Sequence record: PP496444.1
DNA: 64,000 nucleotides
Strand: one strand, 5' to 3'
Shown: piece by piece, positions 1 through 64,000 of the stretch
Position numbering within the stretch: position 1 is the first letter of the stretch
How the letters are laid out: every line of letters starts with the position of its first letter
The notes under the pieces: generated by a model
The model's input: the letters and a program-made list of their open reading frames with translations, nothing else
What the model was told of the DNA's origin: nothing
The model's database searches: none
Program-made: the position numbers and the translations under genes

Positions 1-1017
1 TCGTACCGGTGTGATCTTGACGCGGGGCTTGAGTGTCCCGTATCTTGATTCGTTCCACTGGACCAGCTCGACCGTTGCCGTTGCCACCTCTGACATCAGT
101 GCGGACTTGAAGGCGAACTGATAGTCCGGGTTACCTGCGCTCGACGGAATACGACCCACCTTGGTCGTGGACACGATCACGCCGTCCATCTCGTATATCG
201 ACTTCTTGCGCCGGTCCAGCAGATACGTGGTCAGCTCATTGATGTCCAGCCGCAGCACCTTCTTGACCGTGGGGATCAGGAAGCCCATGGCCTTGAGTTT
301 GGCGAACTGCTTGTCCACGTCCATGGCAGGCTTGACGATCTGGTACATGACCACTTTGATCTTCTTGCCTTTGAATACTGGCGGAATGATCTTGCTGTTC
401 GCGGCACCGGCCACCAGATTGCGTGGGTTGGCAAAGTCATCCTTGAACTGCTCGAAGGTGGCCACCGGCATGATCAGCTCGCCCCTGCCTTGCCAGCCAT
501 TGGGAATCGGTGGCAGGTCCAGATAAGGCGCCACGTGGCTGATGTCCAAGCCTTGGTTACCATCGCCACGGGTGTACAGCCCCGGCTTCTTGGGATTGGC
601 TGTCCCTTTGATGCCGATGGAGATACCGTCCAACTTGTCCGACAGCACATAAGGGCCTGGGTTAGCCACGGCCCAGCGCTGGATGGACTTCTCATCCAGA
701 TACTTGTTCATGCTGCCCATACCGAACGGGAGCGATGTCTTGTTCAGCTCGTTGGACTGCGAACCCACCTGATACAGCTTCTTGTCCACGGTGAGGATTA
801 CGGTCTCGTACTTGTTGAACTCCTCATCCGTCACGACAGGCACACCGGCGTAGTAGGCGTCTTTCAACAATCCGTAGGCTTCAGCCAGTTGCTTCTTGGG
901 TACGGACTTCGCCGCTTCCACCTGCATGGCTTTATTAGCCGTGTGGATAATACCGAACACGAAGTCTTTCAGTTCTTGGCGACCTTTTTTGGTGCCTATG
1001 GTGAACTTGGTCGCCAT
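1..1017 (-). CDS. ligA: NAD-dependent DNA ligase, 5' part (runs off the window edge; absent from the ORF track)
   Basis: Manual translation from ATG at 1017 (AAGGA RBS): AYYAG..V.DEEF, SDKLDG (catalytic KxDG), YTRGDG, RGELIM, ANPRNLVAG, YEMDG, QFAFK, and the start of the OB fold (VQWNESRYGTLKP). Confidence 0.95.
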   Translation of the reverse strand, partial: MATKFTIGTKKGRQELKDFVFGIIHTANKAMQVEAAKSVPKKQLAEAYGLLKDAYYAGVPVVTDEEFNKYETVILTVDKKLYQVGSQSNELNKTSLPFGMGSMNKYLDEKSIQRWAVANPGPYVLSDKLDGISIGIKGTANPKKPGLYTRGDGNQGLDISHVAPYLDLPPIPNGWQGRGELIMPVATFEQFKDDFANPRNLVAGAANSKIIPPVFKGKKIKVVMYQIVKPAMDVDKQFAKLKAMGFLIPTVKKVLRLDINELTTYLLDRRKKSIYEMDGVIVSTTKVGRIPSSAGNPDYQFAFKSALMSEVATATVELVQWNESRYGTLKPRVKITPVR

Positions 1018-1028
1018 CTGGATCGTCC

Positions 1029-1622
1029 TTATATGGGAATGGTGTCTATGTCAGCGAATCGCTGCATGCACCACTTGACGTAGGGTTTAACCTGCTCTGG
1101 CCATCGCTTCGTATACCCACGGGCGTACAACTCTACCATGCCGGGCACAGCTTCATAGTAGTTGCCGAAGGGATAAACGTCGAAGTTCTTGAGTTTCAAG
1201 CCGAGCAGCTGCATCAGTAATTTACCGTTCTGGATAGTCGTGGCATACGCCGGATTATCGTAGGTAAACCCCTTACGCCATTCGTTGAACTTCGGGTCTT
1301 GCGGGTTCTGGCCGAGCAGGGATAGCAGCAGGTCACCACTACGCAGTTGTTGCAGTGTCGTTCCCTCTTTCTCCAGCAGCGCGTGCGTGCACTCATGCAG
1401 CAGAGTGGCCCATGCTTTCGGCTCGGTGAAGAAGGAGTCCCGGAGTAGGCAGGTGCCGCCGGTGAATGAAGCGGTAGGTTGGCCTTTGCCCGGAATCAAC
1501 GTGAAGGTGTGAGTCCGTGCATAGCCATAGACGGGCGCCCGCATGTTCTGCGGCATCTTGTCGATGATCTTCAGTAACGCCGAGTTGTCAACCTCATTCC
1601 CGCTTCGATCCACCGTCGTCAC
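1029..1622 (-). CDS. Putative zincin-like metallopeptidase
   Basis: LLHECTHALL (HExxH) motif; coupled to neighbouring genes. Confidence 0.45.
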   Translation of the reverse strand: MTTVDRSGNEVDNSALLKIIDKMPQNMRAPVYGYARTHTFTLIPGKGQPTASFTGGTCLLRDSFFTEPKAWATLLHECTHALLEKEGTTLQQLRSGDLLLSLLGQNPQDPKFNEWRKGFTYDNPAYATTIQNGKLLMQLLGLKLKNFDVYPFGNYYEAVPGMVELYARGYTKRWPEQVKPYVKWCMQRFADIDTIPI

Positions 1623-2185
1623 TTTGGGACTTCGGCAATCTCCATCAGGTGTGCCACTTCCGCGAACTTCTCCGCAGTAGCGAGAGCCGACATGCGTTCC
1701 CGGTACAGCTGAATCTCGATAGGTTCCTCCAGCTCTTTCAGGAACTTTTCCAGCTTGGTTTTGAACCGCTCGGTATACGGCTTCTGGATGGTGATGTGTG
1801 CCTTGTAGTCCGGGAACGTCGGCGCTGCACCAATGCCCAGCAGCTGGTTGTGCAGGTCAGTCAGTTCCTTGCAGTTGACCAGCAGCACCAGAGTGTCTTC
1901 TTTGGGACCGAACACATCGACGCCAGTAACCTCAGCGGTGTACTTGTGCGAAGGGTTGAGCACACCTCGTGCGGCCGCATCGTCAATGGTGGCCGAAGAG
2001 TACATCACGGTGCAATGCAGCTCAGACATCGGGAACACGCCGGGCTCGTTGTCATACCCAGACTTGCTCAGGGTCATCAACATCTTGGCGAGGGTCAGCT
2101 TGGAGTCAGGATGAATCTTGACGTCCACGTACGAACCCTCTTTGGTCAGTGACCGGGCCAGCTCCATGGTCTTAACTGTTTTCAT
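1619..2185 (-). CDS. acb1: 2H phosphoesterase, T4 gp57B/Acb1 (anti-CBASS nuclease)-like
   Basis: Two HxT motifs (LHCTVMYS, YKAHITI); TLVLLV and LGAAPTFPDY resemble T4 57B TLVLVL and LGATHDFDDY; start set at the ATG with GAGGGG RBS. Confidence 0.75.
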   Translation of the reverse strand: MKTVKTMELARSLTKEGSYVDVKIHPDSKLTLAKMLMTLSKSGYDNEPGVFPMSELHCTVMYSSATIDDAAARGVLNPSHKYTAEVTGVDVFGPKEDTLVLLVNCKELTDLHNQLLGIGAAPTFPDYKAHITIQKPYTERFKTKLEKFLKELEEPIEIQLYRERMSALATAEKFAEVAHLMEIAEVPK

Positions 2186-2678
2186 TGGTGAACCCCTCAA
2201 GTGGGTATAGCGTAGCCGTGGACTTGTCCGGGTTGATCTGAATGTTCTCCGGGTTGACTTTCAGGTACTGCTTCAAGATCTTTTCGATCCGCAGCAAGTC
2301 AACGTCCTCTCCTTCCTTACTCTCTACCCACGGCAGCATCACGTAGGAGTACAGAGCGGGGTTGATCAGGACCACGTTGAAGAACGCAGTGATGGCATGG
2401 ATCAAGGTGTTGCCATCGTGTTTGTTGCTGGTCGGATCTCCTTCCTTGCTGCGGAGGATCACCTTGGGCTGGATAGTGTCGTAGGTGATGATCACCCCGA
2501 AACTGTCCGCCAAATCTGCTGGCACATTAACGCCTGCCGGGGCGCCGCGAGTCCAGAACGTAACGCGTGACTTGGTTCCGTCTGGGCGGTGGATTGTTGC
2601 CTTGGTGCAGTAGTCCGAGGACGTCCATAGGACCGGGTAGGTCGGCAGGATGTCCACCTGGGGGATAGACTTTATCAT
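2172..2678 (-). CDS. Hypothetical protein
   Basis: Co-oriented, overlapping operon gene; GAGG RBS before ATG 2678. Confidence 0.7.
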   Translation of the reverse strand: MIKSIPQVDILPTYPVLWTSSDYCTKATIHRPDGTKSRVTFWTRGAPAGVNVPADLADSFGVIITYDTIQPKVILRSKEGDPTSNKHDGNTLIHAITAFFNVVLINPALYSYVMLPWVESKEGEDVDLLRIEKILKQYLKVNPENIQINPDKSTATLYPLEGFTNENS

Positions 2679-2722
2679 GTTAGCCTCTAAGCCAACGGGG
2701 CCGCAAGGCCCCGTGCCGTTAT

Positions 2723-3868
2723 TCACCGTGGAATCAGAGGGCTCAGTTTAGTCATGGTGTCCGACAGCTCTTTCAGGACGAACGCCCGCTTGTCCTCCGG
2801 CAACTTCTTCATACCGGATTGGAGCGAGGCGATCACTGCGATTGCCATCCCCAGTTCTTCCTGATACCGTCCCGTCCGGCCTTGGCGTGCGCCGGATGTT
2901 TCGGTTTCCCCTTCATCTTCGATCAGCTTGTAGCCGCAGCGTTTGCACCACCGGGCGTCTTCAGGGTTGTTCTCCCCGCACCGGTCGCACTCCACTTCGT
3001 CTTCAGCTGGCGGACCGTCCAAGTCATCGCCTTCTTCCTCGATTTCCTCATCGGTCATCTCTTCCGGCGGTTCCTCTTCTTCGGTGTCGCTGTCCGAGTC
3101 AGCCGCTTCATCTTCCTCCGGGGCGTCTTCTTCCTCGGCGTCCGCATCCGCATCGGTGTCGTCGGTCTCGGTGTCGGACTCAGGATCATCCTCTTCCATT
3201 TCCGACTCCGGGTCCTCTTCGGTGGACGCTTCGTCCTCATCCGGCACTTCCACTTCATCCTTCTTAGCCTGCTTATCCTTGGCTTTGGTCAGATTCTTGG
3301 AAGCTTCCTGCTCTTCATCCGTCGGGCGGAACGTAGGATCATCCGCGTCGTCGGTAAGGTCAGGAACGTCGGTGTCCATCTTGATAGGACGTTCAACGAA
3401 GAACGGGGAGTCCTCAGAGTTACCGTAGGCACGCCCGTACCATGGACTGGCCTCGTCGAGGATGTCCGGGATCAGCGCCAGCTCAATCTCACCGGTGCCT
3501 TTCAGGTTACCTCGTGCACGACCCACGATGCCCACACCAGACTTGGTAGGGCGGAAGCTCTGAACCGAACCAGTGTCGTCCATGACTACGGAAGTCAGGT
3601 CAGCTGCAACCCGGCTTACTGTGCCCAGGTAGAACTCCGGGTTCGCCCAAGACTTACCCATGTTGACCAGTACACGTTCGCCTTTGTTGTAGCGAATGTA
3701 ATAGCCAACCTCCATGTTGCGGATGGACGCAGCCAGTGTGTGCACCTTGGTCCAGAAGTCCTTGCGTTGCTTGACCGGTACCTTAACGGCAGCGACCACT
3801 TTGTATTGCGTCGAGACGCGATCCAGCGCTTGGCGGAAGGCCGCGTCCGTGGGATTGGCCAGAGTCAT
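2723..3868 (-). CDS. Hypothetical protein with long Asp/Glu-rich tract and double zinc ribbon
   Basis: Acidic low-complexity region followed by CDRCG...WCKRCG. Confidence 0.75.
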   Translation of the reverse strand: MTLANPTDAAFRQALDRVSTQYKVVAAVKVPVKQRKDFWTKVHTLAASIRNMEVGYYIRYNKGERVLVNMGKSWANPEFYLGTVSRVAADLTSVVMDDTGSVQSFRPTKSGVGIVGRARGNLKGTGEIELALIPDILDEASPWYGRAYGNSEDSPFFVERPIKMDTDVPDLTDDADDPTFRPTDEEQEASKNLTKAKDKQAKKDEVEVPDEDEASTEEDPESEMEEDDPESDTETDDTDADADAEEEDAPEEDEAADSDSDTEEEEPPEEMTDEEIEEEGDDLDGPPAEDEVECDRCGENNPEDARWCKRCGYKLIEDEGETETSGARQGRTGRYQEELGMAIAVIASLQSGMKKLPEDKRAFVLKELSDTMTKLSPLIPR

Positions 3869-3869
3869 A

Positions 3870-4700
3870 TCATGCCACCGTCTGTTCGCTCAGCTGGTTG
3901 TCCAGGTCCATGTAGAACTGGGGATTGGCCTTGCACAACTCGCTGTAGTATTCCACAACGTCGCCCGAGTTGTCTTCGACCGGCATCGCGACGTTGGACA
4001 GCGTGTCGGCGCCTGCCAGTTGCACGATGGAGATCAGCTGACCACGGTGCACGGACTCGGTCTGCATGGTGTCCGTGGAGTAGATCGTGTCGGCAGTGAC
4101 CACGTAGCCGTAGTTCACCGAATCGGTCTCGGTGGAGTAGAACGAGGCGTACACCGCGTTGCGTGGATCAGGCATCACGTCGAGCAGTGGCAGGACGTCG
4201 GCCACATGCTTGGCGCCACGGTCTTCAACCGATGCCATGCTGACCAGATCAGCCAGTTGGTGGTTGGCAGCGCGGGACAGAGTGTGCGCACCGGACTCAG
4301 CGATGGTCAGGTCCCACAAGCTGTGGTCTACGTTGTCCATCATCACGTTGCCCGCCATCTCGCGATAACGTGCAGTCTCGGCGTTGGTGCCGATGTCGCC
4401 TTTGTCGATGGAGCGAATCTCACGGTTCACGGCGAGGAAGCCGCTGACTTCGATAGCCGAAGAATGGGCACCGCGACCGATCACGGTGAAAGACTCGGTG
4501 ACCGGGCTGACGCGATTGTCGAAAGCCTTGGCGATGGCTACGCGAGCCTCTTCCACGGACTTCGGTGTCTTACTGAACTTGCCGACGACGCGGGCCGTCG
4601 AATCGTTGATCACCAGAGCGCTGGTCACGCTGAACACGGGGGCCATGCCAGTCCGCATCTTAACGTGATCAGTGACTTTATTCATATCAAGACGTGCCAT
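3870..4700 (-). CDS. Hypothetical protein, probably virion-associated
   Basis: Operon position in the structural block; no recognisable motif. Confidence 0.6.
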   Translation of the reverse strand: MARLDMNKVTDHVKMRTGMAPVFSVTSALVINDSTARVVGKFSKTPKSVEEARVAIAKAFDNRVSPVTESFTVIGRGAHSSAIEVSGFLAVNREIRSIDKGDIGTNAETARYREMAGNVMMDNVDHSLWDLTIAESGAHTLSRAANHQLADLVSMASVEDRGAKHVADVLPLLDVMPDPRNAVYASFYSTETDSVNYGYVVTADTIYSTDTMQTESVHRGQLISIVQLAGADTLSNVAMPVEDNSGDVVEYYSELCKANPQFYMDLDNQLSEQTVA

Positions 4701-4719
4701 TTGTGTATCTCCTAGGGAG

Positions 4720-5442
4720 TTATCGAGGGTAATTGTTCAGTCGGGAATCCAGAGCGCCCCAGTAGGAACTCAAGGGACCAGCGGATACACCGGTTGCGCC
4801 GGGCACATGCTTGCGCCGACCTTTACCGTTGCCACCCGCCTCACTACCGTCACCGTTGGTAATCCCTACCCGGTTCAAATAGGTCTTGATGCTCTCGACG
4901 TTCGCTTGAATGTAATCCATCACACTCTGATCCTGCGACTCGAGGTATTGCGTCATGTCCATGGTCAACTGGACCGCCGCGCCTTGGTAATCGAACTGGG
5001 TTCGACCTTCGTCCATGTACATCGTTCTCAGGGCGACGTGCTCCGCGTACTTGATCCACAGAGCATAGATGGCGCCTTGAGCGTTGATCATCGAGAACCC
5101 GGTAGGGATGACCGCACCGTTGAACATGTCCCGACCTGCTTTGAGGCAGTTCAGGTAGTCCTCATCCGTGAACGCCAAGTCATCCAGACGGAGCTTGCTG
5201 TTGATCCGATTGGTGAACTGTCGCAGCTCATCTATCGCCGTCAACATCGACGGATTGATCATATACAGCCTCTGTGTACTGTAATTAGTGCTGCCTTGCT
5301 GCTTGTACACCACCTGATAGGGCTCGAAGTTGGGCAGCAGGGTATTAGCGGGCAGCACGGCTGACACCTTCCCATTCGCTGCAACGTCGGCCACCAGTGA
5401 CGACCTCAGCAAGTTGTCGAAGTAAACCTCGATGTTGATCAT
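4720..5442 (-). CDS. Putative head-tail connector/neck protein
   Basis: Size, helical pattern (FTDEDYLNCLKAGRDMFN) and context; weak family recognition. Confidence 0.4.
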   Translation of the reverse strand: MINIEVYFDNLLRSSLVADVAANGKVSAVLPANTLLPNFEPYQVVYKQQGSTNYSTQRLYMINPSMLTAIDELRQFTNRINSKLRLDDLAFTDEDYLNCLKAGRDMFNGAVIPTGFSMINAQGAIYALWIKYAEHVALRTMYMDEGRTQFDYQGAAVQLTMDMTQYLESQDQSVMDYIQANVESIKTYLNRVGITNGDGSEAGGNGKGRRKHVPGATGVSAGPLSSYWGALDSRLNNYPR

Positions 5443-6596
5443 ACGGGAACCTCCGGAAGTGCCGTGGTCAGTTCAATCACCTTGACCGGGGTAAGCGGCT
5501 GCACCTCCTGACCAGTTGCCGGTGGGTTCTCAATCGTTACGTACGCTTCGGCGAAAGGTCCCAGCGGATACGCGGTGTAGTAGAGCGGAAGGGTGAACTC
5601 TGCGAGGGACGAACTGATCACCACGGAGAACATTCGATCCGTGAAGTCGATACCCGCATGCCCGGAGCCGTCTGGCGTATTGCGCAGCTGCACGCCCAGA
5701 GTATAGGGTTCAACCATCATATCTTGGCCTACGGAGTCCATCACCGTGACCTTGAGCACTTCATCACCGGGTGATACCTTACCGAAGGACAAGGACAAGT
5801 AACGTGGCACTTCTTCATCCTCATGTGGCGTTCGGGCAATCAGACGAGTGCGCTCATCCGGGATACCTGTACCGACGGGTGCCTTGAACGTGAGCATGGC
5901 GTGATCGACGATGCCACTGGTTGCAGGCGAACTGACGTCCACGTTCTGGCTTGGCAAAATCAAGGAGGCCGTGAGCTTGAACGCCGGGATGGTCACACTG
6001 CCTTGGATCGAGTCGATGTAGCCCGAATCTGCCGGGGCGTCACCGGCCACCACGGGCGGCAACTGTCTGGCCGTGTAGTTCAGCACCAGGTCCTTGGAAT
6101 AGAACTGAGACAGCGCCAGCGTCAACTGAAACGGTTGACCTCGAATGACTTCCTGCGTCGCCGGGGCAATCACTCGCAGAGTAGTCGTGCTGGCATCTTG
6201 CGCATCGGTGAACGCCAGTGTCGTGGACAGCTCCACGTCTTGATTGAACAGGGCCACCAGTACCGAAGATCCGCCTTGTTCAATGTCTACCGTGACATCA
6301 ATCTCCGTGGACCCGTCTTCATCGATGCCGACCAACTCATCCTTGAGGAAGAAGTCAATCGTCAGCGAGTCATAGCTGGTGTCTGGGATCACGACGTTAG
6401 CCGTAACCTTGACCCGGTAGCGATTCCCCGCTGGCAGCTTCTTGACGGACGTGACCAGTGCTGGTTCTTCACCGGCCAGCAGTGCACCGTCTTCATCGTT
6501 GACTGCGTAGTGCACGTGCAGGCTGTCGCTGGGTTGCTTGTCGATCAGGAAGGTGTAACTGAGTGGGACAGTATCACCTATGGTGTATGTCGTCAT
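5439..6596 (-). CDS. Beta-rich (Ig-like) putative virion protein
   Basis: Alternating hydrophobic beta-strand pattern, Thr/Val/Pro-rich; structural context. Confidence 0.4.
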   Translation of the reverse strand: MTTYTIGDTVPLSYTFLIDKQPSDSLHVHYAVNDEDGALLAGEEPALVTSVKKLPAGNRYRVKVTANVVIPDTSYDSLTIDFFLKDELVGIDEDGSTEIDVTVDIEQGGSSVLVALFNQDVELSTTLAFTDAQDASTTTLRVIAPATQEVIRGQPFQLTLALSQFYSKDLVLNYTARQLPPVVAGDAPADSGYIDSIQGSVTIPAFKLTASLILPSQNVDVSSPATSGIVDHAMLTFKAPVGTGIPDERTRLIARTPHEDEEVPRYLSLSFGKVSPGDEVLKVTVMDSVGQDMMVEPYTLGVQLRNTPDGSGHAGIDFTDRMFSVVISSSLAEFTLPLYYTAYPLGPFAEAYVTIENPPATGQEVQPLTPVKVIELTTALPEVPV

Positions 6597-7030
6597 TGGC
6601 CTGGCTCCGGTAATGCAAAGACAATGGGAACCTCATGTTCCTCGGCCAGATCATTCAACGAGTACCGCACCAGCTCCTTGAGCCAGCGATAGGTCTTGCC
6701 GTTGAAGTAGCGGTATCGGCCTTCGATCAGGGTTGGCGTGTAGTCGGAGTTCAGGTCAGCGATGATGGTGTCCGTCATGTCACCAGTGTCTTCCCGCACT
6801 TGGCGGACAAGGATGCTGTGAAGAACCCATACGTTGTTGCTGTTCTTGTTGTCACCCAGCAGGACTAACTCGTCTGTGGGCAGTGCCAGTCCCTGTGCCA
6901 GATAGGTGGACACCGGGGCATGCGTGGGTGACTTGGCAAACGTCAGGCCGGGTAACCCGAACGACAAGGTTGTCGTTAAACGCCTCAAGTACTGAGGGCG
7001 GGTCAACGGCTGCGGGGCGATCTTGATCAT
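6593..7030 (-). CDS. Hypothetical protein
   Basis: ATGA-type overlaps with both neighbours. Confidence 0.65.
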   Translation of the reverse strand: MIKIAPQPLTRPQYLRRLTTTLSFGLPGLTFAKSPTHAPVSTYLAQGLALPTDELVLLGDNKNSNNVWVLHSILVRQVREDTGDMTDTIIADLNSDYTPTLIEGRYRYFNGKTYRWLKELVRYSLNDLAEEHEVPIVFALPEPGQ

Positions 7031-7782
7031 ACTAAATCATACCTCGACAGTTGATGAACCACCGACGCACCGATGCTGTTCAGGTTGATCCGGTCGCCCG
7101 GATGGAAGGCCCCTGCGTGTGTATACGCGGGCAGCAGATTGAGCCATGCGTGGCCCATCTCCGGCACGTAAGTCAGGATCAGTACGACCTGATTGAACGT
7201 GTGTTGGCCGGATGCCTCTTCGGGAAAGTTGATCTGATAGAACATGGTGAAGCGCGTGTGGTTACGATTGTTCAGCAGGTGATCCACGCTGCCATCCACA
7301 CTGATCGAGGTGAAGTGCTGGTTCAGGTAGCCGAGGACTTCCTGATTCAACCTGTTCAGCTCGGCGTTTTCCTCGTTCAGCAGATTGGTGTAGCAGTCCG
7401 CGATGGTGTCGATGATGTTCTTGCGCGTTGCACGCAGTCCCTTCTCGATGGTGTCAACCACCTTGTCGTTGTCCAGCCCGGTATACACGGAGTTCTCGGG
7501 CAGATGCTTGCGAACGTGGTTGCGCAACTGGGTCAGCAGAGTGAACGCGGAAGTCATCGAGGCCAGCTGGATGAACGCGGCGTCCGTGTTCCGGGTGGGG
7601 CCTTCGGGCAGCGTGGAGTCAATCACCTGAGTGTTGTGCCCCGGTTCCTCCACGTATGCCTGCAGCAGCGGATTGATTACGTCTTTGGTGATCGGATACT
7701 TCAACAACCCCTCAACCACACCCACTGCTTCGGGCAAGGTACGGATGTTGCCGATGCTTTCCATATCTACATGCTTAGTCAT
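7027..7782 (-). CDS. Hypothetical protein
   Basis: Coupled operon gene, typical codon usage. Confidence 0.65.
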   Translation of the reverse strand: MTKHVDMESIGNIRTLPEAVGVVEGLLKYPITKDVINPLLQAYVEEPGHNTQVIDSTLPEGPTRNTDAAFIQLASMTSAFTLLTQLRNHVRKHLPENSVYTGLDNDKVVDTIEKGLRATRKNIIDTIADCYTNLLNEENAELNRLNQEVLGYLNQHFTSISVDGSVDHLLNNRNHTRFTMFYQINFPEEASGQHTFNQVVLILTYVPEMGHAWLNLLPAYTHAGAFHPGDRINLNSIGASVVHQLSRYDLV

Positions 7783-7783
7783 A

Positions 7784-8950
7784 TCACAGGATTCCGTTGA
7801 ACACTTCCTGAGGTTGGATCAGCCGGGCTGTCAGCTCGATGAAGATCACGGTATCCCCTTTGGAATTGAGCTGGGGTCGAGAGCTAGTAACGTACCACAC
7901 TCTGTTGTATTTGAAGTCCCGGATCAGCGAATGCTTACCGATGTTCGAGACGTAGGAGGGAACACTCACCTCGATGTCCGGGCTGTCGTCGCCGGTGAGA
8001 GACTTGCTAAACGTTGACACGTCCACCTGCGGGAAGTCGATACGGACCCGCACACCTTGGCAGTCGAAGTTGGACTCGAAGTGCGTGAACTCTTCCTTGC
8101 ACGTGACCCGAAGGATGTGAGGCACACCGTCTGCCAAGTCGGCCAGTGACGCCAGCGGGGTAGCCACGTCTTCCACCACGGTTGCCAGCGTGAAGTCCTT
8201 GACCTCTTCCGTGTTGTTCATCAGCCGGTAGGTGAACATCTTGCCACCCTTCGGCACGATCATCTTGAAGTCAACGTAACCGCCGTCAACGTCTAGGGAC
8301 TCCAGTGCGAAAGAGTAGGGGCTGGCAATGGTGTTGACGCGGAAGTCCGACATCGCTACCTGATCACCCACAGTCAGCAGCAGGTGATACCCGCGATAGA
8401 TCGAGTAACCTTTGATGTAGCCAGTACTCAGGCATACACCGCATGTATTGCCGCCAGATTCGAGGAAGTCATCACCCATGAACTCTTCACCGAACGACAA
8501 CTCATCCTCTTCGTCGATATCGGTTTCGTCTTCATCAGTGAGTGGATCGTCCACAACCATAGTCTGGTCGAAGTCAACGTCACCCGCACGGAACGACTTG
8601 CGCTTCTTCAGGTCGTTAGCGGAGCCCCGGCCAACGTGTTCCACCTCTTGGGCTTCTTCCTTGGCATCTTCTTCGTCCAGTTCATCCGGGTTGTTGAAGA
8701 AGTTGTTGAGCTGGGCAGTACTCAGGTTGCCGTTCTTGTCCAGCAGCGGCGCACCTGACTGGCATGTGCAGCGGCGCCCGGCGCGAATGAATGGATAGAG
8801 GATGGCATCAATGCCAGATACCTCGATGGCAATGTCTGTCTCCTTCCTTTTACGCTCTTCGTAGTAGGCCACGCCTTGTTCCACGGGTGTCCGTAATCGT
8901 TGATTTCGGGCAGTGGAGACTTGCCGGGGCGAGGGTGTGTATCTAGGCAT
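7784..8950 (-). CDS. Putative head-completion/neck protein with Cys motifs
   Basis: RRCTCQ...CGVCLSTGY split zinc-like motif with an acidic insert; first gene of the leftward structural operon. Confidence 0.35.
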   Translation of the reverse strand: MPRYTPSPRQVSTARNQRLRTPVEQGVAYYEERKRKETDIAIEVSGIDAILYPFIRAGRRCTCQSGAPLLDKNGNLSTAQLNNFFNNPDELDEEDAKEEAQEVEHVGRGSANDLKKRKSFRAGDVDFDQTMVVDDPLTDEDETDIDEEDELSFGEEFMGDDFLESGGNTCGVCLSTGYIKGYSIYRGYHLLLTVGDQVAMSDFRVNTIASPYSFALESLDVDGGYVDFKMIVPKGGKMFTYRLMNNTEEVKDFTLATVVEDVATPLASLADLADGVPHILRVTCKEEFTHFESNFDCQGVRVRIDFPQVDVSTFSKSLTGDDSPDIEVSVPSYVSNIGKHSLIRDFKYNRVWYVTSSRPQLNSKGDTVIFIELTARLIQPQEVFNGIL

Positions 8951-8991
8951 GAAAACCTCACACTAATTACAAACATACCGGAAAATCAACG

Positions 8992-8997
8992 GTAAAT
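8992..8997 (+). promoter_or_regulatory. GTAAAT candidate phage promoter element (one of about 14 copies, see findings)
   Basis: Lies in the divergent intergenic region upstream of the RuvC-like gene. Confidence 0.5.
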
Positions 8998-9075
8998 GAT
9001 GGGTATAACGTCATATTCCGAATTAGCATCTTTTGTCCGGTTTCCTTACTACTCCAAAATCTAGGAACGGCTAGC

Positions 9076-9816
9076 ATGCACAGTCAAATAACGGAGGTTT
9101 ATTCGCTAGGATTTGACCCCGGAAAGAACAACTTCGCTTGGACCTTCACGCTGACTACCAACGTCGGTGGCAAGCTGGTTCCGCAGATCCTTGAAATGGG
9201 CTACGTCCTCAGTCCTTTGCAGAACCTGACCGAAGACAACCTGATGGAAGGCACCGAGCATTTCTTCTTCGACATGCGCATCCTCCTGCTCATGCTCATG
9301 CAGAAGTATGGCCGTATCGATATCGTTGTAGCGGAACGGTTCCAGGCCCGTGGGCAGAAAACCGGGACTACCAGTGAGGTGGTCAGCATGATGATCGGCC
9401 TACTGATCCGCTGCATCCGAGAGTGTCACATCAGTCCAGATGTTCGGTTGGTCATTGCCAGCAGCTGGAAGAACAGTTACAACCGATGCCTAGATGACAA
9501 GGAAGCATTGCGTACCGCCTACAAGCTGTGCCGTGCCGAGGCGCATGAACTCGACGCCAGCTTGATCTCCCTGTACGGAGCCAACAAGGTGATACAGCGC
9601 TCGCTTGAGTTGTCTGGGTCCAAACGCATCAAAGCATCTACCGCCCCGAACGTGTTCAAGTATTTCATCAGTGAGGTAGCCCGCGACTTGTGGCTGCACA
9701 TCGTGGAATGCAAGACCGGGGGTCAATTGGTTAACCGAAAGGCCAAGCGCAAATATCACGCTGAGGCACCGAATGAGCAAAGCCGAAAGAAGGCCGCAAG
9801 CCATAGTCCAGCTTGA
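9076..9816 (+). CDS. ruvC: RuvC-like Holliday junction resolvase
   Basis: LGFDPGKNNFAW (first Asp), VVAERFQ (Glu), AHELDAS (C-terminal Asp) RNase H-fold catalytic set. Confidence 0.75.
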   Translation: MHSQITEVYSLGFDPGKNNFAWTFTLTTNVGGKLVPQILEMGYVLSPLQNLTEDNLMEGTEHFFFDMRILLLMLMQKYGRIDIVVAERFQARGQKTGTTSEVVSMMIGLLIRCIRECHISPDVRLVIASSWKNSYNRCLDDKEALRTAYKLCRAEAHELDASLISLYGANKVIQRSLELSGSKRIKASTAPNVFKYFISEVARDLWLHIVECKTGGQLVNRKAKRKYHAEAPNEQSRKKAASHSPA

Positions 9817-10207
9817 TCAGGAACATGCCGTCCGAGATAGCATCCCTGAGAAGCTCGCTGTACAACGCCGACTGGAAGGTGAATTCCGCATCACCCACAT
9901 CCTGATCCTTGACCGGTACCTGGAGTGGTTGAAGGACCGCAACCTTCCAGTGTACCCCGACGAAGAGTTACACCCACTGGACAGCCTGTTCAGCGAATAC
10001 CCGTTCGACGGTGGGCACTTCCCCCAGAACTACAGCCTATTAATCGCAGCGTTCAGTAGAGAGTACTGGCGCATGTTCGTAGCAGAAACCGACATCGAAG
10101 CTGACCTGACTTCGGTGCTGGGGATACCGCCGAGATTGTTTCAGCAACTCAGCACGCTCAGGTTACAGCTAGTCCGCAGATACCACACTCCGACTCACCG
10201 CAAATGA
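9773..10207 (+). CDS. Hypothetical protein
   Basis: Overlaps ruvC and the next gene. Confidence 0.6.
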   Translation: MSKAERRPQAIVQLDQEHAVRDSIPEKLAVQRRLEGEFRITHILILDRYLEWLKDRNLPVYPDEELHPLDSLFSEYPFDGGHFPQNYSLLIAAFSREYWRMFVAETDIEADLTSVLGIPPRLFQQLSTLRLQLVRRYHTPTHRK

Positions 10208-10896
10208 GGTTGACCATGAAATTTGTACCTAAAGCCATTGAACACCGCGACATCGATCCCACCGCACGAGAGTTGTGGGTGCTCAATACCACCAAGAAGC
10301 CAGCGTCAGGTGACGTGTTCTTCACCGTACCTCGTATCCGGGGTAATGGCATGGATGACGTTCAGGTTATCAAAAGCTGGGCTCCGCAGAACCTGTGTGA
10401 TCAAGCATCCGCCGGTCAGCTCATGGACTCCACCGAGTTCCGCAAGATGATAACCTACAGCAACATCATCGTCATCAGCCCGGAAGACGCGCAGAAGATC
10501 ATCAGCAAACGCCCCGCCGAGTTTCAGGAAGAGATGCGCCGTATCCTGAATCGTCGTCAGCGCCAGATCGACGTGCAAGACGCAGGGACCCGTGTAGCTG
10601 AGCCTGCGTACAGCAGCGGCCACGATCACATCAACGAACAAGCTGCCGACGACCTGGACATGAAAGTTCAGAGCCTGATGCAGCCGCTGGAAGAAGGCGG
10701 GACGATCAGCGCTGATGAAGAGTCGCGACTGATCAATACCCTGCGCACCATGGAAGAAGACGATGAGCTGGGTCCGGTTGAGACCAAGTTCATTCAGCGT
10801 ATCGCCAAGAAGACGGGCAAGAAGAAACTCCTGCGCTACATCAACGAAGTCATTCGTCAGAGCGTTGCTGACGACGACGAAGAAGACGAAGACTGA
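10204..10896 (+). CDS. Hypothetical protein with acidic C-terminus
   Basis: Strong codon bias; followed by a terminator. Confidence 0.7.
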   Translation: MRLTMKFVPKAIEHRDIDPTARELWVLNTTKKPASGDVFFTVPRIRGNGMDDVQVIKSWAPQNLCDQASAGQLMDSTEFRKMITYSNIIVISPEDAQKIISKRPAEFQEEMRRILNRRQRQIDVQDAGTRVAEPAYSSGHDHINEQAADDLDMKVQSLMQPLEEGGTISADEESRLINTLRTMEEDDELGPVETKFIQRIAKKTGKKKLLRYINEVIRQSVADDDEEDED

Positions 10897-10914
10897 TACA
10901 CAGCGGCAGTAAGC

Positions 10915-10945
10915 AAAAGCCCCGGCTCTTATGCTGGGGCTTTTT
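10915..10945. terminator. Bidirectional intrinsic terminator
   Basis: AAAAGCCCCGG-loop-CTGGGGCTTTTT. Confidence 0.85.
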
Positions 10946-11086
10946 CACCTCAGTACTCCGGGATTCCCGGCTAGGACCACGACCGCGTAGGAGCGTGCAG
11001 GCTGGATTTTACCCGGTAAGCCATACAAAGTCCCATCACTGGGACAATCGAAGCGCAGCAAGCCGCCTGCAGCGTTTGCTGGACAC

Positions 11087-11122
11087 AAAAAAGCCCCGAC
11101 TATACAAGCTCGGGGCTTTTTT
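11087..11122. terminator. Bidirectional intrinsic terminator ending the tail operon
   Basis: AAAAAAGCCCCGA-loop-TCGGGGCTTTTTT just downstream of the tail tube stop. Confidence 0.85.
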
Positions 11123-11143
11123 ACCTCGCTACCCTTTCATTTC

Positions 11144-11659
11144 TCAGAGTGGAGCTTCTGTGAATGTGTCAATAGAAAGAGTGAGCGTGGGCCGGACAAT
11201 ATCCGAGTTCTCACCGTCCAGCTGACCGCCTGCAGGATCGTAATCCTCCAAGAAGCAACCTTTGATGATGTACACGTACACCGGGATATCCTGACGGTTC
11301 TTACGAACCAGCTGGAAGATCGCCTTCACGTCTTGGTTACGCGCTTGAACACCGTTCTGGATGTTGAAGCACTGTTGACGCCACTGCGCCAGAGCTTGGA
11401 GCATACGGTAGTCCGCAGTCTCCGCGAAGCCCAGCGTCAGGTTCGGGCTTGCCGCCATGATGCCTGGCTGGCGGATACGAATACCGCGAATCCAAACATC
11501 AGTGGTCTGCCCGGCGTCGGTCTTCGGCACGTCGGTGGACAACATACGCGTGTTCAGGTCGGTAGGCATATCAACACCTACCGGGGCCTTCAGACACGTC
11601 ATGTCCCATTTGTGCATGGGGGCGAAGTCCCCCAGCGATACGATCTGTTCATATTGCAT
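11144..11659 (-). CDS. Tail tube protein (T4 gp19-like)
   Basis: 171 aa, directly downstream of the sheath gene; W..G..I.QPG, LGFAET, YIIKGCFLEDY, LTLSID pattern. Confidence 0.85.
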   Translation of the reverse strand: MQYEQIVSLGDFAPMHKWDMTCLKAPVGVDMPTDLNTRMLSTDVPKTDAGQTTDVWIRGIRIRQPGIMAASPNLTLGFAETADYRMLQALAQWRQQCFNIQNGVQARNQDVKAIFQLVRKNRQDIPVYVYIIKGCFLEDYDPAGGQLDGENSDIVRPTLTLSIDTFTEAPL

Positions 11660-11671
11660 GGTCAGCCCTCC

Positions 11672-14515
11672 TTACACGCGGCCGAAAGCATCGTCGAAAG
11701 ACATGCCGTAGCGGGTAACGACAGTCTTGAATCGGATGAACTCGGCATCGAGGGTTGGCTTGACGAACAGCCACACGTTGATGACCTGATTCTCGATATC
11801 GTTGTCGCCGTTGTTGGACGTGTCGCAGACGGTGTAGTAATCGTACACACCTTTCCGCGCTTTGATCCCGTCCATGTAATCGTCGATCAGGACCTTGATC
11901 TCGTTCCGCACTTCCGGCGTGTTCAGTTCAAACACGTAATCTTCGAGTGCTTCCTTGATTGCAGGTTCGATCACGATCAGCAACAGCCGAACGTTCAGAC
12001 TGCGAGTTGCGGATTGGGTTGGGGACAGAGTCCGTTGACCCCAGATCACGATGCCCTTCCCTTTGGCGAACCAAATCGGGTTGACCTCGATGTCGTAGAG
12101 GAAGTCCATCTCCCCTTCGGTGAAGCGGATCAGCGTGTCGAGGACGTTCAGAACGCCGCGACGGAAACCGGCTGGTGGATACCAGAGCTCGGAGTTCGCG
12201 CCAGTCTTGCTGATCACCGCACCGACGAAGCCATCCGGCGATACGAAGATGTCGCGGTTGTTGTACTTGTCAGTCACCTTGACGTGCGGCGCATACAGCG
12301 CAGCAAACGAGGTGTTCGCGTTCAGAACCGACTGGCGGTAGTTCGCGATCTGATTCAAGTAGTCCGCGGATGCCTCAGCAGCGTACGGGCAAGACAGGAT
12401 AGCTACGCAGTCCATGCGCTGCTCTGCCAGTGCGATCAGTGCCTTGGCATACGATGCCGTAGCGCGGCCACCATCCAGAAGGAGGGTGATTGGCAAGCCT
12501 TGCAGCTTGTCCAGTGCCTTGATCATCTCGGAGTCGGTCACCGCAGTACCGTCGTCACCACCACCTACGTAGATACCGTAAGGGGCCGACCCGTCGTCTT
12601 TGGTGATCAGGGAAGCATCACCTGCGTCCACGGTGAACGTGATGGTCACCTTAGATGCCGCAGCGGTTACTGTGTCGATGGTAGGTACACCATCGTACGT
12701 GGCAGCAGCGATCAGAGCAGCAACCTCGGCAGCGGTATCAGCGCTGTACGGGATGGTTACCTTGACGCCCGCCAGTTCAACGATCTCGTCGTTGCCGGAA
12801 GTGTTACCCGACAGAATCACGAAGGACTGTTGCTCTGCGACTGCATCCACGCCTGCCACGAAGCGGCGAACGATGGAGCAAGACGTGGTGCTGATGGTCG
12901 ATGGAACGGTCTTGACCGGCAAGTCCGCATCCTTGGCCGCAGTCTTGTAGGTCACCAGAACCTTGGCGCCGTCAGCAGCGACCGACGCGAAGTCTGCCAC
13001 GGTGGTGTAGTTGCTGTTCGCAATGGACGCAGCAACGTCTGCCAAGTTGGTGCTGGCAGCAGTGACCTGAGTGACCACACCGTTTAGAGTGAAGTCTTCG
13101 ATAGCGCCCGAGTTGTTGGCAGCGTTGACGTTGAACGACACGATCTTCGGCTTCTCAGCCTGTGGTGCCACATACGGCTGCGTTACAGCAGGTGCGCCGA
13201 AAGTGGTGGTGTTGCCACCTGGGTTGGTCAGGCTGGTCGCTGCGTTCTCAGCAGAAACTTTGTACGTCACCTGAACCGTGGTGTTGTTGATCACCGAGAC
13301 GCTTTGGATCAGCGTGTCTGCAGCGTACGAAGCCGAGGCAATCGCAGCAGCTACAGCGGCAGCAGTGGTCGCGGCCAGAGGCACGGTGACCGTGGTGCTA
13401 CCCAGAGTGAACTGTTCGTCCGCACCCGAGCTGTTGCCCGAGTTGACCAAGAAGGTCCACTTCTTGCCGACGCCAGTTACCGCAGCAGCGTAAGCCTGAA
13501 CGACGGTGAAGCCGCTGGTACGAACGCTCTCCGGCTTGCCGACGATAAAGGACGATGGCGAACCAGCGGCCTCTTTCATGGTCAGGGTGACCACGGCGCC
13601 CGACGCTTCCACCTTGTCCACTGCCGGAATGGTTGCCCACTCGGTAGATGTTGCGATAGCCGAAGCCAGCGCAGACGTGGTGGTAGCGTTAGCCGGGATG
13701 TTGATGTTGATGGTCTTGCCGACGCCCGTAACCTTCAGCTTCAACACCTGACCAGTGCTGTTGCCAGACTGAACGGTGAACGACTGTTGCTGAACGGTCG
13801 CAGCCTTGCTGGCTACGAAGTCGCGGGTTTGAGTCAGGTCGCCGAATGCCACGGTCGTAACCTTGGTGTTCTTCGGCAGCAGCTTCTCGTCCGCGATTGG
13901 GTTGGAGACCCAACGGATGTAAGCCGACGATGCCAGAGCGGTCTCGACGTACATCGATTGGCCCAGCCCGTTGACCGCGCCTTGCAGACGGGACACTTCA
14001 AACGACTCGACCAGCGCGCCGTAGAAGTACACACGAATGCGGAACGGGTTGTAAGCAGGGGTCTGCTTGGTGACACGGTCGATGATCACCGAGATGTTCG
14101 AGGACCATGCACCTGGGCTCGACGCGTAGATCAAACCAGCGTCATCCACGGTGAACGGGTAGTCCTCTGGGTCGGTCAGGTCTTGGCTCGGAACGCGAAC
14201 GTCCTGATCCGAAGTGGAGACCGGGATGAGCAAGCCACCTACCAGCGTCTGCGAACCGGCGCGGATTACCCAGAGCTTGTTGGAAGCCTGCAGGAATGTC
14301 GCGGCGGAATACATGGCCAGGTCGGCGCCGATACGGATACTGGAGTTCTCCGTATAATTCTGAATCAGATCCTGCTCGGAAGTCGTCAACTTCGCTTCTT
14401 CCTGCGACCCTCGCGGGGCACCTGGAAGTACGATTGCGCCGTATACACCCGGCGAACTTGCAACCGTAGTCGAGATGTTGATTTCCGAGAGGGTTACCTT
14501 TGCTGCACCACTCAT
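11672..14515 (-). CDS. Contractile tail sheath protein with four inserted ~95-aa repeats
   Basis: N-terminal PGVYG, ASSPGAWS; C-terminal SPDGFVG, WYPPAGFRRG, VNPI, GIVIWGQRTL, LNVRLLL, FELNT typical of sheath proteins. Confidence 0.95.
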   Translation of the reverse strand: MSGAAKVTLSEINISTTVASSPGVYGAIVLPGAPRGSQEEAKLTTSEQDLIQNYTENSSIRIGADLAMYSAATFLQASNKLWVIRAGSQTLVGGLLIPVSTSDQDVRVPSQDLTDPEDYPFTVDDAGLIYASSPGAWSSNISVIIDRVTKQTPAYNPFRIRVYFYGALVESFEVSRLQGAVNGLGQSMYVETALASSAYIRWVSNPIADEKLLPKNTKVTTVAFGDLTQTRDFVASKAATVQQQSFTVQSGNSTGQVLKLKVTGVGKTININIPANATTTSALASAIATSTEWATIPAVDKVEASGAVVTLTMKEAAGSPSSFIVGKPESVRTSGFTVVQAYAAAVTGVGKKWTFLVNSGNSSGADEQFTLGSTTVTVPLAATTAAAVAAAIASASYAADTLIQSVSVINNTTVQVTYKVSAENAATSLTNPGGNTTTFGAPAVTQPYVAPQAEKPKIVSFNVNAANNSGAIEDFTLNGVVTQVTAASTNLADVAASIANSNYTTVADFASVAADGAKVLVTYKTAAKDADLPVKTVPSTISTTSCSIVRRFVAGVDAVAEQQSFVILSGNTSGNDEIVELAGVKVTIPYSADTAAEVAALIAAATYDGVPTIDTVTAAASKVTITFTVDAGDASLITKDDGSAPYGIYVGGGDDGTAVTDSEMIKALDKLQGLPITLLLDGGRATASYAKALIALAEQRMDCVAILSCPYAAEASADYLNQIANYRQSVLNANTSFAALYAPHVKVTDKYNNRDIFVSPDGFVGAVISKTGANSELWYPPAGFRRGVLNVLDTLIRFTEGEMDFLYDIEVNPIWFAKGKGIVIWGQRTLSPTQSATRSLNVRLLLIVIEPAIKEALEDYVFELNTPEVRNEIKVLIDDYMDGIKARKGVYDYYTVCDTSNNGDNDIENQVINVWLFVKPTLDAEFIRFKTVVTRYGMSFDDAFGRV

Positions 14516-14536
14516 AGTGATTCCCTCGATGGAATG

Positions 14537-14725
14537 TTAGGCCTGGATTTGTTCGGTGACCTTACCCGGCAGCGGGTAGACCAACTGATCACGATCCAGA
14601 CGTTTCAGGACGCCGAGCGGCGGCAGGGTAACGGAATCTTTTCCTTCCGGCCCATAGGCCAGCTGGATAGGGTGCTTCGCCGTCGAATACAGGTTGACGT
14701 ACACTTTTTCTTGATCAGACATCAC
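14537..14725 (-). CDS. Small hypothetical protein
   Basis: AGGAGA RBS; fills the gap in the operon. Confidence 0.65.
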   Translation of the reverse strand: MMSDQEKVYVNLYSTAKHPIQLAYGPEGKDSVTLPPLGVLKRLDRDQLVYPLPGKVTEQIQA

Positions 14726-14740
14726 ATCTTCTCCTAACCG

Positions 14741-15433
14741 TTATGGCTTTGGCGTGGGCGTCAGGTCTATTTCCTTGCGGAACAACACCTCACCCTTACC
14801 GTTTTCACCTTCATCAAGCTGAGCAACGAAGATAATCTTCGAGCTGTTCTTGAGCTTCGTGTCGTACTTGCCACCGTCACTGGAGACGAAGCCGTGGACA
14901 GTAATGTCTACGTTGAACACGAACGCCGATACGTCCTGACCCGCCTTCGACTTGGGAGGCAATGTCAGGTCGCCACCGACTTGAGACTCAATAGTGAACT
15001 CGATACCTCGATACTCAAGCGTGAAATCCAGCAGGCTGAAATGCTGCATGAACTTCGCGTCACTGATGAATTTTAGCGCTCTCAGGTAATCGTCGGTAGC
15101 GAACTCCAGAACCATGCCCATCGTAACCGGGATGATACTGATTGCGTATTCTCGATCAGCGTCCTTGACAGCGAAGCGGTTAACAATGCCTCGCGCTGTC
15201 ACATTGGGGCGGTGTCGATTGGAATCGCCAACGGTGCCGTAAGTCAGGTAAGCGAAAGGAAACTCTGGTTTCTTTTCCTTGCTCTGAACGAAGACATCGT
15301 ATGCTTCTTCCCGAGTCCGGATCTTGACACTGTCTTTAGCGAGATCAAGTCCTTCTTCGACACGACGGCACAAACCCGCCAGTACGAATACCTCAATGGG
15401 CTTGATCCGGGTACTTGCTGAAGACTTAGCCAT
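14741..15433 (-). CDS. Putative tail completion/terminator protein
   Basis: Lies between capsid and sheath genes; PEFPFAYLTY pattern. Confidence 0.4.
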   Translation of the reverse strand: MAKSSASTRIKPIEVFVLAGLCRRVEEGLDLAKDSVKIRTREEAYDVFVQSKEKKPEFPFAYLTYGTVGDSNRHRPNVTARGIVNRFAVKDADREYAISIIPVTMGMVLEFATDDYLRALKFISDAKFMQHFSLLDFTLEYRGIEFTIESQVGGDLTLPPKSKAGQDVSAFVFNVDITVHGFVSSDGGKYDTKLKNSSKIIFVAQLDEGENGKGEVLFRKEIDLTPTPKP

Positions 15434-15444
15434 TTTCTACCTCG

Positions 15445-15480
15445 AAAAAAGGGTGGGTGGGCGGTAACACCCACCCACCC
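15445..15480 (-). terminator. Strong intrinsic terminator after the major capsid gene
   Basis: GGGTGGGTGGG-loop-CCCACCCACCC stem followed by a T6 tract on the minus strand. Confidence 0.9.
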
Positions 15481-15502
15481 TATATCACCTGACGTGCTGT
15501 GG

Positions 15503-16591
15503 TTACTGGCGGATAGCCTTGGTCACAGTGCGAGAGTTGATGATGGACATCGCGGTCAGCTGGCTCATGGTCCAACCACGACCTGGGAAGCGCTCGGTGG
15601 TCTCGTCGATTGGGCGAGCCTCGATGCCATCACGGTCGGAGTAAACACCATGGTTCTCTGGCGAGGAAACCACGTACATCTCGCCACGGCCCAACACCTT
15701 GTGTTGGGAATGACGGAACTGGTCAGTGATCACTTCCAGGCCGTACACGTTACCGATGTTGCCGGTTTGAATCAGCTCTTCGGCGTACGAGGTGGCGTTG
15801 AAAGTGTTGACCCAACTTTCTTCACTGATGATGTCGGTCAGGATGTCCGACGAGATCAGCCAGAATGCCGCTGGCAGGCCCCACTGGGTGATGTTACTCA
15901 CCATGTTGGCCAGAGCGCGAGTGGTCACCTGACCGGCGAGGATGGTCTGCTCGTTGGCTACGCCGACCGACGCATCGGCCAGACGTTTCCACAGACGGTC
16001 TTCGGCGACCATGAACGCTTCCAGCGTGGAGATGTACGTACGGTCGAGCAGGGTGGCCGGGCCGCGAGCCAGGTCTTTCTGTTCGATGTACGGACGCGCT
16101 TGGAGATAGAACTCTTGCGGGTAGTACACGTTGTCGCGAACCAGGTGGGTCGCAACTTGGGCAGGACCAGTCGAGAGGACCGCGACGGACTGCTTCATGT
16201 CCACGGTGACTTTCGGCTCTTGGCCTTGTTCCAGTTCCATGCGTTGCAGCAGACGGCGTGCGAAGCCGTCACGGTTGCCGGTCACTTGCATTTCGGCGGC
16301 GAACACTTCGCCCAGTGCAACCAGCTCTTCTTTGCTGGCGAATGCAGCTTCAACCATCTCGCGCTTGCGGGCGGCAGCAGCCGAAGCAGTTTCAACCTGC
16401 TTTTCGGTGGTCAGGACGTTGCCTTGCTGCGAAGCGCTGGCCAGTGCCTGGAGCATGCCAAACAGTTCTTTGTTCGACCCGGCGTTGAACTCGCCGTTCT
16501 GGCCAACCAGCTTACCGCCGCCTGCCATGGACAGTTCGGTGATGATGCTCGGACGGCTGACGGACAGCCCTTTAAGTTGCAATGCTTTCAT
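15503..16591 (-). CDS. Major capsid protein (HK97 fold, putative)
   Basis: 362 aa, strong codon bias, GFARRLL, GNIGNVYGLEVITD, own terminator, downstream of scaffold/decoration genes. Confidence 0.75.
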   Translation of the reverse strand: MKALQLKGLSVSRPSIITELSMAGGGKLVGQNGEFNAGSNKELFGMLQALASASQQGNVLTTEKQVETASAAAARKREMVEAAFASKEELVALGEVFAAEMQVTGNRDGFARRLLQRMELEQGQEPKVTVDMKQSVAVLSTGPAQVATHLVRDNVYYPQEFYLQARPYIEQKDLARGPATLLDRTYISTLEAFMVAEDRLWKRLADASVGVANEQTILAGQVTTRALANMVSNITQWGLPAAFWLISSDILTDIISEESWVNTFNATSYAEELIQTGNIGNVYGLEVITDQFRHSQHKVLGRGEMYVVSSPENHGVYSDRDGIEARPIDETTERFPGRGWTMSQLTAMSIINSRTVTKAIRQ

Positions 16592-16654
16592 GAGGTTTTA
16601 ATCCTGTGCAGGAAAATCAGAAGACCTTGTCTGTATGGATAAGGCTAACTAGCC

Positions 16655-17362
16655 TTACAGCAGGACCAGTTTCAGGAACGGATAGCCTTCATCCGGGGCT
16701 TTCAGAACAGCAACGCCTTGCAGCACGGTGCCGTTGCCGCCGCTGGTGAACAGGCCGTTCGCGCCGAGGGTGACAACGGTCTCTGGGGACCAGTCAACGT
16801 TGGTGTCGAATTCGGAAGTCGCCAGTTCGCCTTTGGTGATGGCGGTGGTAATCCCGAGGAAGGCAGCCGCGGTGCGACCGGCAGACTGTTCGCCTTGCAG
16901 CGAAGCAGCTTCTACGACGGTCGGCGTGTAGCGATAGCCAGCCTGAATCGCTTGGTCTTTCTGTGCAGCGTTCAGCGTGACGGTCTTGCCGTCCGACGCG
17001 AGGCTGAACTTGCCAGCGGTGGCAGCATCACCAACGGTCAGCGTGGTCTTGGTGCCGTTGGCAGCAGTAGCCACCAGGCGCAGCGAACCGGCATCGGCGA
17101 CAGCCTTGTCCAGCACCAGTGTAGTGCTGTTACGGTTGGCTTCGAAACCTTGCAGCTTCGGCAGGAAGTCCGGGAACTGGGTCTGGTTGATGTTGATACC
17201 GAAGAAGCGCTCACCGGTAACACCAGTGGAGGGCTTGACTGCCAACTCGCCGTCGGCGCCGGTAGTGATAACCAGAGCGCAACCTTCGTTGGTCAATTCG
17301 ATCCCTTCAGCCACTTGGACTGGTTGGGATTCACGCAGATGAACGACGTCAAAACTGAGCAT
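16655..17362 (-). CDS. Putative head decoration/cement protein
   Basis: Immediately upstream of MCP; AITKGELATSEFD, VTLGANGLF, GVAVLKAP pattern of decoration proteins. Confidence 0.5.
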   Translation of the reverse strand: MLSFDVVHLRESQPVQVAEGIELTNEGCALVITTGADGELAVKPSTGVTGERFFGININQTQFPDFLPKLQGFEANRNSTTLVLDKAVADAGSLRLVATAANGTKTTLTVGDAATAGKFSLASDGKTVTLNAAQKDQAIQAGYRYTPTVVEAASLQGEQSAGRTAAAFLGITTAITKGELATSEFDTNVDWSPETVVTLGANGLFTSGGNGTVLQGVAVLKAPDEGYPFLKLVLL

Positions 17363-17423
17363 GGTACGTTCCTCAAAGGAAGGATAGATAAAAACGGATG
17401 ATTGTCTTGGGTTAGATCAACCC

Positions 17424-18944
17424 TTAACTGATGCGGAACATGCCGCCCTTGGCGAGTTCACGCACACGCGAGTTACCTTGCTGAACGGGTTCATTCAGGA
17501 AAGACGCAGTGGTGACTTGACGCAGCGGGGTCTCGAGCTGGTTTTCCAACTGCGCAGTAGAAGCCTGACGGCCAGTGCTACGCTTTGAAGAACCTACTGG
17601 AGTGGTGGAAGCGATGGTTTCCGCCAGGTCATTCAAGCTGCTCGGGTCGCGAGCTGCCAGTGTCTGAGCCAGCGCGAGGACGTTTTGGTTATGTTCGTCT
17701 TCGGTATCCGCCAAAGCGCTCTCAACCATAGCTTGCGCGTTCTGAACACCGGCGGTGGTCAAATCGGCAATCAGGCGTTCCTTCACTTTGTGTGGGGTGT
17801 TGTGGAAGAACCCACGGGTCATACCAGCTGTTGCCAGCTGAAGGCCATGCAGCAGTCGTTCGGTCTTGTCACCAACAGTGTCGGCAACTTCGGCAGCAGC
17901 GACAGCCTTAGCCTTTTCTTGCACGAATGCCTTCGCCATCGCGGCGGGGGCCTGGAAGCTGTTGCGGCGGAAGCCGTAGCTGGCCAGAGTCGCGTCCAAA
18001 CCATCCTTGTTGAACGTCTGTGCGATTGCTTCCATGTACGCTGGTTCGCCGAAGATATCGGCGTTGGCGGTTTCCGCAGTCTTGTGCAGAACAGCCACGG
18101 TCTGATCGTTGACGTTAGCCAAGATCTTACCGTTCAGCGGGATGAACTCAGCAGTCGCGTCTTCACTCAGGCCAACCGAGGCCATCGCTTCGAGAACGTC
18201 GATGTTCATATCTTCGGGCTCGTCACATTGGTCGGGATTCTGCGTGGACTGGATGACTTCGGCCTCTTCAACATCATTGGCTTCGTCGTCCGACTCATCT
18301 TCCTCGTCGTCAGCGGCGGATGCAACCACCGGCTTCTGCTTCGGCATGATGATCATCGGATTGTCTTCGGCGGAAGCTTCTTCCGACTCATCGTCGTCAG
18401 CTTCGTTCGATTCGTCGTCTTCCAGTTCTTCGTCGTCGGCGCTGGTGTCGTCAGCATCTTCTTCCGAGTCGTCTTCCGAGTCGTCGTCAGCGCTGGCTTC
18501 TTCGGCGGGTTGATCGCCGTCCCAGGCCCAATCACCGTCGGCCTCTTCTTCGTCAGTCGCTGAATCATCTTCGGCGCCTGCGAGAGTGACGTTGGTGTTC
18601 AGTAGCATCCCCGTACCGCATTCAACACAGCAGATCTCTACGTGGCCTTCTTTGTTAACTGGCATTTGCGCCAGCTCTTCATCGAACATCACGTTAGCCA
18701 CGGTGCACTGACGGCACTGCGCACTGGTGAGGCTTGCTTCTTCTGTCTCGTGAAAGACGGAAGCAGTAATTGCCTCGGCGCGCTGTTTCGTGGCTGGACT
18801 GCCGCAGTGACCGCAGAACGGATCGCACCCCGCCAACGCAATCGTTTCCTCTTTGCAGTGACCGCACTGGTATGAAGCCAGTACAGCTTGCTTGAGGCTA
18901 CGCATGGTTGGGGCGTGAGAAGCGATCATGGTGAGCTTCGGCAT
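17424..18944 (-). CDS. Scaffold-like protein: Cys-rich N-terminus, acidic linker, helical C-terminus
   Basis: Start set at ATG 18944 (AGAGGAG RBS); position upstream of decoration/MCP; several CxxC motifs. Confidence 0.4.
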   Translation of the reverse strand: MPKLTMIASHAPTMRSLKQAVLASYQCGHCKEETIALAGCDPFCGHCGSPATKQRAEAITASVFHETEEASLTSAQCRQCTVANVMFDEELAQMPVNKEGHVEICCVECGTGMLLNTNVTLAGAEDDSATDEEEADGDWAWDGDQPAEEASADDDSEDDSEEDADDTSADDEELEDDESNEADDDESEEASAEDNPMIIMPKQKPVVASAADDEEDESDDEANDVEEAEVIQSTQNPDQCDEPEDMNIDVLEAMASVGLSEDATAEFIPLNGKILANVNDQTVAVLHKTAETANADIFGEPAYMEAIAQTFNKDGLDATLASYGFRRNSFQAPAAMAKAFVQEKAKAVAAAEVADTVGDKTERLLHGLQLATAGMTRGFFHNTPHKVKERLIADLTTAGVQNAQAMVESALADTEDEHNQNVLALAQTLAARDPSSLNDLAETIASTTPVGSSKRSTGRQASTAQLENQLETPLRQVTTASFLNEPVQQGNSRVRELAKGGMFRIS

Positions 18945-19271
18945 GCGAAGTGCTCCTCTTGCTGTCAATGGGCTGCTACACACTATAAGCATGAGCAGAT
19001 CTTCGAGCAGGCCACCTCGACGGCCCCTGCTACAGTAAACTCGGATTCACCCCTCCACGCGTATATAACGTTTTGGGAACAACTGAAATTACATACGACC
19101 AGAGTGCCATACTGCCCATACCTGCGTCAAAACGCCCATTTGCCACTATGTCGGGATAAGCCGTCCCAAGTGTGCGCTAAGTCATTGATTACCTTGACAA
19201 TTTATTGGGGAGTGGGTGGCCCCCTAATTCGTGGAAATTCAGGTATTTTGGCTATATCTGCGTCAAAGTGC

Positions 19272-19300
19272 TTGACAAACGGTTCCAGGCACCGTATACT
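19272..19300 (+). promoter_or_regulatory. Sigma70-type promoter
   Basis: TTGACA-17 nt-TATACT upstream of the SWIM gene. Confidence 0.8.
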
Positions 19301-19362
19301 GCGCATGCACGTTACTATTCCAGCGTGTACGTCCAGCGCCCACCGGGCATCAAGGAACCGAT

Positions 19363-19839
19363 ATGAAGAGTTTGATTCGACGCAAAGAAGGGTTTTACAC
19401 GGAGTTGTTGGCCGGTGCTAAAGACCCAGTGACCCTTTCCAAGACTGCATTCAACCGTGGACTGACCCGGATCGTTGCATCTATTACGAGCAGTGTGAAG
19501 CTGCGGTTCGTAGTAGATTCCGAAACCGGTGATGCGGAATACCGGGTGAGAGTGAAGTTCCAGAAAAGCCAGCTGACCCGCAAGGGAAGCCCGGCTATCA
19601 AGGTGGGGAGGGTACTGGTGCCCGTTGATCTTGACAGCATCGCAGTGCATTGCACATGTCAGGACTTTCGGTTCACCTGGTACACCTATTTGAAGAACGC
19701 GGGGCACGCTGCCGGTTGGTTCAAGCAGGTGGAGTTGAAAGGTTCTGGCCGCACTCGGGAAGCTGACCACGCAGGTTGCTGCAAGCACATCGCCGGTGTA
19801 CTGGCAATGGTTGAGCAGAACGTCATCGTCAAGCTGTGA
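19363..19839 (+). CDS. SWIM zinc-finger protein
   Basis: HCTCQDF...CCKHI (CxC...CxH) motif; AGGA RBS. Confidence 0.7.
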   Translation: MKSLIRRKEGFYTELLAGAKDPVTLSKTAFNRGLTRIVASITSSVKLRFVVDSETGDAEYRVRVKFQKSQLTRKGSPAIKVGRVLVPVDLDSIAVHCTCQDFRFTWYTYLKNAGHAAGWFKQVELKGSGRTREADHAGCCKHIAGVLAMVEQNVIVKL

Positions 19840-19874
19840 CCCAGATGCAGTGAGTAGTACATGATAGAGAAAAT

Positions 19875-19910
19875 AAAACCCCGCCGGATTCGCGCCGTGC
19901 GGGGTTTTTT
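19875..19910. terminator. Bidirectional terminator between convergent genes
   Basis: AAAACCCCGC-loop-GCGGGGTTTTTT. Confidence 0.85.
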
Positions 19911-19927
19911 GTGTCTGCGATTCAGTC

Positions 19928-22900
19928 TTAGGCAAAGTCTTTACGTACCAGCACCAGCGGGACACCTATCTTTCTTTCTGCTATCTCAGTGAATTCCTTT
20001 AAGTCTTCAACGGACAAGGGGGCGTCGGTCATCATCCCATCATGCTCTTGGGCTATCAGTATGTCTTGGTGCTTGGTATTGAACTCTATCATCACGGCTT
20101 GCTCCATGCCGCATAGGATAAAGTGCATGGCCTTCCCTCGCTCACTCCTGTTGATCCATGCCCCTAGGTGTTTGTCCTGATAGAAGTAAGCGCGCTGCCC
20201 TATGGCGTTGACTAGCATCACGGCATGAGCCTTATCTTTCCCTTCCTCCTTGGTCTTATCCAGTTTCTTTCGCATGCTTGAACTACGTCGAGCGATCAGG
20301 TCTATGTTTATAGGCATAGCAGGGTGATCACTTTCTTTCGTATCAGGGTGCCGAAGGAACATACGAGTAAGGCTATCCACACACTGAACCACGGGATCAG
20401 CCAGCTCTTTTGCACATCCCATCAGTAGGTAAGAGAATTCCACCACTTTACACAACATCGCCGTCTTGGCGTTGGGGTGCATGTAGGGGAACTTCTTATT
20501 TGATTCGAACCAGCCTTCATATAGATCGTTAACCAGCTGCTTGAACACCCTAGACATGCGCAGTGATCCCAAACTGGTAGAAAGGTTAGAACCATACAAG
20601 GTGGATATGAATACTTTCTTACACGCGGACTGTAGAGTAGACACTCCATCATACCCTTGCTTGTTTAGTCTGACAGCCGCCAACCATTTACTCTGTCTAA
20701 CTGGTTCTTTGTTGGCTACCCTCCATTCTTCTGTTTCAGGGCAGCGTTCCCATTCGGCTCCAAATCTTTCTGCATGAAAATCTTTATCGAACGTTGTAGG
20801 TTCCCAGACGTCTTCAAATCCCCTATAGTCTTCGCTATTTACGCTCTGATAAAAACCAAAGTTGGAGTGTCTAGGGTCGCAATCATCCTCATCCTCGAAG
20901 ACGGCACGACCGTCCACAATGCGAAAACCATCCCCGTATTCACTTGACAGCCAATCGTACAGACTACCCATTCCAGAGTTAGTGGAGAACTCCCCAGCGG
21001 TGAAGAACATATACTCCATTGATGTCAGGAGTCCGGGGTGTTTAATCTCAACTAGGTTCAGCAGGTTTTCTACCCACCTCTTATTCAAGTAGCTATTGAA
21101 TACCTTATCCGCCTTTGCGATAACTGATTCCTCTACGTAGTGGTTAAGTCGGTCCTTGTACCGAGTAACCAAAGAATGGACGATCAGAGGATGACAGGAG
21201 GCTATGTCATAGTTGTAATACCCAGAGTCCTTCATAATGGCTTGCTTTATGCTACTGGGCAAGGCACTGAATCCGTTGGGCTGATACAGCCTTGGCGATC
21301 TAACTCGAATGACACAATCAGACTGATGGCTTACCCGAAGCTGATCTGATCTGTCTAGACTAGACTGAGTGCACCTAAGATTTTCTGGATTGGTTATCTT
21401 GTTCAACAGGAACATAACACTGGATACTGCCTGTGTTGACGCTTGCCGTTGGTAAGCTAAGAATGCGTCGAACAAACTATTCAGGTCTACTTCAACTTGT
21501 TTCTGGGTCAGCAGGGTTGCATACTGCTTAAGGCTTGGCGGGACACTGAGCCTTCCAGACAAATCGATACCCTCCGCAATTTCAGCATACGCAGGCTTAG
21601 TGTACGGCAGTCGGTTGCATAGGGCCGCACGTCGCATTAATACCTTAGCAGGTACCGGATGATCCACGGAGTGATATGTCTTTATGTGTTTTAGTCTAGT
21701 CCCCCTAGACTGTACTGTCCCGTCAGGGAGTTCTGAGGAGAAAACCATACACACGTCTCCACTTAGGGAGAAGGCGTATATGCCGTTTGGGATAAGTGTA
21801 TTCTCACCCACAAGGTTGGACGGCAATTGGGTGATCGTCATTTTTTGACCTGACATTACTCGTTGAGTATGTTTCCGCCATAGCCGATCAACTCTTGTCC
21901 TAGCTTCACTTACGAAGGAACAGATTGATTCCCCCATGCGAAAAGTCTTTGTCTTTCCTCGAAAGATATCGTGTTCCGTAACCAGCTTCATAATGCCCAT
22001 CTGGTCTAGGCATTTTAAGACGTCAGGCCATGCGTAGGTTTTCTTGTCTGATTGATCCCAATAGAATAAGCCTTCGAACCTGCGTTCCCCTTCTCTAGTG
22101 CCTAGCCCCCAACCCTCCCCCATGGTTGACCAATCCATTGTGTCGAAGTATTCGCCGCTTAGGTATCCTCCGTTATTCTCCAAGTAGCAGGCGACATCGA
22201 TTTTCCCTTCACGAGACTGATCATCCACCTGTTTATCCTCTCTCCATCTATTCCACTCGTAAAAGGCTCTGGCCCCCTCCAAGGTTAGGGGTAAGGTTAA
22301 CTTCACTTTGTCATTTTCTGTTATCGGTATGCCTTTTGATTCCTTCTCCCTGCACATAGCATTAGAATAGTAACCTCCAGTCATCATCTCATACATGGAG
22401 TTAATGGCGTTATCCGTGGGGGAGTCATAGACGGCCTCCCTACCTTTGAAGTATCGATCTAGTAGCACGGGAAACAAGACTACTAGACGGGAGATTATCA
22501 TGGCTAGTCCGTAACAACAGTTCGATCTGGGGGTGTACCCTCTAGCCGCCATGCGAATAACCAGTTCCTCATACGCGTCTAGAATGTAGTATCCCAACTC
22601 GGGGGTGACGACGGTAGGAGATCCGATCACTTTTGTATCTAGCCAGCACTTCCCATTAGCCAGTAGATTCTCCGAAGCATCAAGCGAAGGTTTAATGACG
22701 TGGCTACGGATCAGGGGGACTGACGTCTGAACTAAGGGTAAGTCGTCAGTTACTGCTTTGGCTTCCGGGAAGTGGCGGATGTAGGTAGCCATCGAGTCTA
22801 ACAATGCCTGGCTGGGATACCCACGGCTGGGATATTTCACATCGGGAATCAGACCAGCTAATGCCTTTATAACTTGAGGATTTCGGTAACACGAGAATAC

Positions 22901-22960
22901 ATAATCAGGATTGCGCACCATATCAGCATGGGGCATATCGGATATATAGGAGTAGATCAT
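19928..22960 (-). CDS. Large protein with C-terminal family-A/TV-Pol-like nucleotide polymerase domain
   Basis: SPRLY..NGFSALP (motif 2-like), YNYDIASCHP (motif A), CKKVFISTLYG (motif B), QEHDG (motif C); visibly more AT-rich than flanks. Confidence 0.6.
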   Translation of the reverse strand: MIYSYISDMPHADMVRNPDYVFSCYRNPQVIKALAGLIPDVKYPSRGYPSQALLDSMATYIRHFPEAKAVTDDLPLVQTSVPLIRSHVIKPSLDASENLLANGKCWLDTKVIGSPTVVTPELGYYILDAYEELVIRMAARGYTPRSNCCYGLAMIISRLVVLFPVLLDRYFKGREAVYDSPTDNAINSMYEMMTGGYYSNAMCREKESKGIPITENDKVKLTLPLTLEGARAFYEWNRWREDKQVDDQSREGKIDVACYLENNGGYLSGEYFDTMDWSTMGEGWGLGTREGERRFEGLFYWDQSDKKTYAWPDVLKCLDQMGIMKLVTEHDIFRGKTKTFRMGESICSFVSEARTRVDRLWRKHTQRVMSGQKMTITQLPSNLVGENTLIPNGIYAFSLSGDVCMVFSSELPDGTVQSRGTRLKHIKTYHSVDHPVPAKVLMRRAALCNRLPYTKPAYAEIAEGIDLSGRLSVPPSLKQYATLLTQKQVEVDLNSLFDAFLAYQRQASTQAVSSVMFLLNKITNPENLRCTQSSLDRSDQLRVSHQSDCVIRVRSPRLYQPNGFSALPSSIKQAIMKDSGYYNYDIASCHPLIVHSLVTRYKDRLNHYVEESVIAKADKVFNSYLNKRWVENLLNLVEIKHPGLLTSMEYMFFTAGEFSTNSGMGSLYDWLSSEYGDGFRIVDGRAVFEDEDDCDPRHSNFGFYQSVNSEDYRGFEDVWEPTTFDKDFHAERFGAEWERCPETEEWRVANKEPVRQSKWLAAVRLNKQGYDGVSTLQSACKKVFISTLYGSNLSTSLGSLRMSRVFKQLVNDLYEGWFESNKKFPYMHPNAKTAMLCKVVEFSYLLMGCAKELADPVVQCVDSLTRMFLRHPDTKESDHPAMPINIDLIARRSSSMRKKLDKTKEEGKDKAHAVMLVNAIGQRAYFYQDKHLGAWINRSERGKAMHFILCGMEQAVMIEFNTKHQDILIAQEHDGMMTDAPLSVEDLKEFTEIAERKIGVPLVLVRKDFA

Positions 22961-23051
22961 GGTATAAATCCTATGGAATTCAACCCTATTTACAGAACTA
23001 CCTTTTGCAGAAAAGTCGGGAAAGTCCTAAAGGTCCCTATCTGTGTTAACT

Positions 23052-23099
23052 TAACGGATATAGAGGTGTATACCTACAATCCCTACCCTATATCCGTTA
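23052..23099. repeat. Perfect 12-bp inverted repeat (hairpin/cruciform)
   Basis: TAACGGATATAG (23052-23063) and CTATATCCGTTA (23088-23099), 24-nt spacer. Confidence 0.85.
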
Positions 23100-23203
23100 T
23101 TCAGTCCCTACTGGGATACCTCGAGCTGCGGTAACTCGATCCCACGGTGCGCCCCACCCGGTCCGATCGAGGCCATACCGCAGGTATCCTAGCTTACCTT
23201 TTA

Positions 23204-23359
23204 CTCCCCAGCTTCCTTTCCTTCCTTCATATGCTCCCCAGCTTCTACATAGGCAGTTAGTTCCTCCCATGCCTCTAGTCCTCCAGCTTCCTCATGCACT
23301 TATGCTCTGTAGTACTGATTCCCCACATGCCTGTGAGTTATGCTCTGTAGTCAGGATTC
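23204..23359. repeat. Iteron-like direct repeats in a non-coding region
   Basis: CTCCCCAGCTTC at 23204 and 23234, degenerate copy at 23264 (30-bp period); TTATGCTCTGTAGT at 23300 and 23338. Confidence 0.7.
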
Positions 23360-23574
23360 CAGCCTCCCAGGTGAAAAGGGTAGTCATGTACTGGGCATTC
23401 GTCCGGGGAATAGCGCCCGTGAATAGGGCTTCCAGGCGTGCGATATGGGGAGTTTTCCGGGTATGGATGAGTCAGTATGGCGGGGGATGGGGATCGAAGC
23501 GCCTGCGAGCTTGTAGGAGCCCGTGGTTATTGGCTGGATATGCGGGACTGGGGCGGGGGTTTCCTGCGGAGGTG

Positions 23575-23608
23575 AAAAAGCCCGCACGGCTTGGGACCGA
23601 TACGGGCT
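23575..23608 (-). terminator. Intrinsic terminator
   Basis: AGCCCG...CGGGCTTTTT on the minus strand after the 23615 gene. Confidence 0.7.
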
Positions 23609-23614
23609 CTGGTG

Positions 23615-24112
23615 TTACTTGCGCATCTCTATTGTTGGCTTCTTGGCATCGGGGTTCGGACGGGGTTTCGGTGCGTCCGTCTGCGTACTGCCCATCCGAT
23701 GGCTCAGGATGACCTCGTACAGCTCGCCGCCCGGCTTCAACGTGTCGGGGTTCTCAGTATGCAGCACCGCGATCAGATCCATGATGTCCGTGTTGTGTCC
23801 CAGCTCCGCCGACGGTATCATCTGGAATTCCTGATTCACGCCGGGGATCGGATCTTGCGGTCGGTACAGCGCCACCACCCTGCCTTTGCCCGGCTCGGCG
23901 CCCAGCTTGCTGTCGTCTCGCCCCACCCACATCTCACGTGCGCCCGGCACACTGGCTGGCACGTGTTCAATAGAACCTTTCGGGTAGTGCGCGGAGAAGG
24001 TGGCGGTGAACCACCGCAGACTGCCTTTGTAGCAGCGGAACGGTTTGACCTCTCTGGCGTGGCGGGTCAGCGGGTTATTCAACGGTGTAGAGTGTTCGAC
24101 GATCAGTGACAT
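23615..24112 (-). CDS. Hypothetical protein
   Basis: GAGGA RBS; last gene of an early operon. Confidence 0.7.
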   Translation of the reverse strand: MSLIVEHSTPLNNPLTRHAREVKPFRCYKGSLRWFTATFSAHYPKGSIEHVPASVPGAREMWVGRDDSKLGAEPGKGRVVALYRPQDPIPGVNQEFQMIPSAELGHNTDIMDLIAVLHTENPDTLKPGGELYEVILSHRMGSTQTDAPKPRPNPDAKKPTIEMRK

Positions 24113-24124
24113 GATGTGTTCCTC

Positions 24125-24661
24125 TTAGTATTTCTTGCTGGCTTGCCGCACGAACGTGAGTGGCTCGAAAGGTGGTCTCTCAAACCACGATACCGGATTT
24201 CCGCGCTGCAATCCCTGCGACCACCCGGCATAGAAGTCTTCCTTAACCGAGGACTGACGGCGGTTGGTGATCTCAATGCGTCCGGTTGTCATCAGCGTCT
24301 TGATGTCCACGAAACCCGCACGCTCAACCTCGATGTCAACTTTGCTCCAGTGCTCTTTCGTCTTGGCGAAGTCGGACACGGCTTTCGGCTTGAACAGTTT
24401 CTTGTCGGTGAAGTACACGGCGGGATTGTTGATCTTACCCAGCTTCCTGTCGGCTTTGCTGGTATGATACACGGCCTCTCTAACTACGCTGCCGATATCT
24501 GCGGCGCCGATACGTGCACCCAGACACTGCCATACGGTTGGGGAGAAGCACACGCGCAGCGTCTTGGCGCATTCCTCGTGATTCCTCCCGGATGGCACCT
24601 TGGCTTTCAGGGTGACGTGCTTGCCAATGTCTTTTTCAGACACGTGATAAAAGCGTGGCAT
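24125..24661 (-). CDS. Putative ADP-ribosyltransferase-fold protein
   Basis: FYHVS, RVCFSPT, D..KTKEHW: spacing resembling an H-S-E ART core. Confidence 0.4.
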   Translation of the reverse strand: MPRFYHVSEKDIGKHVTLKAKVPSGRNHEECAKTLRVCFSPTVWQCLGARIGAADIGSVVREAVYHTSKADRKLGKINNPAVYFTDKKLFKPKAVSDFAKTKEHWSKVDIEVERAGFVDIKTLMTTGRIEITNRRQSSVKEDFYAGWSQGLQRGNPVSWFERPPFEPLTFVRQASKKY

Positions 24662-24708
24662 GGTATTCCTCTTGGGATAGTGGTGCGCCGTCCGTGGCGC
24701 GTTGTCGC

Positions 24709-24870
24709 TTAGTTGATGGCCGGGAATTCGATCAGCAAATCCTTCACCTCTTGCACCGACAGCGGCAAGCCGGTGATGGGGTGGATGCGCTCGTCCCGGA
24801 TAATATCACGCAGCCGCTGGCGCTGCTCACGGGGCGTCTGTGGTTTGCTGGTGGGTTTGCATGATGGCAT
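24709..24870 (-). CDS. Small protein, 53 aa (MPSCKPTSKPQTPREQRQRLRDII...)
   Basis: Manual translation; first ORF after a sigma70 promoter; below the ORF-track cutoff. Confidence 0.55.
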   Translation of the reverse strand: MPSCKPTSKPQTPREQRQRLRDIIRDERIHPITGLPLSVQEVKDLLIEFPAIN

Positions 24871-24916
24871 GGTATGGCTTCCTATTGGACAGTGGGCGGC
24901 ATTGTGCCGCGTGGGT

Positions 24917-24946
24917 ATGATAGCAGATGGGAATCATTCGTGTCAA
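24917..24946 (-). promoter_or_regulatory. Sigma70-type early promoter
   Basis: TTGACA-18 nt-TATCAT on the minus strand. Confidence 0.7.
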
Positions 24947-24965
24947 CACCCGACCGGCACAGGTG

Positions 24966-24999
24966 AAAAAGCCCACGCAGCGGTTAGGCAGGTGGGCTT
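24966..24999 (-). terminator. Intrinsic terminator
   Basis: AAGCCCAC...GTGGGCTTTTT on the minus strand. Confidence 0.8.
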
Positions 25000-25003
25000 G
25001 AGA

Positions 25004-25276
25004 TCAAACGAGTTGCAGTGTCGGCGGTGGCTTCACACCTAAGTCAATGACGATGTGCAGTTCAAGATCTAGTGCCAGTCGAATCGAATCCGAGTATGGC
25101 TCTCTGGTCCACGCCCAGACATCGGGTAACGACGTGCGGTAGATATGAGCCACGGTTATCTTCCACCGCTCCGGTGCATTCTTATCTCCTACATGCTTTC
25201 GGAACTGCGGGGTGAGGAAGGCGATCAACGACTCGTACGTACCTTCCCACACCATAACCTGATTATTCCGGGACAT
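25004..25276 (-). CDS. Small hypothetical protein (paralog of 26233-26565)
   Basis: Shares W.G..ESL.AFLT and V..WTR motifs with the 26233 ORF. Confidence 0.7.
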   Translation of the reverse strand: MSRNNQVMVWEGTYESLIAFLTPQFRKHVGDKNAPERWKITVAHIYRTSLPDVWAWTREPYSDSIRLALDLELHIVIDLGVKPPPTLQLV

Positions 25277-25667
25277 GAGGACCCACCTTGTTGGTCAGTA
25301 CCCAGCCGATACTCAGGACCAGACGTGGCCCGTGGCAAAGAACTCGGTGACGGTTGATGTCGGGACGGAACAGATTGAAGCGCCCCTTGATCTTGGCTTC
25401 GGGACATTGGAACGCGGACGTTGATCCCTTGAGCACGATATTCAACCGCCAGTGCCTCTTGCCTTCCACCGGATCAACGTGCCACGCGATGCCTTGCTTG
25501 TCCATGTACCGGATCAGGTATAAGTCACCCGAGCGCCATTGGAACAGCAGCATCTTGTGGTACTGCCCTGCACGACCTTGAACCCACTTGGGCCAGTTCA
25601 TCAACGCTCTACCTGTACTGACTCGATGGCAATGATCTCGGCGCCGATGAGTAGGCTCTTCAGCCAT
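25263..25667 (-). CDS. Hypothetical protein (true start probably at MNWPKW)
   Basis: Co-oriented early-cluster ORF. Confidence 0.55.
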   Translation of the reverse strand: MAEEPTHRRRDHCHRVSTGRALMNWPKWVQGRAGQYHKMLLFQWRSGDLYLIRYMDKQGIAWHVDPVEGKRHWRLNIVLKGSTSAFQCPEAKIKGRFNLFRPDINRHRVLCHGPRLVLSIGWVLTNKVGPHVPE

Positions 25668-26227
25668 TCTTCCCCACGCTCGTCTCCGTCCTCGACCTTA
25701 GTGTCTCCCATCATAATGAATGGGCACTCGTTGTGCACCTCGAGCCGGTCGTAGACCATACCAACCGCAGAGTCGATGATATCCCAACCGGTGCAGTTGC
25801 CACCGATCTTAACTTCCATGACAGCACGGAGCAACCCGAATGCGAAGGTCAGCCGTACGGTCTGGAAGCAATTGCCCATCGTGTAGTACTTGCCCATCTG
25901 TTCGTGGTCATAGTTCAACAACCCAGAGGGTACTGGTTTAACCGTCGGCTCTTTGTAGGGTTTGATTTCCTTCTGAAGCAGGATACCTACCTCGGAGTCT
26001 TTCGAGTTCTTGTCTTTGATGGTGGCTCGGTACACTGTGTCTGTGTCCGTATTGTAAACACCCACCTTATCCCTCATCACTGTAATAGACGGCACAGTGG
26101 ACCAGATGTACTCTTTGCAATGAGCTTGATCTGGGAAAGCGATACCGACGGACTTACCTTCTACAATGACCAGCCATGGGCACGGACCGGGATGGGGAAA
26201 GCGAAGGGTCTTTTCATTAGTGGTCAT
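25601..26227 (-). CDS. Hypothetical protein
   Basis: GAGG RBS, co-oriented early cluster. Confidence 0.65.
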   Translation of the reverse strand: MTTNEKTLRFPHPGPCPWLVIVEGKSVGIAFPDQAHCKEYIWSTVPSITVMRDKVGVYNTDTDTVYRATIKDKNSKDSEVGILLQKEIKPYKEPTVKPVPSGLLNYDHEQMGKYYTMGNCFQTVRLTFAFGLLRAVMEVKIGGNCTGWDIIDSAVGMVYDRLEVHNECPFIMMGDTKVEDGDERGEEWLKSLLIGAEIIAIESVQVER

Positions 26228-26232
26228 GGTTC

Positions 26233-26565
26233 TTACCTCGATGGGACAGGATGGTTGATGGGGTTCACCAGTTTAAGACCGGGTGAACTGGCATTCAGAC
26301 GTGGTATCGGGTTGATGGTCATCTTGGTCAGTGGCTTCAACCCCAGCACGCGGACTACATCTTCCGGCAGCTCGGCACGGGTCCAGATAACCACGTTGTC
26401 CGACACCGTTGACCACACGTGAATCGGCAGATCGTTGATGGCACGCGCTTCCACCTTGTTCACGGTCTTCAACCGGTCCAGTGCTTCCTTGGTCAGAAAG
26501 GCGGTGAGTGATTCGACGTTGCCCAGCCAGGTCATGGTGGGAATGTTGCGGTTCGCAGTATTCAT
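26233..26565 (-). CDS. Small hypothetical protein (paralog of 25004-25276)
   Basis: See paralog. Confidence 0.7.
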   Translation of the reverse strand: MNTANRNIPTMTWLGNVESLTAFLTKEALDRLKTVNKVEARAINDLPIHVWSTVSDNVVIWTRAELPEDVVRVLGLKPLTKMTINPIPRLNASSPGLKLVNPINHPVPSR

Positions 26566-26864
26566 TGGTCAATCCCTTGATCGAGCGGCATGGAGAGGTG
26601 AGCTATGGCCGAGTTCAGCCAGATGATGCGGTTGTTGTAGCGCTGCTTGAGACGGCCGCTCGGTGGGTTATTACCTTGCAGCACCCCGCACATACGATTC
26701 AGCTCACAGCGGAGGGAAGCAATAGCCTGATCAACATGGATGTGCTCAGGATTAGAGTTCTCTTTGCTCATGTATCTTTCCTTTATTGCGGTTGGGTCAA
26801 TGCAGATTCGAGTTTCTTGTAGCAGGCTGCGACGATGCCTTTGGACATGCGGTCGGGCAACCAT
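26562..26864 (-). CDS. Small hypothetical protein (start uncertain)
   Basis: Co-oriented; likely start at MSKENS. Confidence 0.5.
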   Translation of the reverse strand: MVARPHVQRHRRSLLQETRICIDPTAIKERYMSKENSNPEHIHVDQAIASLRCELNRMCGVLQGNNPPSGRLKQRYNNRIIWLNSAIAHLSMPLDQGIDQ

Positions 26865-27151
26865 GAGTTCTGGAGCATCATATGACTGTAGTGGAACAGA
26901 TCACCTTGGAGCAACAAGTCGGACAGCTCCATACGATTGGCCAGATGGGTGGAGTATTGCTCATCATTAAGATCCACCATCTTCGGACCCCATGTGGCAA
27001 TCACGGCATTGAGATTGTCAGGAACGACGGCCAATGTCAGCACCGTCTCACCCTTCACGACACGCAACCCGGCCAGCGTCTTGCTCACATATCGTTCTAG
27101 AGTGACGCTCATGTGTCTTCCTTCCCTAGCTGGACATTCACACCTTGCCAC
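26783..27151 (-). CDS. Hypothetical protein (likely start MSVTLER)
   Basis: Co-oriented early cluster. Confidence 0.6.
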   Translation of the reverse strand: MARCECPAREGRHMSVTLERYVSKTLAGLRVVKGETVLTLAVVPDNLNAVIATWGPKMVDLNDEQYSTHLANRMELSDLLLQGDLFHYSHMMLQNSWLPDRMSKGIVAACYKKLESALTQPQ

Positions 27152-27462
27152 GTGGTCAGATCAACTGACTCACGGGATTTGTACTTCTTCACGAAGTCCG
27201 CCATCAGTTCATCCGCGTCCGCTGCGATCTGGCCACGAATCTCTTCGGGTAGCTGCTTGAAGATTTCCATGATCATCGGCGCGAACAACTCGGCACCCAG
27301 ATTGCTATTGGATACCTCGTAGTGCTTGGCAATCGCCATCATCATGCACGAATCTTCAAGCGGCCATGAAAAGGACACCACCCGAGATGGAGTTGGCAGT
27401 ACCCTTGTCTTGTGCGTGTTCAACTTGCGGAGTGCGCCCGCAATCATTTCACCTAACCCCAT
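27109..27462 (-). CDS. Hypothetical protein
   Basis: AGGAG RBS; overlap coupling. Confidence 0.6.
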   Translation of the reverse strand: MGLGEMIAGALRKLNTHKTRVLPTPSRVVSFSWPLEDSCMMMAIAKHYEVSNSNLGAELFAPMIMEIFKQLPEEIRGQIAADADELMADFVKKYKSRESVDLTTWQGVNVQLGKEDT

Positions 27463-27471
27463 GATGGCTCC

Positions 27472-28110
27472 TTAGATGTCAGCGATGATCTTCAGGATGA
27501 ACGACCGTGCTGCTTCGTTCAAGGTCTCAATACCTGCCAACGCTTTCTTCTTGGCTGGCTTGTACAACCCCAGACGGGATTCGTCAATACCCTCGATGGA
27601 CCCGTCATAGTTGAAGTCGATGAACTCTGCCGACAACAACCAATAGGCACACGCACGAGACGCAGCGAAGTGGAACGCCCAGAGCTCGGCAGGATATTCA
27701 CGCATGACGCCGCGACCTTCATCGTCATGGAGGCAGTACAGAGTATTGTAATCTTTGGGACCGCCAATGGTGAACTGGAAGGTGCGTTCCCCGATGTCCA
27801 TCTTTTCGAACTCAGCAAAGTCTGCTTCGTTGAACAGCCAACTAACTGCCTCGATGGATTGAACGACACCGCCGATGGTCCAGGTAGAAGTGATGACCGG
27901 AGATTCTCCCATGGTGCTGATGCCACCTTTGGAAACGGTCAGGACAGATACGTCGGGGTGCTGCATGGTCAGGAACAGGTTGTCGGTTTGAACGTGGAAC
28001 GGAACAAGTCCGATCTGCATGGACCGCTGGTATTCGTGGCGGCAGTCCAACCTGATGTGCAATTTCGGCTTGGGCGGGGTGACTCGGGACCGGGTGATCT
28101 TGGCTGGCAT
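27472..28110 (-). CDS. Hypothetical protein
   Basis: GAGGA RBS; first gene after the 28163-28191 promoter. Confidence 0.7.
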   Translation of the reverse strand: MPAKITRSRVTPPKPKLHIRLDCRHEYQRSMQIGLVPFHVQTDNLFLTMQHPDVSVLTVSKGGISTMGESPVITSTWTIGGVVQSIEAVSWLFNEADFAEFEKMDIGERTFQFTIGGPKDYNTLYCLHDDEGRGVMREYPAELWAFHFAASRACAYWLLSAEFIDFNYDGSIEGIDESRLGLYKPAKKKALAGIETLNEAARSFILKIIADI

Positions 28111-28162
28111 GTTATCTTCCTCGTTGGGTCAGTGGGCGGCTGCTTAGTGGCGCCGTGCTACC

Positions 28163-28191
28163 AGTATGGACTCATTTACCCAGTCTGTCAA
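28163..28191 (-). promoter_or_regulatory. Sigma70-type promoter with a GTAAAT motif inside its spacer
   Basis: TTGACA-17 nt-CATACT; GTAAAT at 28179-28174. Confidence 0.75.
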
Positions 28192-28199
28192 GCGCAACG

Positions 28200-28233
28200 A
28201 AAAAGCCCACCGCCGGTTAAGGTCAGTGGGCTT
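28200..28233 (-). terminator. Intrinsic terminator after rnhA
   Basis: AAGCCCAC...GTGGGCTTTT on the minus strand. Confidence 0.75.
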
Positions 28234-28236
28234 GGG

Positions 28237-28896
28237 TTAGAACAAACTCTTTTTCGGTATTCTTTGTGCGCTGGCTTGCAACTCGTCCAGAGTGATTTGG
28301 AACCACTCATACTCTCCGGACGCCAGTGCACCGGTGCGACCTTCCTTGACGTACGCCAGTATGGCCTTGCGCTGCTCCCCGGCCAGTACATCTGCCCGCT
28401 CATTCCCCACGTTGCCTTTGTGACCTCGTACCCACGACACCTTGGCATCGGTTTTCTCTTTCAACGCTTTGGCGCACAGCCATAGATCGAAGTTGGCGAC
28501 CGCCTCCCCATTGGCCTTGCGCCCACCCCGACGCATCCATCCATCCAGATGATGAGTGAACCCCTTCTGGACGTACTCGCTGTCGGTGATTACCTGAACG
28601 GGTCGTGGTACTTGACCGAAGATCTGACGGTGCAGCATGTTATAGCGGAAGGCGTCAGCCATGGCTGCGATAACACCTGACAGTTCCATACGCGAGATGG
28701 TGGTGTCGGTGTACCCAGCGGCACGGTGACTGACCTCCAGTACGTTGGTCAGGTCCTCGAACTGGGTACGTAACGGCAAGAACACCGGAGCATTAAGATC
28801 CACCATGCGGACAGCAGCCCAACCGCCGATACGATCTTTCGATCCACAAGATCCATCAGTGTAGTACGTCAACGGGATGTTCTTCTTGCCACGCAT
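28237..28896 (-). CDS. rnhA: Ribonuclease HI
   Basis: YTDGSC, RMEL, ITDSEY, ANFDLW, WVRGHKGNVGNERADVLA. Confidence 0.95.
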   Translation of the reverse strand: MRGKKNIPLTYYTDGSCGSKDRIGGWAAVRMVDLNAPVFLPLRTQFEDLTNVLEVSHRAAGYTDTTISRMELSGVIAAMADAFRYNMLHRQIFGQVPRPVQVITDSEYVQKGFTHHLDGWMRRGGRKANGEAVANFDLWLCAKALKEKTDAKVSWVRGHKGNVGNERADVLAGEQRKAILAYVKEGRTGALASGEYEWFQITLDELQASAQRIPKKSLF

Positions 28897-28905
28897 GGTA
28901 GGACC

Positions 28906-29640
28906 TTACTTGGTGATTATCTTGTAGGTGAACAGCGCATCAGACAGGATACGATGAAACCTTTCGGCTTTGCTTACGAACAGGTCAGCAAGCGCTTCCG
29001 CATTCAGCTTCCGGTCGATCTGCCGAACGGCGCCGTCACCCATCACGTAGCCTTGATCCTGATCGCGAGTGCGTTCCTTGTCTTTCAGGATCGACAGGGT
29101 GATCGTGCTGCCGTAGCGAAACATGATCTGAGCGCGTCCGTGCGTGGTGCTCTGGATACGATCAACGCTGTCCACTACCGTCTTCCCGTACGTCTGTGCA
29201 GCTTCCATGACGTGAGCAATCATCGGAGATGCATAACCGGGAGTGCACGCATAGCTAGAGCATTTCTGCCCCAAGGTATGCTTCAACGGGTTGAACAACT
29301 GGAAGGCTACTGCACTCGACAAAGAGTGCAGCCTGTTTTGGATATCGCCCTTGTCCGCCATGACGTGCCAATTACGCAGTAAGATTCGGGACTCACTACG
29401 CAGCAGGTTTGGTAACTTCAAGAGTTCCACCAGCTCATCTTCTTGCAGCAAATGGCAATCTACGATGAACGTACGGGCTTTATCTACCCACTGCCTGGGG
29501 TTGGTGTGGTAGCTCTGTTGAAACCCGAAAAGTCTAAAAGGATGTAGGCTCACACTCTTGGCTTGCAAGCTATCCAGATCGGTAAGGTTGTACAACGACT
29601 CGGGGTGATCATCGTTCGTGATTAAGGTAATATGATTCAT
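28906..29640 (-). CDS. Hypothetical protein
   Basis: Co-oriented long ORF. Confidence 0.65.
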   Translation of the reverse strand: MNHITLITNDDHPESLYNLTDLDSLQAKSVSLHPFRLFGFQQSYHTNPRQWVDKARTFIVDCHLLQEDELVELLKLPNLLRSESRILLRNWHVMADKGDIQNRLHSLSSAVAFQLFNPLKHTLGQKCSSYACTPGYASPMIAHVMEAAQTYGKTVVDSVDRIQSTTHGRAQIMFRYGSTITLSILKDKERTRDQDQGYVMGDGAVRQIDRKLNAEALADLFVSKAERFHRILSDALFTYKIITK

Positions 29641-29658
29641 GGTAGGGTACCTGGGTGC

Positions 29659-29967
29659 TTACAACTTCTGAGGACTGACGGTGACGACACGAATATCGGC
29701 CACGCCAGCACTGATCTGCAGCTCTACTTTTATGAACAGGCTCTTGTCCTCGTTGGTGTAGTAGAACACCCCGTTGGTTCGCTTGAGGAAGAACTTGCCT
29801 TTGTTCTCACTGCGGTACACAGTGAAATCTTCCATGTTGTCTTTCTTGAACCTGGTGTAGATCATTTCACTGGTCATCTTGGCGACGGCTTTCGTACCGA
29901 GGTCATCCAAGTCCCACTTGATGCCTACACCGGCGGACTGTTGCACGAAACTTGCGAGGGTAGTCAT
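29659..29967 (-). CDS. Hypothetical protein
   Basis: GGAG RBS, overlap coupling. Confidence 0.65.
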   Translation of the reverse strand: MTTLASFVQQSAGVGIKWDLDDLGTKAVAKMTSEMIYTRFKKDNMEDFTVYRSENKGKFFLKRTNGVFYYTNEDKSLFIKVELQISAGVADIRVVTVSPQKL

Positions 29968-30440
29968 TTGGTCTCCAACACCCGAATGAAATCGAGTGGG
30001 TCTTTAACGATGGGTAAGAAGCAGTGGCGGACACTTTCAAGTCCTGTCTGCGACGGATGCGGGTCATGGATGATCTCGCCGTCGTACATGACGACCATGT
30101 GCATACAGCCGCGCTTAGACATCCCACCGGCCAGATACAACGTCGGAAGCGCCACGTGCATGTCTCGCCGCCACAAGTGCATGCCCCGTGACTCGAACGC
30201 CTCTTCCAAGTTGCGCCAGAAGGCGTACGTGCGCTGTTCCTCGATCAGCTCCGGATCTTCGTGGCCCGGATAGAACCTACCGATCTGTTCAAGGGTGAGC
30301 CCGAACAAGGTGGCCACCGATGCTTCGGTACAGTTTCCTGCTCCGGGATTGCTGCTGTCGAAGAAGGTGGTCTGATTGACCCGACGCGCCATGGGCAGCA
30401 AAGCCACTGCGTCTTCCTTGCAATAGAAATCTACGCTCAT
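29964..30440 (-). CDS. Putative papain/C39-like peptidase-fold protein
   Basis: GNCTEASVA...HMVV...IIHDPHP (Cys-His-Asp order). Confidence 0.4.
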   Translation of the reverse strand: MSVDFYCKEDAVALLPMARRVNQTTFFDSSNPGAGNCTEASVATLFGLTLEQIGRFYPGHEDPELIEEQRTYAFWRNLEEAFESRGMHLWRRDMHVALPTLYLAGGMSKRGCMHMVVMYDGEIIHDPHPSQTGLESVRHCFLPIVKDPLDFIRVLETK

Positions 30441-30589
30441 CGTGCTAGCATCCAAAGGCAGGTGGAGAAACTGAAAGTCTCACGGCATTCAGACCAAGTG
30501 AAGTACTCCCAGGTGAATGCGCCGATAATGATCACGGCGATTGCGAGGAACGCCAGCTTAATATCTAGCGCCGTATCCTTCTTACTCAT
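30437..30589 (-). CDS. Small membrane protein, 50 aa
   Basis: Manual translation MSKKDTALDIKLAFLAIAVIIIGAFTW...; ATGA overlaps on both sides. Confidence 0.55.
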   Translation of the reverse strand: MSKKDTALDIKLAFLAIAVIIIGAFTWEYFTWSECRETFSFSTCLWMLAR

Positions 30590-30792
30590 GGTTGCCTCTC
30601 CACGCGCTGACTGAAGGTTACCTTACCTGTGTATTGAGCGGCGCTCCGTCCTCGACCCTTGACCATACGGTCCATCGCCTTGTCGATGGCTCGATTGAAC
30701 AACGCATAGGTGATACGCTGTTTCATCTCAGTCCGCAATTTTGAGGTGGCTCGTTGAGGTATAGTCAACGGATACCGGTCTACCTTCTTCAT
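30586..30792 (-). CDS. Small basic hypothetical protein
   Basis: ATGA overlap with the helicase stop (start MKKVDRY). Confidence 0.55.
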   Translation of the reverse strand: MKKVDRYPLTIPQRATSKLRTEMKQRITYALFNRAIDKAMDRMVKGRGRSAAQYTGKVTFSQRVERQP

Positions 30793-32402
30793 TTGTTCCA
30801 CTCCTTGCGAGCCTTCAACTGGGCTTCGGTAGGGGCCACCCGGAACCGTGTGTTCTGGGGTGACAAGTTCTTGAGCAATGTGGTGGTCACGCATTCGTGC
30901 GGCGTGATATGCAGCAGCAGGTCGCTGGCACGGGTGTACGAGACGTATTGAACGTGGGGCAGCTGCCCATCTTCACAGTCGAACCAGTCGTCGATGACCG
31001 CGACACGCTCGCTCTCCATCCCCTTCGCACCCCATGAGGTGTTAAGCTCCACACCTTTGCCGTGGTCGTTGGCAATGATCTTGGTGATGAACGTCTTCAC
31101 TTCGGCAGCACTGCCAAGGTCCCAGTTGGTGACGATGTACAGCGCAGCGTCTGCCGCATCCTTGATCAGTGGTTCCTTCGCCTCTTTGCGCAACTCATCC
31201 AAGGCCTTAACGAAGTCGAGAGTGGACTTGCGACCGCAACGCATGGCGACACCGATCACCTGCTCCAGCACTTTGGCCTTCTTGAAGGTAACCTCCAGTC
31301 CGCGATCCATGTACTCCAGCGCAATGCGGATCAGGTGCTTGTTACGGGCACTGACCACACGCTGCACGTCGAACTTGATCATGCTCTTGACGCGGTACGG
31401 GTCCTTCTTGGTGTGTGCCGTCAGCATCTTAACTTGTCCACCCTCAGCGAAGGCTTCCAGCGGCACGTTGGGGAACCTGCCTTTGACAAACTCAACGATC
31501 TTCGACTTGGACCGGTACGTGGTGGTCGATGGCAGGCGCTTGGCGTTGAACTCCTTGAACATCTCGGCCATACCCGCACTCAACCCACCCCGGAACGCAT
31601 AGATGGCCTGCCATGGATCACCGACGAAGACGAACAACATGCCGGGCTTCAGCCGACGGAACAGGCGCAACGTATCATGCTGCACAAGGTTGAAGTCTTG
31701 GAACTCATCGACGAACAACACGTCCGGCAGGATCTTCGCCAGCGTGGCGTACTGCGTGCGGATAAAGCTGTTGGACAGAACCATGCGGCTCATGTCGTTG
31801 AAGTCTACCGACGACGTGGTCTCATCGCTGGCTTCCAGCGCTTCGCAGATCTCAGGAAGCAGAGGCACCACCTTCTCATGCGGAATCAAGAAGCGATACT
31901 TGCCGGTGATCAACTCCTTGATCTTCTTCGGGTCGCTGTAGGGAATGCCCAATTCCCGAATACGCTCTCCGTGCCAGCGGATGTCCTTGTTCACCCGTGG
32001 CCCATCTTGCGGGAACAGTGCGTCCACCACCTGGAACCACTTGTCGAACATGACCGGCACCGCCTTAACTCCAGTCAAGGTCTTGAACAAGTCCAGGCCG
32101 TAGCTGTGCATGGTGGAGCTGGACACGGCTCTGTCCTTGATACGCTGATCGAACACCTTGGCGTTGTCCGTGTTGAACACGATGGCGCGCAGTGTCAGCC
32201 GTGGGCACTCTTTACGAAGACGGCGAATGGTCTCGATGATCAGGGTAGTCTTACCCGAGCCCGCACCGGCATCAATGCCCACTGCATCTTGGGGCTTGCC
32301 GGTGTACAAGTCTTTCGGCATCGACTTGGCTTTCTTCATGATCTCGTCGAAGATGTCATTCTGTTGCTTGGACCAAACTCTTTCAGTGGGTGACGTTGAC
32401 AT
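30789..32402 (-). CDS. UvrD/Rep-like superfamily 1 helicase
   Basis: AGAGSGKT, VDEFQD, VGDPWQAIYAFRG, TTYRS, AKGME, YVSYTRA. Confidence 0.9.
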   Translation of the reverse strand: MSTSPTERVWSKQQNDIFDEIMKKAKSMPKDLYTGKPQDAVGIDAGAGSGKTTLIIETIRRLRKECPRLTLRAIVFNTDNAKVFDQRIKDRAVSSSTMHSYGLDLFKTLTGVKAVPVMFDKWFQVVDALFPQDGPRVNKDIRWHGERIRELGIPYSDPKKIKELITGKYRFLIPHEKVVPLLPEICEALEASDETTSSVDFNDMSRMVLSNSFIRTQYATLAKILPDVLFVDEFQDFNLVQHDTLRLFRRLKPGMLFVFVGDPWQAIYAFRGGLSAGMAEMFKEFNAKRLPSTTTYRSKSKIVEFVKGRFPNVPLEAFAEGGQVKMLTAHTKKDPYRVKSMIKFDVQRVVSARNKHLIRIALEYMDRGLEVTFKKAKVLEQVIGVAMRCGRKSTLDFVKALDELRKEAKEPLIKDAADAALYIVTNWDLGSAAEVKTFITKIIANDHGKGVELNTSWGAKGMESERVAVIDDWFDCEDGQLPHVQYVSYTRASDLLLHITPHECVTTTLLKNLSPQNTRFRVAPTEAQLKARKEWNK

Positions 32403-32434
32403 GGGTTTACCTTAACACTTCACGGTTTCCACTC

Positions 32435-32466
32435 ATTTACCCGAGACGTACCCGCGTGGGGTAAAT
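32435..32466. promoter_or_regulatory. Back-to-back GTAAATG motifs at a divergent gene junction
   Basis: ATTTAC 32435-32440 (minus, toward the helicase) and GTAAAT 32461-32466 (plus, toward the ligase paralog). Confidence 0.6.
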
Positions 32467-32529
32467 GGGCGTATAGCAATCGAATGCGTGGAATTAGCCC
32501 TGAACGGCGTCCATACTAGCGGAGAACAC

Positions 32530-34008
32530 ATGAAATCTGTAGCCATTGATTACCAAAAGATAGCCAAGGAGTGCCAGTGCACAGAGCTGCCGCCACGGGT
32601 AAGAGTAACCCGTGCACGGGTCTATCCAAACCTGAGGACGTGCCTACTCTATCTCAAGTACGATGCCAAAGGTGAACTGGTGCAAGCCGAGATCACCGCG
32701 CCGTACGACACATCCACCGAGCCAAAGGTGCGTGTGCTCAAACACCCGGACAAGAAGTCGGAGTTCCTTTCATTATATAGGGCGCTGATCCGCCACCAGA
32801 TTATACCGGAGTCGATACCGAAGAAAGGTAACGGCATTGCCCCGACGCTGGAGGTCATCGGTACACTGGTCAGTCTGCTGCCGGGGCGTGACGTTGAAAC
32901 CTTCCGCACGCTGACCCCGGCCATCCAGACCGGTGGTGTCATATACGTGCCACTGGTTACCTCGCGTCCGATGCCGATGGTGCAACACTGGATACCTGTC
33001 AGCCAGCATTCAGAGCTGGGGATGATCGAACTCATTGACACCGACAGCAAGCCTCTACTGAACCAGTGGATCAACAGGTTGAGCAACACGGCCACCGGCT
33101 ATGTGATCTACACGCCGGACGGTTCGCATGCACAGGAACTCCTCTGCTTCCGCGTACCCAACGTGCAAGGTGAGGAACTGTGCGTAGTCAAGAAGGTGGA
33201 CTTCACGCTGACCGTGGCCCGCAGTCTCAAGCCAGTGCTGACCGTATCGACCAAGAGCACGCGTGCCGTGTCCCGCATCCCCCTGCCACATTACCTGATG
33301 CTGCGCAATCACCACATCAAGGTGGGTACCGTGATCTCGCTGCGCCGTAACGACCGGGGCGGGCTGGTGTACCATGAGACGGTAGCGGAGGAAGGCATGA
33401 CACCCTTGCCTCTCTGCCCCTACTGTCACAGCGGATCTGTGCTGCTTCCCGGCAACAACGACGTGTACTGCAAGAACGACTCCTGCCGTGGCCTTGCCAA
33501 CGTGCGCCTGCACTACGTCTTGAACAACAAGCTGGATGTCAAGTACCTGAGCAACACCAAGGTGACAGCGCTGATCAACGACAAGCAGGACCTGTTCACC
33601 CTGCTCAAGACACCGACTCACCTACTGCGACACAGACCGGGCTTCGGTGCACGTACGGTCGATGCACTGGAGAAGAAGCTGGACAGCATTGCAAGTCTTC
33701 CGCTGCATACGCTGGCCGAACTGTCCTGCGCCTTCTACAACGTGGGCGTGCCCCCACTGGATGAGATGGTGTTCAAGAAGATCTTTTCCATCATGTCACT
33801 CGACTACCTGAAAGCGCTGCCGTCCACTGGCAAGATGTACAGTCAGTTGCTCGACATCGAAGGTATCCGCAACAACCGCGCAGTGGCTTTCCTAGCGGGT
33901 TGGCCTGCCTTTCAACAGTGGATGCTAGACCTGGATGCTGCCCTACAATCTCGCAGCGCAGTCTCCACCACGGTAAATAGCCCAAAACAAATTCGAGGTG
34001 TGCAATGA
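32530..34008 (+). CDS. NAD-dependent ligase (LigA) paralog, predicted catalytically inactive
   Basis: LigA-like architecture: LKYDAKGELVQA, YTPDG, OB fold (LKPVL, IKVGT), CPYC..C.N..C zinc finger, HhH (GFGARTV, IEGIR); KxDG replaced by NLRT and TRGDG lost. Confidence 0.7.
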   Translation: MKSVAIDYQKIAKECQCTELPPRVRVTRARVYPNLRTCLLYLKYDAKGELVQAEITAPYDTSTEPKVRVLKHPDKKSEFLSLYRALIRHQIIPESIPKKGNGIAPTLEVIGTLVSLLPGRDVETFRTLTPAIQTGGVIYVPLVTSRPMPMVQHWIPVSQHSELGMIELIDTDSKPLLNQWINRLSNTATGYVIYTPDGSHAQELLCFRVPNVQGEELCVVKKVDFTLTVARSLKPVLTVSTKSTRAVSRIPLPHYLMLRNHHIKVGTVISLRRNDRGGLVYHETVAEEGMTPLPLCPYCHSGSVLLPGNNDVYCKNDSCRGLANVRLHYVLNNKLDVKYLSNTKVTALINDKQDLFTLLKTPTHLLRHRPGFGARTVDALEKKLDSIASLPLHTLAELSCAFYNVGVPPLDEMVFKKIFSIMSLDYLKALPSTGKMYSQLLDIEGIRNNRAVAFLAGWPAFQQWMLDLDAALQSRSAVSTTVNSPKQIRGVQ

Positions 34009-34829
34009 GCAAGAACAAAGGAACACGTACCGCCGTGCTGGTCGGTGGAGGTTTGGACTCCCACGCATACATGGTGTTGAACGCTGATCGAGCGCAGACA
34101 GACTTCATTCATGTGGACTACGGCCAGCGGGTTGCAGTGGCCGAGAGAAACGCCGTGCTGCACATGGCCGAGAAGCTGGGCATTGCCCGCAGTCGTGTGT
34201 ATACGTTGATCTGCGGCAAGACGAACCACATGCGCAAAGTCAACGAAGGCGTCGGCGTGTTGTTCGGCACTGGCCCGGTCGAGATGGACAACGCGTTCGT
34301 GAAAGGACGCAACCTGTTCCTGATTCAGAAGGCCATCGAACTGGGGCATGGTCACGTGCACTTGACGTTGACGCAAGAACGTGGCCGGATGTTCCCCGAT
34401 GCCGATCTGGGATTCGTCCAGCTGGTGGACAATCTGATGCACCGCAGCTACGACGTGAGAGTTACTGCGCCCTACATCATGGAAGACAAGCATCGGGTGA
34501 TGTTCAAGGCGTATCGCCACTGCCCCGAGTTCATCGACATGTCTTTCACGTGCTGGGTCGGCCCTCATGTAGAGTGCGGCATGTGCCCCCACTGCGTCAA
34601 GAAGGAAAAGATTAAAGCCGAGATGGTTATCCAGAAAGCTGAGTACGATCTCAACAAGGATACCCGAGAGGTGCAGTGGGAACAAGTCAAAGCAGGCTAC
34701 GGCAGTGCATTGAAACCAAGCAGTGTTCAAATCTGTGAAGGAATAGCTGCACGTACGGATGAGGCATTAGTTTCATCTCCTATCCGTAGCCCTGATCAGG
34801 CCATGATCAAATCGATCCGAGGTAATTGA
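34005..34829 (+). CDS. QueC-family PP-loop ATP pyrophosphatase, paralog 1
   Basis: VGGGLDS, DYGQR..E, FVKGRNL, FPD..GF, APY...K, TCW...CGMCPHC. Confidence 0.85.
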   Translation: MSKNKGTRTAVLVGGGLDSHAYMVLNADRAQTDFIHVDYGQRVAVAERNAVLHMAEKLGIARSRVYTLICGKTNHMRKVNEGVGVLFGTGPVEMDNAFVKGRNLFLIQKAIELGHGHVHLTLTQERGRMFPDADLGFVQLVDNLMHRSYDVRVTAPYIMEDKHRVMFKAYRHCPEFIDMSFTCWVGPHVECGMCPHCVKKEKIKAEMVIQKAEYDLNKDTREVQWEQVKAGYGSALKPSSVQICEGIAARTDEALVSSPIRSPDQAMIKSIRGN

Positions 34830-34830
34830 C

Positions 34831-35598
34831 ATGAAAAAGTTCGCCAGCTGGTTCAAGCGTCTGCTGAGTAAGAAGCCCAAGTCGATCACGATGACGATGA
34901 CAGACGCCGGTGGCAAGTTGATCACCATTCACATACCACAAGGTGCGGGTGTCGAATACACTCTGTCGAAGTCGGGTACCCACTTGAACGTCTCGGTCAA
35001 GGACGACATCTTCGTACTGAGCACGAACGGTGGTGGAGGTGGTGGGAGCGGCGGTGGTTCCAGGCCTGGTGTCAATGGTGGCCCCGGTCATACGCCCGTG
35101 TATCCGCGCCAAACCGCCCCAGTGGGTGCAGGCGCTCCGAACGCGGGTTGCGCTGGGGATGCACCGAGTGGAGCAGGTGTAACGCCACCAGTGGGCGGAC
35201 AAGCATCGTTTCCTATTGGCGCCCGAGTAACCGTATCAGGTGGTGGCCGGTGTAGTGGTCTGGCGGGTGACGGGCGTGAACGTAAAGAACTCGGGGGTGG
35301 CCCCGGTCCCGACGGAGACAGCTTCGTCGCATCCCCCATTCGCAGTAGTGACCGAGCCTACATGATCCGAGGCTTGTACTACGTCATCACGACCCGCAAG
35401 ATAACAGGCGAGGAATATCCGATCCACGAACTTCTGCACTGGGGCAAGAAGAGCATCGAACTCATGGGCAAGTTCCACACAGTTCGAGATGCTATCGACG
35501 AACTCAAGAAGCAGCTGGGTATCGTGTTAGACGATATTACGGACTATCAGGTTGAATCCATCCCCAAACGCATGTGCAAGCCCCCGCGTAAACCTTGA
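34831..35598 (+). CDS. Gly/Pro-rich hypothetical protein between the two QueC paralogs
   Basis: Basic amphipathic N-terminus, NGGGGGGSGGGS tract, shared VxSPIRSxDxA motif. Confidence 0.7.
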   Translation: MKKFASWFKRLLSKKPKSITMTMTDAGGKLITIHIPQGAGVEYTLSKSGTHLNVSVKDDIFVLSTNGGGGGGSGGGSRPGVNGGPGHTPVYPRQTAPVGAGAPNAGCAGDAPSGAGVTPPVGGQASFPIGARVTVSGGGRCSGLAGDGRERKELGGGPGPDGDSFVASPIRSSDRAYMIRGLYYVITTRKITGEEYPIHELLHWGKKSIELMGKFHTVRDAIDELKKQLGIVLDDITDYQVESIPKRMCKPPRKP

Positions 35599-35636
35599 GC
35601 GGGTAAATGGCTCGTAACTAATCCGGAGACATCAGC

Positions 35637-36455
35637 ATGAACGCTACACCGCCAAAGATCCTTATCGCATTCAGCGCTGGCACAGATTCAACGACAGCGG
35701 CCTACTACTACCGAGGTCTTGGGTATCAGGTAACGCTGGCTGTGTTTGACGATGGCCCCTGCAACGACCCGCAGAGCCCATTGTACGATCCGAGCAAGCC
35801 GGAAGACCTGACCAACTTCTCGGATGAGTTCTACGACTACGTGCGACTGCATCAGGATCACACTGCCCGGCACTTGCAGTTCGACTTCGTTGAGATGCGC
35901 TATCCGCAGCTTCCGTTGCTGGAAGCCAACAAGACGGCCAAGCCCGGTCGGGACAACGCAGCGGCAGCAGAGGCTGATGGCTTGGGGTTCTGGGTCGGCT
36001 TCAAAGGCCTGATGGCAATGATGCTGATGAGCCACGGTGCGGCCAACGGCTACGAGGCTGTGGTCTTCGGACACATGCCGTACAACAGCCATTACGAAGA
36101 TGAGCTGCCCCAGAACTTCGAGCTGCTGCGCCAGTACATGGTTACGGCCTACGGTAGCCGGGTAAACATCCCCCACATCTACCACCCGTTCTACCGCCCC
36201 AACTTCGATACCAAAGAAAAGGTTATCCAGCTGGCGTTGAACATCGGTGTGCCCCTGCGAGATACTTATTCGTGCCGCCGAGGTGAAGTGGAAACCCGAG
36301 GCGTTCTCCTGCCACTTCTTCGTGGTGGTAAATCCAGCTATGTGAATCCCACCTACCGCTGGAAGCATTGTGGTACTTGTGAGAACTGTGTCGAACGCAA
36401 GCGAGCCTTCGCGGCGCTGGGCATGAAAGACCCTGCCCCTTATATGGAACATTGA
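35637..36455 (+). CDS. QueC-family PP-loop ATP pyrophosphatase, paralog 2
   Basis: FSAGTDST, YED..PQNF, HPFY..TKEKVI, TYSC..HCGTCENCVERKRAF..G..DP..Y. Confidence 0.85.
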   Translation: MNATPPKILIAFSAGTDSTTAAYYYRGLGYQVTLAVFDDGPCNDPQSPLYDPSKPEDLTNFSDEFYDYVRLHQDHTARHLQFDFVEMRYPQLPLLEANKTAKPGRDNAAAAEADGLGFWVGFKGLMAMMLMSHGAANGYEAVVFGHMPYNSHYEDELPQNFELLRQYMVTAYGSRVNIPHIYHPFYRPNFDTKEKVIQLALNIGVPLRDTYSCRRGEVETRGVLLPLLRGGKSSYVNPTYRWKHCGTCENCVERKRAFAALGMKDPAPYMEH

Positions 36456-36456
36456 T

Positions 36457-37476
36457 ATGGCCCTTTCAATCTGGCCGCTGACCGAGGAAGAACTCGGTCA
36501 GAACCTAGTCAACGAACTGAATCGTACCAGCAAGGCGCTGGTTAACCGGCGTATGTGGTCTTTGCCACTGCTCCGGCGTTTGTTTTATCGGCGCACTGAG
36601 ATCGGTGTACCGGAACTGCTTCACGTCTGTTCCTCCAATTATCGGGGCCAGATTTACTTCTGCCTGCTTGTGAACTACCGAGACGTGGTGATGGGGAACC
36701 CTGAGCAATACGGCTGGGATCTCGCTGGCCGGTGGTTGTTCTACGACGTGGATCTGTTGGATACCCCGGAGTTTAAGAAGGTTAAGCACGCCATCGGACA
36801 AGCTGCCCCTGTGATTACTGATGTGTCTTATGGTCAAGCATTCGTCCCAGATGAAGGTGGTATGGGGGACGAGCACTGGATCAAGAAACTGAAAGGTAAC
36901 TACCGCCCTCACATTTTCGGCGAAAAGTCAAAACAGGTTATAGTCAGTCAGACCTGTGGTATGGCAGCTACTCATGTGCTGACTGAGGCGGTAATGTCAT
37001 TCGGTATCCAGCGCGCCGAAAGATTCATCGCGGAAGGTCAAGCGGATGTCATGCCAGAGTTGTACGACCTACCCATGCAGCTGGCCGGGCTAGGGTCTAT
37101 ACCTGGAACCCGGATCGGCACCGTTTCACTCACCTGCCGGGATACCCGTGCACTGATCGGAACCTTGTCGTTCTACGTTGTGGCAGGTTTGGGTCACAGC
37201 GACATCATGTACATGCACGAGATGCTGATCGATCCTGATCCGAAGTGGAAGCCTCTGTCGGTAGCGGTCAACTTGCACATCCAGGCAATCATGTACGTGC
37301 GACATCTCAACGACCGATCCAATCAGAGTGCTGACTTGGTGATCAACCTCGGATTCAACTTGGACGAGAAGTATAACACCTACAAAGAGGTGTTCCGTCC
37401 GAACAAGTCAGAGATGGAAATCTACACCGGCATGCACACCGAGCCGGGTATTCCACTGTCCTGTTTCAAGGGGTAA
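36457..37476 (+). CDS. Fem/BioF2-like GNAT acyl/aminoacyltransferase 1
   Basis: WIKKLKGNYR helix; C-terminal INLG...YKEVF signature. Confidence 0.5.
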   Translation: MALSIWPLTEEELGQNLVNELNRTSKALVNRRMWSLPLLRRLFYRRTEIGVPELLHVCSSNYRGQIYFCLLVNYRDVVMGNPEQYGWDLAGRWLFYDVDLLDTPEFKKVKHAIGQAAPVITDVSYGQAFVPDEGGMGDEHWIKKLKGNYRPHIFGEKSKQVIVSQTCGMAATHVLTEAVMSFGIQRAERFIAEGQADVMPELYDLPMQLAGLGSIPGTRIGTVSLTCRDTRALIGTLSFYVVAGLGHSDIMYMHEMLIDPDPKWKPLSVAVNLHIQAIMYVRHLNDRSNQSADLVINLGFNLDEKYNTYKEVFRPNKSEMEIYTGMHTEPGIPLSCFKG

Positions 37477-37479
37477 GAC

Positions 37480-38490
37480 ATGTACACTCCGTATTCCCAA
37501 AATAGCCTTATGCAGTCCATCCCGCTGGACGACAAAGGCACGTTCGCACATCCGCCGTACACCATGGAAGGGGAGTTCACCGACGTGTGGACAAACCCCA
37601 ATCTGTATGGGTTCACCAGCCTGCTGGACGGGCAGAGAAATAGCCGGACGTACCGGTACTGGATGACGTCTCACAACCTTCCCGCGTTGTTCATCGGCCC
37701 GCATCATGAAGACTCTTTCTGGTTTGAATTCAGCACGGGATTGGAACCCACCTGTATGCTGGATTACAACGATATCAATATCCAAGGTGGTATGAAAGAC
37801 TTCCTCGAACGGTTGACTGCATCTCGTCGGCGCGCACTACTCAAGGCAATGGAAACGGATACGGTCATCCACAAGGCAGGAACCGTAGCCAACTTCAATC
37901 TGTATTATCCGGTTGAAGGACGCCTGTACAGCCTGACATCCATTCACGAACGCCGGGTGCTAAAAGACATCTCCGAGTTTATCGAGTCTAAACTCTGGAG
38001 TATGAAGCAACAACCTACTGACCTCACGTACGGGGCTTTCACCACCTTGATGAATCATATCAGGTTGAAGCAACGTGAAGATACACCGCTGGGCCATAAG
38101 TTGCGCAACGTCCAGCTCTTGGTGATCCGAGATGAACGTTCCGGCTTTATCCTGTCGGTTCATCTGGTGGGGATACACACGCTGAAAGATGATAACATGA
38201 ATCCCACCAAGACGTACTTGCACTCCTTTGCGCGCATCACTGTTCTTCATGCACGGATTGCGTTGCTCACGCTGATCAAGGCAGTTCAAGAGTTAAACGT
38301 CACCAGTCAGTACGCATCCCGTGCACAGGAAAAGATCGACTACATCGACGTAAGCAACGTGGTGCTGTCCGAGCGAGAGCAGTACAAGTCGGACTTCTTC
38401 ACTGACCGGTCACAGGTACACGCATGGGCATCCCCGGCGTTGTTGGAACGGCAGTTACCTTTCATCCATCCCCGTGACATAACTCTGTAA
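37480..38490 (+). CDS. Fem/BioF2-like GNAT 2
   Basis: DFLERLTASRRRALLKA; C-terminal YIDV...QYKSDF. Confidence 0.55.
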   Translation: MYTPYSQNSLMQSIPLDDKGTFAHPPYTMEGEFTDVWTNPNLYGFTSLLDGQRNSRTYRYWMTSHNLPALFIGPHHEDSFWFEFSTGLEPTCMLDYNDINIQGGMKDFLERLTASRRRALLKAMETDTVIHKAGTVANFNLYYPVEGRLYSLTSIHERRVLKDISEFIESKLWSMKQQPTDLTYGAFTTLMNHIRLKQREDTPLGHKLRNVQLLVIRDERSGFILSVHLVGIHTLKDDNMNPTKTYLHSFARITVLHARIALLTLIKAVQELNVTSQYASRAQEKIDYIDVSNVVLSEREQYKSDFFTDRSQVHAWASPALLERQLPFIHPRDITL

Positions 38491-38536
38491 ATGATGGGAA
38501 CAGCCCCACCATCACTTTATCTATAGGGTAGTTCCC

Positions 38537-39586
38537 ATGCAAGACTATGACAAGACTTACATTAGCAGCTGTTTAGTTACCAATCTGGTGTACGCGGGTT
38601 TGAACAATCTTATCACGCCCCGTGCCATTGACCTGCTGATCGAACATCAGGCAGCTATGGAAAACATCTATGCCAATTTGGAAACGGCCTATCAGATTCC
38701 ACAACCTTACCCAAAGGAGTCATTCTACTTTCCGTCAGAGGGTACGCCGGTGTTGGTGTCCGATTACCTGAATTCCAGTCCTGCTATTCGTTGCGGAGAA
38801 CTGGCCGGGTTCGAGGCTAAGCCCAGTGCATTCTTCATGCCGACTGCTGGCATCTTCCCGGAACATCGCATCGACGTACGTGGCCTGTCTTTACGCGACT
38901 TCGATCATTATCTAGTCGAACGTGCGGAAGTATCGCGTATCACTACCAATCTGGTGGCCGACAAGTTCCGTTGCGAGACCCACGTGTACAAAGCGGATGA
39001 AGATCACGTCCTGATCCATGACGCCGAACGGCTGGGTATCAGTCAAGCGGACTTCCGCCGCATGTGGGTACAGACCCGCCGCCGGGAAATCGCTGACAAC
39101 TATCTGCAGCACATGCCCATCGAAGACTCCGCCAAGGATGATCAGGTGGTGCGACTGGTCAACGAAGACGTAGCACGGGTGTTCGCCCAGAACGTTGATT
39201 ATGACCGCATGGTTCCGCCTGAGATGATCTTCGACGGGCAGGGTAAGCCAGTGCTGACCGTGCTGAAAGATTGCAACGCCAAGGTGCTAGGGATCGGCGT
39301 ATACGTCATCTACAAGTCCGCTGACCCTGAACAAGACAGCGAGCTGCACTGGCGCGGTGCTTTCTACGACCACGAAGATCCACGCACGGCATCCATGGGC
39401 ATTGAACACGCTCTGGTCGCCAGCGCACTGCACACGGCGTACGCCTGCAATGCGGTCCTGTACTTGACCAAGGCACCGAAGTCCGTGTGTGACGCATGGA
39501 AGACGGAAGTGCACCAAGGTTACGGCCTGGTCCGTAATGCGATGCCGGAACTGTCTGACACCCCTTACATTCTGGCTATCCAGTAA
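38537..39586 (+). CDS. Fem/BioF2-like GNAT 3 (more divergent)
   Basis: DFRRMWVQTRRREI; LGIGVY...GAFYD..SMGIEHAL; C-terminal LYL...AWK. Confidence 0.4.
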   Translation: MQDYDKTYISSCLVTNLVYAGLNNLITPRAIDLLIEHQAAMENIYANLETAYQIPQPYPKESFYFPSEGTPVLVSDYLNSSPAIRCGELAGFEAKPSAFFMPTAGIFPEHRIDVRGLSLRDFDHYLVERAEVSRITTNLVADKFRCETHVYKADEDHVLIHDAERLGISQADFRRMWVQTRRREIADNYLQHMPIEDSAKDDQVVRLVNEDVARVFAQNVDYDRMVPPEMIFDGQGKPVLTVLKDCNAKVLGIGVYVIYKSADPEQDSELHWRGAFYDHEDPRTASMGIEHALVASALHTAYACNAVLYLTKAPKSVCDAWKTEVHQGYGLVRNAMPELSDTPYILAIQ

Positions 39587-39619
39587 ATAGCCGGTAACTC
39601 CATCCATTGAGGTACTTCC

Positions 39620-41704
39620 ATGAAATCCGTGAACCCCATCTTCAAGCACGTTCCCCAGTTCGACTGGCCTGTCATTCCGCGTGCACAGTGGGAAGAGATC
39701 ATCAAGGGCAAAGAGCACGTGATGTTCGACTCTTTCTCGCAACTCGCCCAGGTGCTGGCTATCCCGGCGAGCAGTTACCAGTTCTACTTTGAAGATGGGT
39801 CCACGTTGTTCGCTGGTCCCGAAGCAACCTTCACCGCCGCCCCGTATCCGTTGTATCAGGATCTGGAATTCGTGCTGACCCCCGACGAGACGTTGGTACC
39901 CGGTCTTGCACTGGATACCAAACCGTGGGGCCTGTACACCGATGAATGGGTGGACAAGTACGAAGGTGAGGACAAGGGAGACCTTGATCACAAGACCGGG
40001 TTTGAGTTCATCCCGTTGCCAGACGCCTTGAAACTGGTAACCCTCAACCCGGAGACCATGCAGCTCCAGTACACCGCCATCGAGAGCTTCACGTACGACG
40101 GCGTGACCTACGTATACCTGCTGGCTGATGGCGTGTGCTGGGTACTGGCGGGCAAGTCCGGTGGTCTGGTTGCCAGCGAGCAGGACAAAGGCGCAGCGTA
40201 CATCATGGTGTCTCATCCCGAGTTCGGCGGGTGCAGCGTAGACAACATGTACGCCAGCGAGTTCGGTGAAGAAGACGCGACGTTCTACGTCCAAGACGAG
40301 GAACACAACTACCTGGACGCGGCTAACCGTATCTTCGAGGAAGCCAAGGGGGTAGGTGCTGGTACGTTCCTGACCATCGAGACCGGTGATGGACTGCCGA
40401 CGGCACTGGCCTACAACCTGCGGCACAGTGATGTGTCCCATGTTAACCTGCCGATGCACAACATCCACCAGTTCACCGTGTTGCACGAGAAGCTGGGTGA
40501 GACTCCTAACTTCTCCGATGCGCCGGAAGCGTGCCGCATGAAAGAGGTGATGGAGTATCTGGCGGACCCTGAGTCCCCGGTAGACCATTACTGGTCGGCC
40601 ATCATGGTGCTGGAGAAGAACTTCCCCGGCTTCGCGGAAGCGTTGAAAGACTCCAGCGTCCCGACCCGCGACATCGTGCACTCCAAACAGGCATTCAGCT
40701 TGGAGATCGATCGTCAGTTCGGCAAGGAAGTGGCGAGCAAGATCGGTCTGAACACTGGCGTCTTCGCCCAAGTAAAAGACCGCGATGAGTGGCTGGCGAT
40801 CAAAGACAAGTTCCCTACGCCTTTTGTGGCCGTCAAGTACAACACCAAACACTTCATCGGTATCTTCGACAAGGAAGAGGTGGCGAAGTCCATCAATATG
40901 TGGCTGGCCGGTCAACCCGGAGAGTCGCTGATGATCGAAGAGTACTTCGGTGAAGGCAATCAGGAATTCAACCTGTGCTACGTGATCAACGAAGAGTTCG
41001 TGCAGCCGATGCTGTTCCTGTGCGAAGTCAACAAGATCCTCGGCAATGACACCGGTGGCAAAGGCGGCAACACACTGGCCTGCCATGATGCCCGCATCGA
41101 GAAGTACCCGGAGGCCTTCGAGCCGGTCAACGCTGCGCTGGCTCATCTGCATGAACACGTGGAAGGTGTGAAGGGCTGGGTTGATCTGAGCTTCATGGTC
41201 CGAGACGGCGTCCCGTACTTCACAGAGTGGTGCATCCGCATCGGCTGCTCCAACAACGCCACCATCGTGCGCCAGATGGAAACGCCGCTTAACATCCTGC
41301 TGACTAACCTGACCAACAAAGAATACACCGACGTGAGCTGGAAGCATTCGATGTCTGTTAGCGTGGACATCTACAGCATGCCGCTGTCCGCAGGCAACGA
41401 TGCCAACATGCAGTTCACAGACTCGCTGACCAACCCGGTGCAGATGGTGTCGCCACTCAATCTGGAACTGGCCGCTGAGAGTTTCTTCGACCCGATTGAC
41501 TCGGCCTGGAACGCGGTGTTCGATGGTTACATCGTCGAGGCTTACAACCGCTACGGCACCGTCTCGGGCTACTCCACCAACTGGCAGTTCGCCTGCAGCG
41601 CGGCTTATAACCACTTGAAAGATCAGTCGGTGTTGTACGGAGCGTACCGTGATGCGCCTGTTCACCACGACCCACTGACTCTGTTCCCTTTCCTCAAGGC
41701 GTAA
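39620..41704 (+). CDS. PurD(GARS)-like ATP-grasp ligase with a ~300-aa N-terminal extension
   Basis: LEIDRQFGKEV..KIGL, IEEYF.G.EF, NKILGNDTGGKGGN, GWVDLSFMV..G.PYFTEWCIRIG parallel PurD motifs. Confidence 0.7.
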   Translation: MKSVNPIFKHVPQFDWPVIPRAQWEEIIKGKEHVMFDSFSQLAQVLAIPASSYQFYFEDGSTLFAGPEATFTAAPYPLYQDLEFVLTPDETLVPGLALDTKPWGLYTDEWVDKYEGEDKGDLDHKTGFEFIPLPDALKLVTLNPETMQLQYTAIESFTYDGVTYVYLLADGVCWVLAGKSGGLVASEQDKGAAYIMVSHPEFGGCSVDNMYASEFGEEDATFYVQDEEHNYLDAANRIFEEAKGVGAGTFLTIETGDGLPTALAYNLRHSDVSHVNLPMHNIHQFTVLHEKLGETPNFSDAPEACRMKEVMEYLADPESPVDHYWSAIMVLEKNFPGFAEALKDSSVPTRDIVHSKQAFSLEIDRQFGKEVASKIGLNTGVFAQVKDRDEWLAIKDKFPTPFVAVKYNTKHFIGIFDKEEVAKSINMWLAGQPGESLMIEEYFGEGNQEFNLCYVINEEFVQPMLFLCEVNKILGNDTGGKGGNTLACHDARIEKYPEAFEPVNAALAHLHEHVEGVKGWVDLSFMVRDGVPYFTEWCIRIGCSNNATIVRQMETPLNILLTNLTNKEYTDVSWKHSMSVSVDIYSMPLSAGNDANMQFTDSLTNPVQMVSPLNLELAAESFFDPIDSAWNAVFDGYIVEAYNRYGTVSGYSTNWQFACSAAYNHLKDQSVLYGAYRDAPVHHDPLTLFPFLKA

Positions 41705-41707
41705 TCC

Positions 41708-42871
41708 ATGAGCACTCCATTCCAACAGTTCACCCTAGATGAGTGGATTCGCTACATGCGAGGCGAATCCACTATCTGGCGTATGTACGCCGACGATCAT
41801 CCCGACAGGGTTGAGTTCAGCCCGGTATGGCGTGACGAGATGTACCGGTTGATGGTGCAGTTCAAAGAACTGCTGCCGATGTCGTTCTCCAATCCGGTGT
41901 ACGGCTTCACCGAAGGCTTTTTTGAAGGGTTTGGACTCCAGCCCTTCTACGGCGATGATCCGTTCAATCCGATGGTTCAACCTCTAAGCCACCCTTTGGT
42001 GCACGTGGGCTTCCCGCTCACGCTGGACGAGATGGCATCAAGCATGAAGGACTGGCAGTCCCTGAGCGATCACCTGGGGCGTCCGCAGCTGGTCGATACA
42101 TTCGAGCCGGTTCCGTTGCTATCGCGCAACCTGTACGAGCCTAACGCGTTGCTGACCGTACGGAACAAGGAAGAGATCGTGATGAACGGAGGCTGGTCCA
42201 GTAGATACTTCCTCTGGCTGAACAGTCCGATCACCGAACTCAAAGGTAACTTCGACATTTATCTGGCCAGCCTGACCAAGAAGCGCCGCTACAAAGTGAA
42301 ACAGGCACTGGCGACGGTCGGCACTGAAGAAAACCCGGCTATCAGTGTCAGTACCGGCAAAGGTTTCGGTTACAGTGAGCTGGCAGATCAAGTAGACAGC
42401 ATCCTCGCGACATTTGAAGATCCAGTGGACATCGAGTGCATGCTTCTTCAGCTGCTGTTCGGCGTAGCAACCTGTCACACGCACCCTCATCTGGTCGATA
42501 TCGTTTATGCAGATGAGCAGTTGGGGATCTTCATCAAGCGCAACGGCCACACGATGAACTTCCTCTACAACCGCGACCCGGACAACCGCGCTGATTCAGG
42601 CATCAACCTGCTGACCCAGTACGTGCGCCACTTGCACGAGAACGGCCCGGCAGACATTGCCTACGTGGACCCGACATGTCGATATCGGCCTGACGAGGAC
42701 AGTATGAACACCTACAAGCGGGTGATCACCAACGAGAACCGGTATCACCCAATGCCATTCGTCTCGGCTGACCCTGCGCATATCGAAGGTGTGCTAACCC
42801 CGGCGTTCATTGCGGGTATCTGGCAGCTGGATGCGACCAACGGCCCGGCCAATCCTGAGATGATGGAGTAA
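41708..42871 (+). CDS. Fem/BioF2-like GNAT 4
   Basis: FDIYLASLTKKRRYKVKQA (Acetyltransf_6-type signature); C-terminal YVD...TYKRV. Confidence 0.6.
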   Translation: MSTPFQQFTLDEWIRYMRGESTIWRMYADDHPDRVEFSPVWRDEMYRLMVQFKELLPMSFSNPVYGFTEGFFEGFGLQPFYGDDPFNPMVQPLSHPLVHVGFPLTLDEMASSMKDWQSLSDHLGRPQLVDTFEPVPLLSRNLYEPNALLTVRNKEEIVMNGGWSSRYFLWLNSPITELKGNFDIYLASLTKKRRYKVKQALATVGTEENPAISVSTGKGFGYSELADQVDSILATFEDPVDIECMLLQLLFGVATCHTHPHLVDIVYADEQLGIFIKRNGHTMNFLYNRDPDNRADSGINLLTQYVRHLHENGPADIAYVDPTCRYRPDEDSMNTYKRVITNENRYHPMPFVSADPAHIEGVLTPAFIAGIWQLDATNGPANPEMME

Positions 42872-42873
42872 CC

Positions 42874-43821
42874 ATGGCAAAGCACAAAGTCAAGAGGTTG
42901 GAAATCAGCCACATCTACGACTTCTACCCGTTGTATCAGGTGATGTACGGGCGTGGCATGGAGACCAAAGCATTCGAGGTCTCCAAGTTCGCCAAGATGG
43001 TGCTGGACTTTGAAGCCTCAACCAGTACCCGCCGGAAGTGGGACGTGCTGGAGCCTTTTAGCGGTATCAGCGAGCACGAACACTTCTTCGCTGCGACCGG
43101 CCTGAACATCGAGCACTACACCGGCATGGACATCGTGGTTCCAGAGGGGGCCACGAACGTCATTCAAGGGGACATCATCACCACACCTCTGCCGTCGCAT
43201 GTCAACGCGGTGTTCGCCTTCTACTACAGTTTGCAGAATGTACGGGACGCCAAGACTGATATGCACACGCGGGCCAAGCTGGTTGAGTTCTTTGATAACG
43301 TTCTCGGTCACCTGCAAGTCAACGCGAACAAGAGTCGTATGCCCGCAGTGTTCGCGTTCCACCTTGACCAGCCTGAAGAACCTAATTACTATCTGACGTC
43401 CCGTGCCGACGTTGGAGGTGAGCAATCATGGATCGCACCCGCGTGTGGTCTGCTGGGTCAACATCTAGGGTGCAAGCCGACAGACACGCTGGAAGTGAAA
43501 TGCAATCTGGACACTTGGTACAACCGCATTCAGTGCACGGCGTACGATCAGGCAGAGGACATCCAGATTCTGGTAAATGGGCGAGTAACCGCTACCGTTG
43601 ACATCAAGAAGCCGTTCACCCATCGGGTCTGGACGGAGCATGAGGTCATCGATATCCTGCGGGGTCTGGACTACAAGCTGGATATCCGCATGTACAACGG
43701 CACCCTCTCCAATTACGACTTCGTGATGACCCGTCTGGATGACAAGCCCGTTCCCGGCGATGAAGAGGCTAATACTAATCAGATGACAACTGATATGCTG
43801 GTTGTCGTTAATCCGAGGTAA
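42874..43821 (+). CDS. Class I SAM-dependent methyltransferase 1
   Basis: VLEPFSG (motif I variant), YTGMDI, IQGDI, AVFAFYYSL. Confidence 0.7.
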   Translation: MAKHKVKRLEISHIYDFYPLYQVMYGRGMETKAFEVSKFAKMVLDFEASTSTRRKWDVLEPFSGISEHEHFFAATGLNIEHYTGMDIVVPEGATNVIQGDIITTPLPSHVNAVFAFYYSLQNVRDAKTDMHTRAKLVEFFDNVLGHLQVNANKSRMPAVFAFHLDQPEEPNYYLTSRADVGGEQSWIAPACGLLGQHLGCKPTDTLEVKCNLDTWYNRIQCTAYDQAEDIQILVNGRVTATVDIKKPFTHRVWTEHEVIDILRGLDYKLDIRMYNGTLSNYDFVMTRLDDKPVPGDEEANTNQMTTDMLVVVNPR

Positions 43822-43823
43822 GC

Positions 43824-44741
43824 ATGGCTAAGCCCAAAGTTCCAACCAGAACGGTCCCCACGTTGTACCAAGACTGGGGATTGTACAGCGCCATCTGCGA
43901 GCTGCCCGAGGTTACGATGCTGATGATGTCGCGCTTCGTGGCAGATCGGACCATCGAGCATGCTGAGCGCAACGATCTGGAAAGCGTGTCGATCATGGAG
44001 CCTTTCAGCGGCCCGATCCCGTACTACGAGCCAGACATCCGCAGCTTCCTGACTCGCGCTCGCGTTGATCTGGATACGTACGATCACGTCGAGTACCTGG
44101 ACCATGGTGAGCTGTCGGAAGATAACAGTATCATCATCGGTGACATCACCACCATCGACCTGAAACAGAAGTACGATGTCATCTACGGCAGTTACGGCAG
44201 CTTGGCCTGCTTGCTGCTGGATCAGACGCACAACAAAGCGTACGAGAAGTCGCATGCAGCGCTGGTCAACATCCGCGAGCACCTGAAACCCAACGGCATT
44301 TTCATCCTGAACGCCAACGGGTCCAGCGAAAGACTGTTGAACGATCTGCTGAACTCCGATGAGCCGGATCAGGAGATTCGTGTCCGTCCGGGGTCACAGC
44401 TGGGCAAGGCGTTCCGGCTCAAGCCAGACAGTAACGCGCTGCTTCGCTTCACCTATCAGGTGGACTACGACCGGTGCACCACCTGCACCATGTGCTACTA
44501 CAGCGATATGGTGCTGTCTGTAAATGGGGTTGACATCCAGCGCTGGGAGGTGGAATCCCCGACGTATCTTGCGCCGCTGGATGAACCCGAACTAATCCGA
44601 ATGGCAGGCATGGCGGGTTTCAATCTGGGCAGGACTGAGTTCTACGGATTGGACACCACCGGGTATCCTGCCTTCTTCAAGATGGATACGGTCTGCGACG
44701 GGGCATGGTCCCCCGCCGAATTCGTAGTCTTTCGCACCTAA
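43824..44741 (+). CDS. Class I SAM-dependent methyltransferase 2
   Basis: IMEPFSG, IIGDI, KYDVIY..YGSL, REHLKPNGIFIL. Confidence 0.8.
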   Translation: MAKPKVPTRTVPTLYQDWGLYSAICELPEVTMLMMSRFVADRTIEHAERNDLESVSIMEPFSGPIPYYEPDIRSFLTRARVDLDTYDHVEYLDHGELSEDNSIIIGDITTIDLKQKYDVIYGSYGSLACLLLDQTHNKAYEKSHAALVNIREHLKPNGIFILNANGSSERLLNDLLNSDEPDQEIRVRPGSQLGKAFRLKPDSNALLRFTYQVDYDRCTTCTMCYYSDMVLSVNGVDIQRWEVESPTYLAPLDEPELIRMAGMAGFNLGRTEFYGLDTTGYPAFFKMDTVCDGAWSPAEFVVFRT

Positions 44742-44751
44742 CGAGGTTCCT

Positions 44752-45987
44752 ATGAGCGTTATCATCCCCACCGTAGCGGCAGACAGTGGTCAGCACGACA
44801 TGATCATTCAAGGTTGTTCCACTGGTCGCGTCTCTATGGCTGAGCCTAACGAGGGCTCCAAACCCAAGTCGTCCAAGAAGCTGTACGAACGCGAAGACCT
44901 TATGGCGTACGACAGCGAGTCGGAACACTGGCAGAAGCAGTTGGCCCGCCGCTACGCCCACCACGGTGAGATGGCTGGCGTGCTGAACAACGTCGAGGTG
45001 GTGCCGGAAGCCACCTACCAGAACTTCGACATGAAGATCACCCCGTACACCGCGCAGTTGATGGACCAGAACGATCCCAACTGCCCGATCCGTCTGCAGT
45101 ACATGCCGACCAACAAAGAGCTAGAGTCGATTCAGCGCGAAGAGACCATGCACAACGAACTGGGCGAGGAAGAAGACACCATCCCCGGTACCTCGGTAGT
45201 GCATCGCTATCCGCGTCGTGTCTTGTTCCTGACCACTACCCAGTGCGCCAGCTTTTGCCGTTACTGCACCCGTGCACGTATCGTCTCCCATGGCGGCGAA
45301 GCAGCGATCACCAAGAAGCACCTGGATGCCAGCATCGACTACATCGCGGGCAACAAGGACATCGAAGACGTGCTGCTGTCCGGCGGTGACCCGTTCATCC
45401 TCCCAGACAACAAGCTTGACGAGATCCTCGGTCGTATCCGCGCCGAAGCACCTCACGTTCGCTTCCTGCGTATCGGTAGCCGACTGCCGGTCCAGATGCC
45501 AACCCGTATCACTCCAGAGCTGTGCGAGATTCTGGAACGCCACAACGTCAACATGGTCAACATCCATGTGAACCATCCGAAAGAGGTAACTCCTCTGCTG
45601 GCGTCCCGGTTGAAGATGCTGCGCAAAGCGGGCATCATGCTGGGCAATCAGGCCGTCATGCTGAAAGGTGTGAACGACTCCATCGAGGTGATGACCGAGC
45701 TGTGCTTGCGCATGGTCGAGATGGGCGTGCGTCCGTACTACGTCTACTCCAACGATCCGGTGGCACAGGCTGCACACTTCACCGTGTCGCTGAAAGAGAT
45801 GTTGGACATCAACGAAGGCATGCGTGGCTTCCTGTCTGGCCCGGCGATGCCCCTGTTTATCTGTGACGGAATCGGCGGCCTTGGAAAACTTCCTGTCCAG
45901 AACGACTACGTCAAGGTTAACGACTCCGGTGAAATCTGGGGCCGTAACTACGAGGGTTTGACTACCCGAATGAAGCATCTGGAATAA
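44752..45987 (+). CDS. kamA: Lysine 2,3-aminomutase (radical SAM, PLP-dependent)
   Basis: HRYP.RVL, CASFCRYCTR, LLSGGDP, SRLPV..P.RIT, HVNHPKE, NQAVMLKGVND, PYYVYSND, DGIGGLGK (PLP lysine). Confidence 0.93.
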   Translation: MSVIIPTVAADSGQHDMIIQGCSTGRVSMAEPNEGSKPKSSKKLYEREDLMAYDSESEHWQKQLARRYAHHGEMAGVLNNVEVVPEATYQNFDMKITPYTAQLMDQNDPNCPIRLQYMPTNKELESIQREETMHNELGEEEDTIPGTSVVHRYPRRVLFLTTTQCASFCRYCTRARIVSHGGEAAITKKHLDASIDYIAGNKDIEDVLLSGGDPFILPDNKLDEILGRIRAEAPHVRFLRIGSRLPVQMPTRITPELCEILERHNVNMVNIHVNHPKEVTPLLASRLKMLRKAGIMLGNQAVMLKGVNDSIEVMTELCLRMVEMGVRPYYVYSNDPVAQAAHFTVSLKEMLDINEGMRGFLSGPAMPLFICDGIGGLGKLPVQNDYVKVNDSGEIWGRNYEGLTTRMKHLE

Positions 45988-46138
45988 GCGTTCCCAGACA
46001 CTCCCTAGTTCCATTGTACAAGCGTCGAAAGCCCCATTTGCGCTAGGTCCTGTAAATGGGGTTGCTTATCAGCGTTGCACTGTGTTACGCTGGATTGGAC
46101 CCATATTATTCCGATAACCGAAACCCCGAGGTATCACC

Positions 46139-46576
46139 ATGAGCTTCTCCGTAACCGTAGCTGCACAGACCATCGCTGCTCCCGAGTCGCTGGGCAACCC
46201 GTCGAAAGGCGCAAGCGTCCTCGAAGCCAACGAAGGCTTTGCCGTGATCGAGTTCCAGCGTCCTCGCGCTTCAAAGCGTGACCAGATCGCCGTTCCTCGC
46301 GCCCAGATCCTTTCCCTGAGCCACGGCAGCGCCGACGGCGACAGCGGTTACCTGATCGCTCAAGGCATGGCCGGTGTGGCCGACGAATTTGAAGCCGCAA
46401 GCTTCACCATCGAAGGCAACGTTGCCACTTTCGTGACCGCTGAAGGCGCCACCATCGAAACCGACGCACGTCTGACCCGCATCCTCGCTTACGGTGTGGA
46501 AGAAGGCGAAAACAGCCTGCTGGGCGCGCCGAAGAAGAAAGCTGGCAAAGAAAAAGCAAGCACCAAGAAGAAGTAA
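46139..46576 (+). CDS. Highly expressed hypothetical protein with Lys-rich tail
   Basis: Strong codon bias, GAGG RBS, own terminator, KKKAGKEKASTKKK end. Confidence 0.75.
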   Translation: MSFSVTVAAQTIAAPESLGNPSKGASVLEANEGFAVIEFQRPRASKRDQIAVPRAQILSLSHGSADGDSGYLIAQGMAGVADEFEAASFTIEGNVATFVTAEGATIETDARLTRILAYGVEEGENSLLGAPKKKAGKEKASTKKK

Positions 46577-46605
46577 TCAACACGGCCCGCGCCGGTTGAG
46601 ATTGT

Positions 46606-46637
46606 AAAAAGCCCCTTCCGTTCGGTTGGGGCTTTTT
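46606..46637. terminator. Intrinsic terminator
   Basis: AAAAAGCCCC-loop-GGGGCTTTTT. Confidence 0.85.
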
Positions 46638-46656
46638 CGTTATACCGAGGTGTCCC

Positions 46657-46977
46657 ATGGCTAAAGACAGATTCCTGATCTACTCCAACAAATGCTTAGG
46701 GTGTAAACACCTCGTTGATGGAGCCAAGAAGACCTACACTGCTTGTCACTACAGTGAAGGCAACGAACGCTGCCCCGCGCAGTACGTCCAGATTGTTACG
46801 GGTGTGGATATCCATGCCTTGGCTACTGAGTTGGCGAACGCCATCAGGGCCAATGATTCCAAGAAGTACGATCGGGTGAATGCCAAGATCGGTAAATTGG
46901 ACACTGTGGTTGCCAGTAGTGTGAAGCTGGCCGCAGATAACCTAATAGCAGGGGCCGGTGATGGCGAAGGTAAATAG
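46657..46977 (+). CDS. Hypothetical protein with Cys/His cluster
   Basis: C..C.H...C....C pattern; GAGGT RBS. Confidence 0.65.
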   Translation: MAKDRFLIYSNKCLGCKHLVDGAKKTYTACHYSEGNERCPAQYVQIVTGVDIHALATELANAIRANDSKKYDRVNAKIGKLDTVVASSVKLAADNLIAGAGDGEGK

Positions 46978-48928
46978 TAAGCAGGAAGGTTACAGCGCAG
47001 ATAGTATTCGGGCGCTGTCCGGCCTAGAGATTATTGTCAACAACATTTCGATGTATGCGGGCTCCAGTGACTCGGACGCAATCTTTACGCTGTGCCGTGA
47101 ACCCGGCGACAACTGCGTGGATGAGGCACTGGCCGGTCGGAACGATGAAGTCTTGTACAAGATTCATGGCAAGTGGAAAGGATCTGCCTATTACCCTGAC
47201 CGCGTGATCGTGGTGGATAATGGTACAGGTATCCCTATCGAGAAGCCGAAGGGTGAGTCCCGTACTGCACTGGAGATCGTGACCAGCCACATTCACGGCG
47301 GCGGCAAGTTCAAGGACGCAGGCGCTTACGATCAGTCCCGAGGCACGCATGGCGTTGGCATCAAGCTGACTAACGCCTTGTCCTCCCTGTTCCAAGTGTT
47401 CACCTTCCGTAATGGCGCGTGGTGGACTATCCGTTATGAGAACGCCAAGCTGGTAGCCAACACCCGTAAGGCAACCCCGGCGGAAATGAAGGACGTCTTC
47501 ACGCAGTTCGGCTCGGTACGTAAGAAAGGTACCATTCTGGTGTTTACCCCGGAATACAGCCACTTCGACAAAGGCTCCAACCTGTCCATAGCCACGCTGC
47601 GCAACTGGTGTGAGCTAGGTGCTTATCTGAACTCCGGCGTGCGCTTCCAGATCGACTACAACAAGTCGGAAAAGTCCCACGAGGTACTTGAGTACTACCA
47701 CAAGGACGGTCTGACGGCGTATATGGAACGCCGGTTGGTTGATCTCAAGTGCGAAGTAATGACAGACACCCCCATGTTGTACCGGGGCAAGCACGTCGAC
47801 CTACTGCTCACTTTCACCGACGCCGAAGGGTGTAAGCTGGACAGCTACACCAACACGCTGTACAACTCTGTCGGAGGTAACCACCAGCGGTCTTTGTTCA
47901 CGTGGATTGCCGAAGCGCTGGAACCGTACGCAGGCAAGCACGACTTCCACAAGGACGACATCCGCGAAGGTGTTGTCGGCATGATCAACTTCAAGATCGA
48001 TACGCCGAAGTTCTCCGGCCAGACCAAGGAGCGACTGTCCGACCCCCGCTTTGAAGAACTGTGCACCGATGAAATCTTTGAAGCACTCCAAAAGTTCTTC
48101 AAGAAGAACAAGGAACTGGCCCAGCAACTCTGTGAGCGTGCAGCTCGACTTCGCAATCTCAAGGAACAGTTCAGCCTGACTAAGAAGGCAGCGGGTGCAC
48201 TCAAGAAAATGCGCACTGGCTCCAACCTCCTGCCCGGTAAGCTGACTGAGGTGAAGGAATGCCCAGTAGCTGAACGTGAACTATTCACAGTGGAAGGTGA
48301 CTCTGCTGCGGGTACTGCCAAGTCCGCCCGGATGAAGAGCCCGTATCGCTATCAGGAAACGCTGGCCCTCAAAGGTAAGATCCTGAACGTGATCAAGGAA
48401 GTCCAGAAAGGTAAGGGCGACGCCATCTGGGACTCCGTGGAAGTGCAGTGCATCTTGGTGTCCATGGGCTACAAGCCGGAATCCAAAGATCCACTCAAGG
48501 ACCTGCGCATCGGCAAGTTCATCATCATGGCAGACGCCGACGATGACGGTGCCCACATCGCTATGCTACAGATTGCACTGATTGCCAAGTTCTTGCCCGC
48601 CATGTTCGACATGGGCATGGTGTACATTGCTGACCTGCCGAAGCGTATGGTGACGATCAAGGAGAAGGGTCGGGACAAGATGTACTTCGGCAACACGGTC
48701 GATGAAATCCAAAAGCAGATCCCTCATATCAAGAACCCACCTATCGTGTATCTGAAAGGGCTGGGTGAAATGAGTGAAAACGCATTGCGTGAGACAGCGT
48801 TCGATCCGTCTACCCGCAAGCTGATCAAGATCATGCCCGCATCCGCCAGTGAACTGCTCGACATCGACCGACTCATGGGCGTAGATACAAGCGAGCGTAA
48901 GCGCTTGCTGGGCATCGAGTCGGAATAA
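46958..48928 (+). CDS. gyrB: Type IIA DNA topoisomerase, B (GyrB/ParE-like) subunit
   Basis: EPGDNCVDE, VDNGTGIP, HGGGKF, GTHGVG, F..QTKE, VEGDSAAG, LKGKILN, IMADADDDGAHI, YLKGLGEM. Confidence 0.95.
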   Translation: MMAKVNSKQEGYSADSIRALSGLEIIVNNISMYAGSSDSDAIFTLCREPGDNCVDEALAGRNDEVLYKIHGKWKGSAYYPDRVIVVDNGTGIPIEKPKGESRTALEIVTSHIHGGGKFKDAGAYDQSRGTHGVGIKLTNALSSLFQVFTFRNGAWWTIRYENAKLVANTRKATPAEMKDVFTQFGSVRKKGTILVFTPEYSHFDKGSNLSIATLRNWCELGAYLNSGVRFQIDYNKSEKSHEVLEYYHKDGLTAYMERRLVDLKCEVMTDTPMLYRGKHVDLLLTFTDAEGCKLDSYTNTLYNSVGGNHQRSLFTWIAEALEPYAGKHDFHKDDIREGVVGMINFKIDTPKFSGQTKERLSDPRFEELCTDEIFEALQKFFKKNKELAQQLCERAARLRNLKEQFSLTKKAAGALKKMRTGSNLLPGKLTEVKECPVAERELFTVEGDSAAGTAKSARMKSPYRYQETLALKGKILNVIKEVQKGKGDAIWDSVEVQCILVSMGYKPESKDPLKDLRIGKFIIMADADDDGAHIAMLQIALIAKFLPAMFDMGMVYIADLPKRMVTIKEKGRDKMYFGNTVDEIQKQIPHIKNPPIVYLKGLGEMSENALRETAFDPSTRKLIKIMPASASELLDIDRLMGVDTSERKRLLGIESE

Positions 48929-49013
48929 TCCGCCCCATTGCATACCCCGATCCGTTACGCCCCGCCTGGAGCGGTATACGCGGTCGGGTAAATGCTGGGT
49001 AGTGAGGTGAGTC

Positions 49014-49229
49014 ATGCGCAATACAATGATGAAGGCAATCAAGTGCACGACGTGCAAAGGTCAGGGCTTCACTGTGGATACGTCTCGGTCCAAAGGATCG
49101 ATGGACGAACAGATCGACAAGTGCTACAAGTGCAAAGGCGAAAAAGTAGTAATCGTCAAGATCGTTGACCCGTCCCCGGAAGATCAAGTCAATCAGTACG
49201 CTGCCCTATACGAACAGGATAAGAAGTAA
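49014..49229 (+). CDS. Mini DnaJ-type (CR) zinc-finger protein
   Basis: CTTCKGQG...CYKCKGE; GAGGTGA RBS. Confidence 0.65.
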   Translation: MRNTMMKAIKCTTCKGQGFTVDTSRSKGSMDEQIDKCYKCKGEKVVIVKIVDPSPEDQVNQYAALYEQDKK

Positions 49230-50737
49230 TGGCGAAGGTAATCAGCAAGACGAAACTGGCCAAGGCTAAGAGTGGTATTGCAGCGGACGTGAACATCCGG
49301 GAAGTGCCACTTCTGGAATGGTCCATCGATGCCTACATCGGCACGTACGCCACCATGACGTTGGCAGACCGAGCCATCCCGGACATGTACGATGGTCTGA
49401 TGCCGTCCGAGCGTCGAGCCATCTGGGCTGCTCACGTAGTAGGCGCCACCCCGGACAAGAAGTTCATGAAGTCGGCCCGTGTGGTAGGTGACATGATCGG
49501 TAAGTTCCACCCGCATGGTGATACCTCAGCATACGGCACCGTGGTCAAGAGCGTGAAGCACGTGAGCAATCCGTACTTCCTCGGTCAAGGTAACTGGGGT
49601 ACGTTTGAAGATCCGAAGGGTTTCGCAGCAATGCGATACACCGAGACGAAGTTGTCCAAATACGCCATGCAGGTGTTGCTGGACAGTGACTACCTAGCGG
49701 TCACTGAGATGATCCCCAACTATGACGGATCGCTGGAAGAACCCTTCATCCTGCCCGCACTGCTCCCCAACCTGTTGCTCAACGGTTCCTATGGGGTGGC
49801 AACGGGTGCCACCACCTACTGCCCGTCGTTTGAAGCGGAAGGTGTAATCACGCTGATCCAGAAGCTGTTGAAAGGTCGTAAGCTGAAAGCCCGCGACTGC
49901 ATGGCTAACCTGGTGTTCGACAACCCGTATGGTGGTTACGCGGTCATCGACGAAGATGACGAAGAGAGTACTGAGGAACTGGTAGCCCTTTTTGAAGGGG
50001 GGCAAGGGCGAGTCTACTACTCTTGTGATTACGAGCTGTTGGAAGATGAGCATGCCGCGTATATCCGAGGCTTCGTTCCCTACCAATCGATCCTCAAGGG
50101 TGTTGAGAAGATCGCGGAGGACGAACGAGTAGCCAGCATCATCGATGATTCAGATATCGATGATAACGGTAAGGGGTTCATCGCCTACAAAATAATCTTC
50201 AAGCGCAGCGTCAGCAAGATGATGTTGCAGGAAGTGGCTGACGACGTTCTGAGTGTCTTCGACAAGATGCAGAACTTCAAGATGAACGTCAACGAACGTG
50301 CCTGGAACGAGTACGAAGGAAAGGCCGACTGTAAATTCGGGATGATGGGCGTCGTCGGTATCCTTGAGAAGTGGGTGGCATGGCGACTGGCGCTGGAGCA
50401 ACGCTACCTCGAATACAAGACCGCCAAGCTGGAGCAACGCAACTGGTCGCTCAACACCCTGCTGCTGGCATGCAACGCGCTGGACATCATTGTAGCCGCC
50501 TTGAAGCGCGACGACACCGAAGCGTATCTGGCCAAGACGATGAAGATCACGCCGGAACAGGCAGAGTACATCCTTGACCGCCAAGTGCGCTCCCTGAAGA
50601 AGTTGAATCAGGACAAGATGAAGGCGGAACTCAAATCCAACCTGGACACCATCAAGCAGCACAAGGAATGGATCAAGACTCCAGAGATTCCTGTGGCGGC
50701 ACAACTCAAAGACTTCGCCAAGCTGTTGGCAGAGTAA
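49229..50737 (+). CDS. gyrA: Type IIA DNA topoisomerase, A (GyrA/ParC-like) subunit lacking the C-terminal beta-pinwheel
   Basis: RAIPD..DGL.P..RR, KSARVVGD.IGKFHPHGD, AAMRYTE (catalytic Tyr), P.LLLNG..G.A.G. Confidence 0.93.
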   Translation: MAKVISKTKLAKAKSGIAADVNIREVPLLEWSIDAYIGTYATMTLADRAIPDMYDGLMPSERRAIWAAHVVGATPDKKFMKSARVVGDMIGKFHPHGDTSAYGTVVKSVKHVSNPYFLGQGNWGTFEDPKGFAAMRYTETKLSKYAMQVLLDSDYLAVTEMIPNYDGSLEEPFILPALLPNLLLNGSYGVATGATTYCPSFEAEGVITLIQKLLKGRKLKARDCMANLVFDNPYGGYAVIDEDDEESTEELVALFEGGQGRVYYSCDYELLEDEHAAYIRGFVPYQSILKGVEKIAEDERVASIIDDSDIDDNGKGFIAYKIIFKRSVSKMMLQEVADDVLSVFDKMQNFKMNVNERAWNEYEGKADCKFGMMGVVGILEKWVAWRLALEQRYLEYKTAKLEQRNWSLNTLLLACNALDIIVAALKRDDTEAYLAKTMKITPEQAEYILDRQVRSLKKLNQDKMKAELKSNLDTIKQHKEWIKTPEIPVAAQLKDFAKLLAE

Positions 50738-50764
50738 CCCAATCCGAAACATGAGGCACATCCC

Positions 50765-51457
50765 ATGGCGAGCACGCTGGGCATTAAAGAAGCACAAGAC
50801 ATACTGGGACTGAAACCGGGCGCCGACCTCGCTGCCGTGAAGCAAGCGGTGCGCAAGCTGTGCCAGAAGTTTCACCCGGACAAGGAAGGCGGTGATCCTG
50901 AAATGTTCCGGCGTGCACGGGAAGCAGGTGAAGTGCTGGAGGAAGTTCTCGTTGACCACGACATCATCCCGGACGAAGAATACCTGGATGCACTCAACTA
51001 CGTCATCACCATGATCGGCCAGCGGTACGTGGCGGCTGAGATGGCGGGGCAAAACGAGAAGCGACGCCGTGCACTTCAGATGGACATGGACGTGTTCAGC
51101 TTCGCGAGTCTCGTGCAGGCAGCATCCGACCTTTCCCGGCCACCGAGTGCAGAATCGTTTGTGCTCAACGCGCTGGAGCAGGAGATCCTTGCCAACATCG
51201 ACGAGTTCCGAACCTCTATTGACCGCCACTCCGTTCAAGGTGCCGGGCTGCGTATGCTGGCCCGGAACATGAAGGCACCCAAGCTGGCGTACTCCGTGTG
51301 GCAAGATGCACGGGACTCGCTGGCGCAGGCCATCCGCCAACAGCGCAACAACATCCGCATGGCTAAGCTGCGCCTGAAAGCGATGGAAGAGTTTGAAGCC
51401 ATCCAGTTAAAGCGTAAGCAGGAAGCCATTCGTCTGGCTCACGGGGTGCGTTCATGA
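50765..51457 (+). CDS. J-domain (DnaJ-like) protein
   Basis: ILGL..GA....VKQA.RKL..KFHPDK.GG..E.F..AREA.EVL. Confidence 0.85.
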   Translation: MASTLGIKEAQDILGLKPGADLAAVKQAVRKLCQKFHPDKEGGDPEMFRRAREAGEVLEEVLVDHDIIPDEEYLDALNYVITMIGQRYVAAEMAGQNEKRRRALQMDMDVFSFASLVQAASDLSRPPSAESFVLNALEQEILANIDEFRTSIDRHSVQGAGLRMLARNMKAPKLAYSVWQDARDSLAQAIRQQRNNIRMAKLRLKAMEEFEAIQLKRKQEAIRLAHGVRS

Positions 51458-52065
51458 TCTCGGAACAAATGCTGTACTGGTTGAAGAGAGCCGCCCCGTG
51501 GAAGCCAATACTGATTGTGGACATCGACGGCGTGGTCTTGAACAACGAACATCGCCTGCATCACATCGTGCACACGGTGGATGGCGTTCAGGTGAATCGC
51601 ACCGATGCAGACTGGGTATCCTTTCACGCCAACGGTCATCTGGATACACCGGGGGCGGCAGCGGCATTCATTGAGGCGGCGTCCAACGCTTTCACTCCGG
51701 TCTTCGTTACGGCACGCGTGGCCTTCGGTGAGCAGCGTAAGCATGTGCACGATATGCTGGCAAAGACACTGCCCAAGGTAAAGGACTTCAACTGGCGCAG
51801 GGGTTGCCCGTCGAAAGATGAGATCTTCCCGTTGTTCATGCGGGCACCCAACGAGAACTGGGAGGCCAACAAGGTGAACGGCGGTGACGCCATCGTCCAT
51901 CACTCTGAATACAAGCGGGTGGCTATCCATTGGCTCCGGGCTCAAGGGATCAACCCCATGGCCGGTCTGGATGACTCACTGACCATTTGCAAGATGTTCG
52001 CGGAGGAAGGCCTCCTGAGCTTGCGGGTGCACAACCACGTAGCAGACGCGGCGCTGATGCGCTGA
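51454..52065 (+). CDS. HAD-superfamily phosphatase (polynucleotide 3'-phosphatase-like)
   Basis: IVDIDGV (motif I), FVTAR (motif II), LDDS (motif IV). Confidence 0.8.
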   Translation: MISEQMLYWLKRAAPWKPILIVDIDGVVLNNEHRLHHIVHTVDGVQVNRTDADWVSFHANGHLDTPGAAAAFIEAASNAFTPVFVTARVAFGEQRKHVHDMLAKTLPKVKDFNWRRGCPSKDEIFPLFMRAPNENWEANKVNGGDAIVHHSEYKRVAIHWLRAQGINPMAGLDDSLTICKMFAEEGLLSLRVHNHVADAALMR

Positions 52066-52075
52066 GGAGAAGAGC

Positions 52076-52456
52076 ATGAAGACTGAAAAAGAAATGCAGC
52101 GCGCCAAGGTTTCCCAATCGATGGCCGCGCTTCTTAACGATGCCGTCGGCGGATCGATTGGTCCTTCGTTGCGTGACCTGGGTAATGCGGTCATGGGTAA
52201 ACCTGACGCGGCTTACGAAGGTGGTATGTCCGCCGCCATGCGACAGGAGAAAGAGTCGCTGGAAAAGATGGGTGAGAACTATCTTACCATGATGAGCAAA
52301 CCGAAACACAAGCGAAAGGTGATGAACCGAGCGATCAAGCAGGTCAACGACATCGTCTCCAAGCACGGCCTGAATCCAAAAGTGCTGGCGCCGGTCCGCT
52401 TCGTGTCGTCCAAGAAGGACGTGTTCAAACTGGCGAAGGTCAAACCTAGCCGCTAA
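52076..52456 (+). CDS. Basic hypothetical protein
   Basis: GAGGA RBS. Confidence 0.65.
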   Translation: MKTEKEMQRAKVSQSMAALLNDAVGGSIGPSLRDLGNAVMGKPDAAYEGGMSAAMRQEKESLEKMGENYLTMMSKPKHKRKVMNRAIKQVNDIVSKHGLNPKVLAPVRFVSSKKDVFKLAKVKPSR

Positions 52457-52470
52457 CTGAGGTGACACCC

Positions 52471-52611
52471 ATGCAACACTATCCAGTGTATCCGTATCAC
52501 TCTGCACAGGCCGTTGACTTCCGTAAGACTTTCGCAGAAGCCCGTGCTGCTGGACTCTCAGAGTTCACGTGGGAAGGCAGACGCTACAACACCAAACTCG
52601 CAGGTGAGTAA
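52471..52611 (+). CDS. Mini-protein, 46 aa (MQHYPVYPYHSAQAVDFRKTFAEARAAGLSEFTWEGRRYNTKLAGE)
   Basis: Manual translation; GAGGTG RBS; below the ORF-track cutoff. Confidence 0.65.
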   Translation: MQHYPVYPYHSAQAVDFRKTFAEARAAGLSEFTWEGRRYNTKLAGE

Positions 52612-52649
52612 ACCCAATGCCCGGCCTAACCGTCGGGCATTGTCGCCTG

Positions 52650-52679
52650 TTGACAGCCCGCTTCGGTATGTGGCATACT
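52650..52679 (+). promoter_or_regulatory. Sigma70-type early promoter
   Basis: TTGACA-18 nt-CATACT. Confidence 0.65.
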
Positions 52680-52749
52680 GGCACCATGGGGCTACCATGG
52701 CCCCGGAAACGCTGGATCGACTCACCACTACCCCAAGAGGAATGCACCA

Positions 52750-53181
52750 ATGGCAAAGCCCGTACCCACCCTGTTCATGAAGGCCCCTTTTGAAATCATC
52801 TGGGGCAAACCGGAAGCTGACCACGAACTGCCGGGCTCTCCGTTTGACGGCATCAACGTCAAAGGCAATGACTACGCTTCCACCGCGTCCAATCTGCTGG
52901 AGCTGCATACGATGGTCGAAGACTGGGCCTTCATCCGGTTCACCGTGTTCGGCTTTGAACTTACTCTGGACCAGATGCTGATGCTTAGCTGGTGGGAGAG
53001 CAAACGTCCTGAGCATTGGTCGTTGGCAGAGCACGCTGACAACCCACGGATCAACACCATGTCTGCCCGTGAAGCCACGCTCGCGACTCGCTGCGGCCAG
53101 ATTCTTAGGGTTGCGCTGGGCAACATGCAAGGTGTGGTACTGGATGCCGAATCGGTGCCGTACAAGAATTTCAACAACTGA
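52750..53181 (+). CDS. Hypothetical early protein
   Basis: AGAGGA RBS, follows a promoter. Confidence 0.7.
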   Translation: MAKPVPTLFMKAPFEIIWGKPEADHELPGSPFDGINVKGNDYASTASNLLELHTMVEDWAFIRFTVFGFELTLDQMLMLSWWESKRPEHWSLAEHADNPRINTMSAREATLATRCGQILRVALGNMQGVVLDAESVPYKNFNN

Positions 53182-53235
53182 TCAACTGCGGACCTTTCAG
53201 GGTCCGTTCACTTCTGTCCCAAAGAGGAATGCAAC

Positions 53236-53580
53236 ATGAGCCGTGCACCGGTCCGCAACAAGGTCTACACTTATGGCGAAATCATCGACGATCTGTTCCT
53301 GCGTGACACACCGTGTCTGATGGTGTACGTCGGTGATGGCAGTAGCCCGATCAAGAGCTACTTCCCCGTCAACTATGAAGGCACCTACGAAGAGATGCGT
53401 AAGCTGCCGGGCTGGGAAGACAGCCGCTGGACGTTCACTCGTGAGACCAGCGAATGGATTCCAGTCTTCCACTGGGACAACGATCAAGGTAGTCCGCTGC
53501 AACTGGTGCAAGTGAACCGCAGCGAGTACTTCGATCTTGAGCACACGTCGATGGATCGTCTTATCGTAACCCCGAAATAG
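53236..53580 (+). CDS. Hypothetical early protein
   Basis: AGAGGA RBS. Confidence 0.7.
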   Translation: MSRAPVRNKVYTYGEIIDDLFLRDTPCLMVYVGDGSSPIKSYFPVNYEGTYEEMRKLPGWEDSRWTFTRETSEWIPVFHWDNDQGSPLQLVQVNRSEYFDLEHTSMDRLIVTPK

Positions 53581-53590
53581 GTGGCTTGAC

Positions 53591-54052
53591 ATGATTCAGA
53601 TGACACGTGACATCGACTTCTCCCTTCCGTACTCAAGCACCAACAAGGTGCTGTTCAAACTGAACATCGGCAATATCAAGAACGGCGAGCGCATGGTGGG
53701 GTTTGAAGGGTGCCTAACTCTGACTATCGAATCCGTTGATCTGACTAAGGATTTGATCAGGCTTCTTGCAGCCGCGTCCAACCTAGAACTCCCTACCGTT
53801 GAATGGGCGGGACTTGACTACCTGATCGAGCGCGTCCAGCGGAAGTATGACTACGCTGTGATCGAGAACAGCTTCTCTCGGTCTATCACTGGATCAGACA
53901 GCAAGGGATTAGGCATCCGCCGTAATAAGCAGGTGTCTGGTAACCGCGAGTACACCCTGAAAGAGTGGACCGCGTGCTTCCTCCGGGGCCAAGGTGCCTA
54001 TCCTGAGTACGAGCGGGAGTTCTTGTCGAGTCCCTGCCCACCCCACTTCTGA
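53591..54052 (+). CDS. Hypothetical protein
   Basis: Co-oriented ORF. Confidence 0.6.
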   Translation: MIQMTRDIDFSLPYSSTNKVLFKLNIGNIKNGERMVGFEGCLTLTIESVDLTKDLIRLLAAASNLELPTVEWAGLDYLIERVQRKYDYAVIENSFSRSITGSDSKGLGIRRNKQVSGNREYTLKEWTACFLRGQGAYPEYEREFLSSPCPPHF

Positions 54053-54104
54053 CATCAGCGCTGGAGAGGTTCGGCCAAGTAATTCCGATCACGAAAAATA
54101 AAGT

Positions 54105-54133
54105 TTGACAAGCGAAACGGGCTCTGTCATAAT
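54105..54133 (+). promoter_or_regulatory. Sigma70-type early promoter with A-rich UP element
   Basis: AAAAATAAAG then TTGACA-17 nt-CATAAT. Confidence 0.8.
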
Positions 54134-54186
54134 GTATGTGCCGCTGCGCTATGGCGGCACACTACCCGAAGTTGAAAGGAACCGAG

Positions 54187-55089
54187 ATGACCAAAACATT
54201 TGCGCTGGCTCCTATGGAGAAAGCAAACTTGATCCAAGACGCTGAGTTCGCCGCGTCTGCTGTCAAGGAACTGCTGGCCCTATTGCTGCAAGCCACTACC
54301 GAGATGAAGAAAGAGCACGAAGACCCAATGTCTGCGGCCAAAGCTCGGTGTGATGAGTTGAATAAGACGGTGACCAAGATTGTGTCATCGCACAACGCCA
54401 AGAACCCTGAATTCATGTTGGCTATCGAGGCTTCGACCCGTGTGACCAACCATACCGTCTCAATCATGGACTTGACCAAGCGTCGAGGATTGAGAGTCGG
54501 TAAACCCTATCTCCTAAGCTACAAGAAAGAGCTGGCCGACAAGCTGCTCCAACTCGTAGACTTTCATCAGTTCTCAAAAGGACTGCCCGTAAAAGGGACG
54601 AAAGACGCCTTGTCTGATACCGTGGTAGCACTCGCCGCCGATGCCGACAGCATCGATGCAAAGGTGAAGGCTAGCTCGGACAACTCCAAGAACCCCGTGT
54701 TCATGATGGAGATGAATATCGTCCCGCCGTTCAACTACTTCTACGTACAACCCCGCAAGTTCCTGCTGCACAAGCTCGCCTTCGACCGCATCGGCAAAGG
54801 TGACAACAGCGACTTCATCGTGTTGAAGAATCAAAAGGTTCTGGTGGTGGACAACGTCGCCGCCGAGAACTATAACATGGAGCCGCTGGAACTGGCCGCT
54901 ACTCTGATCGAAGCCATCAATCTGAAACGCCCCGCTGGCACATCAGAGCTGGCGATGGTGATGGAAGAACATGCGTCGCTCAAAGGCAGTTCTGGTTACA
55001 CGTTCTACTGGGTGGTTCCTCTGCCCACGCTTCACGTGCTGCAACCCATCATCGGCCAAGGTACCCTCGCTTGGGGCTTGGCAGTCTAA
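54187..55089 (+). CDS. Hypothetical protein
   Basis: AAGGA RBS before MTKTF. Confidence 0.7.
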   Translation: MTKTFALAPMEKANLIQDAEFAASAVKELLALLLQATTEMKKEHEDPMSAAKARCDELNKTVTKIVSSHNAKNPEFMLAIEASTRVTNHTVSIMDLTKRRGLRVGKPYLLSYKKELADKLLQLVDFHQFSKGLPVKGTKDALSDTVVALAADADSIDAKVKASSDNSKNPVFMMEMNIVPPFNYFYVQPRKFLLHKLAFDRIGKGDNSDFIVLKNQKVLVVDNVAAENYNMEPLELAATLIEAINLKRPAGTSELAMVMEEHASLKGSSGYTFYWVVPLPTLHVLQPIIGQGTLAWGLAV

Positions 55090-55119
55090 TCCGTTCACCC
55101 ACCATAAAGAGTAATTGAA

Positions 55120-55425
55120 ATGGCAAAAGGTAAAACCCCGCTGTATCTGAGCTACATTGACACCATCAATGGTCTGCTCGAATCCATCAAGTTCTCCGCA
55201 GAACTGCCGGTGCACAAGAAGTCCATCGACCGCTCGGGCCGTAACGTCGAGTGGTTGCGCAAGGGGATCAAACGTGGTAAGCTGACCATCCCCGGCGTCG
55301 ATACCGGCAACGAGTTCTGGAAGCTGGCTCAACTGCTCGAGGTGGAAGCACCGGCATACGGCACCGAGATTGTTCTCCCGGAGAATGCGGTGACCAAGAC
55401 GATCGACAAGTATGAAACCTGCTAA
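55120..55425 (+). CDS. Hypothetical protein
   Basis: Co-oriented, typical codon usage. Confidence 0.65.
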   Translation: MAKGKTPLYLSYIDTINGLLESIKFSAELPVHKKSIDRSGRNVEWLRKGIKRGKLTIPGVDTGNEFWKLAQLLEVEAPAYGTEIVLPENAVTKTIDKYETC

Positions 55426-55903
55426 CCTCAAAGCTCTTGGGATCGACACCAAACCCGGAGCGATGAACATTCCTGACGGAAGGTGCTGGGTGTGCCCGGC
55501 GGTAGCGGGGCTGGAAGACCATCACATCATCCCACGACACTGTGGGGGCGAGGATGGGCCACAAGTCAGATTGTGCGGTGTGTGCCATACGGCGATCCAC
55601 AATCTGGCCAACAACAAGAAAGTGCTGGCGCAAGAGATTGAACCGCTGGAGATCCATGAGTACAACAAGGCTTGGTCCGATGCGCTGATGCTGCGCAAAG
55701 GTCATGCACTGGCGTACGTCATTGCGAAGTCCAACAAGGTGACGAAGGGTGATGCCAACCGAAAGGTGAAGTTCGCCACCACGTTCGACGGACCTACCAG
55801 CCGACAACTGAAACAACTCAAGAAGAGCATGGGCTGCACTAGCCTAGACCAGACCATTGTTGCACTGATAAAACAGGCCCACGGGCGACTGTTTAGGGGA
55901 TAG
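55412..55903 (+). CDS. HNH endonuclease with possible C-terminal ribbon-helix-helix domain
   Basis: CWVC...EDHHIIPRHCGG...LCGVCHTAIH. Confidence 0.8.
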   Translation: MKPANLKALGIDTKPGAMNIPDGRCWVCPAVAGLEDHHIIPRHCGGEDGPQVRLCGVCHTAIHNLANNKKVLAQEIEPLEIHEYNKAWSDALMLRKGHALAYVIAKSNKVTKGDANRKVKFATTFDGPTSRQLKQLKKSMGCTSLDQTIVALIKQAHGRLFRG

Positions 55904-55905
55904 AG

Positions 55906-56829
55906 ATGACCAAAAGTACCGCAGCTAACCAGAAACAAGTGAAAGAAGTAGTTAGCTCACCGAAGCCGTTCAACACAAAGCTAGAGCTGTATGTAGAAGA
56001 TCATTTGTATTTCGACACGAAGAAACCGTCGATCAAGGCGTCTTTCTCCGAGCTGGGGTTGCAGCCATTCGCTAAGGCACCGTCCAAGGGGTTCATCCCC
56101 AATCTGTCTAAGCTGGCACGTTCCACCAATGGTCCCGAACTGTTCCAACACCTCGGTTCCCTTACTCAGAACCTAGACGCCAGCCAACTCCGGCTGCTGT
56201 CCGTGGTGTTCAACAACATGGCGAAGATGGAAGCCCATGGCTTGACGTTCGGCCAGAAGGTGTACGTCAACGTTTCAAGTCCGCGCATCGAGTTCATCGA
56301 GTGTTATGCCGAGGCCATTGTCATTGGCGTCGAGTCGGAACATCCAGAGTCCCCGGTGTTCCTGAGCGTAGCCTTCGACAAGATGGCGGCAGATGCTCCA
56401 ATGTGTTGGTCGATGCCCACCAGTTCGTTCCTGACAGAGCGTCAGTTCCGGCTGCTGCGCAAGAGGCTGCGTGCGGAAGGCAAGACCAATGTACCGGACA
56501 AGATCCGCAAGGAACACTTGTGCTGGGAACGTGAGAACTTCGGTAAGCCGTCGAACCGGCTGTCCGTTGATGAGACCGTTCAAACCATCGATACCGTCTC
56601 GGAGGATTGGCTGAACAGCAACGTCCTCTCCCTGCTCGATCCGTACGTGGACCCGGCAGCACTGGAAGAGACCGAAGTGGCCGATGTCGAAGTGGTTGAA
56701 GAGAAGAAGACACGTACCCGTGGCCCACGGAACCGTCGAGCAGAAGATAAGCAGACGCTAAGCCAAACTAAGGTCAAGTCGTCTGGTTCAGTGAAGATGA
56801 ATAACAACAGCATCTCCATCAATCACTGA
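55906..56829 (+). CDS. Hypothetical protein
   Basis: Long co-oriented ORF. Confidence 0.7.
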   Translation: MTKSTAANQKQVKEVVSSPKPFNTKLELYVEDHLYFDTKKPSIKASFSELGLQPFAKAPSKGFIPNLSKLARSTNGPELFQHLGSLTQNLDASQLRLLSVVFNNMAKMEAHGLTFGQKVYVNVSSPRIEFIECYAEAIVIGVESEHPESPVFLSVAFDKMAADAPMCWSMPTSSFLTERQFRLLRKRLRAEGKTNVPDKIRKEHLCWERENFGKPSNRLSVDETVQTIDTVSEDWLNSNVLSLLDPYVDPAALEETEVADVEVVEEKKTRTRGPRNRRAEDKQTLSQTKVKSSGSVKMNNNSISINH

Positions 56830-56876
56830 TACTGATCCGCTACATACCTTCAGTTTACTAACCGAGACTCTGATAC

Positions 56877-57956
56877 ATGAAGATTACAAATGTGCATTCC
56901 ACCCTACTCAACCTCGGAGTTAGCCGACCACTGCTGGAGCAAGCAGTTCAGGTTACGTTGAGTGCGTTGATGCGATTGATCTCAGTTGACGCGTACTGCA
57001 AGAAGATGAAGAAGGACTTCGGTATCGTGATGAACACCCAAGTGTTCAACGACACCTTCGACAACGGCTACTATCTGAAACACCTAAAGTTGTACCTGGC
57101 ATGGTGCATCGGCAAGAACTTGACGGACAGCATCGACATCCGCCGTGCAGGTCGCCAATTTGAACTCGATGCCAGAGACCGCCAGCTGGTCAAGCTGATG
57201 AAACCCGTGGACCGCAAGATGGTGCTGAGCAAGATCAACCCGGAAGTCGAACTGTACTCGTCACCCAAGGTGATGGACATCAAGATCGGTGCGGCCATTG
57301 ACTCGCTGACAGACCACATCGGCAAGTTCACCAACAAGAAGTTGACCTTCACCACGAAGGGCACGGGTCGGGACAAGGATGACGTGCACAGCGATCTGCG
57401 CATCGCCGCGATACGTGCCGCCTACAAGACCTACCCGTTCCAGTTGTGTGACTTGCATCTGATCAACTCGATGAAGTCTGCCATCCACAACGTCGGCATC
57501 AATCTGATCCAGTCGGCCACGACCAAGAGTCGTCAAGTGATGGTCAAGGAAGACGATGACTTCATCATGCTCCGTGAGAACTTCGACTTCTACGGCAGTC
57601 ACAACGACGTGGCGTCGGTGGTCAGTAGTTGCGGGCTGGACGGGGGCGCCGCAGGAGCCGAAGGCGGGTGTTCCACGACCGACAGCATCACATATCACCA
57701 GCTGCTGTCCCAAGTCAAAGGCCGGGCCGCACAGTTCCTTGTCATGCTGGCCGGTCACTACTCCGAAAGGTTCTCGGCGTACTTGCGACAGATCGGCATC
57801 AACAAAGACAACGATGAGTGGTCGCAATCAGTTCTCACCGGTCGGCGCACTTCGATCCAGCGCTACTGTGAGATCATTGCAGACTACTGTAAAGTCCCAC
57901 ACGACATCGCCAACAAACTGCTAGCAGGTTATCGCCAGCAGATGGCTGCAATGTAA
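56877..57956 (+). CDS. Putative sigma-factor-like transcription regulator
   Basis: DKDDVHSDLRIAAIRAAYK...SMKSAIHNVGINLI resembles sigma70 region 2; helical C-terminus could be an HTH. Confidence 0.4.
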   Translation: MKITNVHSTLLNLGVSRPLLEQAVQVTLSALMRLISVDAYCKKMKKDFGIVMNTQVFNDTFDNGYYLKHLKLYLAWCIGKNLTDSIDIRRAGRQFELDARDRQLVKLMKPVDRKMVLSKINPEVELYSSPKVMDIKIGAAIDSLTDHIGKFTNKKLTFTTKGTGRDKDDVHSDLRIAAIRAAYKTYPFQLCDLHLINSMKSAIHNVGINLIQSATTKSRQVMVKEDDDFIMLRENFDFYGSHNDVASVVSSCGLDGGAAGAEGGCSTTDSITYHQLLSQVKGRAAQFLVMLAGHYSERFSAYLRQIGINKDNDEWSQSVLTGRRTSIQRYCEIIADYCKVPHDIANKLLAGYRQQMAAM

Positions 57957-57967
57957 GGAGAGCTGTC

Positions 57968-58183
57968 ATGCCCCGTATTCAACTGTACAAAGCACAGAGT
58001 GACTGGTTCAACGGTCTGAAGTTCGCTGAGCGTCTTTACATCAGCGATGGCTATACGCTGGATGAGGTTGAGTCCCGCCTTGTCTCAGAACGAGTTCGCA
58101 TCCTGCGGAATGCAGAGTACCTACGGGGCGTTGACGACTATCTTGGATATGCCCGTGAGAAGCTCCGGGCTGTTCACCACTAA
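57968..58183 (+). CDS. Small hypothetical protein
   Basis: AAGGAG RBS. Confidence 0.65.
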   Translation: MPRIQLYKAQSDWFNGLKFAERLYISDGYTLDEVESRLVSERVRILRNAEYLRGVDDYLGYAREKLRAVHH

Positions 58184-58199
58184 TCAAGAGGAAATGACC

Positions 58200-58337
58200 A
58201 TGCGTCGAGCACAGCGTACCTCGCAAGGCTTTAAGAACGGCTCCCACAATCGCAAGATGAAGGATCACCGTAAACAACTCAACCAACCTCAGACCGACGT
58301 ACCAAAGGTTTGGGAAGCACTGGCAGAACTGGCATGA
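58200..58337 (+). CDS. Small basic hypothetical protein
   Basis: GAGGA RBS upstream; ATGA overlap with the kinase. Confidence 0.45.
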   Translation: MRRAQRTSQGFKNGSHNRKMKDHRKQLNQPQTDVPKVWEALAELA

Positions 58338-59023
58338 ACGACTACACACTGATCGTAATCTCGGGCACTCACCGCACCGGCAAGACCACGCTGATGGAGG
58401 AGTTCATCAAGCAGAACCCGGAGTTCCAGATGCTACCGTTCACCGTGACCAACGTCTGGCATGAAGTGTTCGGTAACCGTCCGTATACCATGGATCTTCC
58501 CGCGGCAGATCGCGTGCTGTTCCAATACGGGCTGCTCAACGCATGGACTCTCTGTGTGATGGACCACGTGGCTCAAGGCGGTAAGTGGATCATTGACCGA
58601 GGTCCACTCGACTTCGCCAGCTATATGCGTCTGACCCTGATCGACTGCATGAGCCACGAAGTCAACCTGCAAGCTGAGCACTTCGTAACTAACTGCATTC
58701 AGGCCACGGCCAGCCTTATCAGCTACGAGATCTTGGTCAGTCCTGCGCTGCACCGTATCAATGGTGAGATGGTAGAAGATGACATCACGAAGCTCACTGG
58801 CAAGGTGGGGCTGATGAACCAGACGGTGTTCCACTCCATCCTGCGTGACGTGGCGCAAGACACCCTTCGGTCCAGCATCTGCAGTGGCTACTCCGTCGGT
58901 CAACTGATCAACCTGCAGGAACTGCCGTCCAACATCCTTGATCTGCAGGATCGGGTCAACTGGCTGCGGGAGGTGATTGATGCCAAGTCAAAAGGAAAGG
59001 CCCGCCTACAGCCAACCGGCTAA
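58334..59023 (+). CDS. P-loop nucleotide (NMP/thymidylate) kinase-like protein
   Basis: IVISGTHRTGKTT, WIIDRGPLD. Confidence 0.75.
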   Translation: MNDYTLIVISGTHRTGKTTLMEEFIKQNPEFQMLPFTVTNVWHEVFGNRPYTMDLPAADRVLFQYGLLNAWTLCVMDHVAQGGKWIIDRGPLDFASYMRLTLIDCMSHEVNLQAEHFVTNCIQATASLISYEILVSPALHRINGEMVEDDITKLTGKVGLMNQTVFHSILRDVAQDTLRSSICSGYSVGQLINLQELPSNILDLQDRVNWLREVIDAKSKGKARLQPTG

Positions 59024-60593
59024 GGCTTTCTCCGTCGGCTTCCGGCTACTGGGACGCCCATGGTGGGAACCTGTCAACGCCAAGCATCGGTTCGCCACGG
59101 TCAATCTGCCGAACGCCGCGCTGACGCTGTACATGACAGACACCATGGGTGGCACCCAACTGAGCGTGACCACTCGTCTGAGTCGCCGCACTTCCAAACT
59201 AGAGAAGAAGCCCAAAGCTGCGTATATCAATCTGGGCCACTTCCTCGACTACCAACATGCCAGCAAGGCAGCGCTCGGGAAGCTCAAACAGTTTCTCGAC
59301 AATCACCCGGAGCACTGTGTCATGCCTGAAGTCAACACCGCAGCAAAGCTGAACATCACACTGGATCAGATGAAGTCGGTACTCGACGCTGCCGGGGTGA
59401 AAGAGCATACCGCTGATACTCTGTGCCGAGTGTTCCTGCCGGTCCCGATCAAAGGTGACCCGGACGATGGGAAGTCCAAACTCTCCATCGCGCTGGCTAA
59501 GCTGACCGACGACATCGATGCGATCTACGCGATGTTCGACGCCACCTTTCCTATTCATTTCACCGCCATGGACTTCTTTCAGGCGGACGTGGCCTTCCAG
59601 AAGTTGATGCGACTGATCAACTTGAAAGCCAGCGATCTCGAATCGGGCGGCGAAGAGATAAGCAAGTCAATCGAAAGGCTTGTCGTCAGCATGTGGCGAT
59701 TCAAGATTGACCCTGCACCCCATTTGCTGGCGCTGGGCATGGACCCCGACCAATCCACGGTGCTTGCCACCGGGAAGAAGTTGGAGGACGTGTACCAAGG
59801 TGATCCTGATTTCCTAAAGATGGATGACCAGCAAGAGCCTAGCCGGTCGGAGTCCTTTGCCCGGTACATGCGGGAGAGCATGAAGGAGAATGGCCGGATC
59901 AAGTGGGGTTCAACTGACCTTAAACGCTACCTTAAAGGTTTGGGGTTACATATCCGTATGATCTTTAGCGACCCTGACAAGACCCCCTACGTAAAACGAT
60001 CCGTGTTCGTATGTGATCTTACCCAAGTAAGTATCCCAGAATTGGTAGAGGCTGGCGTCCTGTACCCATCTGATGGCGCTCCGGTCTCCGCGTACCGAGC
60101 ATTCAACAGTGAGACGTGGAAATATCAGGGCCGAGGGAGTTCATACCTAGTAATCCAGAAAGACACATGGGACTTCCTCACTGCAAAGGGTCTACAGGCG
60201 CTGGGCATCGATCCCTCAGACATTCCATCCATGGGTGCTCCAACAAAAGAAGAGGGCAAAGCTGCCCACGTACTGGATGGGTATGTAACTCCAGAGAATG
60301 GAGAGTGGCCGGAAGCAGTTACCGAATACCTGATCGGCTTGGGGTTTGAAAAGAAGGGGTATGCACACGCCGGAACTGAATGCTATGTTATGCGTCAGCC
60401 ATCCGGGATGAGCAAGAACGAGTTCATCCGCAATCTGGTTGATTCCAACGTAATCCAGGTTACCGGTTCGGGGAACTATGCCAAGATACGTGCATTCACC
60501 GACGGTTTCAAATCTAAGGTGTATAAATCAGACTTCGATGAGTACCTGATCCTGTACGTGGACAACTGGCAGACGTCCTCCACGGCGAGCTGA
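58977..60593 (+). CDS. Hypothetical protein with a duplicated C-terminal domain
   Basis: Two copies of YL.GLG...LV...V...RAF...YL.I..D.W. Confidence 0.65.
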   Translation: MMPSQKERPAYSQPAKAFSVGFRLLGRPWWEPVNAKHRFATVNLPNAALTLYMTDTMGGTQLSVTTRLSRRTSKLEKKPKAAYINLGHFLDYQHASKAALGKLKQFLDNHPEHCVMPEVNTAAKLNITLDQMKSVLDAAGVKEHTADTLCRVFLPVPIKGDPDDGKSKLSIALAKLTDDIDAIYAMFDATFPIHFTAMDFFQADVAFQKLMRLINLKASDLESGGEEISKSIERLVVSMWRFKIDPAPHLLALGMDPDQSTVLATGKKLEDVYQGDPDFLKMDDQQEPSRSESFARYMRESMKENGRIKWGSTDLKRYLKGLGLHIRMIFSDPDKTPYVKRSVFVCDLTQVSIPELVEAGVLYPSDGAPVSAYRAFNSETWKYQGRGSSYLVIQKDTWDFLTAKGLQALGIDPSDIPSMGAPTKEEGKAAHVLDGYVTPENGEWPEAVTEYLIGLGFEKKGYAHAGTECYVMRQPSGMSKNEFIRNLVDSNVIQVTGSGNYAKIRAFTDGFKSKVYKSDFDEYLILYVDNWQTSSTAS

Positions 60594-60604
60594 CCGAGTA
60601 ACCA

Positions 60605-60634
60605 GAGCCCTGTGCCAGTATGGACGGGGCTTTT
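60605..60634 (+). terminator. Intrinsic terminator
   Basis: AGCCC...GGGGCTTTT. Confidence 0.6.
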
Positions 60635-60652
60635 CACATCTGAAAATAAAAG

Positions 60653-60682
60653 TTGCACGCCGTACTGCCCATGTGCTATACT
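60653..60682 (+). promoter_or_regulatory. Sigma70-type early promoter with UP element
   Basis: AAAATAAAAG then TTGCAC-18 nt-TATACT. Confidence 0.7.
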
Positions 60683-60728
60683 GGAATCACGGGAACTCCC
60701 CGCCACTATCCCACTGAGGAAACACGCC

Positions 60729-60989
60729 ATGACTACCCTCCAGATGACCGACACTCGCCCCGTCCAGTACAAGATCGCCGTGATCGCATTTATCCTGTGC
60801 ACTGCGGTCGGTGTCATTCTCGGGATGCACCATTTCTTCTGGCTGCTGACCATGTGGTTCACGCCGCCAGGTATCGTTGACTACTCGTCGCCGTTCGTCT
60901 TCGGGTATGCCAGCGTCACGGTTCCTGTGATGATCGTTGCCGCCATGCTCGCCACCTTCCTGTGGCAGCTGATCGACGTGGAGGCTTAA
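60729..60989 (+). CDS. Small two-TM membrane protein
   Basis: GAGGA RBS; two hydrophobic segments. Confidence 0.65.
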   Translation: MTTLQMTDTRPVQYKIAVIAFILCTAVGVILGMHHFFWLLTMWFTPPGIVDYSSPFVFGYASVTVPVMIVAAMLATFLWQLIDVEA

Positions 60990-60991
60990 TC

Positions 60992-61336
60992 ATGGGCCAT
61001 CGCAGCAAGTTCCCATCGCTGGACAAGCAGGCACGTGAACTGGAAGCCATGCGCAAGTATCTGGGCTTGGGTACATCGGTCGTCACGCCGTTGGTCGAAC
61101 AGAATCTGGTTCCGGTCACATCGGTCAAGCGGGCAGGCTGGAACGTGAGCATGTGGATCATGCCGAAAGATGGATACATCCCGGAGTATCTGGAAGTGTT
61201 CATCACCCTCATGGACAGACAGCTGGCATGGGACTCGGCGGTCCAGTCGATACCCAAGACACACAAGCTGCACTTCGTCGTTGACTGCATCTACGTTTAC
61301 GAAGTCAAGGAATGGCACCCGGAGTCATCGCGATGA
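60992..61336 (+). CDS. Hypothetical protein
   Basis: GGAGG RBS. Confidence 0.65.
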   Translation: MGHRSKFPSLDKQARELEAMRKYLGLGTSVVTPLVEQNLVPVTSVKRAGWNVSMWIMPKDGYIPEYLEVFITLMDRQLAWDSAVQSIPKTHKLHFVVDCIYVYEVKEWHPESSR

Positions 61337-61587
61337 ACGCTAAAGAAAGAGCAGCACCGAAGTTCGTGATCAAGAAAGATGGCAAGTATCACGCTGGTTC
61401 TTCCTACGCTACGGGGTACGGGTACAGCAACAGCTGGAGCAAGACGATAGAGGGTGCACGAATCTTCGTACCCGCCAATTTCCGCATTAACAGTGACGCC
61501 GGTGCGCTTGAGAACACAGCTGCCCGGCTCAAAGGTAAGATCATCCAAGTGATCCTGACACCAGCTAACCGATACATCGAGGTGTGA
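61333..61587 (+). CDS. Hypothetical protein
   Basis: ATGA overlap with the upstream gene. Confidence 0.6.
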   Translation: MNAKERAAPKFVIKKDGKYHAGSSYATGYGYSNSWSKTIEGARIFVPANFRINSDAGALENTAARLKGKIIQVILTPANRYIEV

Positions 61588-61588
61588 C

Positions 61589-62023
61589 ATGCAACTGACC
61601 CAACAGAAGGTAGCCAATCAGCAACTTACAGACCGTGAGCGGGAATACTGCGTCAACCGGCTCAAGGGATACCGCAACGAGATCAAAACGCTGCGGGTGT
61701 GGGAACGCAGCGACAAGATGAAGCGCCCAACCCGTGCCGCATCTCTTCGGGCACAACGTGCCAAAGACATTCAGCGTGCCATCTTCTACCGGGGCATCCT
61801 GCGCGGCACCGTCACACCGCCACGTGCCAATCTCGGTCAGAACCGCTTCATCGTTCCGGCCATCCCGGAAGGTTACACCATCAAGTGCACCCGCACTGGA
61901 GAGTGGAGTTGGGAATCCATCTTGGCTCCTGAGTCACACAGCAAGTCCGGCTTCGACATCTACTCGGAAGCGCTTAAAGATTGCGTCCGGGCACAGGGTG
62001 AAGAATACTCCGTCGCCTACTGA
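61589..62023 (+). CDS. Basic hypothetical protein
   Basis: GAGGT RBS; followed by a terminator. Confidence 0.65.
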   Translation: MQLTQQKVANQQLTDREREYCVNRLKGYRNEIKTLRVWERSDKMKRPTRAASLRAQRAKDIQRAIFYRGILRGTVTPPRANLGQNRFIVPAIPEGYTIKCTRTGEWSWESILAPESHSKSGFDIYSEALKDCVRAQGEEYSVAY

Positions 62024-62030
62024 GATACAC

Positions 62031-62063
62031 AAAGCCCATGCGGTTTCGGCCCATGGGCTTTTT
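62031..62063 (+). terminator. Intrinsic terminator
   Basis: AAAGCCCATG-loop-CATGGGCTTTTT. Confidence 0.85.
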
Positions 62064-62104
62064 CCTCTTTGTAAATAACCGTACAACCCAACGAGGTAAC
62101 TGCT

Positions 62105-62581
62105 ATGAACTCTCTAACCGAACTGCTGACTGCATCTCCGTGGTATCTCATGGTCCCCGCATGGGTGGTCGTTCTGGCCATTGGCTGGGTCGTCATGTGG
62201 ATCATCTGGAACGTGGTGCTTCGCTTCCTCAAGTGCTATGCCAGGGGATTCAGCTTGGGGCTGATGAAGGCCTATATAGCCGTAAGGTCGGGTGCGCCGA
62301 TCCAGTACGTCCTGTATTACGTCTTCATTGAAACCATCTTCGTCGGCCCGTTCCATTTTGTCCGTGAGGAAATGTTCTCTGGTGTTCATTACTCCAGCAT
62401 GACTCTGTCCTACGGCGGTACATGGTCCGGTATCTTCCAGTGGTACATCAGAAAAGGTATGACCCGCAACAGCTGGAACGAATGGGAGGCAGAGCGAGTG
62501 GCGAACAAAGCCAAACAAGCAGAGATGAATCGCCGCAACCGCGAAGAATATCTGCGTGATCCTGACAACTACGACTTGTGA
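62105..62581 (+). CDS. Membrane-anchored hypothetical protein
   Basis: N-terminal hydrophobic helix; GAGGT RBS. Confidence 0.65.
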   Translation: MNSLTELLTASPWYLMVPAWVVVLAIGWVVMWIIWNVVLRFLKCYARGFSLGLMKAYIAVRSGAPIQYVLYYVFIETIFVGPFHFVREEMFSGVHYSSMTLSYGGTWSGIFQWYIRKGMTRNSWNEWEAERVANKAKQAEMNRRNREEYLRDPDNYDL

Positions 62582-62590
62582 GACCGCCCC

Positions 62591-62941
62591 ATGAATATCT
62601 CCTACCGCACTATCAGCTTCTCAACCCGCTTCCCCGACAGCGGCGGGCCAATCAAGTTCTACTTCCTTGTGGTTGGCAAGGTCACCCGCGCTGACTTCAC
62701 TGTAAGGTTCACCTACGAGTGCAAGCGCAACCGTGTGCGCCCAACTCTGAAGTTCCATAACAGTGTGTTCCTCGGACTGGACGAGCAGGGATTACCTACG
62801 GGAGCCGAGCTAGATCCCGCTGAGGAACTGAGACTCCAGAACATGTTCACGGAGCTGGCGCGTGAGATCAAGCTGCAAGTCACCCAGCGACTCAAGCAAG
62901 AGCTGCTGGAACACGTCAACGCTATCGAGATCCCTGAGTGA
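62591..62941 (+). CDS. Hypothetical protein
   Basis: Co-oriented, overlaps the next gene. Confidence 0.6.
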   Translation: MNISYRTISFSTRFPDSGGPIKFYFLVVGKVTRADFTVRFTYECKRNRVRPTLKFHNSVFLGLDEQGLPTGAELDPAEELRLQNMFTELAREIKLQVTQRLKQELLEHVNAIEIPE

Positions 62942-63615
62942 ATATATTCTTCGTCCACGCTGATCCTGTTATTGCCGCAAGCATGCTCTGCGACCAGCAT
63001 GTGACCAAGATGATCACCGAGTCTATCCAGATGCTATGCACGGCGCACCACCACTTCGGCAACCACGAGGTACCGTACGAGCCGATGAATCCGAACCATC
63101 GGTGCAACATCTGGGTCCGGGAGTCCACTGAGAACTATCGGTGGCTATGGCGGCATGCCCATGCGCTGGCACTGGTGGCGGCGGGGCGCTATGGGGCTGT
63201 ACGCTCGCAGGCGGTGACTTTGCTGTCCCGGCTCATCGATGCCCCGGCTGGCGTCGAACGTGGCGCCTTGACGCTCCCAGCGGCTGCTATCAGTGAGCCG
63301 CCCGGTTCCCCAATCCCACCGGAGTACTTTCAAGCATGGCGGGAGAGTGTGGTATGCTTCGAGTCTGCTGTCCGTGCTTATCGCCAATTCTATGTTCAAC
63401 AGAAGTCGGTGTTCGCTCGCTGGTCTGGTTCGGCACCCGCATGGTACATCCAAGGTCTGAGGCAGTACAGACTGACGCATCGACTTCGTGAACGAGACCC
63501 TGAAAGACCGTGGCCCCGAGGAATGACCAAACCGGACACCTCCGTGCAGTTCAGGTCTCACCCTACCCTAAGTGATTGGAGGCACTTCCCTAACCAACAA
63601 GAGGACCTTGTATGA
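62938..63615 (+). CDS. Pyrimidine-dimer DNA glycosylase (DenV/endonuclease V family)-like protein
   Basis: MNIF....DP..AA..LCDQHV.KMITES.QMLCTAH, NH.C.IWVRES..NY.WL..H. Confidence 0.8.
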   Translation: MNIFFVHADPVIAASMLCDQHVTKMITESIQMLCTAHHHFGNHEVPYEPMNPNHRCNIWVRESTENYRWLWRHAHALALVAAGRYGAVRSQAVTLLSRLIDAPAGVERGALTLPAAAISEPPGSPIPPEYFQAWRESVVCFESAVRAYRQFYVQQKSVFARWSGSAPAWYIQGLRQYRLTHRLRERDPERPWPRGMTKPDTSVQFRSHPTLSDWRHFPNQQEDLV

Positions 63616-63887
63616 CTACCCCGTTGACTGACGCTGAACTCCAGATGCTGGTTACTGCTGCACGTGACCAGATGGCTGACGTGATCACCAGACATTTGCG
63701 CACCGTACTGATGCCCCAGCATACCGGAACTGAGAAGGAGCAAGCCCGCATCGTGGCAGATGACTGTGGTATCGATCTGATCCACATCGTGTTCCTGCTG
63801 GGTGGAGACTCGGCCAAGCTGTCCACGCACAAGCTGCTTGAGATAGCGATACGCATGCGACTGCGCCCCGTGTTCACCCTCACCTGA
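63612..63887 (+). CDS. Hypothetical protein
   Basis: GAGGA RBS; followed by a terminator. Confidence 0.65.
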   Translation: MTTPLTDAELQMLVTAARDQMADVITRHLRTVLMPQHTGTEKEQARIVADDCGIDLIHIVFLLGGDSAKLSTHKLLEIAIRMRLRPVFTLT

Positions 63888-63903
63888 TACACAGCGTCAC
63901 AAC

Positions 63904-63938
63904 AACCCCGCCCGGCCCTACGCTGCGCGGGGTTTTTT
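63904..63938 (+). terminator. Intrinsic terminator
   Basis: AACCCCGC-loop-GCGGGGTTTTTT. Confidence 0.8.
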
Positions 63939-64000
63939 CGTCTTCGTCATACGCTTTCACTCTGGTAAATAGCACGCATGAAAGTCCCCGTTTTTGAAGA

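Follow-up and report, generated by a model that had tools for sequence, protein, structure and literature searches.

The window analysed here is a 64,000-nucleotide stretch of the genome of Pseudomonas phage vB_PpuM-Peetri, a jumbo phage of Pseudomonas putida. Positions 19928..22960 on its minus strand hold an open reading frame with an ATG start, Peetri_00163 (accession WYW02751.1), which encodes 1010 aa and is annotated as a hypothetical protein; from the open reading frame list, translation and annotation, together with a homolog in all eight sister phages, we regard the gene as a candidate TV-Pol-like polymerase. The original prediction had described it as more AT-rich than its flanks and full of CTAG words, and both features were evident. 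The GC content was 47.6% in the gene and 55.4% in the remainder of the window, and CTAG was found 19 times (6.3 per kb), about 8-fold above the remaining window (0.75 per kb), where this word is avoided (46 observed vs 77 expected). An island of low GC extends over approximately 19900-23200. No tRNA and no Rfam match was found in the window.

In each of the four phages inspected (Peetri, KoPa-5, GR7B and GR11A), the gene is directly preceded by a long non-coding stretch, and no convincing iterons were found in these four stretches. In Peetri, it consists of two parts, both taken on the minus strand. The part next to the gene (22961..23237) arrived with the foreign allele described below and has no similarity to KoPa-5, as judged from blastn breakpoints; a repeat search found inverted repeats in it at 23052-23063/23088-23099 and 23111-23121/23182-23192. 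The outer part (23238..23614) is conserved, being 92% identical to KoPa-5, and contains a terminator-like hairpin of gene 00164 (approximately 23572-23606) and two 23-nt direct repeats (23300-23322 and 23338-23360).

Comparison across the phage genus revealed a homolog at the same position in 9 of 9 phages; the gene has long been established in this genus. The Peetri copy was only about 31-32% identical at the protein level to the homologs in the eight sister phages, whose allele encodes 928 aa, while the flanks were approximately 90% identical at the DNA level. Low GC at this locus was confined to Peetri, the homologs of the other phages having normal GC, and the 3' breakpoint of the replaced segment lay approximately at the stop codon in a window-by-window alignment. 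In Peetri, the whole open reading frame and about 280 bp of upstream DNA have been replaced through recombination with a distant, AT-richer homolog. The idea that the gene had been acquired is accordingly right for the allele, which is a distant replacement, but not for the gene itself.

The motifs quoted in the original prediction, RLY...F..LP, YDIASCHP, K.VF...LYG and QEHDG, were all found in the stated order, and the eight sister phages retain every one of them in their 31%-identical allele. In particular, the hairpin block RSPRLYQPNGFSALP covers residues 554-568, motif A (YYNYDIASCHP) residues 581-591 with its Asp at D585, motif B (CKKVFISTLYGS) residues 780-791, and motif C (AQEHDG) residues 970-975 with its Asp at D974. 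The residues R557, D585, H590, K781, Y789, G790, H946, G951, H973 and D974 are invariant between the two alleles.

From the N-terminus onwards, the protein can be divided into the following regions, all encoded on the minus strand. Residues 1-488 (21497..22960) gave no family matches. A motif scan revealed no Walker A motif, and no D.E motif in residues 1-520, in line with the predicted lack of exonuclease and helicase motifs. Residues 525-601 (21158..21388), delimited by hhalign with the TV-like profiles described below, include the presumed thumb end, the hairpin Arg R557 (RSPRLY), the segment IKQAI and motif A (YNYD585IASCH590P). Residues 671-774 (20639..20950) form an acidic insertion, presumably in the fingers, that was recognized from gaps in the pairwise alignment; it contains 23% D+E compared with 12.7% overall and is mostly missing in the 928-aa sister allele. 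Residues 775-801 (20558..20638) contain motif B, an O-helix-like segment with K781, Y789 and G790, which was matched by the TV-like profile and was the top local match with the PolA profile as well as with the T7 RNAP profile. Residues 937-985 (20006..20152) contain motif 6 (ER..MH946FILCG951MEQA) and motif C (AQEH973D974G), and this region is the best-conserved part between the alleles, with 63% identity compared with 31% overall; it also matches the C-terminus of Vibrio phage GR7B_00126. Residues 986-1010 and the stop codon (19928..20005) correspond to a putative C-terminal helix and strand ending in GVPLVLVRKDFA, which align with the C-terminal end of GR7B_00126 (...KLIEKPFA) and, in a forced alignment, resemble the PolA C-terminal block VPL.VE..G..W.

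General searches provided no family assignment. Pfam, PHROGs, NCBIfam and PADLOC gave no match with the whole protein or with either half, Pfam DNA_pol_A (PF00476) gave none even at E=10, and PDB sequences searched with the profile and with the C-terminal half returned nothing relevant. A word-based search of 5.8 billion proteins recovered only the two alleles, and scans of IMG/VR and metagenome contigs revealed no relatives. Since an HMMER profile scan of 1.84 billion representative proteins also found no homolog beyond these alleles, the target profile consists of two sequences. AlphaFold2 models had low confidence (pLDDT 33 for the full-length protein and 39.6 for the last 548 residues of the KoPa-5 allele), and Foldseek comparison of both with the PDB yielded helical-bundle noise. 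Two other assignments were considered and dropped: an HD-domain hydrolase, suggested by the H...HD pattern, has neither the downstream Asp nor a Pfam HD match, and a family B polymerase, suggested by D..S..P and K....S..YG, does not agree with the conserved Lys-to-Tyr spacing and the HD of motif C, which, as judged by eye, are those of family A.

We compared Peetri_00163 with a TV-like reference set of 13 presumed TV-Pol proteins, assigned by context and motifs, of which a 10-member version was also used. The set is represented by Ma-LMM01 MAP_030, the Polaromonas plasmid proteins WP_181374945 and WP_181377809 and a Calothrix plasmid ORF, and it also includes Vibrio phage GR7B_00126 and GR11A_00066 and Erwinia phage pEa_SNUABM_32 gp223. 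The profile stayed at 13 sequences because scans of genome contigs added nothing and IMG/VR provided only near-identical relatives of Ma-LMM01. With hhalign, Peetri_00163 matched MAP_030 alone with P=2.3e-4 and the 10-sequence profile with a Prob of 72% and P=3.3e-5. The latter match had a score of 49.5, whereas 120 shuffles gave a mean of 17.3 and a maximum of 27.3 and the reversed sequence scored 16.0, which places the real score more than 12 SD above the shuffles. With the 13-sequence profile, the hairpin Arg and motif A were matched with a Prob of 85% and P=5.9e-6, and motif 6 and motif C with P=0.0028; motif B followed collinearly with P=0.06-0.10 across the TV-like profiles (P=0.10 with 13 sequences). 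These three collinear blocks coincided exactly with the catalytic motifs. Additionally, both alleles scored within the top 0.2% of 1000 shuffles with an HMMER profile of the MAP_030 family. Upstream of the hairpin, residues 489-550 align with MAP_030 177-225, a region where helices appear only in low-confidence models, and residues 309-356 are collinear with the N-terminal domain of the TV-like proteins at a non-significant P=0.18.

The further step to family A was made through the Polaromonas plasmid pair, which matched a 70-sequence PolA domain profile with P=8.5e-5 over 196 columns, from the motif 2 to the motif C columns (real score of 41.3 vs a shuffle maximum of 25.0). The whole TV-like profile compared with PolA was not significant (P=0.075-0.2, hhalign), and the PolA link rests on this pair. 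Direct comparison of Peetri_00163 with the PolA profile gave P=0.34 in hhalign and an HMMER score inside the shuffle range. In a PSSM block test against PolA, motif B alone among the motifs was significant (p of about 0.001); an ordered chain through the quoted motif positions gave p of about 0.09, and an unconstrained search returned those same positions. The T7 RNAP profile, a low-diversity reference of at least 62% identity, matched motif B only, with P=0.23, and selected independently the same segment as the PolA profile. Of the three comparisons originally proposed, the TV-like one was positive and those with PolA and T7 RNAP were not; the predicted PolA/TV-Pol-like core is supported insofar as the C-terminal half is related to the TV-like set and, through the Polaromonas pair, to family A.

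The D...HP and HDG motifs, which had been named as typical of TV-Pol, recur in the references as VNYDVVKCHA and NNQHDG in MAP_030 and as YDYDIENCH and LQHDG in a Polaromonas plasmid protein. We presume from context and motifs, rather than from an accession number, that MAP_030 is the published TV-Pol of Ma-LMM01; it adjoins genes annotated as transposases, presumably of IS605 type. In size (480-620 aa) and in the location of the plasmid copies near resolvase or recombinase genes, the reference set agrees with the published description of TV-Pol (PMC2579912). According to Iyer, Abhiman and Aravind (2008, PMC2579912), TV-Pol is a globular protein of approximately 400-600 residues whose RRM-like palm holds two conserved catalytic Asp residues and is directly preceded by a beta-hairpin bearing an invariant Arg; the fingers carry an RxxxK motif, and the thumb is formed by a two-helix antiparallel coiled coil. 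It has no fused or linked exonuclease domain and is accompanied either by a linked or fused D5-like helicase or by a TV-PolN domain and neighbouring resolvase, integrase or transposase genes (PMC2579912).

Peetri_00163 shares with the TV-Pol set significant profile similarity, the lack of an exonuclease domain, the lack of Pfam coverage, occurrence in a large phage that owns a separate replicase, and a common motif order: hairpin Arg, (N/D)YD..(C/S)(H/Q), K....(Y/N)G, H..(Q/C)G.E and (Q/E)HDG. R557 (RSPRL/RSPRI) lies in one block with GLR/SGR of the references, where the hairpin is placed by alignment, and D585 and D974, likewise placed, align with the Asp residues of NYD and QHDG. The Peetri protein and the 928-aa sister allele differ in being about twice the size of the references, with approximately 300 extra N-terminal residues and fingers insertions of approximately 90-150 residues. 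K781 of the RxxxK motif is present, but the Arg site four positions before it is occupied by Gln (Q777) in Peetri and Asp in KoPa-5. Moreover, the Peetri_00163 gene is fixed at one locus across a phage genus rather than borne by a small mobile element, and no D5-like helicase, resolvase, integrase or transposase is annotated within 12 kb on either side.

With the family A polymerases (Klenow, T7 gp5 and Peetri_00222), motif order and key residues are shared by transitive alignment. In Klenow numbering, we take R557 to correspond to R668, D585 to D705, K781 to K758, Y789 to Y766, H946 to N845, G951 to G850 and H973-D974 to H881-D882. At the site of the Pol I steric-gate Glu, Peetri_00163 has His (H590). 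Beyond the missing direct similarity, Pfam DNA_pol_A match and exonuclease domain, Peetri_00163 differs from family A in the absent RxxxK Arg, in a Cys for the motif 6 Gln and in much longer A-to-B and B-to-C spacings.

Within the family A (Pol I / T7-type) polymerases, Peetri_00163 is probably a divergent, unusually large relative of the TV-Pol branch. Residues ~490-1010 would form the polymerase core, beginning with the last part of a helical thumb, followed by a hairpin carrying R557, as placed by alignment. In the palm, D585 of motif A would bind metal and H590 would occupy the Pol I steric-gate site. The fingers would be enlarged by the acidic insertion and contribute K781 and Y789 from the O-helix; motif 6 (H946, G951), motif C (H973-D974) and a C-terminal strand would then follow. 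The first ~490 residues may represent an accessory domain, with no proofreading exonuclease. Such an enzyme would copy a DNA template by a two-metal mechanism; we infer its fold, its catalytic activity and its use of dNTPs or NTPs from these comparisons.

A functional single-subunit RNA polymerase, similar to T7 RNAP or N4 RNAPII and making transcripts or RNA primers from NTPs, seems quite unlikely. Peetri_00163 resembles T7-like RNA polymerases in total size, in its large N-terminal accessory domain, in the long spacings between motifs, in a motif B ending in YGS (the best local match, LYGS vs AYGS) and in the HD of motif C, but the profile match is non-significant and no specificity loop or other promoter-recognition element can be identified. 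Both the distance from R557 to the C-terminus (453 aa) and that between motifs B and C (193 residues) come closer to T7 RNAP (458 and 181) than to Pol I, and the His at the steric-gate site would suit an RNA polymerase. The gene heads the structural gene block as its own transcription unit, and no phage RNA polymerase is annotated in Peetri; the phage does encode a sigma factor, which suggests that the host RNA polymerase is used. Iyer et al. proposed an RNA-priming activity in ancestral TV-Pols, but the sole characterized TV-Pol prefers dNTPs (PMC7581432).

It is also improbable that the protein is a polymerase-derived pseudo-enzyme that serves as a scaffold, a DNA binder or a counter-defence decoy; such a function would explain why the gene diverges so fast and why the allele was swapped. 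Within the genus, the locus is variable, with 31%-identical alleles set in 90%-identical flanks; the fingers carry large insertions, and host prophages strongly restrict G3 phages, which would fit an arms race. Despite this divergence, however, the two alleles retain both Asp residues, the Lys and the Tyr-Gly as well as the hairpin Arg and the His and Gly of motif 6, and conservation is highest in the catalytic C-terminal part. The lack of the RxxxK Arg, through which Pol I and T7 RNAP contact the incoming nucleotide, would favour this reading, but the Arg is also absent in MAP_030 and both Polaromonas plasmid proteins; its loss is therefore a trait of at least these relatives rather than decay specific to this gene. 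A coincidental resemblance in a protein of unrelated fold and function is very improbable: the target profile has only two sequences and there is no direct significant PolA, Pfam, PDB, PHROG, NCBIfam or structure match, but the TV-like match stands far above the shuffles, its three collinear blocks fall exactly on the catalytic motifs, PolA and T7 RNAP profiles choose the same motif B segment, and the unconstrained chain search recovers the quoted positions.

For a TV-Pol-like polymerase in this phage, an accessory task is indicated because Peetri already has a replicase, Peetri_00222, a PolA of 1087 aa with a 3'-5' exonuclease domain, as well as a Toprim (DnaG-type) primase and DnaB. A clamp loader is also encoded, and the prediction that Peetri_00163 is not the main replicase was borne out. 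Its neighbours 00162, 00164 and 00165 gave no informative family matches, and no helicase, recombinase or SSB-like partner is recognizable beside it. In related Vibrio phages, a TV-like gene lies within the replication module; the Vibrio phage counterpart is flanked by a Rep helicase and RNase HI, with 1.6 kb between it and the Rep-type helicase. CcPol-MP of SCCmec, a dNTP-using primase-polymerase (Bebel et al. 2020, PMC7581432; also covered by a 2022 preprint by Rice), contains the only TV-Pol with any biochemistry as of 2020 (PMC7581432). Likened to Peetri_00163 by description rather than by sequence comparison, it shares the use of an A-family-type core outside bulk replication and offers a model for a priming role; CcPol, however, needs an adjacent small OB-fold partner, MP, and shares an operon with a helicase, neither of which is recognizable beside Peetri_00163. 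A further point of difference is the His that Peetri_00163 carries at the Pol I steric-gate site. The role of Peetri_00163 may be auxiliary, in starting or restarting phage DNA synthesis rather than in bulk replication, since a full replisome is present, the Vibrio counterpart lies between Rep helicase and RNase HI, and CcPol-MP is a primase-polymerase.

A wider scenario is speculative and, taken as a whole, unlikely. Jumbo myoviruses (Pseudomonas G3, Vibrio GR7B/GR11A, Erwinia Alexandravirus and Microcystis Ma-LMM01) might repeatedly carry a TV-Pol-like enzyme as a second polymerase that has been overlooked, and the Peetri-type enzyme might initiate the synthesis of DNA, or of RNA-primed DNA, de novo at the upstream non-coding stretch. 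The gene and its upstream DNA would then be a self-contained origin-initiator cassette, exchangeable between phages as in Peetri, with host defences that detect the replication machinery perhaps driving the exchange.

A large orphan gene now has a name, and the small profile can be used to annotate further members. Peetri and KoPa-5 provide two natural alleles, 31% identical, in a phage background that is approximately 90% identical, and with P. putida PaW85 as a safe laboratory host they are suited to swap and mutant tests. Several jumbo phages with complete replisomes carry unannotated TV-Pol-like genes in their replication regions, which raises the question of what a second polymerase is for; the candidates are origin priming, restart, the copying of modified DNA and RNA synthesis.

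vB_PpuM-Peetri (PP496444.1) is a 200-kb myovirus infecting P. putida, and window positions equal record positions minus 124000. The gene Peetri_00163 (19928-22960, minus strand) encodes a 1010-residue protein annotated as a hypothetical protein. The motifs quoted in the original prediction were all found in its translation in the order stated, and the AT-richness and many CTAG words were also evident: the GC content was 47.6% compared with 55.4% in the remaining window, a low-GC island extended from ~19900 to 23200, and CTAG occurred 19 times (6.3 per kb) compared with 0.75 per kb elsewhere in the window. CTAG was under-represented in the window outside the gene (46 seen versus 77 expected from trinucleotides), an avoidance absent from the gene itself (19 versus 15). 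GATC was common in the window, at about 20 per 3 kb. As predicted, the protein contained no Walker A motif and, within residues 1-520, no exonuclease-type D.E motif, and its N-terminal half gave no family match in Pfam, NCBIfam and PHROGs searches.

A 928-residue homolog was found at the same position in 8/8 sister phages, including KoPa-5 and Lauda. The two alleles shared ~31-32% identity within flanking DNA that was ~90% identical, and the GC content of the Lauda homolog was normal for its genome. At the DNA level, Peetri ceased to resemble KoPa-5 near the stop codon and, on the upstream side, at 23238. Since all eight sister phages carry a homolog at this place and the breakpoints flank the gene, the sequences indicate that Peetri gained no new gene and that the resident gene, with ~280 bp of upstream DNA, was exchanged for a distant, AT-richer version; the description "acquired" therefore suits the replacement allele and not the gene. 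The donor was absent from all collections searched (protein sets, a HMMER scan of 1.84 billion proteins, IMG/VR and metagenome contigs). Within the genus, lysis of P. syringae B728a has been reported for Peetri alone, and P. putida prophages restrict the genus more than 1000-fold (10.1101/2024.03.26.586772). Peetri is also the sole genus member with this foreign allele; the overlap with B728a lysis is a single coincidence and does not show that the two are linked.

Pfam, PHROGs, NCBIfam, PADLOC and PDB sequence searches with the protein gave no match, and the HMMER profile scan of 1.84 billion proteins returned the two alleles only. AlphaFold2 models from the two-sequence alignment scored pLDDT 33 (complete protein) and 39.6 (KoPa-5 allele, last 548 residues), and Foldseek with both low-pLDDT models returned only noise. 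Comparison with a PolA profile of 70 sequences (relatives of the phage's own polymerase and T7 gp5) was not significant (hhalign P=0.34), and the best local match was exactly motif B (K781...Y789-G790), the segment also picked by a T7 RNAP profile (P=0.23). The protein scored no better than shuffled copies with a HMMER PolA-domain model. When PolA blocks were chosen automatically and tested, motif B was significant (p about 0.001) and the remaining blocks were not; in these, the originally predicted positions ranked 1st (motif C), 2nd, 4th and 22nd of 672, and the best spacing-constrained chain ran exactly through them (p about 0.09). Taken alone, these direct tests make the polymerase reading only a suggestion.

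A TV-Pol has been described from an integrated element of Microcystis phage Ma-LMM01 (Iyer et al., PMC2579912). The Ma-LMM01 ORF MAP_030, selected prior to any comparison with Peetri_00163, encodes 505 residues and adjoins two annotated transposase genes, taken to be IS605-type. Its motifs (GLRVY...NFREVLL...VNYDVVKCHA, KTAVLAVINGA and NNQHDG) include the "D...H" and "HDG" pattern cited in the original prediction, and the profile of the two Peetri_00163 alleles matched it with P=2.3e-4 (hhalign). With MAP_030 as query, tblastn revealed relatives encoded by the small plasmids Polaromonas pH8NP1 and Calothrix plasmid6, and with the pH8NP1 protein as query it revealed another on Polaromonas pW9NP1. 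Each plasmid carried a resolvase or recombinase gene, an association described for TV-Pol (PMC2579912). The RefSeq name of the pH8NP1 protein (L186:5287-6789, local plasmid coordinates), "Clp protease N-terminal domain-containing protein", is probably a misannotation, since the Clp_N match was sub-threshold (19.9 bits, cut-off 20.7) and lay inside the presumed fingers region. With the motifs SGRLYAHNVNLQNAYRPVRQAAL..YDYDIENCH, VKQALLALIYGAS, ERQLMAHLLQGVES and LLQHDGF, the Polaromonas proteins look intermediate between PolA and Peetri_00163. The two proteins aligned with the PolA domain profile in a single 196-column alignment spanning the motif 2 to motif C columns (Prob 60%, P=8.5e-5, score 41.3; shuffle maximum 25.0).

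The nearest outside relatives of Peetri are Vibrio phages vB_VcorM_GR7B and GR11A (PolA 48% identical, ATPase 40%). We found unannotated, TV-Pol-like "hypothetical" genes in both (GR7B_00126, L190:4740-6593; GR11A_00066, L191:3007-4857) and in Erwinia phage pEa_SNUABM_32 (gp223, L192:4260-5834; 525 residues), all in local coordinates. The Vibrio gene encodes 618 residues and is flanked by genes for a Rep-type helicase and RNase HI. GR7B_00126 matched the TV-like profile with Prob 97.6% and P=3e-12, and the C-terminal part of the Vibrio protein aligned weakly with motifs 6 and C of Peetri_00163 (P=0.027 for GR7B alone, 0.0029 for the Vibrio pair); the proteins end in similar short tails ("...KPFA", "...KDFA"). 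With members in the Peetri genus and these Vibrio and Erwinia phages, TV-Pol-like genes recur in jumbo myoviruses, nowhere annotated, and Pfam gave 0 matches among these proteins. A 13-sequence TV-like profile (10 sequences plus the three jumbo-phage members) gave three collinear matches in Peetri_00163: residues 525-601 with columns 201-283 (P=5.9e-6; hairpin Arg and motif A), 778-801 with columns 310-333 (P=0.10; motif B) and 937-985 with columns 390-438 (P=0.0028; motifs 6 and C). The family named in the original prediction was largely right.

Downstream of Peetri_00163 lie the small opposite-strand gene Peetri_00162 (19363-19839, plus strand), separated from it by a terminator-like hairpin (19889-19903) between the convergent genes, and, beyond it, genes for an ATPase, a virion protein, the major head protein and the tail sheath. 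Peetri_00162 is conserved beside Peetri_00163, its sole family signal is weak, to the SWIM zinc finger (E=0.009), and its counterpart GR7B_00128 adjoins the ATPase gene in GR7B. Peetri_00163 has a transcription unit of its own: gene 00164 upstream is followed by a terminator-like hairpin, and 655 non-coding nt separate the genes up to the start codon. An unusually long non-coding stretch (0.65-1.1 kb) precedes the TV-like gene in 4/4 phages examined: Peetri (22961-23614), KoPa-5 (L168:1992-3000), GR7B (L190:3989-4740) and GR11A (L191:1920-3007). The Peetri stretch contains two 23-nt direct repeats (23300-23322 and 23338-23360), a perfect 12-nt inverted repeat (23052-23063/23088-23099) and further 12-nt repeats, with no Rfam families or tRNAs; no iteron array was found in the four stretches. 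This stretch may act in regulation or as an origin. Its conserved part also holds two unannotated putative ORFs, at 23269-23712 (plus strand, 147 residues, overlapping the end of gene 00164) and 23384-23587 (minus strand, 67 residues). The small-gene block further upstream (24100-27000) varies within the genus: the 9-kb query matched sister phages over only 49-62% of its length, and an acetyltransferase gene present there in Lauda is missing from Peetri. Elsewhere, two QueC-like genes (Peetri_00183 and 00185, about 34000-36500) and, outside the window, QueE-like and GTP cyclohydrolase genes suggest that the phage DNA carries a 7-deazaguanine modification.

In Klenow numbering, the alignments placed R557 at R668 (hairpin Arg), D585 at D705 (motif A), H590 at E710 (steric gate), K781 and Y789 at K758 and Y766 (motif B), H946 and C950-G951 at N845 and Q849-G850 (motif 6) and H973-D974 at H881-D882 (motif C). 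Since His replaces the steric-gate Glu, either dNTP or NTP may be the substrate; an RNA-synthesising enzyme is a less likely alternative, and the phage is annotated with a sigma factor and no RNA polymerase. A catalytically dead derivative is another unlikely alternative: the RxxxK Arg (Klenow R754) has no counterpart (Gln in Peetri, Asp in KoPa-5), but it is also missing from MAP_030 and both Polaromonas proteins, and all mapped residues are invariant between the alleles, with the motif 6/C region best conserved (63% identity versus 31% overall). Chance resemblance is the least likely: with the 10-sequence TV-like profile, Peetri_00163 reached a score of 49.5 (Prob 72%, P=3.3e-5, hhalign), where 120 column-shuffled controls gave a mean of 17.3 (SD 2.6, maximum 27.3) and the reversed sequence 16.0. 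A weakness of the homology chain is that the pooled TV-like profile, taken on its own, was not significant against PolA (P=0.075-0.2).

Consistent with the prediction that Peetri_00163 is not the main replicase, the phage encodes a separate 1087-residue family A polymerase with a 3'-5' exonuclease domain (Peetri_00222; Pfam E=2e-38), together with a Toprim primase, a DnaB-like helicase, a clamp loader, SSB, ligases and RNase H. Peetri_00163 appears related to TV-Pol and presumably works alike; it lacks, however, the family's size, RxxxK arginine and helicase or recombinase neighbours, and we therefore place it as a probable variant related to TV-Pol rather than a typical member. CcPol-MP primes with dNTPs (PMC7581432). 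By analogy with CcPol-MP, and from the replication-module position of the Vibrio phage genes, we infer that Peetri_00163 would be a polymerase of the right-hand type, copying DNA through a two-metal mechanism with no proofreading, and that it would act in the phage as an auxiliary initiator or primase-polymerase.

Follow-up and report, generated by a model that had tools for sequence, protein, structure and literature searches.

Organization of the Cluster

The DNA analyzed here is a 64-kb stretch (64,000 nucleotides; the window) that matches, at 100%, the genome of Pseudomonas phage vB_PpuM-Peetri (PP496444.1), a Pseudomonas putida jumbo phage. Window positions, used below unless stated, equal record positions minus 124,000. 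The features of interest are a 12-kb run of 11 plus-strand open reading frames (g1 to g11), the preceding gene g0, and a short repeated motif:

32530..34008, +, g0 (Peetri_00182), LigA-like, with OB, Zn-finger, and HhH regions
33973..33978, +, GTAAAT promoter-like element, 32 nt upstream of g1; equivalents at 35603-35608 (before g3), 38487-38492 (before g6), and 39583-39588 (before g7)
34005..34829, +, g1 (QueC-A), QueC-family PP-loop enzyme
34831..35598, +, g2, Gly/Pro-rich protein of 255 aa
35637..36455, +, g3 (QueC-B), QueC-family PP-loop protein
36457..37476, +, g4, GNAT-type acyl/aminoacyl transferase candidate
37480..38490, +, g5, distant FemAB-like GNAT candidate
38537..39586, +, g6, ORFan found in G3 phages only
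39620..41704, +, g7, 694-aa protein with a PurD-like ATP-grasp amide ligase region (residues ~350-590)
41708..42871, +, g8, FemAB-like/Acetyltransf_6-type tandem GNAT
42874..43821, +, g9, class I SAM-dependent methyltransferase-like, paralogue of g10
43824..44741, +, g10, class I SAM-dependent methyltransferase, fold nearest amine N-methyltransferases
44752..45987, +, g11, KamA-family radical SAM/PLP amino-acid 2,3-aminomutase with lysine-type binding residues

The open reading frames g1 to g11 equal GenBank CDSs Peetri_00183-00193, and successive intergenic gaps measure 1, 38, 1, 3, 46, 33, 3, 2, 2, and 10 nt. In a comparison of Peetri with phage Aura, dN/dS ranges from 0.07 to 0.27 across all 12 genes, g0 to g11. 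The cluster thus consists of genuine, co-oriented, tightly packed genes under purifying selection. A minus-strand gene for a UvrD-type helicase lies upstream and genes for GyrB/ParC-like topoisomerase II subunits lie downstream. A preliminary description of this DNA, made from its letters and open reading frames, had already recognized 11 closely spaced genes between helicase/ligase-like and topoisomerase genes, and both points hold.

The end of g0 and the start of g1 share 4 nt, and g0 probably shares a transcription unit with g1 to g11. Its NCBIfam LigA match covers residues 309-409 of a 506-aa open reading frame (2.7e-7), its PDB match to a DNA ligase is weak (8ak4, E 0.022), and an adenylation domain is not detectable. 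Homologues of g0 adjoin the cluster in the Vibrio phages GR7B and GR11A, and its dN/dS is 0.07. It is possibly a DNA-binding partner and may or may not belong to the system.

GTAAAT occurs 23 times in the window versus 13.5 expected, a modest enrichment (at least 23 copies in 2 of 100 shuffles). Four copies, at 33973, 35603, 38487, and 39583, lie 32-50 nt before the starts of g1, g3, g6, and g7 in an extended context, (G)GTAAAT(a/g)g, that also precedes further genes on both strands; the element may have a promoter-like role. A fifth copy previously listed in front of an internal gene, at 44520, is located within g10, 232 nt before g11, and is therefore not in front of any gene.

The QueC Paralogues and a Glycine-rich Protein

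QueC-A (g1) matches Pfam QueC at 4e-18 and keeps the deazaguanine-pocket motifs YGQ, GRN, and FPDA as well as the Zn motif. Alignment with a published motif signature (PMC13082051) indicates that g1 retains the residues reported essential for binding 7-carboxy-7-deazaguanine (CDG). Its best PDB match is Cap9 (9nto_B, 7e-8), with QueC itself (3bl5) far weaker (3e-3). Cap9, which is QueC-like, conjugates an amine with a deazaguanine carboxamide (PMC11996544, PMC13082051), and g1 is proposed to be a CDG-activating amide ligase. Orthologues of g1 are found in the phage loci L017, L021, and L022 and as GR7B_117.

QueC-B (g3) matches Pfam QueC in its C-terminal half (9e-12). The P-loop and Zn motif are kept, the pocket is remodelled and lacks YxQ, RN, and YPDC, and a PDB search gave no match. 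An orthologue in L021 is 50% identical (5e-83), and in L020 QueC-B and g4-like domains form a single fused protein (match 1e-6). Judged from their motifs, neither QueC-A nor QueC-B is canonical. Between the two genes lies g2, whose N- and C-terminal parts are conserved and flank a variable, Gly-rich linker in which the reading frame survives indels between Peetri and its relatives (dN/dS 0.20 versus Aura). It is found in P. putida G3 phages only, and family searches gave no match.

Cap9, the nearest solved relative of g1, acts on protein rather than DNA, which counts against a DNA target. The QueC-like enzymes might instead modify an amine of a phage or host protein, such as g2, with a deazaguanine carboxamide in the manner of Cap9 or QatC, with the ATP-grasp, Fem-like, and methyltransferase enzymes decorating the protein or the linker for regulation or counter-defence. 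QueC-family enzymes with TGT-family partners are known for protein conjugation (PMC11996544, PMC13082051), the conserved g2 sits between both QueC genes, and peptides are common substrates of Fem-type and ATP-grasp enzymes. However, neither GR7B/GR11A nor any metagenomic relative with the core module encodes g2, this protein has no N-terminal glycine, and neither a CD-NTase nor a QatB-like partner was found. The location of the module in the replication region and the presence of the phage's own FolE and QueE, as in DNA-modifying phages, also speak against a protein target, which is considered unlikely.

Predicted Amide-forming, Methylating, and Aminomutase Enzymes

Four genes were initially described as Fem-like GNATs; this is supported for g8, weakly for g4 and g5, and not for g6. 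The AF2 model of g8 is of low confidence (pLDDT 57, pTM 0.65; TM about 0.3), and its high-probability Foldseek matches in the PDB include 2hqy, the aminoacyl-tRNA-dependent peptide synthase Sbb17, FemX, and MprF/aaPGS domains. PF13480 is matched by 6 of 85 family members (best 3.8e-8) and PF04339 (FemAB_like) by 2 of 85. The protein carries a C-terminal YK motif. The family is rare (92 clusters at 50% identity among 1.84 billion representatives), and sampled members reside on phage-like contigs beside QueC genes. We propose that g8 is an aminoacyl-tRNA-dependent aminoacyl transferase. No Fem-type transferase is known to act on nucleobases, which counts against a DNA target.

Pfam gave no match for g4 or g5. 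In hhalign comparisons with the profile of the 92 g8 clusters, the g4 family aligned over 155 co-linear columns (P 3.8e-4, probability only 36%) and g5 over 164 (P 0.0016, probability 16%; hmmsearch E 0.0036). The most divergent cluster gene among sister phages is g4 (Peetri-Aura identity 68%). These weak similarities suggest that g4 is probably a second GNAT-type acyl/aminoacyl transferase and that g5 is possibly a distant FemAB-like GNAT paralogue. With the L020 fusion in view, g4 is also the probable partner of QueC-B. Profile comparison of g6 with g8, g4, g5, and GR7B_116 revealed no relation. Its homologues are confined to the Peetri group in a search of 5.8 billion proteins, and its dN/dS is 0.13 (Peetri versus Aura).

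The other enzyme assignments of the preliminary description, namely two QueC proteins, a PurD-like ATP-grasp protein, two methyltransferases, and a lysine 2,3-aminomutase, are borne out at the family, superfamily, or fold level, and both modelled folds (g8 and g10) are as claimed. An N-terminal domain of ~350 aa precedes the ATP-grasp region of g7, which matches TIGR00877 purD (7.6e-9) and, under the curated cut-off, Pfam GARS_A (2e-4). The g7 family profile matches PurD structures (5vev, 4e-5; also 2xcl and 2yw2), and orthologues are present in GR7B, GR11A, L011, L020, L022, and L016.

The AF2 model of g10 (pLDDT 68, pTM 0.70) has Foldseek PDB matches to CypM (2e-8), CalS10, KedS8, and glycine/sarcosine N-methyltransferases. 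Sequence matches are weak (daptide methyltransferase, 0.008; Methyltransf_31, 0.034), and the family profile found nothing among PDB sequences. The paralogue g9 (hhalign probability 96%) is the widely conserved member of the pair, with orthologues in L011, L017, L020, L021, and L022. Modelled fold and paralogy together confirm g9 and g10 as amine-N-methyltransferase-like proteins.

Membership of g11 in the KamA family is indicated by TIGR00238 (267.6 bits versus a cut-off of 199.2) and by PDB 2a5h (7.5e-78), with CxxxCxxC, Arg134, Asp293, Asp330, and Lys337 aligned and conserved. All equivalog models were missed, g11 falling below the AblA, EpmB, Glu, and Arg cut-offs. The two Asp residues point to lysine specificity, and g11 is proposed as a supplier of beta-lysine. 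Its orthologues are 51% (GR7B), 49% (GR11A), and 58% (L022) identical.

7-Deazaguanine Genes Elsewhere in the Genome

The preliminary description saw no DpdA/TGT gene, which is true of the 64-kb window but not of the genome. Peetri_00102, a TGT/DpdA-type transglycosylase (record positions 82042-83412), matches Pfam TGT (5e-8; 32.8 bits versus a curated cut-off of 26.3) and contains DSGGFQ and PCNCPVC motifs. It shows no relation to the DpdA3 profile and fits no DpdA subfamily among those testable. It is homologous to the TGT of Achromobacter phage Motura, which is cited as carrying a deazaguanine DNA system (PMC7824862). Also outside the window are genes for FolE (GTP cyclohydrolase I, 2e-39) and a QueE-like radical SAM enzyme (phrog_2076, 3e-43), and a PTPS/QueD-like match (2e-7) occurs among hypothetical proteins. 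DpdA has been described as the signature of 7-deazaguanine DNA modification in phages (PMC10516641), and by homology the four genes constitute the hallmark set of this modification. The combination had been thought unlike any described phage DNA-modification pathway; given these genes, the cluster appears instead to elaborate a known one. Distances of about 75 kb and 23 kb separate the cluster from the TGT, FolE, and QueE genes, which spreads the pathway over three genome regions, and the link therefore consists of co-occurrence and QueC family membership.

Pathways to nucleoside and peptide antibiotics typically involve beta-lysine, ATP-grasp enzymes, tRNA-dependent transferases, and N-methyltransferases. 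The product could thus be a diffusible 7-deazapurine-peptide, and the Foldseek neighbours of g8 and g10 do include the natural-product enzymes Sbb17, CypM, and CalS10. Alternatively, TGT could put a queuine-like base into host tRNA and reprogramme translation, DNA not being the target; some members of the TGT family act on tRNA, and among solved structures Peetri_00102 best matches the archaeal tRNA enzyme ArcTGT (1iq8). Against these readings, the cluster has no exporter or self-resistance gene, phage-encoded TGT homologues studied to date are all reported as DNA enzymes (PMC10516641), and Peetri_00102 has a basic, Lys/Ser-rich tail and no detected PUA domain. Pattern scans of 185,579 species-representative cellular genomes found no relatives of g7 or g8, which argues against both variants. 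A free small molecule or modified tRNA is judged quite improbable.

Distribution of the Module

Co-conservation of the cluster genes had been put forward as a test, and distant phages and metagenomic contigs do keep the core (20-58% identity). QueC-A, QueC-B, ATP-grasp, and FemAB-like GNAT genes recur together in the Vibrio phages GR7B/GR11A and on several large, unrelated phage contigs from metagenomes, accompanied in most cases by a g9-type methyltransferase and in three lineages by KamA. The GR7B/GR11A genes run LigA-like, DUF5591/ArcS-like, QueC, QueC, GNAT-like, g8-like, grasp, KamA, and GNAT, and these phages also hold FolE, a QueE-like radical SAM enzyme, and a TGT 52% identical to that of Peetri; the GR7B module includes a canonical QueC with DUF5591/ArcS. 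Genes of the g8 family adjoin QueC-family genes in L008, L017, L018, L021, and L022 and ATP-grasp genes in L011, L017, L018, L020, and L021, the L022 grasp gene being in the same module. In L008, Gat-QueC adjoins FolE. Next to the module in Peetri, GR7B/GR11A, L017, L018, and L021 are replication genes (helicase, polymerase, or GyrB-like).

This distribution bears on whether the cluster has any deazaguanine link. Both QueC proteins could be generic PP-loop amidoligases acting on a DNA pyrimidine, a cell-wall precursor, or a polyamine, with FolE, QueE, and TGT forming an independent, ordinary dPreQ0/dADG system. The loss of pocket motifs in g3, the separation of the deazaguanine genes from the cluster, and the usual Fem enzyme substrates, peptidoglycan precursors, are consistent with this. 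Yet the FolE/QueE/TGT set would then be left without any QueC, g1 keeps CDG-binding residues shown to be essential, and g8 and grasp genes directly adjoin QueC-family genes in five independent lineages. The chance that there is no such link appears small.

A Proposed Pathway

DNA is the favoured target among DNA, protein, and a free small molecule. Most likely, the operon equips a 7-deazaguanine base with a methylated, amino-acid-bearing side chain, the base being placed into the phage's own DNA. We give a somewhat better than even chance to a split 7-deazaguanine DNA-hypermodification pathway in which the cluster is the half that builds the side chain, and we infer both the side-chain chemistry and the DNA target. 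Of the assembly line envisaged in the preliminary description, the beta-amino-acid source, several amide-bond formers, and the methyltransferases are supported, whereas the pathway is not an unrecognizable one and the count of four GNATs is too high for the evidence.

In this proposal, FolE, QueD, and QueE would produce CDG. QueC-A would adenylate the C7 carboxylate and couple an amine in place of ammonia, the amine in Peetri being beta-lysine made from lysine by g11. Next, g7, QueC-B with its partner g4, g8, and perhaps g5 may add more aminoacyl units to free amino groups, with aminoacyl-tRNA as donor for the Fem-type enzymes (g8, perhaps g5), and g9 and g10 would N-methylate the remaining amines. 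Before or after side-chain assembly, the TGT/DpdA homologue would replace guanines of the phage DNA with the deazaguanine. Bulky and cationic, the adduct could make the DNA resistant to restriction and to other defences aimed at DNA. Ordinary Illumina sequencing is reported in the phage paper, which also mentions poor binding of G3 phage DNA to one kit's columns, its sole hint at modification.

Relation to Known Systems

Described phage 7-deazaguanine derivatives comprise dPreQ0, dADG, dG+, dPreQ1, mdPreQ1, fdPreQ1, dDG, and dCDG, made by DpdA with FolE/QueD/QueE/QueC (PMC6884629, PMC10516641). Peetri shares a TGT/DpdA-family gene, FolE, QueE-like and QueD-like proteins, and QueC-family genes, and it too is a large lytic phage with genes in or near the replication module. 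Tailoring has precedent in the methyltransferase DpdM and the PurN-like formyltransferase DpdN. Peetri differs in its two conserved, non-canonical QueC paralogue families, in having no detected DpdA3 homologue, and in the split of its genes over three regions. None of the eight derivatives needs an ATP-grasp ligase, FemAB-like GNAT(s), a KamA aminomutase, or two amine-methyltransferase-like proteins.

In Cap9/Cap10 (type IV CBASS) and QatB/QatC, QueC adenylation chemistry joins the deazaguanine C7 carboxyl to a non-ammonia amine, as proposed for g1, which has the identical reduced motif set to Cap9. Those systems are bacterial defences that modify the N terminus of a partner protein, whereas the Peetri genes are from a phage without CD-NTase or QatB and add de novo CDG synthesis and further amide-forming enzymes.

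The archaeosine pathway resembles the proposal in that lysine is joined to a 7-deazaguanine that is already part of a nucleic acid, and the preQ0-Lys made by ArcS (PMC11298593) is a precedent for lysine on this base. A viral ArcS homologue (DUF5591) is encoded directly upstream of the QueC genes in GR7B and GR11A but was not found in Peetri, and the Peetri radical SAM enzyme is a KamA-family PLP aminomutase, not RaSEA. The proposed linkage is an amide from CDG rather than an amidine from preQ0.

Thymidine hypermodification (putrescinyl-T in PhiW-14, glutamyl-T in SP10, aminoethyl derivatives in ViI/M6) likewise uses multi-enzyme additions of amines or amino acids to give cationic, restriction-resistant DNA, although base and chemistry differ from the proposal. 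No family match to hmU kinase, aGPT-Pplase, or hydroxymethylase was present among the cluster proteins. The Peetri genome has a ThyA-family gene.

Individual enzymes also have relatives with other roles. The tandem-GNAT fold of g8, whose family overlaps PF13480 and PF04339, is shared with FemXAB/MurM, MprF aminoacyl-PG synthases, and Sbb17-type synthases; these aminoacylate peptidoglycan precursors, lipids, or peptides, whereas sampled members of the g8 family occur on phage-like contigs beside QueC. As proposed for Peetri, AblA/AblB (N-epsilon-acetyl-beta-lysine) and EpmB/EpmA (EF-P beta-lysylation) use a KamA-family aminomutase to feed beta-lysine to a dedicated transferase. A small PF00583 GNAT comes after KamA in GR7B and GR11A, as in ablAB; Peetri has neither an adjacent small GNAT nor an EpmA-like ligase, and g11 scores under the AblA and EpmB cut-offs.

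A search of the accessible literature found no description of such side-chain extension of 7-deazaguanine. If the proposal is true, Peetri would carry a DNA hypermodification of a kind not yet described.

Organization and conservation of the cluster

The lytic P. putida myovirus vB_PpuM-Peetri belongs to the Estonian CEPEST collection and has a genome of 200,264 bp. The 12-kb cluster region matches its record (PP496444.1) at 100% identity, and positions in the window are record positions less 124,000. GenBank labels two of its eleven cluster genes (g1 to g11, Peetri_00183-00193) "QueC-like" and the remainder "hypothetical", and the paper describing the collection, which was sequenced by Illumina, does not discuss the cluster (10.1101/2024.03.26.586772). 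The same paper reports that DNA of the "G3" jumbo phages binds poorly to the columns of one kit (10.1101/2024.03.26.586772). The eleven plus-strand ORFs of the preliminary description are all in place, with intergenic gaps of 1-46 nt, and together they make up a genuine, conserved operon. Identity to the eight sister phages across the cluster region is 87-88%, and dN/dS between Peetri and its sister Aura is 0.07-0.27 for all twelve genes from g0, the LigA-like gene upstream (32530-34008), to g11, as expected under purifying selection. The end of g0 overlaps the start of g1 by 4 nt.

The product of g0, which is translationally coupled to g1, has OB, Zn-finger and HhH regions without a detectable adenylation domain, and its homologues also adjoin the cluster in the Vibrio phages GR7B and GR11A. 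In Peetri, a full-length ligase that depends on NAD is encoded separately, by Peetri_00141. Two small genes, g12 (46139-46576) and g13 (46657-46977), lie between the aminomutase gene and topoisomerase; their GR7B and GR11A homologues are 35-41% identical, and the Vibrio g12 homologues have a Lys-rich C-terminal tail.

The motif GTAAAT is modestly enriched in the window (23 copies versus 13.5 expected; 23 was reached in 2 of 100 shuffles). Four of the five copies reported to stand ahead of internal genes do so, 32-50 nt before g1, g3, g6 and g7, but the fifth, at 44520, is inside g10. The four upstream copies share the context (G)GTAAAT(a/g)g, which is mostly found 25-50 nt upstream of start codons. 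Other examples within the window are as follows.

22988, minus strand, extended motif
28174, minus strand, extended motif
32435, minus strand, extended motif
32461, plus strand, extended motif
46052, plus strand, extended motif, about 87 nt upstream of the start codon
48988, plus strand, extended motif
62071, plus strand, extended motif
63965, plus strand, extended motif

Because it recurs before other genes on both strands, the extended motif probably serves as a promoter element specific to the phage, which has a sigma factor of its own (Peetri_00099). Inside the cluster, intrinsic terminators and sigma-70-like promoters are no more frequent than expected by chance.

Two non-canonical QueC subfamilies

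Both g1 (QueC-A) and g3 (QueC-B) match the Pfam QueC family, at 4e-18 and 9e-12, respectively. Both fall far under the TIGR00364 cut-off, and neither is a canonical, preQ0-making QueC. The canonical signature consists of SGGxDS, YxQxHxxE, VPxRN, YPDC and a Zn motif (PMC13082051). When aligned with this signature, g1 displays GGGLDS, YGQ(x)5E, KGRN and FPDA, and g3 lacks YxQ, RN and YPDC. Among orthologues, the QueC-A family retains YGQ, (E/K)GRN, (F/Y)PDA and the Zn motif; the QueC-B family keeps the P-loop and Zn motif alone, with G(F/W)K and H(Y/F)xDE in place of the pocket motifs.

The closest solved structure to g1 in a PDB sequence search is Cap9 (7e-8), followed by QueC (3e-3); the same search with g3 returned no match. 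Cap9 uses the QueC mechanism to couple a deazaguanine carboxamide to an amine (PMC11996544). A Cap9-like g1 is thus a feature that Peetri shares with the Cap9 and QatC protein deazaguanylation systems, and it would suit a cluster in which QueC-like enzymes deazaguanylate a protein, conceivably the Gly-rich product of g2. We consider this unlikely. Unlike those systems, the cluster proteins include no family match to CD-NTase, QatA, QatB or QatD, and none of the distant relatives that retain the core has g2. The g2 protein has no family match of its own, and its reading frame is preserved across indels.

Peetri g1 carries a C-terminal tail of ∼35 residues (34725-34829) that is absent from the sister phages Aura and Voja-6. 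Over 20 residues, the tail is 55% identical to the g2 motif SPIRSxDxA(Y)MI (g2 copy at 35317-35375), a repeat that resembles the trace of a local duplication or recombination. A role for the common motif as a recognition peptide was set aside because the g1 tail is Peetri-specific.

ATP-grasp, methyltransferase and aminomutase genes

Residues 355-584 of g7 match a PurD-like ATP-grasp domain (TIGR00877, 7.6e-9), and the g7 family profile matches three PurD structures, the best at 4e-5. The protein is not a PurD orthologue, scoring 34.9 bits against the TIGR00877 cut-off of 288 and 21.7 against 27 for GARS_A. An N-terminal domain of ∼350 residues precedes the ATP-grasp region.

The products of g9 and g10 are paralogues (hhalign probability 96%) that both conserve LEPFSG, DI and GDI motifs. 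Their sequence-level family matches are marginal, and a PDB sequence search with the g9/g10 profile found no match. An AF2 model of g10 built from four sequences (pLDDT 68, pTM 0.70) matches SAM-dependent amine N-methyltransferases in Foldseek, including CypM (2e-8), CalS10, KedS8 and glycine/sarcosine N-methyltransferases. The Rossmann fold modeled for g10 and the motif I glycine loop place g9 and g10 among the class I SAM-dependent methyltransferases.

The KamA family assignment of g11 follows from its TIGR00238 score (267.6 bits versus a cut-off of 199.2) and its Radical_SAM and LAM_C domains. Alignment with the Clostridium lysine 2,3-aminomutase 2A5H (7.5e-78) shows conservation of C125, C129 and C132 of the CxxxCxxC cluster motif, of Arg134, Asp293 and Asp330, and of Lys337, which binds PLP. 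In 2A5H, Asp293 and Asp330 are the ligands of the lysine ε-ammonium group and have a role in substrate specificity. The conserved residues point to a basic substrate, such as lysine, as the predicted one. The score of g11 is under the lysine equivalog cut-off (TIGR03820, 314 versus 525), as it is for the Glu and Arg mutase models.

GNAT-like and unplaced genes

Four Fem-like GNAT genes had been proposed, of which g8 is the best founded. It has no direct Pfam match, and its AF2 model is modest (pLDDT 57, pTM 0.65). High-probability Foldseek matches of the model include 2hqy, the aminoacyl-tRNA-dependent peptide synthase Sbb17, FemX and MprF aminoacyl-PG synthase domains, at TM values of ∼0.3. 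An exhaustive profile search of 1.84 billion representatives recovered only 92 clusters of the g8 family; 6 of 85 members match PF13480 (Acetyltransf_6; best 3.8e-8) and 2 of 85 match PF04339 (FemAB_like). The assignment holds weakly for g4 and g5, which are co-linear with the C-terminal GNAT region of the g8 profile (P = 3.8e-4 and 0.0016, respectively), both signals coming from the 92-cluster profile alone. Direct profile-profile comparison of g4, g5, g6 and g8 with shallow alignments detected no paralogy. The assignment finds no support for g6, which has no profile relation to g8, g4 or g5 and no detectable relative beyond the sister phages. Pfam searches at E values up to 10 gave nothing useful for g2, g4, g5, g6, g8, g9 or the N-terminal domain of g7.

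One metagenomic relative encodes a 492-residue protein in which a QueC-B domain is fused to a g4-like domain (L020:2-1480). By the Rosetta-stone principle, this fusion links g3 with g4. In Peetri, g4 (36457-37476) is 68% identical to its Aura counterpart at the amino acid level, versus 82-93% for neighboring genes, and 91% identical to that of Voja-6. Its dN/dS of 0.27 is the cluster maximum. The divergence points to mosaic exchange or to diversification of g4 alone.

No tRNA genes are annotated in the phage. The sole ARAGORN call, an 81-nt tRNA-Gly(GCC) that is unannotated in GenBank (L004:8353-8433 of the Peetri genome), is inside the CDS Peetri_00006 and may be a false positive.

Deazaguanine genes elsewhere in the genome

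Most of the gene identities in the preliminary description were right, but the deazaguanine context was out of its reach, as the genes concerned lie outside the window. A Pfam scan of 59 unannotated Peetri proteins identified a TGT match at 5e-8 (32.8 bits versus a cut-off of 26.3).

82042-83412 of the record (outside the window), minus strand, Peetri_00102, TGT family by Pfam, with DSGGFQ and PCNCPVC motifs

The closest solved match of Peetri_00102 is the archaeosine tRNA-guanine transglycosylase (ArcTGT 1iq8, E = 0.002), and it has a basic Lys/Ser-rich tail. Its identity to the "TGT domain" proteins of GR7B and GR11A is 52% and 51%, respectively; a homologue in Achromobacter phage Motura is more distant. 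A deazaguanine DNA system has been attributed to Motura (PMC7824862). Phages that modify their DNA with 7-deazaguanines have a DpdA-family transglycosylase as their signature (PMC10516641). An HMM of DpdA3 (120 relatives of phiST CGPG_00065) had no match among the ORFs of Peetri, GR7B and the metagenomic contig L008, and hhalign of the DpdA3 profile with Peetri_00102 was not significant. Peetri_00227, a 407-residue protein encoded between QueE and FolE, was rejected as a DpdA candidate; it is a sliding clamp (phrog_947), and its homologues carry clamp or Pol III beta annotations.

Genes for GTP cyclohydrolase I (FolE; PF01227, 2e-39) and a QueE-like radical SAM protein (phrog_2076, 3e-43) are near the Peetri DNA polymerase gene. 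One of the 59 hypothetical proteins has a PTPS (QueD-like) match (PF01242, 2e-7) and is probably Peetri_00018, which bears a CxxxxHGH motif; a PDB sequence search with Peetri_00018 found no match. Peetri therefore has in common with phage 7-deazaguanine DNA modification systems a TGT/DpdA-family gene, FolE, a QueE-like gene and a QueD-like match. It differs in missing a canonical preQ0-making QueC, as both of its QueC proteins are non-canonical.

Another gene outside the window, Peetri_00028 (L004:26618-27715), encodes a 365-residue thymidylate synthase homologue. The Pfam model has 266 positions and is matched over residues 34-358, a sign of a large insertion.

Related modules in Vibrio phages and metagenomes

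The GR7B and GR11A modules are flanked by the same helicase and topoisomerase genes as in Peetri. Their order is as follows.

GR7B and GR11A: LigA-like, DUF5591/ArcS-like, canonical QueC, divergent QueC, 340-residue protein, g8 orthologue, ATP-grasp, KamA, PF00583 GNAT

The canonical QueC is GR7B_118 (2e-60), the DUF5591 protein is GR7B_119 (PF17884, 2e-6; 28.2 bits versus a cut-off of 26), and the 340-residue protein has a marginal Acetyltransf_6 match. KamA is 51% identical to g11 in GR7B and 49% in GR11A. Both phages encode FolE and a QueE-like radical SAM protein beside the clamp. ArcS joins lysine to preQ0 in nucleic acid (PMC11298593). GR7B has a protein with this domain, whereas tblastn found no DUF5591 (ArcS) homologue in the Peetri genome.

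The small PF00583 GNAT gene directly follows KamA (GR7B_112, L002:16579-17058; GR11A_47, L003:16586-17053) and is without a counterpart in Peetri. The KamA-GNAT pair of the Vibrio phages, unlike the Peetri arrangement, resembles ablA-ablB of N-ε-acetyl-β-lysine synthesis.

Metagenomic contigs carry further versions of the module, with orthology assigned by BLAST.

L017, 167 kb: QueE-like, PolA, QueC-A, QueC-B, 281-residue protein, g8-like, ATP-grasp, g9-like, then GyrB
L021, 23 kb: helicase, QueC-A, QueC-B (50% identical to g3), 266-residue protein, ATP-grasp, g8-like, g9-like
L022, 11.6 kb: three QueC, ATP-grasp, g9-like, two g8-like, KamA (58% identical)
L018, 182 kb: Gat-QueC, g8-like and ATP-grasp
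L008, 238 kb: Gat-QueC, g8-like and ATP-grasp; also FolE and a GNAT
L011, 4.9 kb: ATP-grasp, g8, g9 and g10, in the Peetri order
L020, 5.6 kb: QueC-B::g4 fusion, ATP-grasp, g9-like, g8-like

Within the L022 module is a gene for a Tad2-like protein (PF11195, anti-Thoeris; L022:5335-5607).

Across 50,697 phage records, members of the g8 family are confined to the nine P. putida phages and the two Vibrio phages. Scans of IMG/VR and GTDB genomes for g7 and g8 relatives found none, and a JGI metagenome scan returned one short contig; these scans rely on short peptide patterns, and absence from them is therefore weak evidence.

These loci bear on whether the cluster is linked to deazaguanine at all. 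The genes for TGT, FolE and QueE do not adjoin it, as would be expected if there were no link. However, such a reading, which we judge unlikely, leaves the phage FolE/QueE/TGT set without any QueC and ignores the repeated adjacency of g8 and ATP-grasp genes to QueC-family genes.

Proposed pathway

On sequence grounds, the cluster is best classed among the known 7-deazaguanine DNA modification systems, with a predicted product of an undescribed class. Gene content, co-occurrence with deazaguanine hallmark genes and a conserved module are established; the mechanism that we infer is as follows. FolE, QueD and QueE would make 7-carboxy-7-deazaguanine (CDG), and QueC-A would activate the CDG carboxylate and couple it to an amine. 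The amine may be β-lysine supplied by KamA in the case of Peetri, GR7B and L022. Further aminoacyl units could be contributed by the ATP-grasp enzyme, by QueC-B with a GNAT partner and by Fem-type transferases, and the amines would be N-methylated by g9 and g10. The TGT/DpdA homologue is predicted to put the base into DNA, before or after tailoring; that a free metabolite or tRNA is the target instead of DNA seems unlikely. Tentatively, guanine in Peetri-type DNA may be replaced by a 7-deazaguanine with a methylated β-lysyl/aminoacyl chain on the C7 carboxyl, built partly by Fem-type transferases using aminoacyl-tRNA.

Single steps of the pathway have precedents: lysine is joined to preQ0 in nucleic acid by ArcS (PMC11298593), and DpdM methylates and DpdN formylates dPreQ1 (PMC10516641). 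The searchable literature holds no link between deazaguanine and an aminomutase, ATP-grasp or Fem-like enzyme in phages, and no description of this cluster was found in the literature on deazaguanine with aminomutase or ATP-grasp, DUF5591, CEPEST phages or GR7B.

Implications

The two conserved, non-canonical QueC subfamilies bear on the repurposing of the QueC scaffold seen in Cap9 and QatC. Cultured phages with the module, and thus laboratory systems, come from two groups only, the nine G3 phages of P. putida and the Vibrio pair GR7B and GR11A. If the proposal is true, the adduct would be without precedent among DNA base modifications in being peptide-like and in depending on tRNA. Four enzyme classes would be new to the modification of DNA bases: QueC-derived amide ligases, PurD-like ATP-grasp enzymes, Fem-type (possibly tRNA-dependent) transferases and a lysine aminomutase. 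Such bulky adducts should affect restriction, CRISPR and glycosylase-type defenses, and they should also bear on how these phages are sequenced and cloned. The combination of QueC-A, QueC-B, ATP-grasp, GNAT and methyltransferase would mark out a new family of "aminoacyl-deazaguanine" DNA systems that is widespread among large phages, and the 7-deazaguanine DNA repertoire would grow from eight small C7 substituents to methylated, cationic adducts bearing amino acids or peptides.

Follow-up and report, generated by a model that had tools for sequence, protein, structure and literature searches.

Why does a phage genome hold two QueC-family genes in a single operon, and what might their products make? 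The question arises from a 64,000-nucleotide stretch of DNA (the window) that is 100% identical to positions 124001-188000 of the record of Pseudomonas phage vB_PpuM-Peetri (PP496444.1, 200 kb), a large phage of Pseudomonas putida. The analysis documents which genes are present, the families they belong to, the state of their motifs, how well the module is conserved and how selection acts on its genes. Both ORFs, called QueC-1 and QueC-2 below and labelled 'QueC-like queuosine biosynthesis protein' in GenBank, exist as first described, with their PP-loops and Cys4 sites (Table 1). They belong to an operon of 12 genes with gaps of at most 46 nt, which is surrounded by replication genes (helicase, topoisomerase II). 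Seven loci, all from a rare lineage of large T4-like phages, carry the QueC pair, and the module is present in Peetri and eight sister phages, in Vibrio phage GR11A and in the loci designated L005, L006, L007 and L014. The first gene of the packed unit encodes a LigA-like protein with a weak match to a PDB DNA ligase and overlaps the start of QueC-1 by 4 nt; GR11A and L005 have a LigA-like homolog immediately upstream of the pair. A divergently transcribed UvrD-type helicase gene forms a conserved left boundary of the module and is kept upstream in GR11A, L005 and L006. When Peetri genes were compared with those of two sister phages, all operon genes were found to be under purifying selection (dN/dS). 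The ratio is low in both QueC-1 (0.12-0.14) and QueC-2 (0.07-0.09, the lowest), and both are therefore maintained genes.

Table 1. Features of the QueC operon (window positions) and of the distal pathway genes (positions in PP496444.1, marked "record")
Feature	Position	Strand	Evidence or remark
UvrD-type helicase	30789-32402	-	Pfam UvrD-helicase 2e-17
LigA-like protein, OB + Zn-finger + HhH modules	32530-34008	+	NCBIfam LigA region 394-497
QueC-1, divergent QueC-family PP-loop ATPase, 274 aa	34005-34829	+	Pfam QueC 66.1 bits
QueC-1 PP-loop GGGLDS (residues 14-19)	34044-34061	+	motif
QueC-1 Cys4 zinc site C183/C191/C194/C197	34551-34595	+	invariant within QueC-1 family
Gly/Pro-rich ORF, 255 aa	34831-35598	+	Peetri group only
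QueC-2, QueC-family with remodelled pocket, 272 aa	35637-36455	+	Pfam QueC 45.4 bits
QueC-2 PP-loop SAGTDS (residues 13-18)	35673-35690	+	motif
QueC-2 Cys4 site C213/C245/C248/C251	36273-36389	+	invariant within family; 31-residue insert
X339	36457-37476	+	homologs in L005, L014
X336	37480-38490	+	homologs in L005, L014
X349	38537-39586	+	ORF
PurD-like ATP-grasp carboxylate-amine ligase, 694 aa	39620-41704	+	NCBIfam purD 7.6e-9, Pfam GARS_A 2e-4
X387, predicted tandem-GNAT Fem-type transferase	41708-42871	+	AF2 model + Foldseek
X315	42874-43821	+	methyltransferase-like candidate
X305, distant X315 paralog	43824-44741	+	weak Methyltransf_31/12 matches below cut-off
KamA-family radical-SAM amino-acid 2,3-aminomutase	44752-45987	+	TIGR00238 267.6 vs cut-off 199.2
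PTPS/QueD-domain protein Peetri_00018	record 17389-18498		31.4 bits vs cut-off 22.4; GCQNIVHGH
TGT/DpdA-family protein Peetri_00102	record 82042-83412		32.8 bits vs 26.3; DSGGFQ, CNCPVC
QueE	record 192054-193025		PHROG 3e-43
FolE	record 194991-195731		Pfam 2e-39, PHROG 3e-46

Both proteins score above the Pfam QueC gathering threshold (22), QueC-2 with a match confined to its C-terminal half, and neither reaches the TIGR00364 cut-off (61.8 against 150.3 for QueC-1). QueC-1 has lost His39 and Cys134 and retains most substrate-pocket residues (Y35, Q37, E42, R99, N100, an aromatic at 131, D133 and the zinc site); its motifs are YGQ(x)5E without His39, xGRN, FPDA and TCW. In QueC-2, FDDG replaces YGQ, GFK replaces RN and SCR replaces TCY, with loss of Y35, Q37, R99, N100 and Y189, and a search of PDB sequences gave no match. 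In a tree that has long branches and was built without Cap9 and QatC sequences, the two paralogs fall into separate clades, both distinct from canonical QueC (support 100/99 for QueC-1 and 100/100 for QueC-2), and QueC-2 joins the Gat-QueC domains weakly. Motifs, curated cut-off and tree agree in placing both paralogs outside canonical QueC, in the spirit of the initial annotation, and on these grounds neither is a canonical preQ0 synthase. Gat-QueC domains share with QueC-1 the loss of His39 and Cys134 and a YGx(x)5E motif one residue longer (+1 spacing), but they carry a glutaminase domain that is absent from both Peetri paralogs, and QueC-2 additionally lacks the five pocket residues just listed. 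Gat-QueC and QueC* are variant QueCs that give dG+ and dADG; QueC* retains His39 and Cys134, unlike QueC-1. Judged by its sequence, QueC-1 probably adenylates 7-carboxy-7-deazaguanine (CDG). The residues absent from QueC-2 include ones essential in E. coli QueC (PMC13329287), and QueC-2 could for that reason be non-catalytic; probably, either its substrate or nucleophile differs or it serves QueC-1 as a partner subunit.

The two genes had been taken for orphans whose pathway partners are absent. There is indeed no folE, queD, queE or dpdA inside the window, but this is a consequence of where the window was cut: a search of the rest of the genome found a full, dispersed set of FolE, QueE, QueD-domain and TGT/DpdA-family genes. 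All four proteins score below NCBI curated cut-offs, and their exact activities are assumed here from sequence. The TGT-family protein is 48% identical to a TGT-domain protein of GR11A, and, at the threshold used, none of the phages whose DpdA1-4 has been characterised by experiment falls into its clade. Described phage deazaguanine systems (9g, CAjan, CP220, nt-1 and phiSM; Hutinet 2019, Cui 2023) likewise encode TGT/DpdA, FolE, QueE, QueD-domain and QueC-family proteins, and the pathway genes of large Vibrio phages are dispersed in the same way. Peetri differs in having two divergent QueC clades and no canonical QueC, and the described systems are without the ATP-grasp, Fem-type, KamA and candidate methyltransferase-like partners of its operon.

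With the complete set in the genome, Peetri might simply run an ordinary pathway. QueC-1 would then be a fast-evolving, ammonia-using preQ0 or ADG synthase, the DNA would contain a known base (dPreQ0, dADG or dG+), QueC-2 would be either a structural partner that has degenerated or an amidotransferase of the G+ type with a Gat-QueC origin, and the ATP-grasp, Fem-type and KamA proteins would be unrelated. The pocket residues kept by QueC-1 and the weak grouping of QueC-2 with Gat-QueC domains are consistent with this explanation, as are QueC* of phage CP220 and Gat-QueC, altered QueCs that give known bases (PMC10516641). However, the GR11A operon adds a fully canonical QueC, which shares 41% identity with the E. 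coli enzyme, beside a QueC-1-type protein, arguing that QueC-1 is not just a preQ0 synthase. QueC-2 has no glutaminase domain, and as the better conserved and more strongly constrained paralog (42-52% identical across loci) it fits poorly with a decaying copy. In addition, three phage lineages have the ATP-grasp, X387 and KamA genes together with QueC genes. An ordinary pathway is considered fairly unlikely.

The ATP-grasp domain occupies residues ~355-586 of its protein, the N-terminal half having no assigned family; its best PDB matches are PurD 2xcl (1.5e-5) and 1vkz, and it has an ortholog in GR11A (1e-80) and related ATP-grasps in L006, L007 and L014. X387 occurs in Peetri, GR11A, L005, L006, L007 and Ep032, and its family comprises 83 representative clusters in a search of 1.84 billion proteins, with Pfam Acetyltransf_6 matches in 5 of 70 members and FemAB_like matches in 2 of 70. 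The AF2 model (pLDDT 84.8, pTM 0.87) has Sbb17/Sba18, FemX and MprF/A-PGS as top Foldseek matches (probability 1.00); they share its tandem-GNAT fold and the family matches agree, but TM-scores are only 0.4-0.5 and identities 10-14%. Based on this model, X387 is probably an aminoacyl transferase with putative dependence on aminoacyl-tRNA. The KamA-family protein, whose gene closes the unit, has Pfam Radical_SAM and LAM_C domains and a CxxxCxxC motif at residue 165, and falls under the cut-offs of the Lys, Glu and Arg equivalogs. Orthologs occur in GR11A (8e-117) and L014; none was found in the retrieved parts of L005-L007, and KamA is therefore not obligatory. X315 and X305, whose family occurs in L005, L006 and L007 and has the consensus ELFSGxSEH (E and G invariant), had no PDB match and are possibly, on faint resemblance, Rossmann-fold methyltransferase-like proteins. 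X339, X336 and X349 had no match in Pfam, PHROG, NCBIfam or PDB.

The nearest structural relatives of X387 serve small-molecule (streptothricin-type), peptidoglycan and lipid pathways, and the best NCBIfam match of the TGT-family protein is the archaeal tRNA enzyme TgtA; the publication on phage Peetri, for its part, gives no data on DNA modification. These facts would suit an endpoint outside DNA, either a free deazapurine-amino-acid metabolite (toyocamycin/streptothricin-like chemistry) or a tRNA modification, and the TGT-family protein could in principle act on tRNA. Such an endpoint is nonetheless improbable. The phage TGT-family proteins characterised so far are all DNA transglycosylases, and DpdA is regarded as a signature of deazaguanine DNA (PMC10516641); the Peetri protein has a lysine-rich C-terminal tail; and a LigA-like DNA-binding protein opens the operon, with replication genes around it.

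The initial annotation had also linked the pair to Cap9 (type IV CBASS) and QatC (QatABCD), which share its QueC fold, its PP-loop and its Cys4 zinc site and which make an amide from CDG by adenylating the carboxylate and using another amine in place of ammonia. One or both Peetri proteins would then link the carboxylate of a deazaguanine to the N-terminus of a protein, such as the Gly/Pro-rich ORF product, or serve as decoys against host QueC-based defence. Cap9 is the best PDB sequence match of QueC-1 (9nto, 7e-8), both have the YxQ(x)5E and C(x)7C spacings, and QatC, like QueC-2, has a remodelled pocket. However, the PADLOC Cap9 model gives 62.8 bits for QueC-1, 58.4 for E. coli QueC and 105.9 for a canonical phage QueC; because canonical QueCs score like or above QueC-1, the model does not discriminate. 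QatC models give 13-15 bits where the cut-off is 280, the Cys that Cap9 retains in YxDC is missing from QueC-1, and Cap9 (~185 aa) and QatC (~400 aa) differ from the Peetri pair in size. The pair is phage-encoded and DpdA-linked, with no CD-NTase, Cap10, QatA, QatB or QatD among its neighbours, and no operon protein has the Met-Gly start that would mark an N-terminal-glycine target. The supposed conjugation substrate begins MKKF and is not a conserved module member: of the six other loci, four lack it (L005, L006 and GR11A are without it, and an unrelated ORF occupies its position in L007). Within the Peetri group it is 76-82% identical in sister phages, with indels confined to the Gly-rich middle and a dN/dS of 0.18-0.22, and it has no family match in Pfam, NCBIfam or PHROG. 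The specific kinship with Cap9 and QatC is not borne out, no evidence was found for mimicry or antagonism of host defence, and a role of either kind is very improbable.

The leading hypothesis is still that an activated carboxylate is joined to the amine of an amino acid, with a deazaguanine bound for DNA rather than a protein as the probable target. About an even chance is given to a dispersed pathway for 7-deazaguanine hypermodification of DNA, with the QueC pair forming amides at C7 and the operon elaborating the substituent. FolE, the QueD-family T-fold protein and QueE would produce CDG, and the TGT/DpdA-family transglycosylase would put a deazaguanine base in place of guanine in the phage DNA. 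QueC-1 and QueC-2, as ATP-dependent adenylating (PP-loop) amide-forming enzymes, would target the C7 carboxylate. The ATP-grasp, Fem-type, KamA and two candidate methyltransferase-like proteins would most likely convert the substituent into an amide or amidine that carries an amino acid, possibly a beta-amino acid, and the hypermodified deazaguanine would protect phage DNA. We infer the substrates, the order of steps, the choice between free-base and DNA chemistry, and the final product; co-location alone is no proof that the ATP-grasp, Fem-type and KamA proteins act on a deazaguanine.

Two further known systems resemble this proposed pathway in part. In archaeosine synthesis by ArcS-RaSEA, formation of a lysine adduct of preQ0 is followed by a radical-SAM enzyme. 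The GR11A operon likewise combines a DUF5591/ArcS2 core with QueC and a radical-SAM protein related to lysine chemistry, but the phage enzyme is KamA-family, not RaSEA, and no ArcS core is detectable in Peetri. In Ep032, which has the same DpdA clade, Gat-QueC, ArcS2-like and X387-like genes are linked. Phage nt-1 shares the ArcS2 core with GR11A, and there this type of enzyme turns dPreQ0 into dG+ (PMC10516641). The second system is CmoX/CmoY of Synechococcus phage S-B43, which makes 5-glycylcarboxymethylcytosine. CmoY provides the precedent of an adenylating amide ligase, of the same broad nucleotide alpha-hydrolase class, that adds glycine to a carboxylated DNA base (PMC12783734), the amino acid being a handle for hypermodification. 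The resemblance is mechanistic only, since that system modifies cytosine C5, uses an asparagine synthetase homolog as ligase and has no transglycosylase. The Peetri operon is a conserved, uncharacterised unit whose probable product is a new DNA base decorated with an amino acid.

The 8 kb around the QueC pair match Pseudomonas phage vB_PpuM-Peetri (PP496444.1) at 100% identity; a window position equals the record position minus 124,000. Peetri is a myovirus with a genome of 200,264 bp that can be propagated on a laboratory strain of P. putida, a non-pathogen. Eight sister phages share ~86% identity with Peetri and have the same gene order. The two paralogs, both labelled 'QueC-like' in GenBank, exceed the Pfam PF06508 gathering score of 22 (QueC-1, 66.1 bits; QueC-2, 45.4 bits, in an alignment covering the C-terminal half only) and fail the NCBIfam equivalog TIGR00364, which has a cut-off of 150.3 (61.8 and 21.8 bits, respectively). 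Each PP-loop differs from SGGxDS by one substitution that is conserved within its own family, and the zinc cysteines (C183/191/194/197 in QueC-1, C213/245/248/251 in QueC-2) are invariant within each family. The ORFs, the Pfam scores and these cysteines thus bear out the initial annotation in its description of a QueC pair with GGGLDS (QueC-1) and SAGTDS (QueC-2) PP-loops and Cys4 sites. Outside CxxCxxC, the two proteins have almost no similarity to each other. Because dN/dS against two sister phages is low (0.12-0.14 for QueC-1 and 0.07-0.09 for QueC-2), both are maintained genes. At 274 aa, QueC-1 of Peetri is longer than its 254-aa counterparts in the sisters, and its C-terminal tail is unrelated to theirs. 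This tail (SSPIRSPDQAMIKSIRG; window 34680-34829) resembles ASPIRSSDRAYMIRG in the Gly-rich ORF that lies between the paralogs (35330-35375), and a search for a DNA-level repeat behind this likeness found none. A third QueC-like candidate, Peetri_00005, was a weak match that neither Pfam nor NCBIfam confirmed.

The canonical QueC signature, which has been tested by mutation, consists of SGGxDS, YxQxHxxE, VPxRN, YPDC and C(x)8CxxCxxC with Y189; Y35 and R99 are essential, and Cap9 and QatC variants have also been described (PF06508 study, 2026, PMC13329287). In our alignment this signature is present in the canonical QueC proteins of E. coli, of three phages and of the Vibrio phage GR11A. In place of YxQxHxxE, QueC-1 has YGQ(x)5E, which lacks the His and is one residue longer, and QueC-2 has FDDG with a ~20-residue insert. 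The RN of VPxRN is retained in QueC-1 (VKGRN; family xGRN) and gone from QueC-2 (WVGFK; family G-F/Y-K), and YPDC is replaced by FPDA in QueC-1 (family F-P/S-D-A, with Cys changed to Ala family-wide) and by YEDE in QueC-2 (family Y-x-D-E). Where the canonical zinc motif begins with an x8 spacing, QueC-1 has x7 and QueC-2 x31, and the Y189 position is occupied by W (family TCW) and R (family SCR), respectively. From these motifs it follows that the QueC-1 family keeps Y35, Q37, E42, R99, N100, aromatic 131 and D133; it is without His39 and Cys134. By the same reasoning the QueC-2 family has lost Y35, Q37, R99, N100 and Y189, a set that includes several residues essential for E. coli QueC. Neither paralog is a canonical QueC, and the two represent QueC clades that do not match the catalytic signature as published.

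Phylogenetic analysis of 23 sequences placed the two paralogs in separate long-branch clades, each with 100% support, and the canonical QueC proteins elsewhere. QueC-1 forms a clade (100/99) outside all other sequences, while QueC-2 forms a clade (100/100) with a weak connection (82/88) to the QueC part of Gat-QueC, the glutaminase-fused QueC that gives dG+; because the branches are long, these deep placements are unsafe. The weak affinity in the tree is the only link between QueC-2 and Gat-QueC. The Gat-QueC domains share with QueC-1 the +1 spacing and the absence of His39 and Cys134, but they carry an N-terminal class-II glutamine amidotransferase domain, and neither Peetri paralog has a GATase domain. 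The QueC* variant of CP220, unlike QueC-1, keeps both His39 and Cys134.

The initial annotation had also drawn on the defence proteins Cap9 and QatC as precedents for the chemistry; these were compared with the paralogs by model scores only, outside the tree. The top PDB sequence match of QueC-1 is indeed Cap9 (9nto, 7e-8), ahead of B. subtilis QueC, and the two have motif spacings in common. However, the PADLOC Cap9 model PDLC00911 gives 62.8 bits for QueC-1, 58.4 for E. coli QueC and 105.9 for the canonical QueC of Saguaro phage; since it scores canonical QueC proteins similarly or higher, the resemblance is generic. Cap9 is also a minimal protein of ~185 aa, in contrast to the 274 and 272 aa of the Peetri paralogs. 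QatC models yielded 13-15 bits against a cut-off of 280 (NF041925, 13.1 for QueC-2 and no match for QueC-1), and the PADLOC QatC model matched neither paralog. QatC is a protein of ~400 aa with extensions and qatA/B/D neighbours, a description that neither paralog fits. Scans of the operon with Pfam, PHROG and NCBIfam revealed no CD-NTase, Cap10, QatA, QatB or QatD neighbours. With unspecific Cap9 scores, QatC scores far under the cut-off and no defence neighbours, kinship with Cap9 or QatC is not supported.

The same annotation had described the pair as having no visible pathway partners, an absence that proved to be an artefact of the window edges: FolE, QueE, a PTPS/QueD-domain protein (Peetri_00018) and a TGT/DpdA-family protein (Peetri_00102) are all encoded outside the window (see table). 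All the families of the deazaguanine pathway, and a transglycosylase as well, are therefore encoded in one genome: Peetri has the FolE/QueD/QueE families together with a phage-encoded TGT/DpdA-family protein. For all four proteins the expected NCBIfam family is the best match and the score is below the curated cut-off (28.2 against 47.6 for tgt_general with Peetri_00102). The four are divergent versions of these enzymes, whose exact activities we infer. Peetri_00018 carries GCQNIVHGH and a conserved Glu and looks like a tandem T-fold protein. Of the PTPS/QueD pattern, VVDF..K...DH lies in its N-terminal half and SHG...GCQNIVHGH in its C-terminal half, and the halves in which NCBIfam and Pfam locate their QueD/PTPS matches differ. 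Of the outcomes that the initial annotation had named against its reading, a full gene set elsewhere in the genome was found, and the branching of both paralogs among canonical QueC was not.

Peetri_00102 was found only through synteny with GR11A, whose sigma factor gene is preceded, two genes away, by one annotated as 'TGT domain-containing protein'; the syntenic Peetri protein is 48% identical to the latter (E = 1e-159). It has DSGGFQ, CNCPVC and a lysine-rich C-terminal tail. In the sister phages the protein shows 97% conservation, and its sole annotation is 'hypothetical'. Its clade occurs only in large phages (the Peetri group, GR7B, GR11A, the 227-kb Xanthomonas/Erwinia phages, NCTB, BCSR5 and Motura) and contains no experimentally characterised DpdA; at E <= 1e-5 there was no match to any phage whose DpdA1-4 has been characterised by experiment. 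The analysed region of phage nt-1 lies outside the DpdA2 gene of that phage. Single-query phmmer searches of the six-frame genome ORFs (E. coli Tgt; Saguaro DpdA and QueD; phiST DpdA3, DpdL and QueD) detected neither DpdA nor QueD. This was a false negative, as synteny with GR11A, Pfam and a QueD profile built from three sequences recovered both. Local hhalign comparisons of the operon families with TGT, DpdA3, QueD and DpdL were likewise negative and carry no weight, because the positive controls failed (DpdL versus QueD, 0.2%; Peetri DpdA versus Tgt, 3.3%). Two ORFs beside FolE, of 129 and 193 aa, were considered as substitutes for QueD or DpdL and gained no support from what is a weak method. 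In Peetri and GR11A alike, the ~129-aa ORF separates FolE from a clamp-like gene (L004:44328-44717 and L008:10129-10518); the two versions share 30% identity over 86 residues and have no family match.

Genes of the Peetri QueC operon, in 5' to 3' order, and of the distal pathway partners
Feature	Position	Strand	Length	Remarks
LigA-like protein	window 32530-34008	+		OB/Zn-finger/HhH modules; first in operon
QueC-1	window 34005-34829	+	274 aa	second in operon
Gly-rich ORF	window 34831-35598	+		third in operon
QueC-2	window 35637-36455	+	272 aa	fourth in operon
X339		+	339 aa	
X336		+	336 aa	
X349		+	349 aa	
ATP-grasp protein		+	694 aa	PurD-like ATP-grasp domain
X387		+	387 aa	
X315		+	315 aa	weakly methyltransferase-like
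X305		+	305 aa	weakly methyltransferase-like
KamA-family enzyme	window 44752-45987	+		radical-SAM 2,3-aminomutase family; last in operon
FolE	record 194,991-195,731			Pfam GTP_cyclohydroI, 2e-39
QueE	record 192,054-193,025			PHROG QueE-like, 3e-43
Peetri_00018	record 17,389-18,498			PTPS/QueD domain, 31.4 bits (Pfam cut-off 22.4)
Peetri_00102	record 82,042-83,412	-		TGT family, 32.8 bits (Pfam cut-off 26.3)

The QueC pair is part of a run of 12 plus-strand genes (32530 to 45987) with gaps of <=46 nt, followed by a gap of 151 nt, and all of these genes are under purifying selection. A scan for promoters and terminators was uninformative because it gave fewer matches than expected by chance. In the LigA-like protein a possible motif I reads KYDA instead of KxDG, so that the protein may serve as a scaffold that binds DNA and not as a ligase. 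It is the second such protein of Peetri, which encodes a full-length NAD-dependent ligase elsewhere in the genome. The KamA-family enzyme scores 267.6 bits against TIGR00238 (subfamily cut-off 199.2) and has the CxxxCxxC cluster motif as CASFCRYC at residue 165, and the substrate-specific equivalogs for Lys, Glu and Arg all failed. Profile searches of the PDB with the X387, X315 and X339 families returned nothing significant. The Gly-rich ORF is real (76-82% identity in the sisters, dN/dS ~0.2) but confined to the Peetri group: it is missing from GR11A and from two other loci with the module (L005 and L006), and an unrelated ORF takes its place in a third (L007). None of the operon proteins has a Met-Gly start. 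A role of the Gly-rich product as a conserved conjugation substrate is not supported.

For X387, an exhaustive HMMER search collected 83 representative clusters, and 5 of 70 members matched Pfam Acetyltransf_6 and 2 of 70 FemAB_like. AlphaFold2 with the resulting alignment gave a model with pLDDT 84.8 and pTM 0.87; an earlier model from 4 sequences (pLDDT 44) was not used. The top PDB matches in Foldseek (probability 1.00, at TM-scores of only 0.4-0.5) are all aminoacyl-tRNA-dependent aminoacyl transferases, namely Sbb17/Sba18 with streptothrisamine, FemX, and the synthase domains of MprF, A-PGS and L-PGS. The conserved 'YLASLTKKRRYKVKQAL' block likewise suggests that X387 may be a Fem-type GNAT.

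The module recurs in other large phages. Word-based searches linked QueC-1 to the sister phages only and QueC-2 to four metagenomic proteins (42-52% identity), and scans of IMG/VR added one good and one weak locus; in every recoverable context a QueC-1-type gene adjoins QueC-2. In GR11A, the module is flanked by the same helicase and topoisomerase II as in Peetri, and its order is LigA-like, DUF5591/ArcS2 core, canonical QueC (41% identity to E. coli QueC), QueC-1-type, X387 ortholog, ATP-grasp (1e-80) and KamA (8e-117). Because GR11A has a canonical QueC as well as a QueC-1-type protein, QueC-1 is unlikely to be merely a preQ0 synthase. The Erwinia phage Ep032, which has a DpdA of the same clade as Peetri, has its Gat-QueC surrounded by a GNAT fusion and by genes resembling ArcS2 and X387. 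The fusion, at L024:4823-6460, joins Acetyltransf_6 (Fem-type) to a classical Acetyltransf_1 GNAT in 545 aa. The linkage of the two non-canonical QueC clades to three more enzymes that form amides or handle amino acids is thus conserved.

The QueC pair probably belongs to a deazaguanine DNA-modification pathway. FolE, the QueD-family protein and QueE would produce CDG (7-carboxy-7-deazaguanine), and QueC-1, with its pocket largely intact, could adenylate the C7 carboxylate. QueC-2, with a rebuilt pocket, might use another substrate or nucleophile, or act as a partner of QueC-1. The KamA, ATP-grasp and Fem-type enzymes would supply and extend an amino-acid-derived side chain, and DpdA would put the base into DNA, with the side-chain chemistry before or after insertion. 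The adenylating amide ligase CmoY of S-B43 joins glycine to carboxymethylcytosine in DNA (PMC12783734), and DpdA2 of VH7D inserts CDG, at low efficiency (PMC10516641); these precedents, together with the LigA-like, putatively DNA-binding protein heading the operon, make an on-DNA route plausible. That the product bears an amino acid is possible, with the balance leaning somewhat against it. The most specific version, in which QueC-1 and QueC-2 are not nitrile synthases that depend on ammonia but amino-acid-specific amide ligases joining the CDG carboxylate to a KamA-made (beta-)amino acid, the ATP-grasp and aminoacyl-tRNA-using Fem-type enzymes extend it and the unclassified DpdA clade installs the resulting new DNA base, is speculative and rather unlikely as a whole. 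The non-canonical amide-forming role proposed initially survives as an idea, in a different setting: a variant of phage 7-deazaguanine DNA modification with an uncharacterised accessory operon.

The paper describing the phage collection does not mention QueC or DNA modification (10.1101/2024.03.26.586772). It does record very low yields of G3 jumbo-phage DNA, Peetri included, on standard phage DNA columns, and >1000-fold restriction of G3 jumbo phages by resident P. putida prophages (10.1101/2024.03.26.586772). Both could relate to unusual DNA chemistry, a connection that is circumstantial. Within the window, GC content is clearly low in one stretch only (0.47 at 20001-22000 versus ~0.55 elsewhere), and a 1010-aa ORF (window 19928-22960, minus strand) covers it. 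ARAGORN predicts a tRNA-Gly(GCC) at L001:8353-8433, within the annotated CDS Peetri_00006, and the deposited annotation skips locus tag 00007; the predicted tRNA is probably either spurious or a feature lost from the annotation.

Phage DNA is known to contain eight 7-deazaguanine derivatives. To our knowledge, all eight carry small C7 groups and are made with a canonical or lightly altered QueC. The Peetri module pairs two signature-failing QueC clades with three further types of enzyme that form amides or handle amino acids, and it recurs in several large-phage lineages whose DpdA proteins belong to one uncharacterised clade. An amino-acid-bearing deazaguanine as the product would extend known DNA chemistry: it would be the first deazaguanine in DNA with a peptidyl or aminoacyl group, and, should the Fem-type enzyme draw on aminoacyl-tRNA, the pathway would include the first aminoacyl-tRNA-dependent hypermodification of a DNA base. 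The QueC scaffold would then also have been independently re-used for non-ammonia amines a third time, after Cap9 and QatC. Such a modification could help to explain how these phages deal with restriction and modification-dependent defences.
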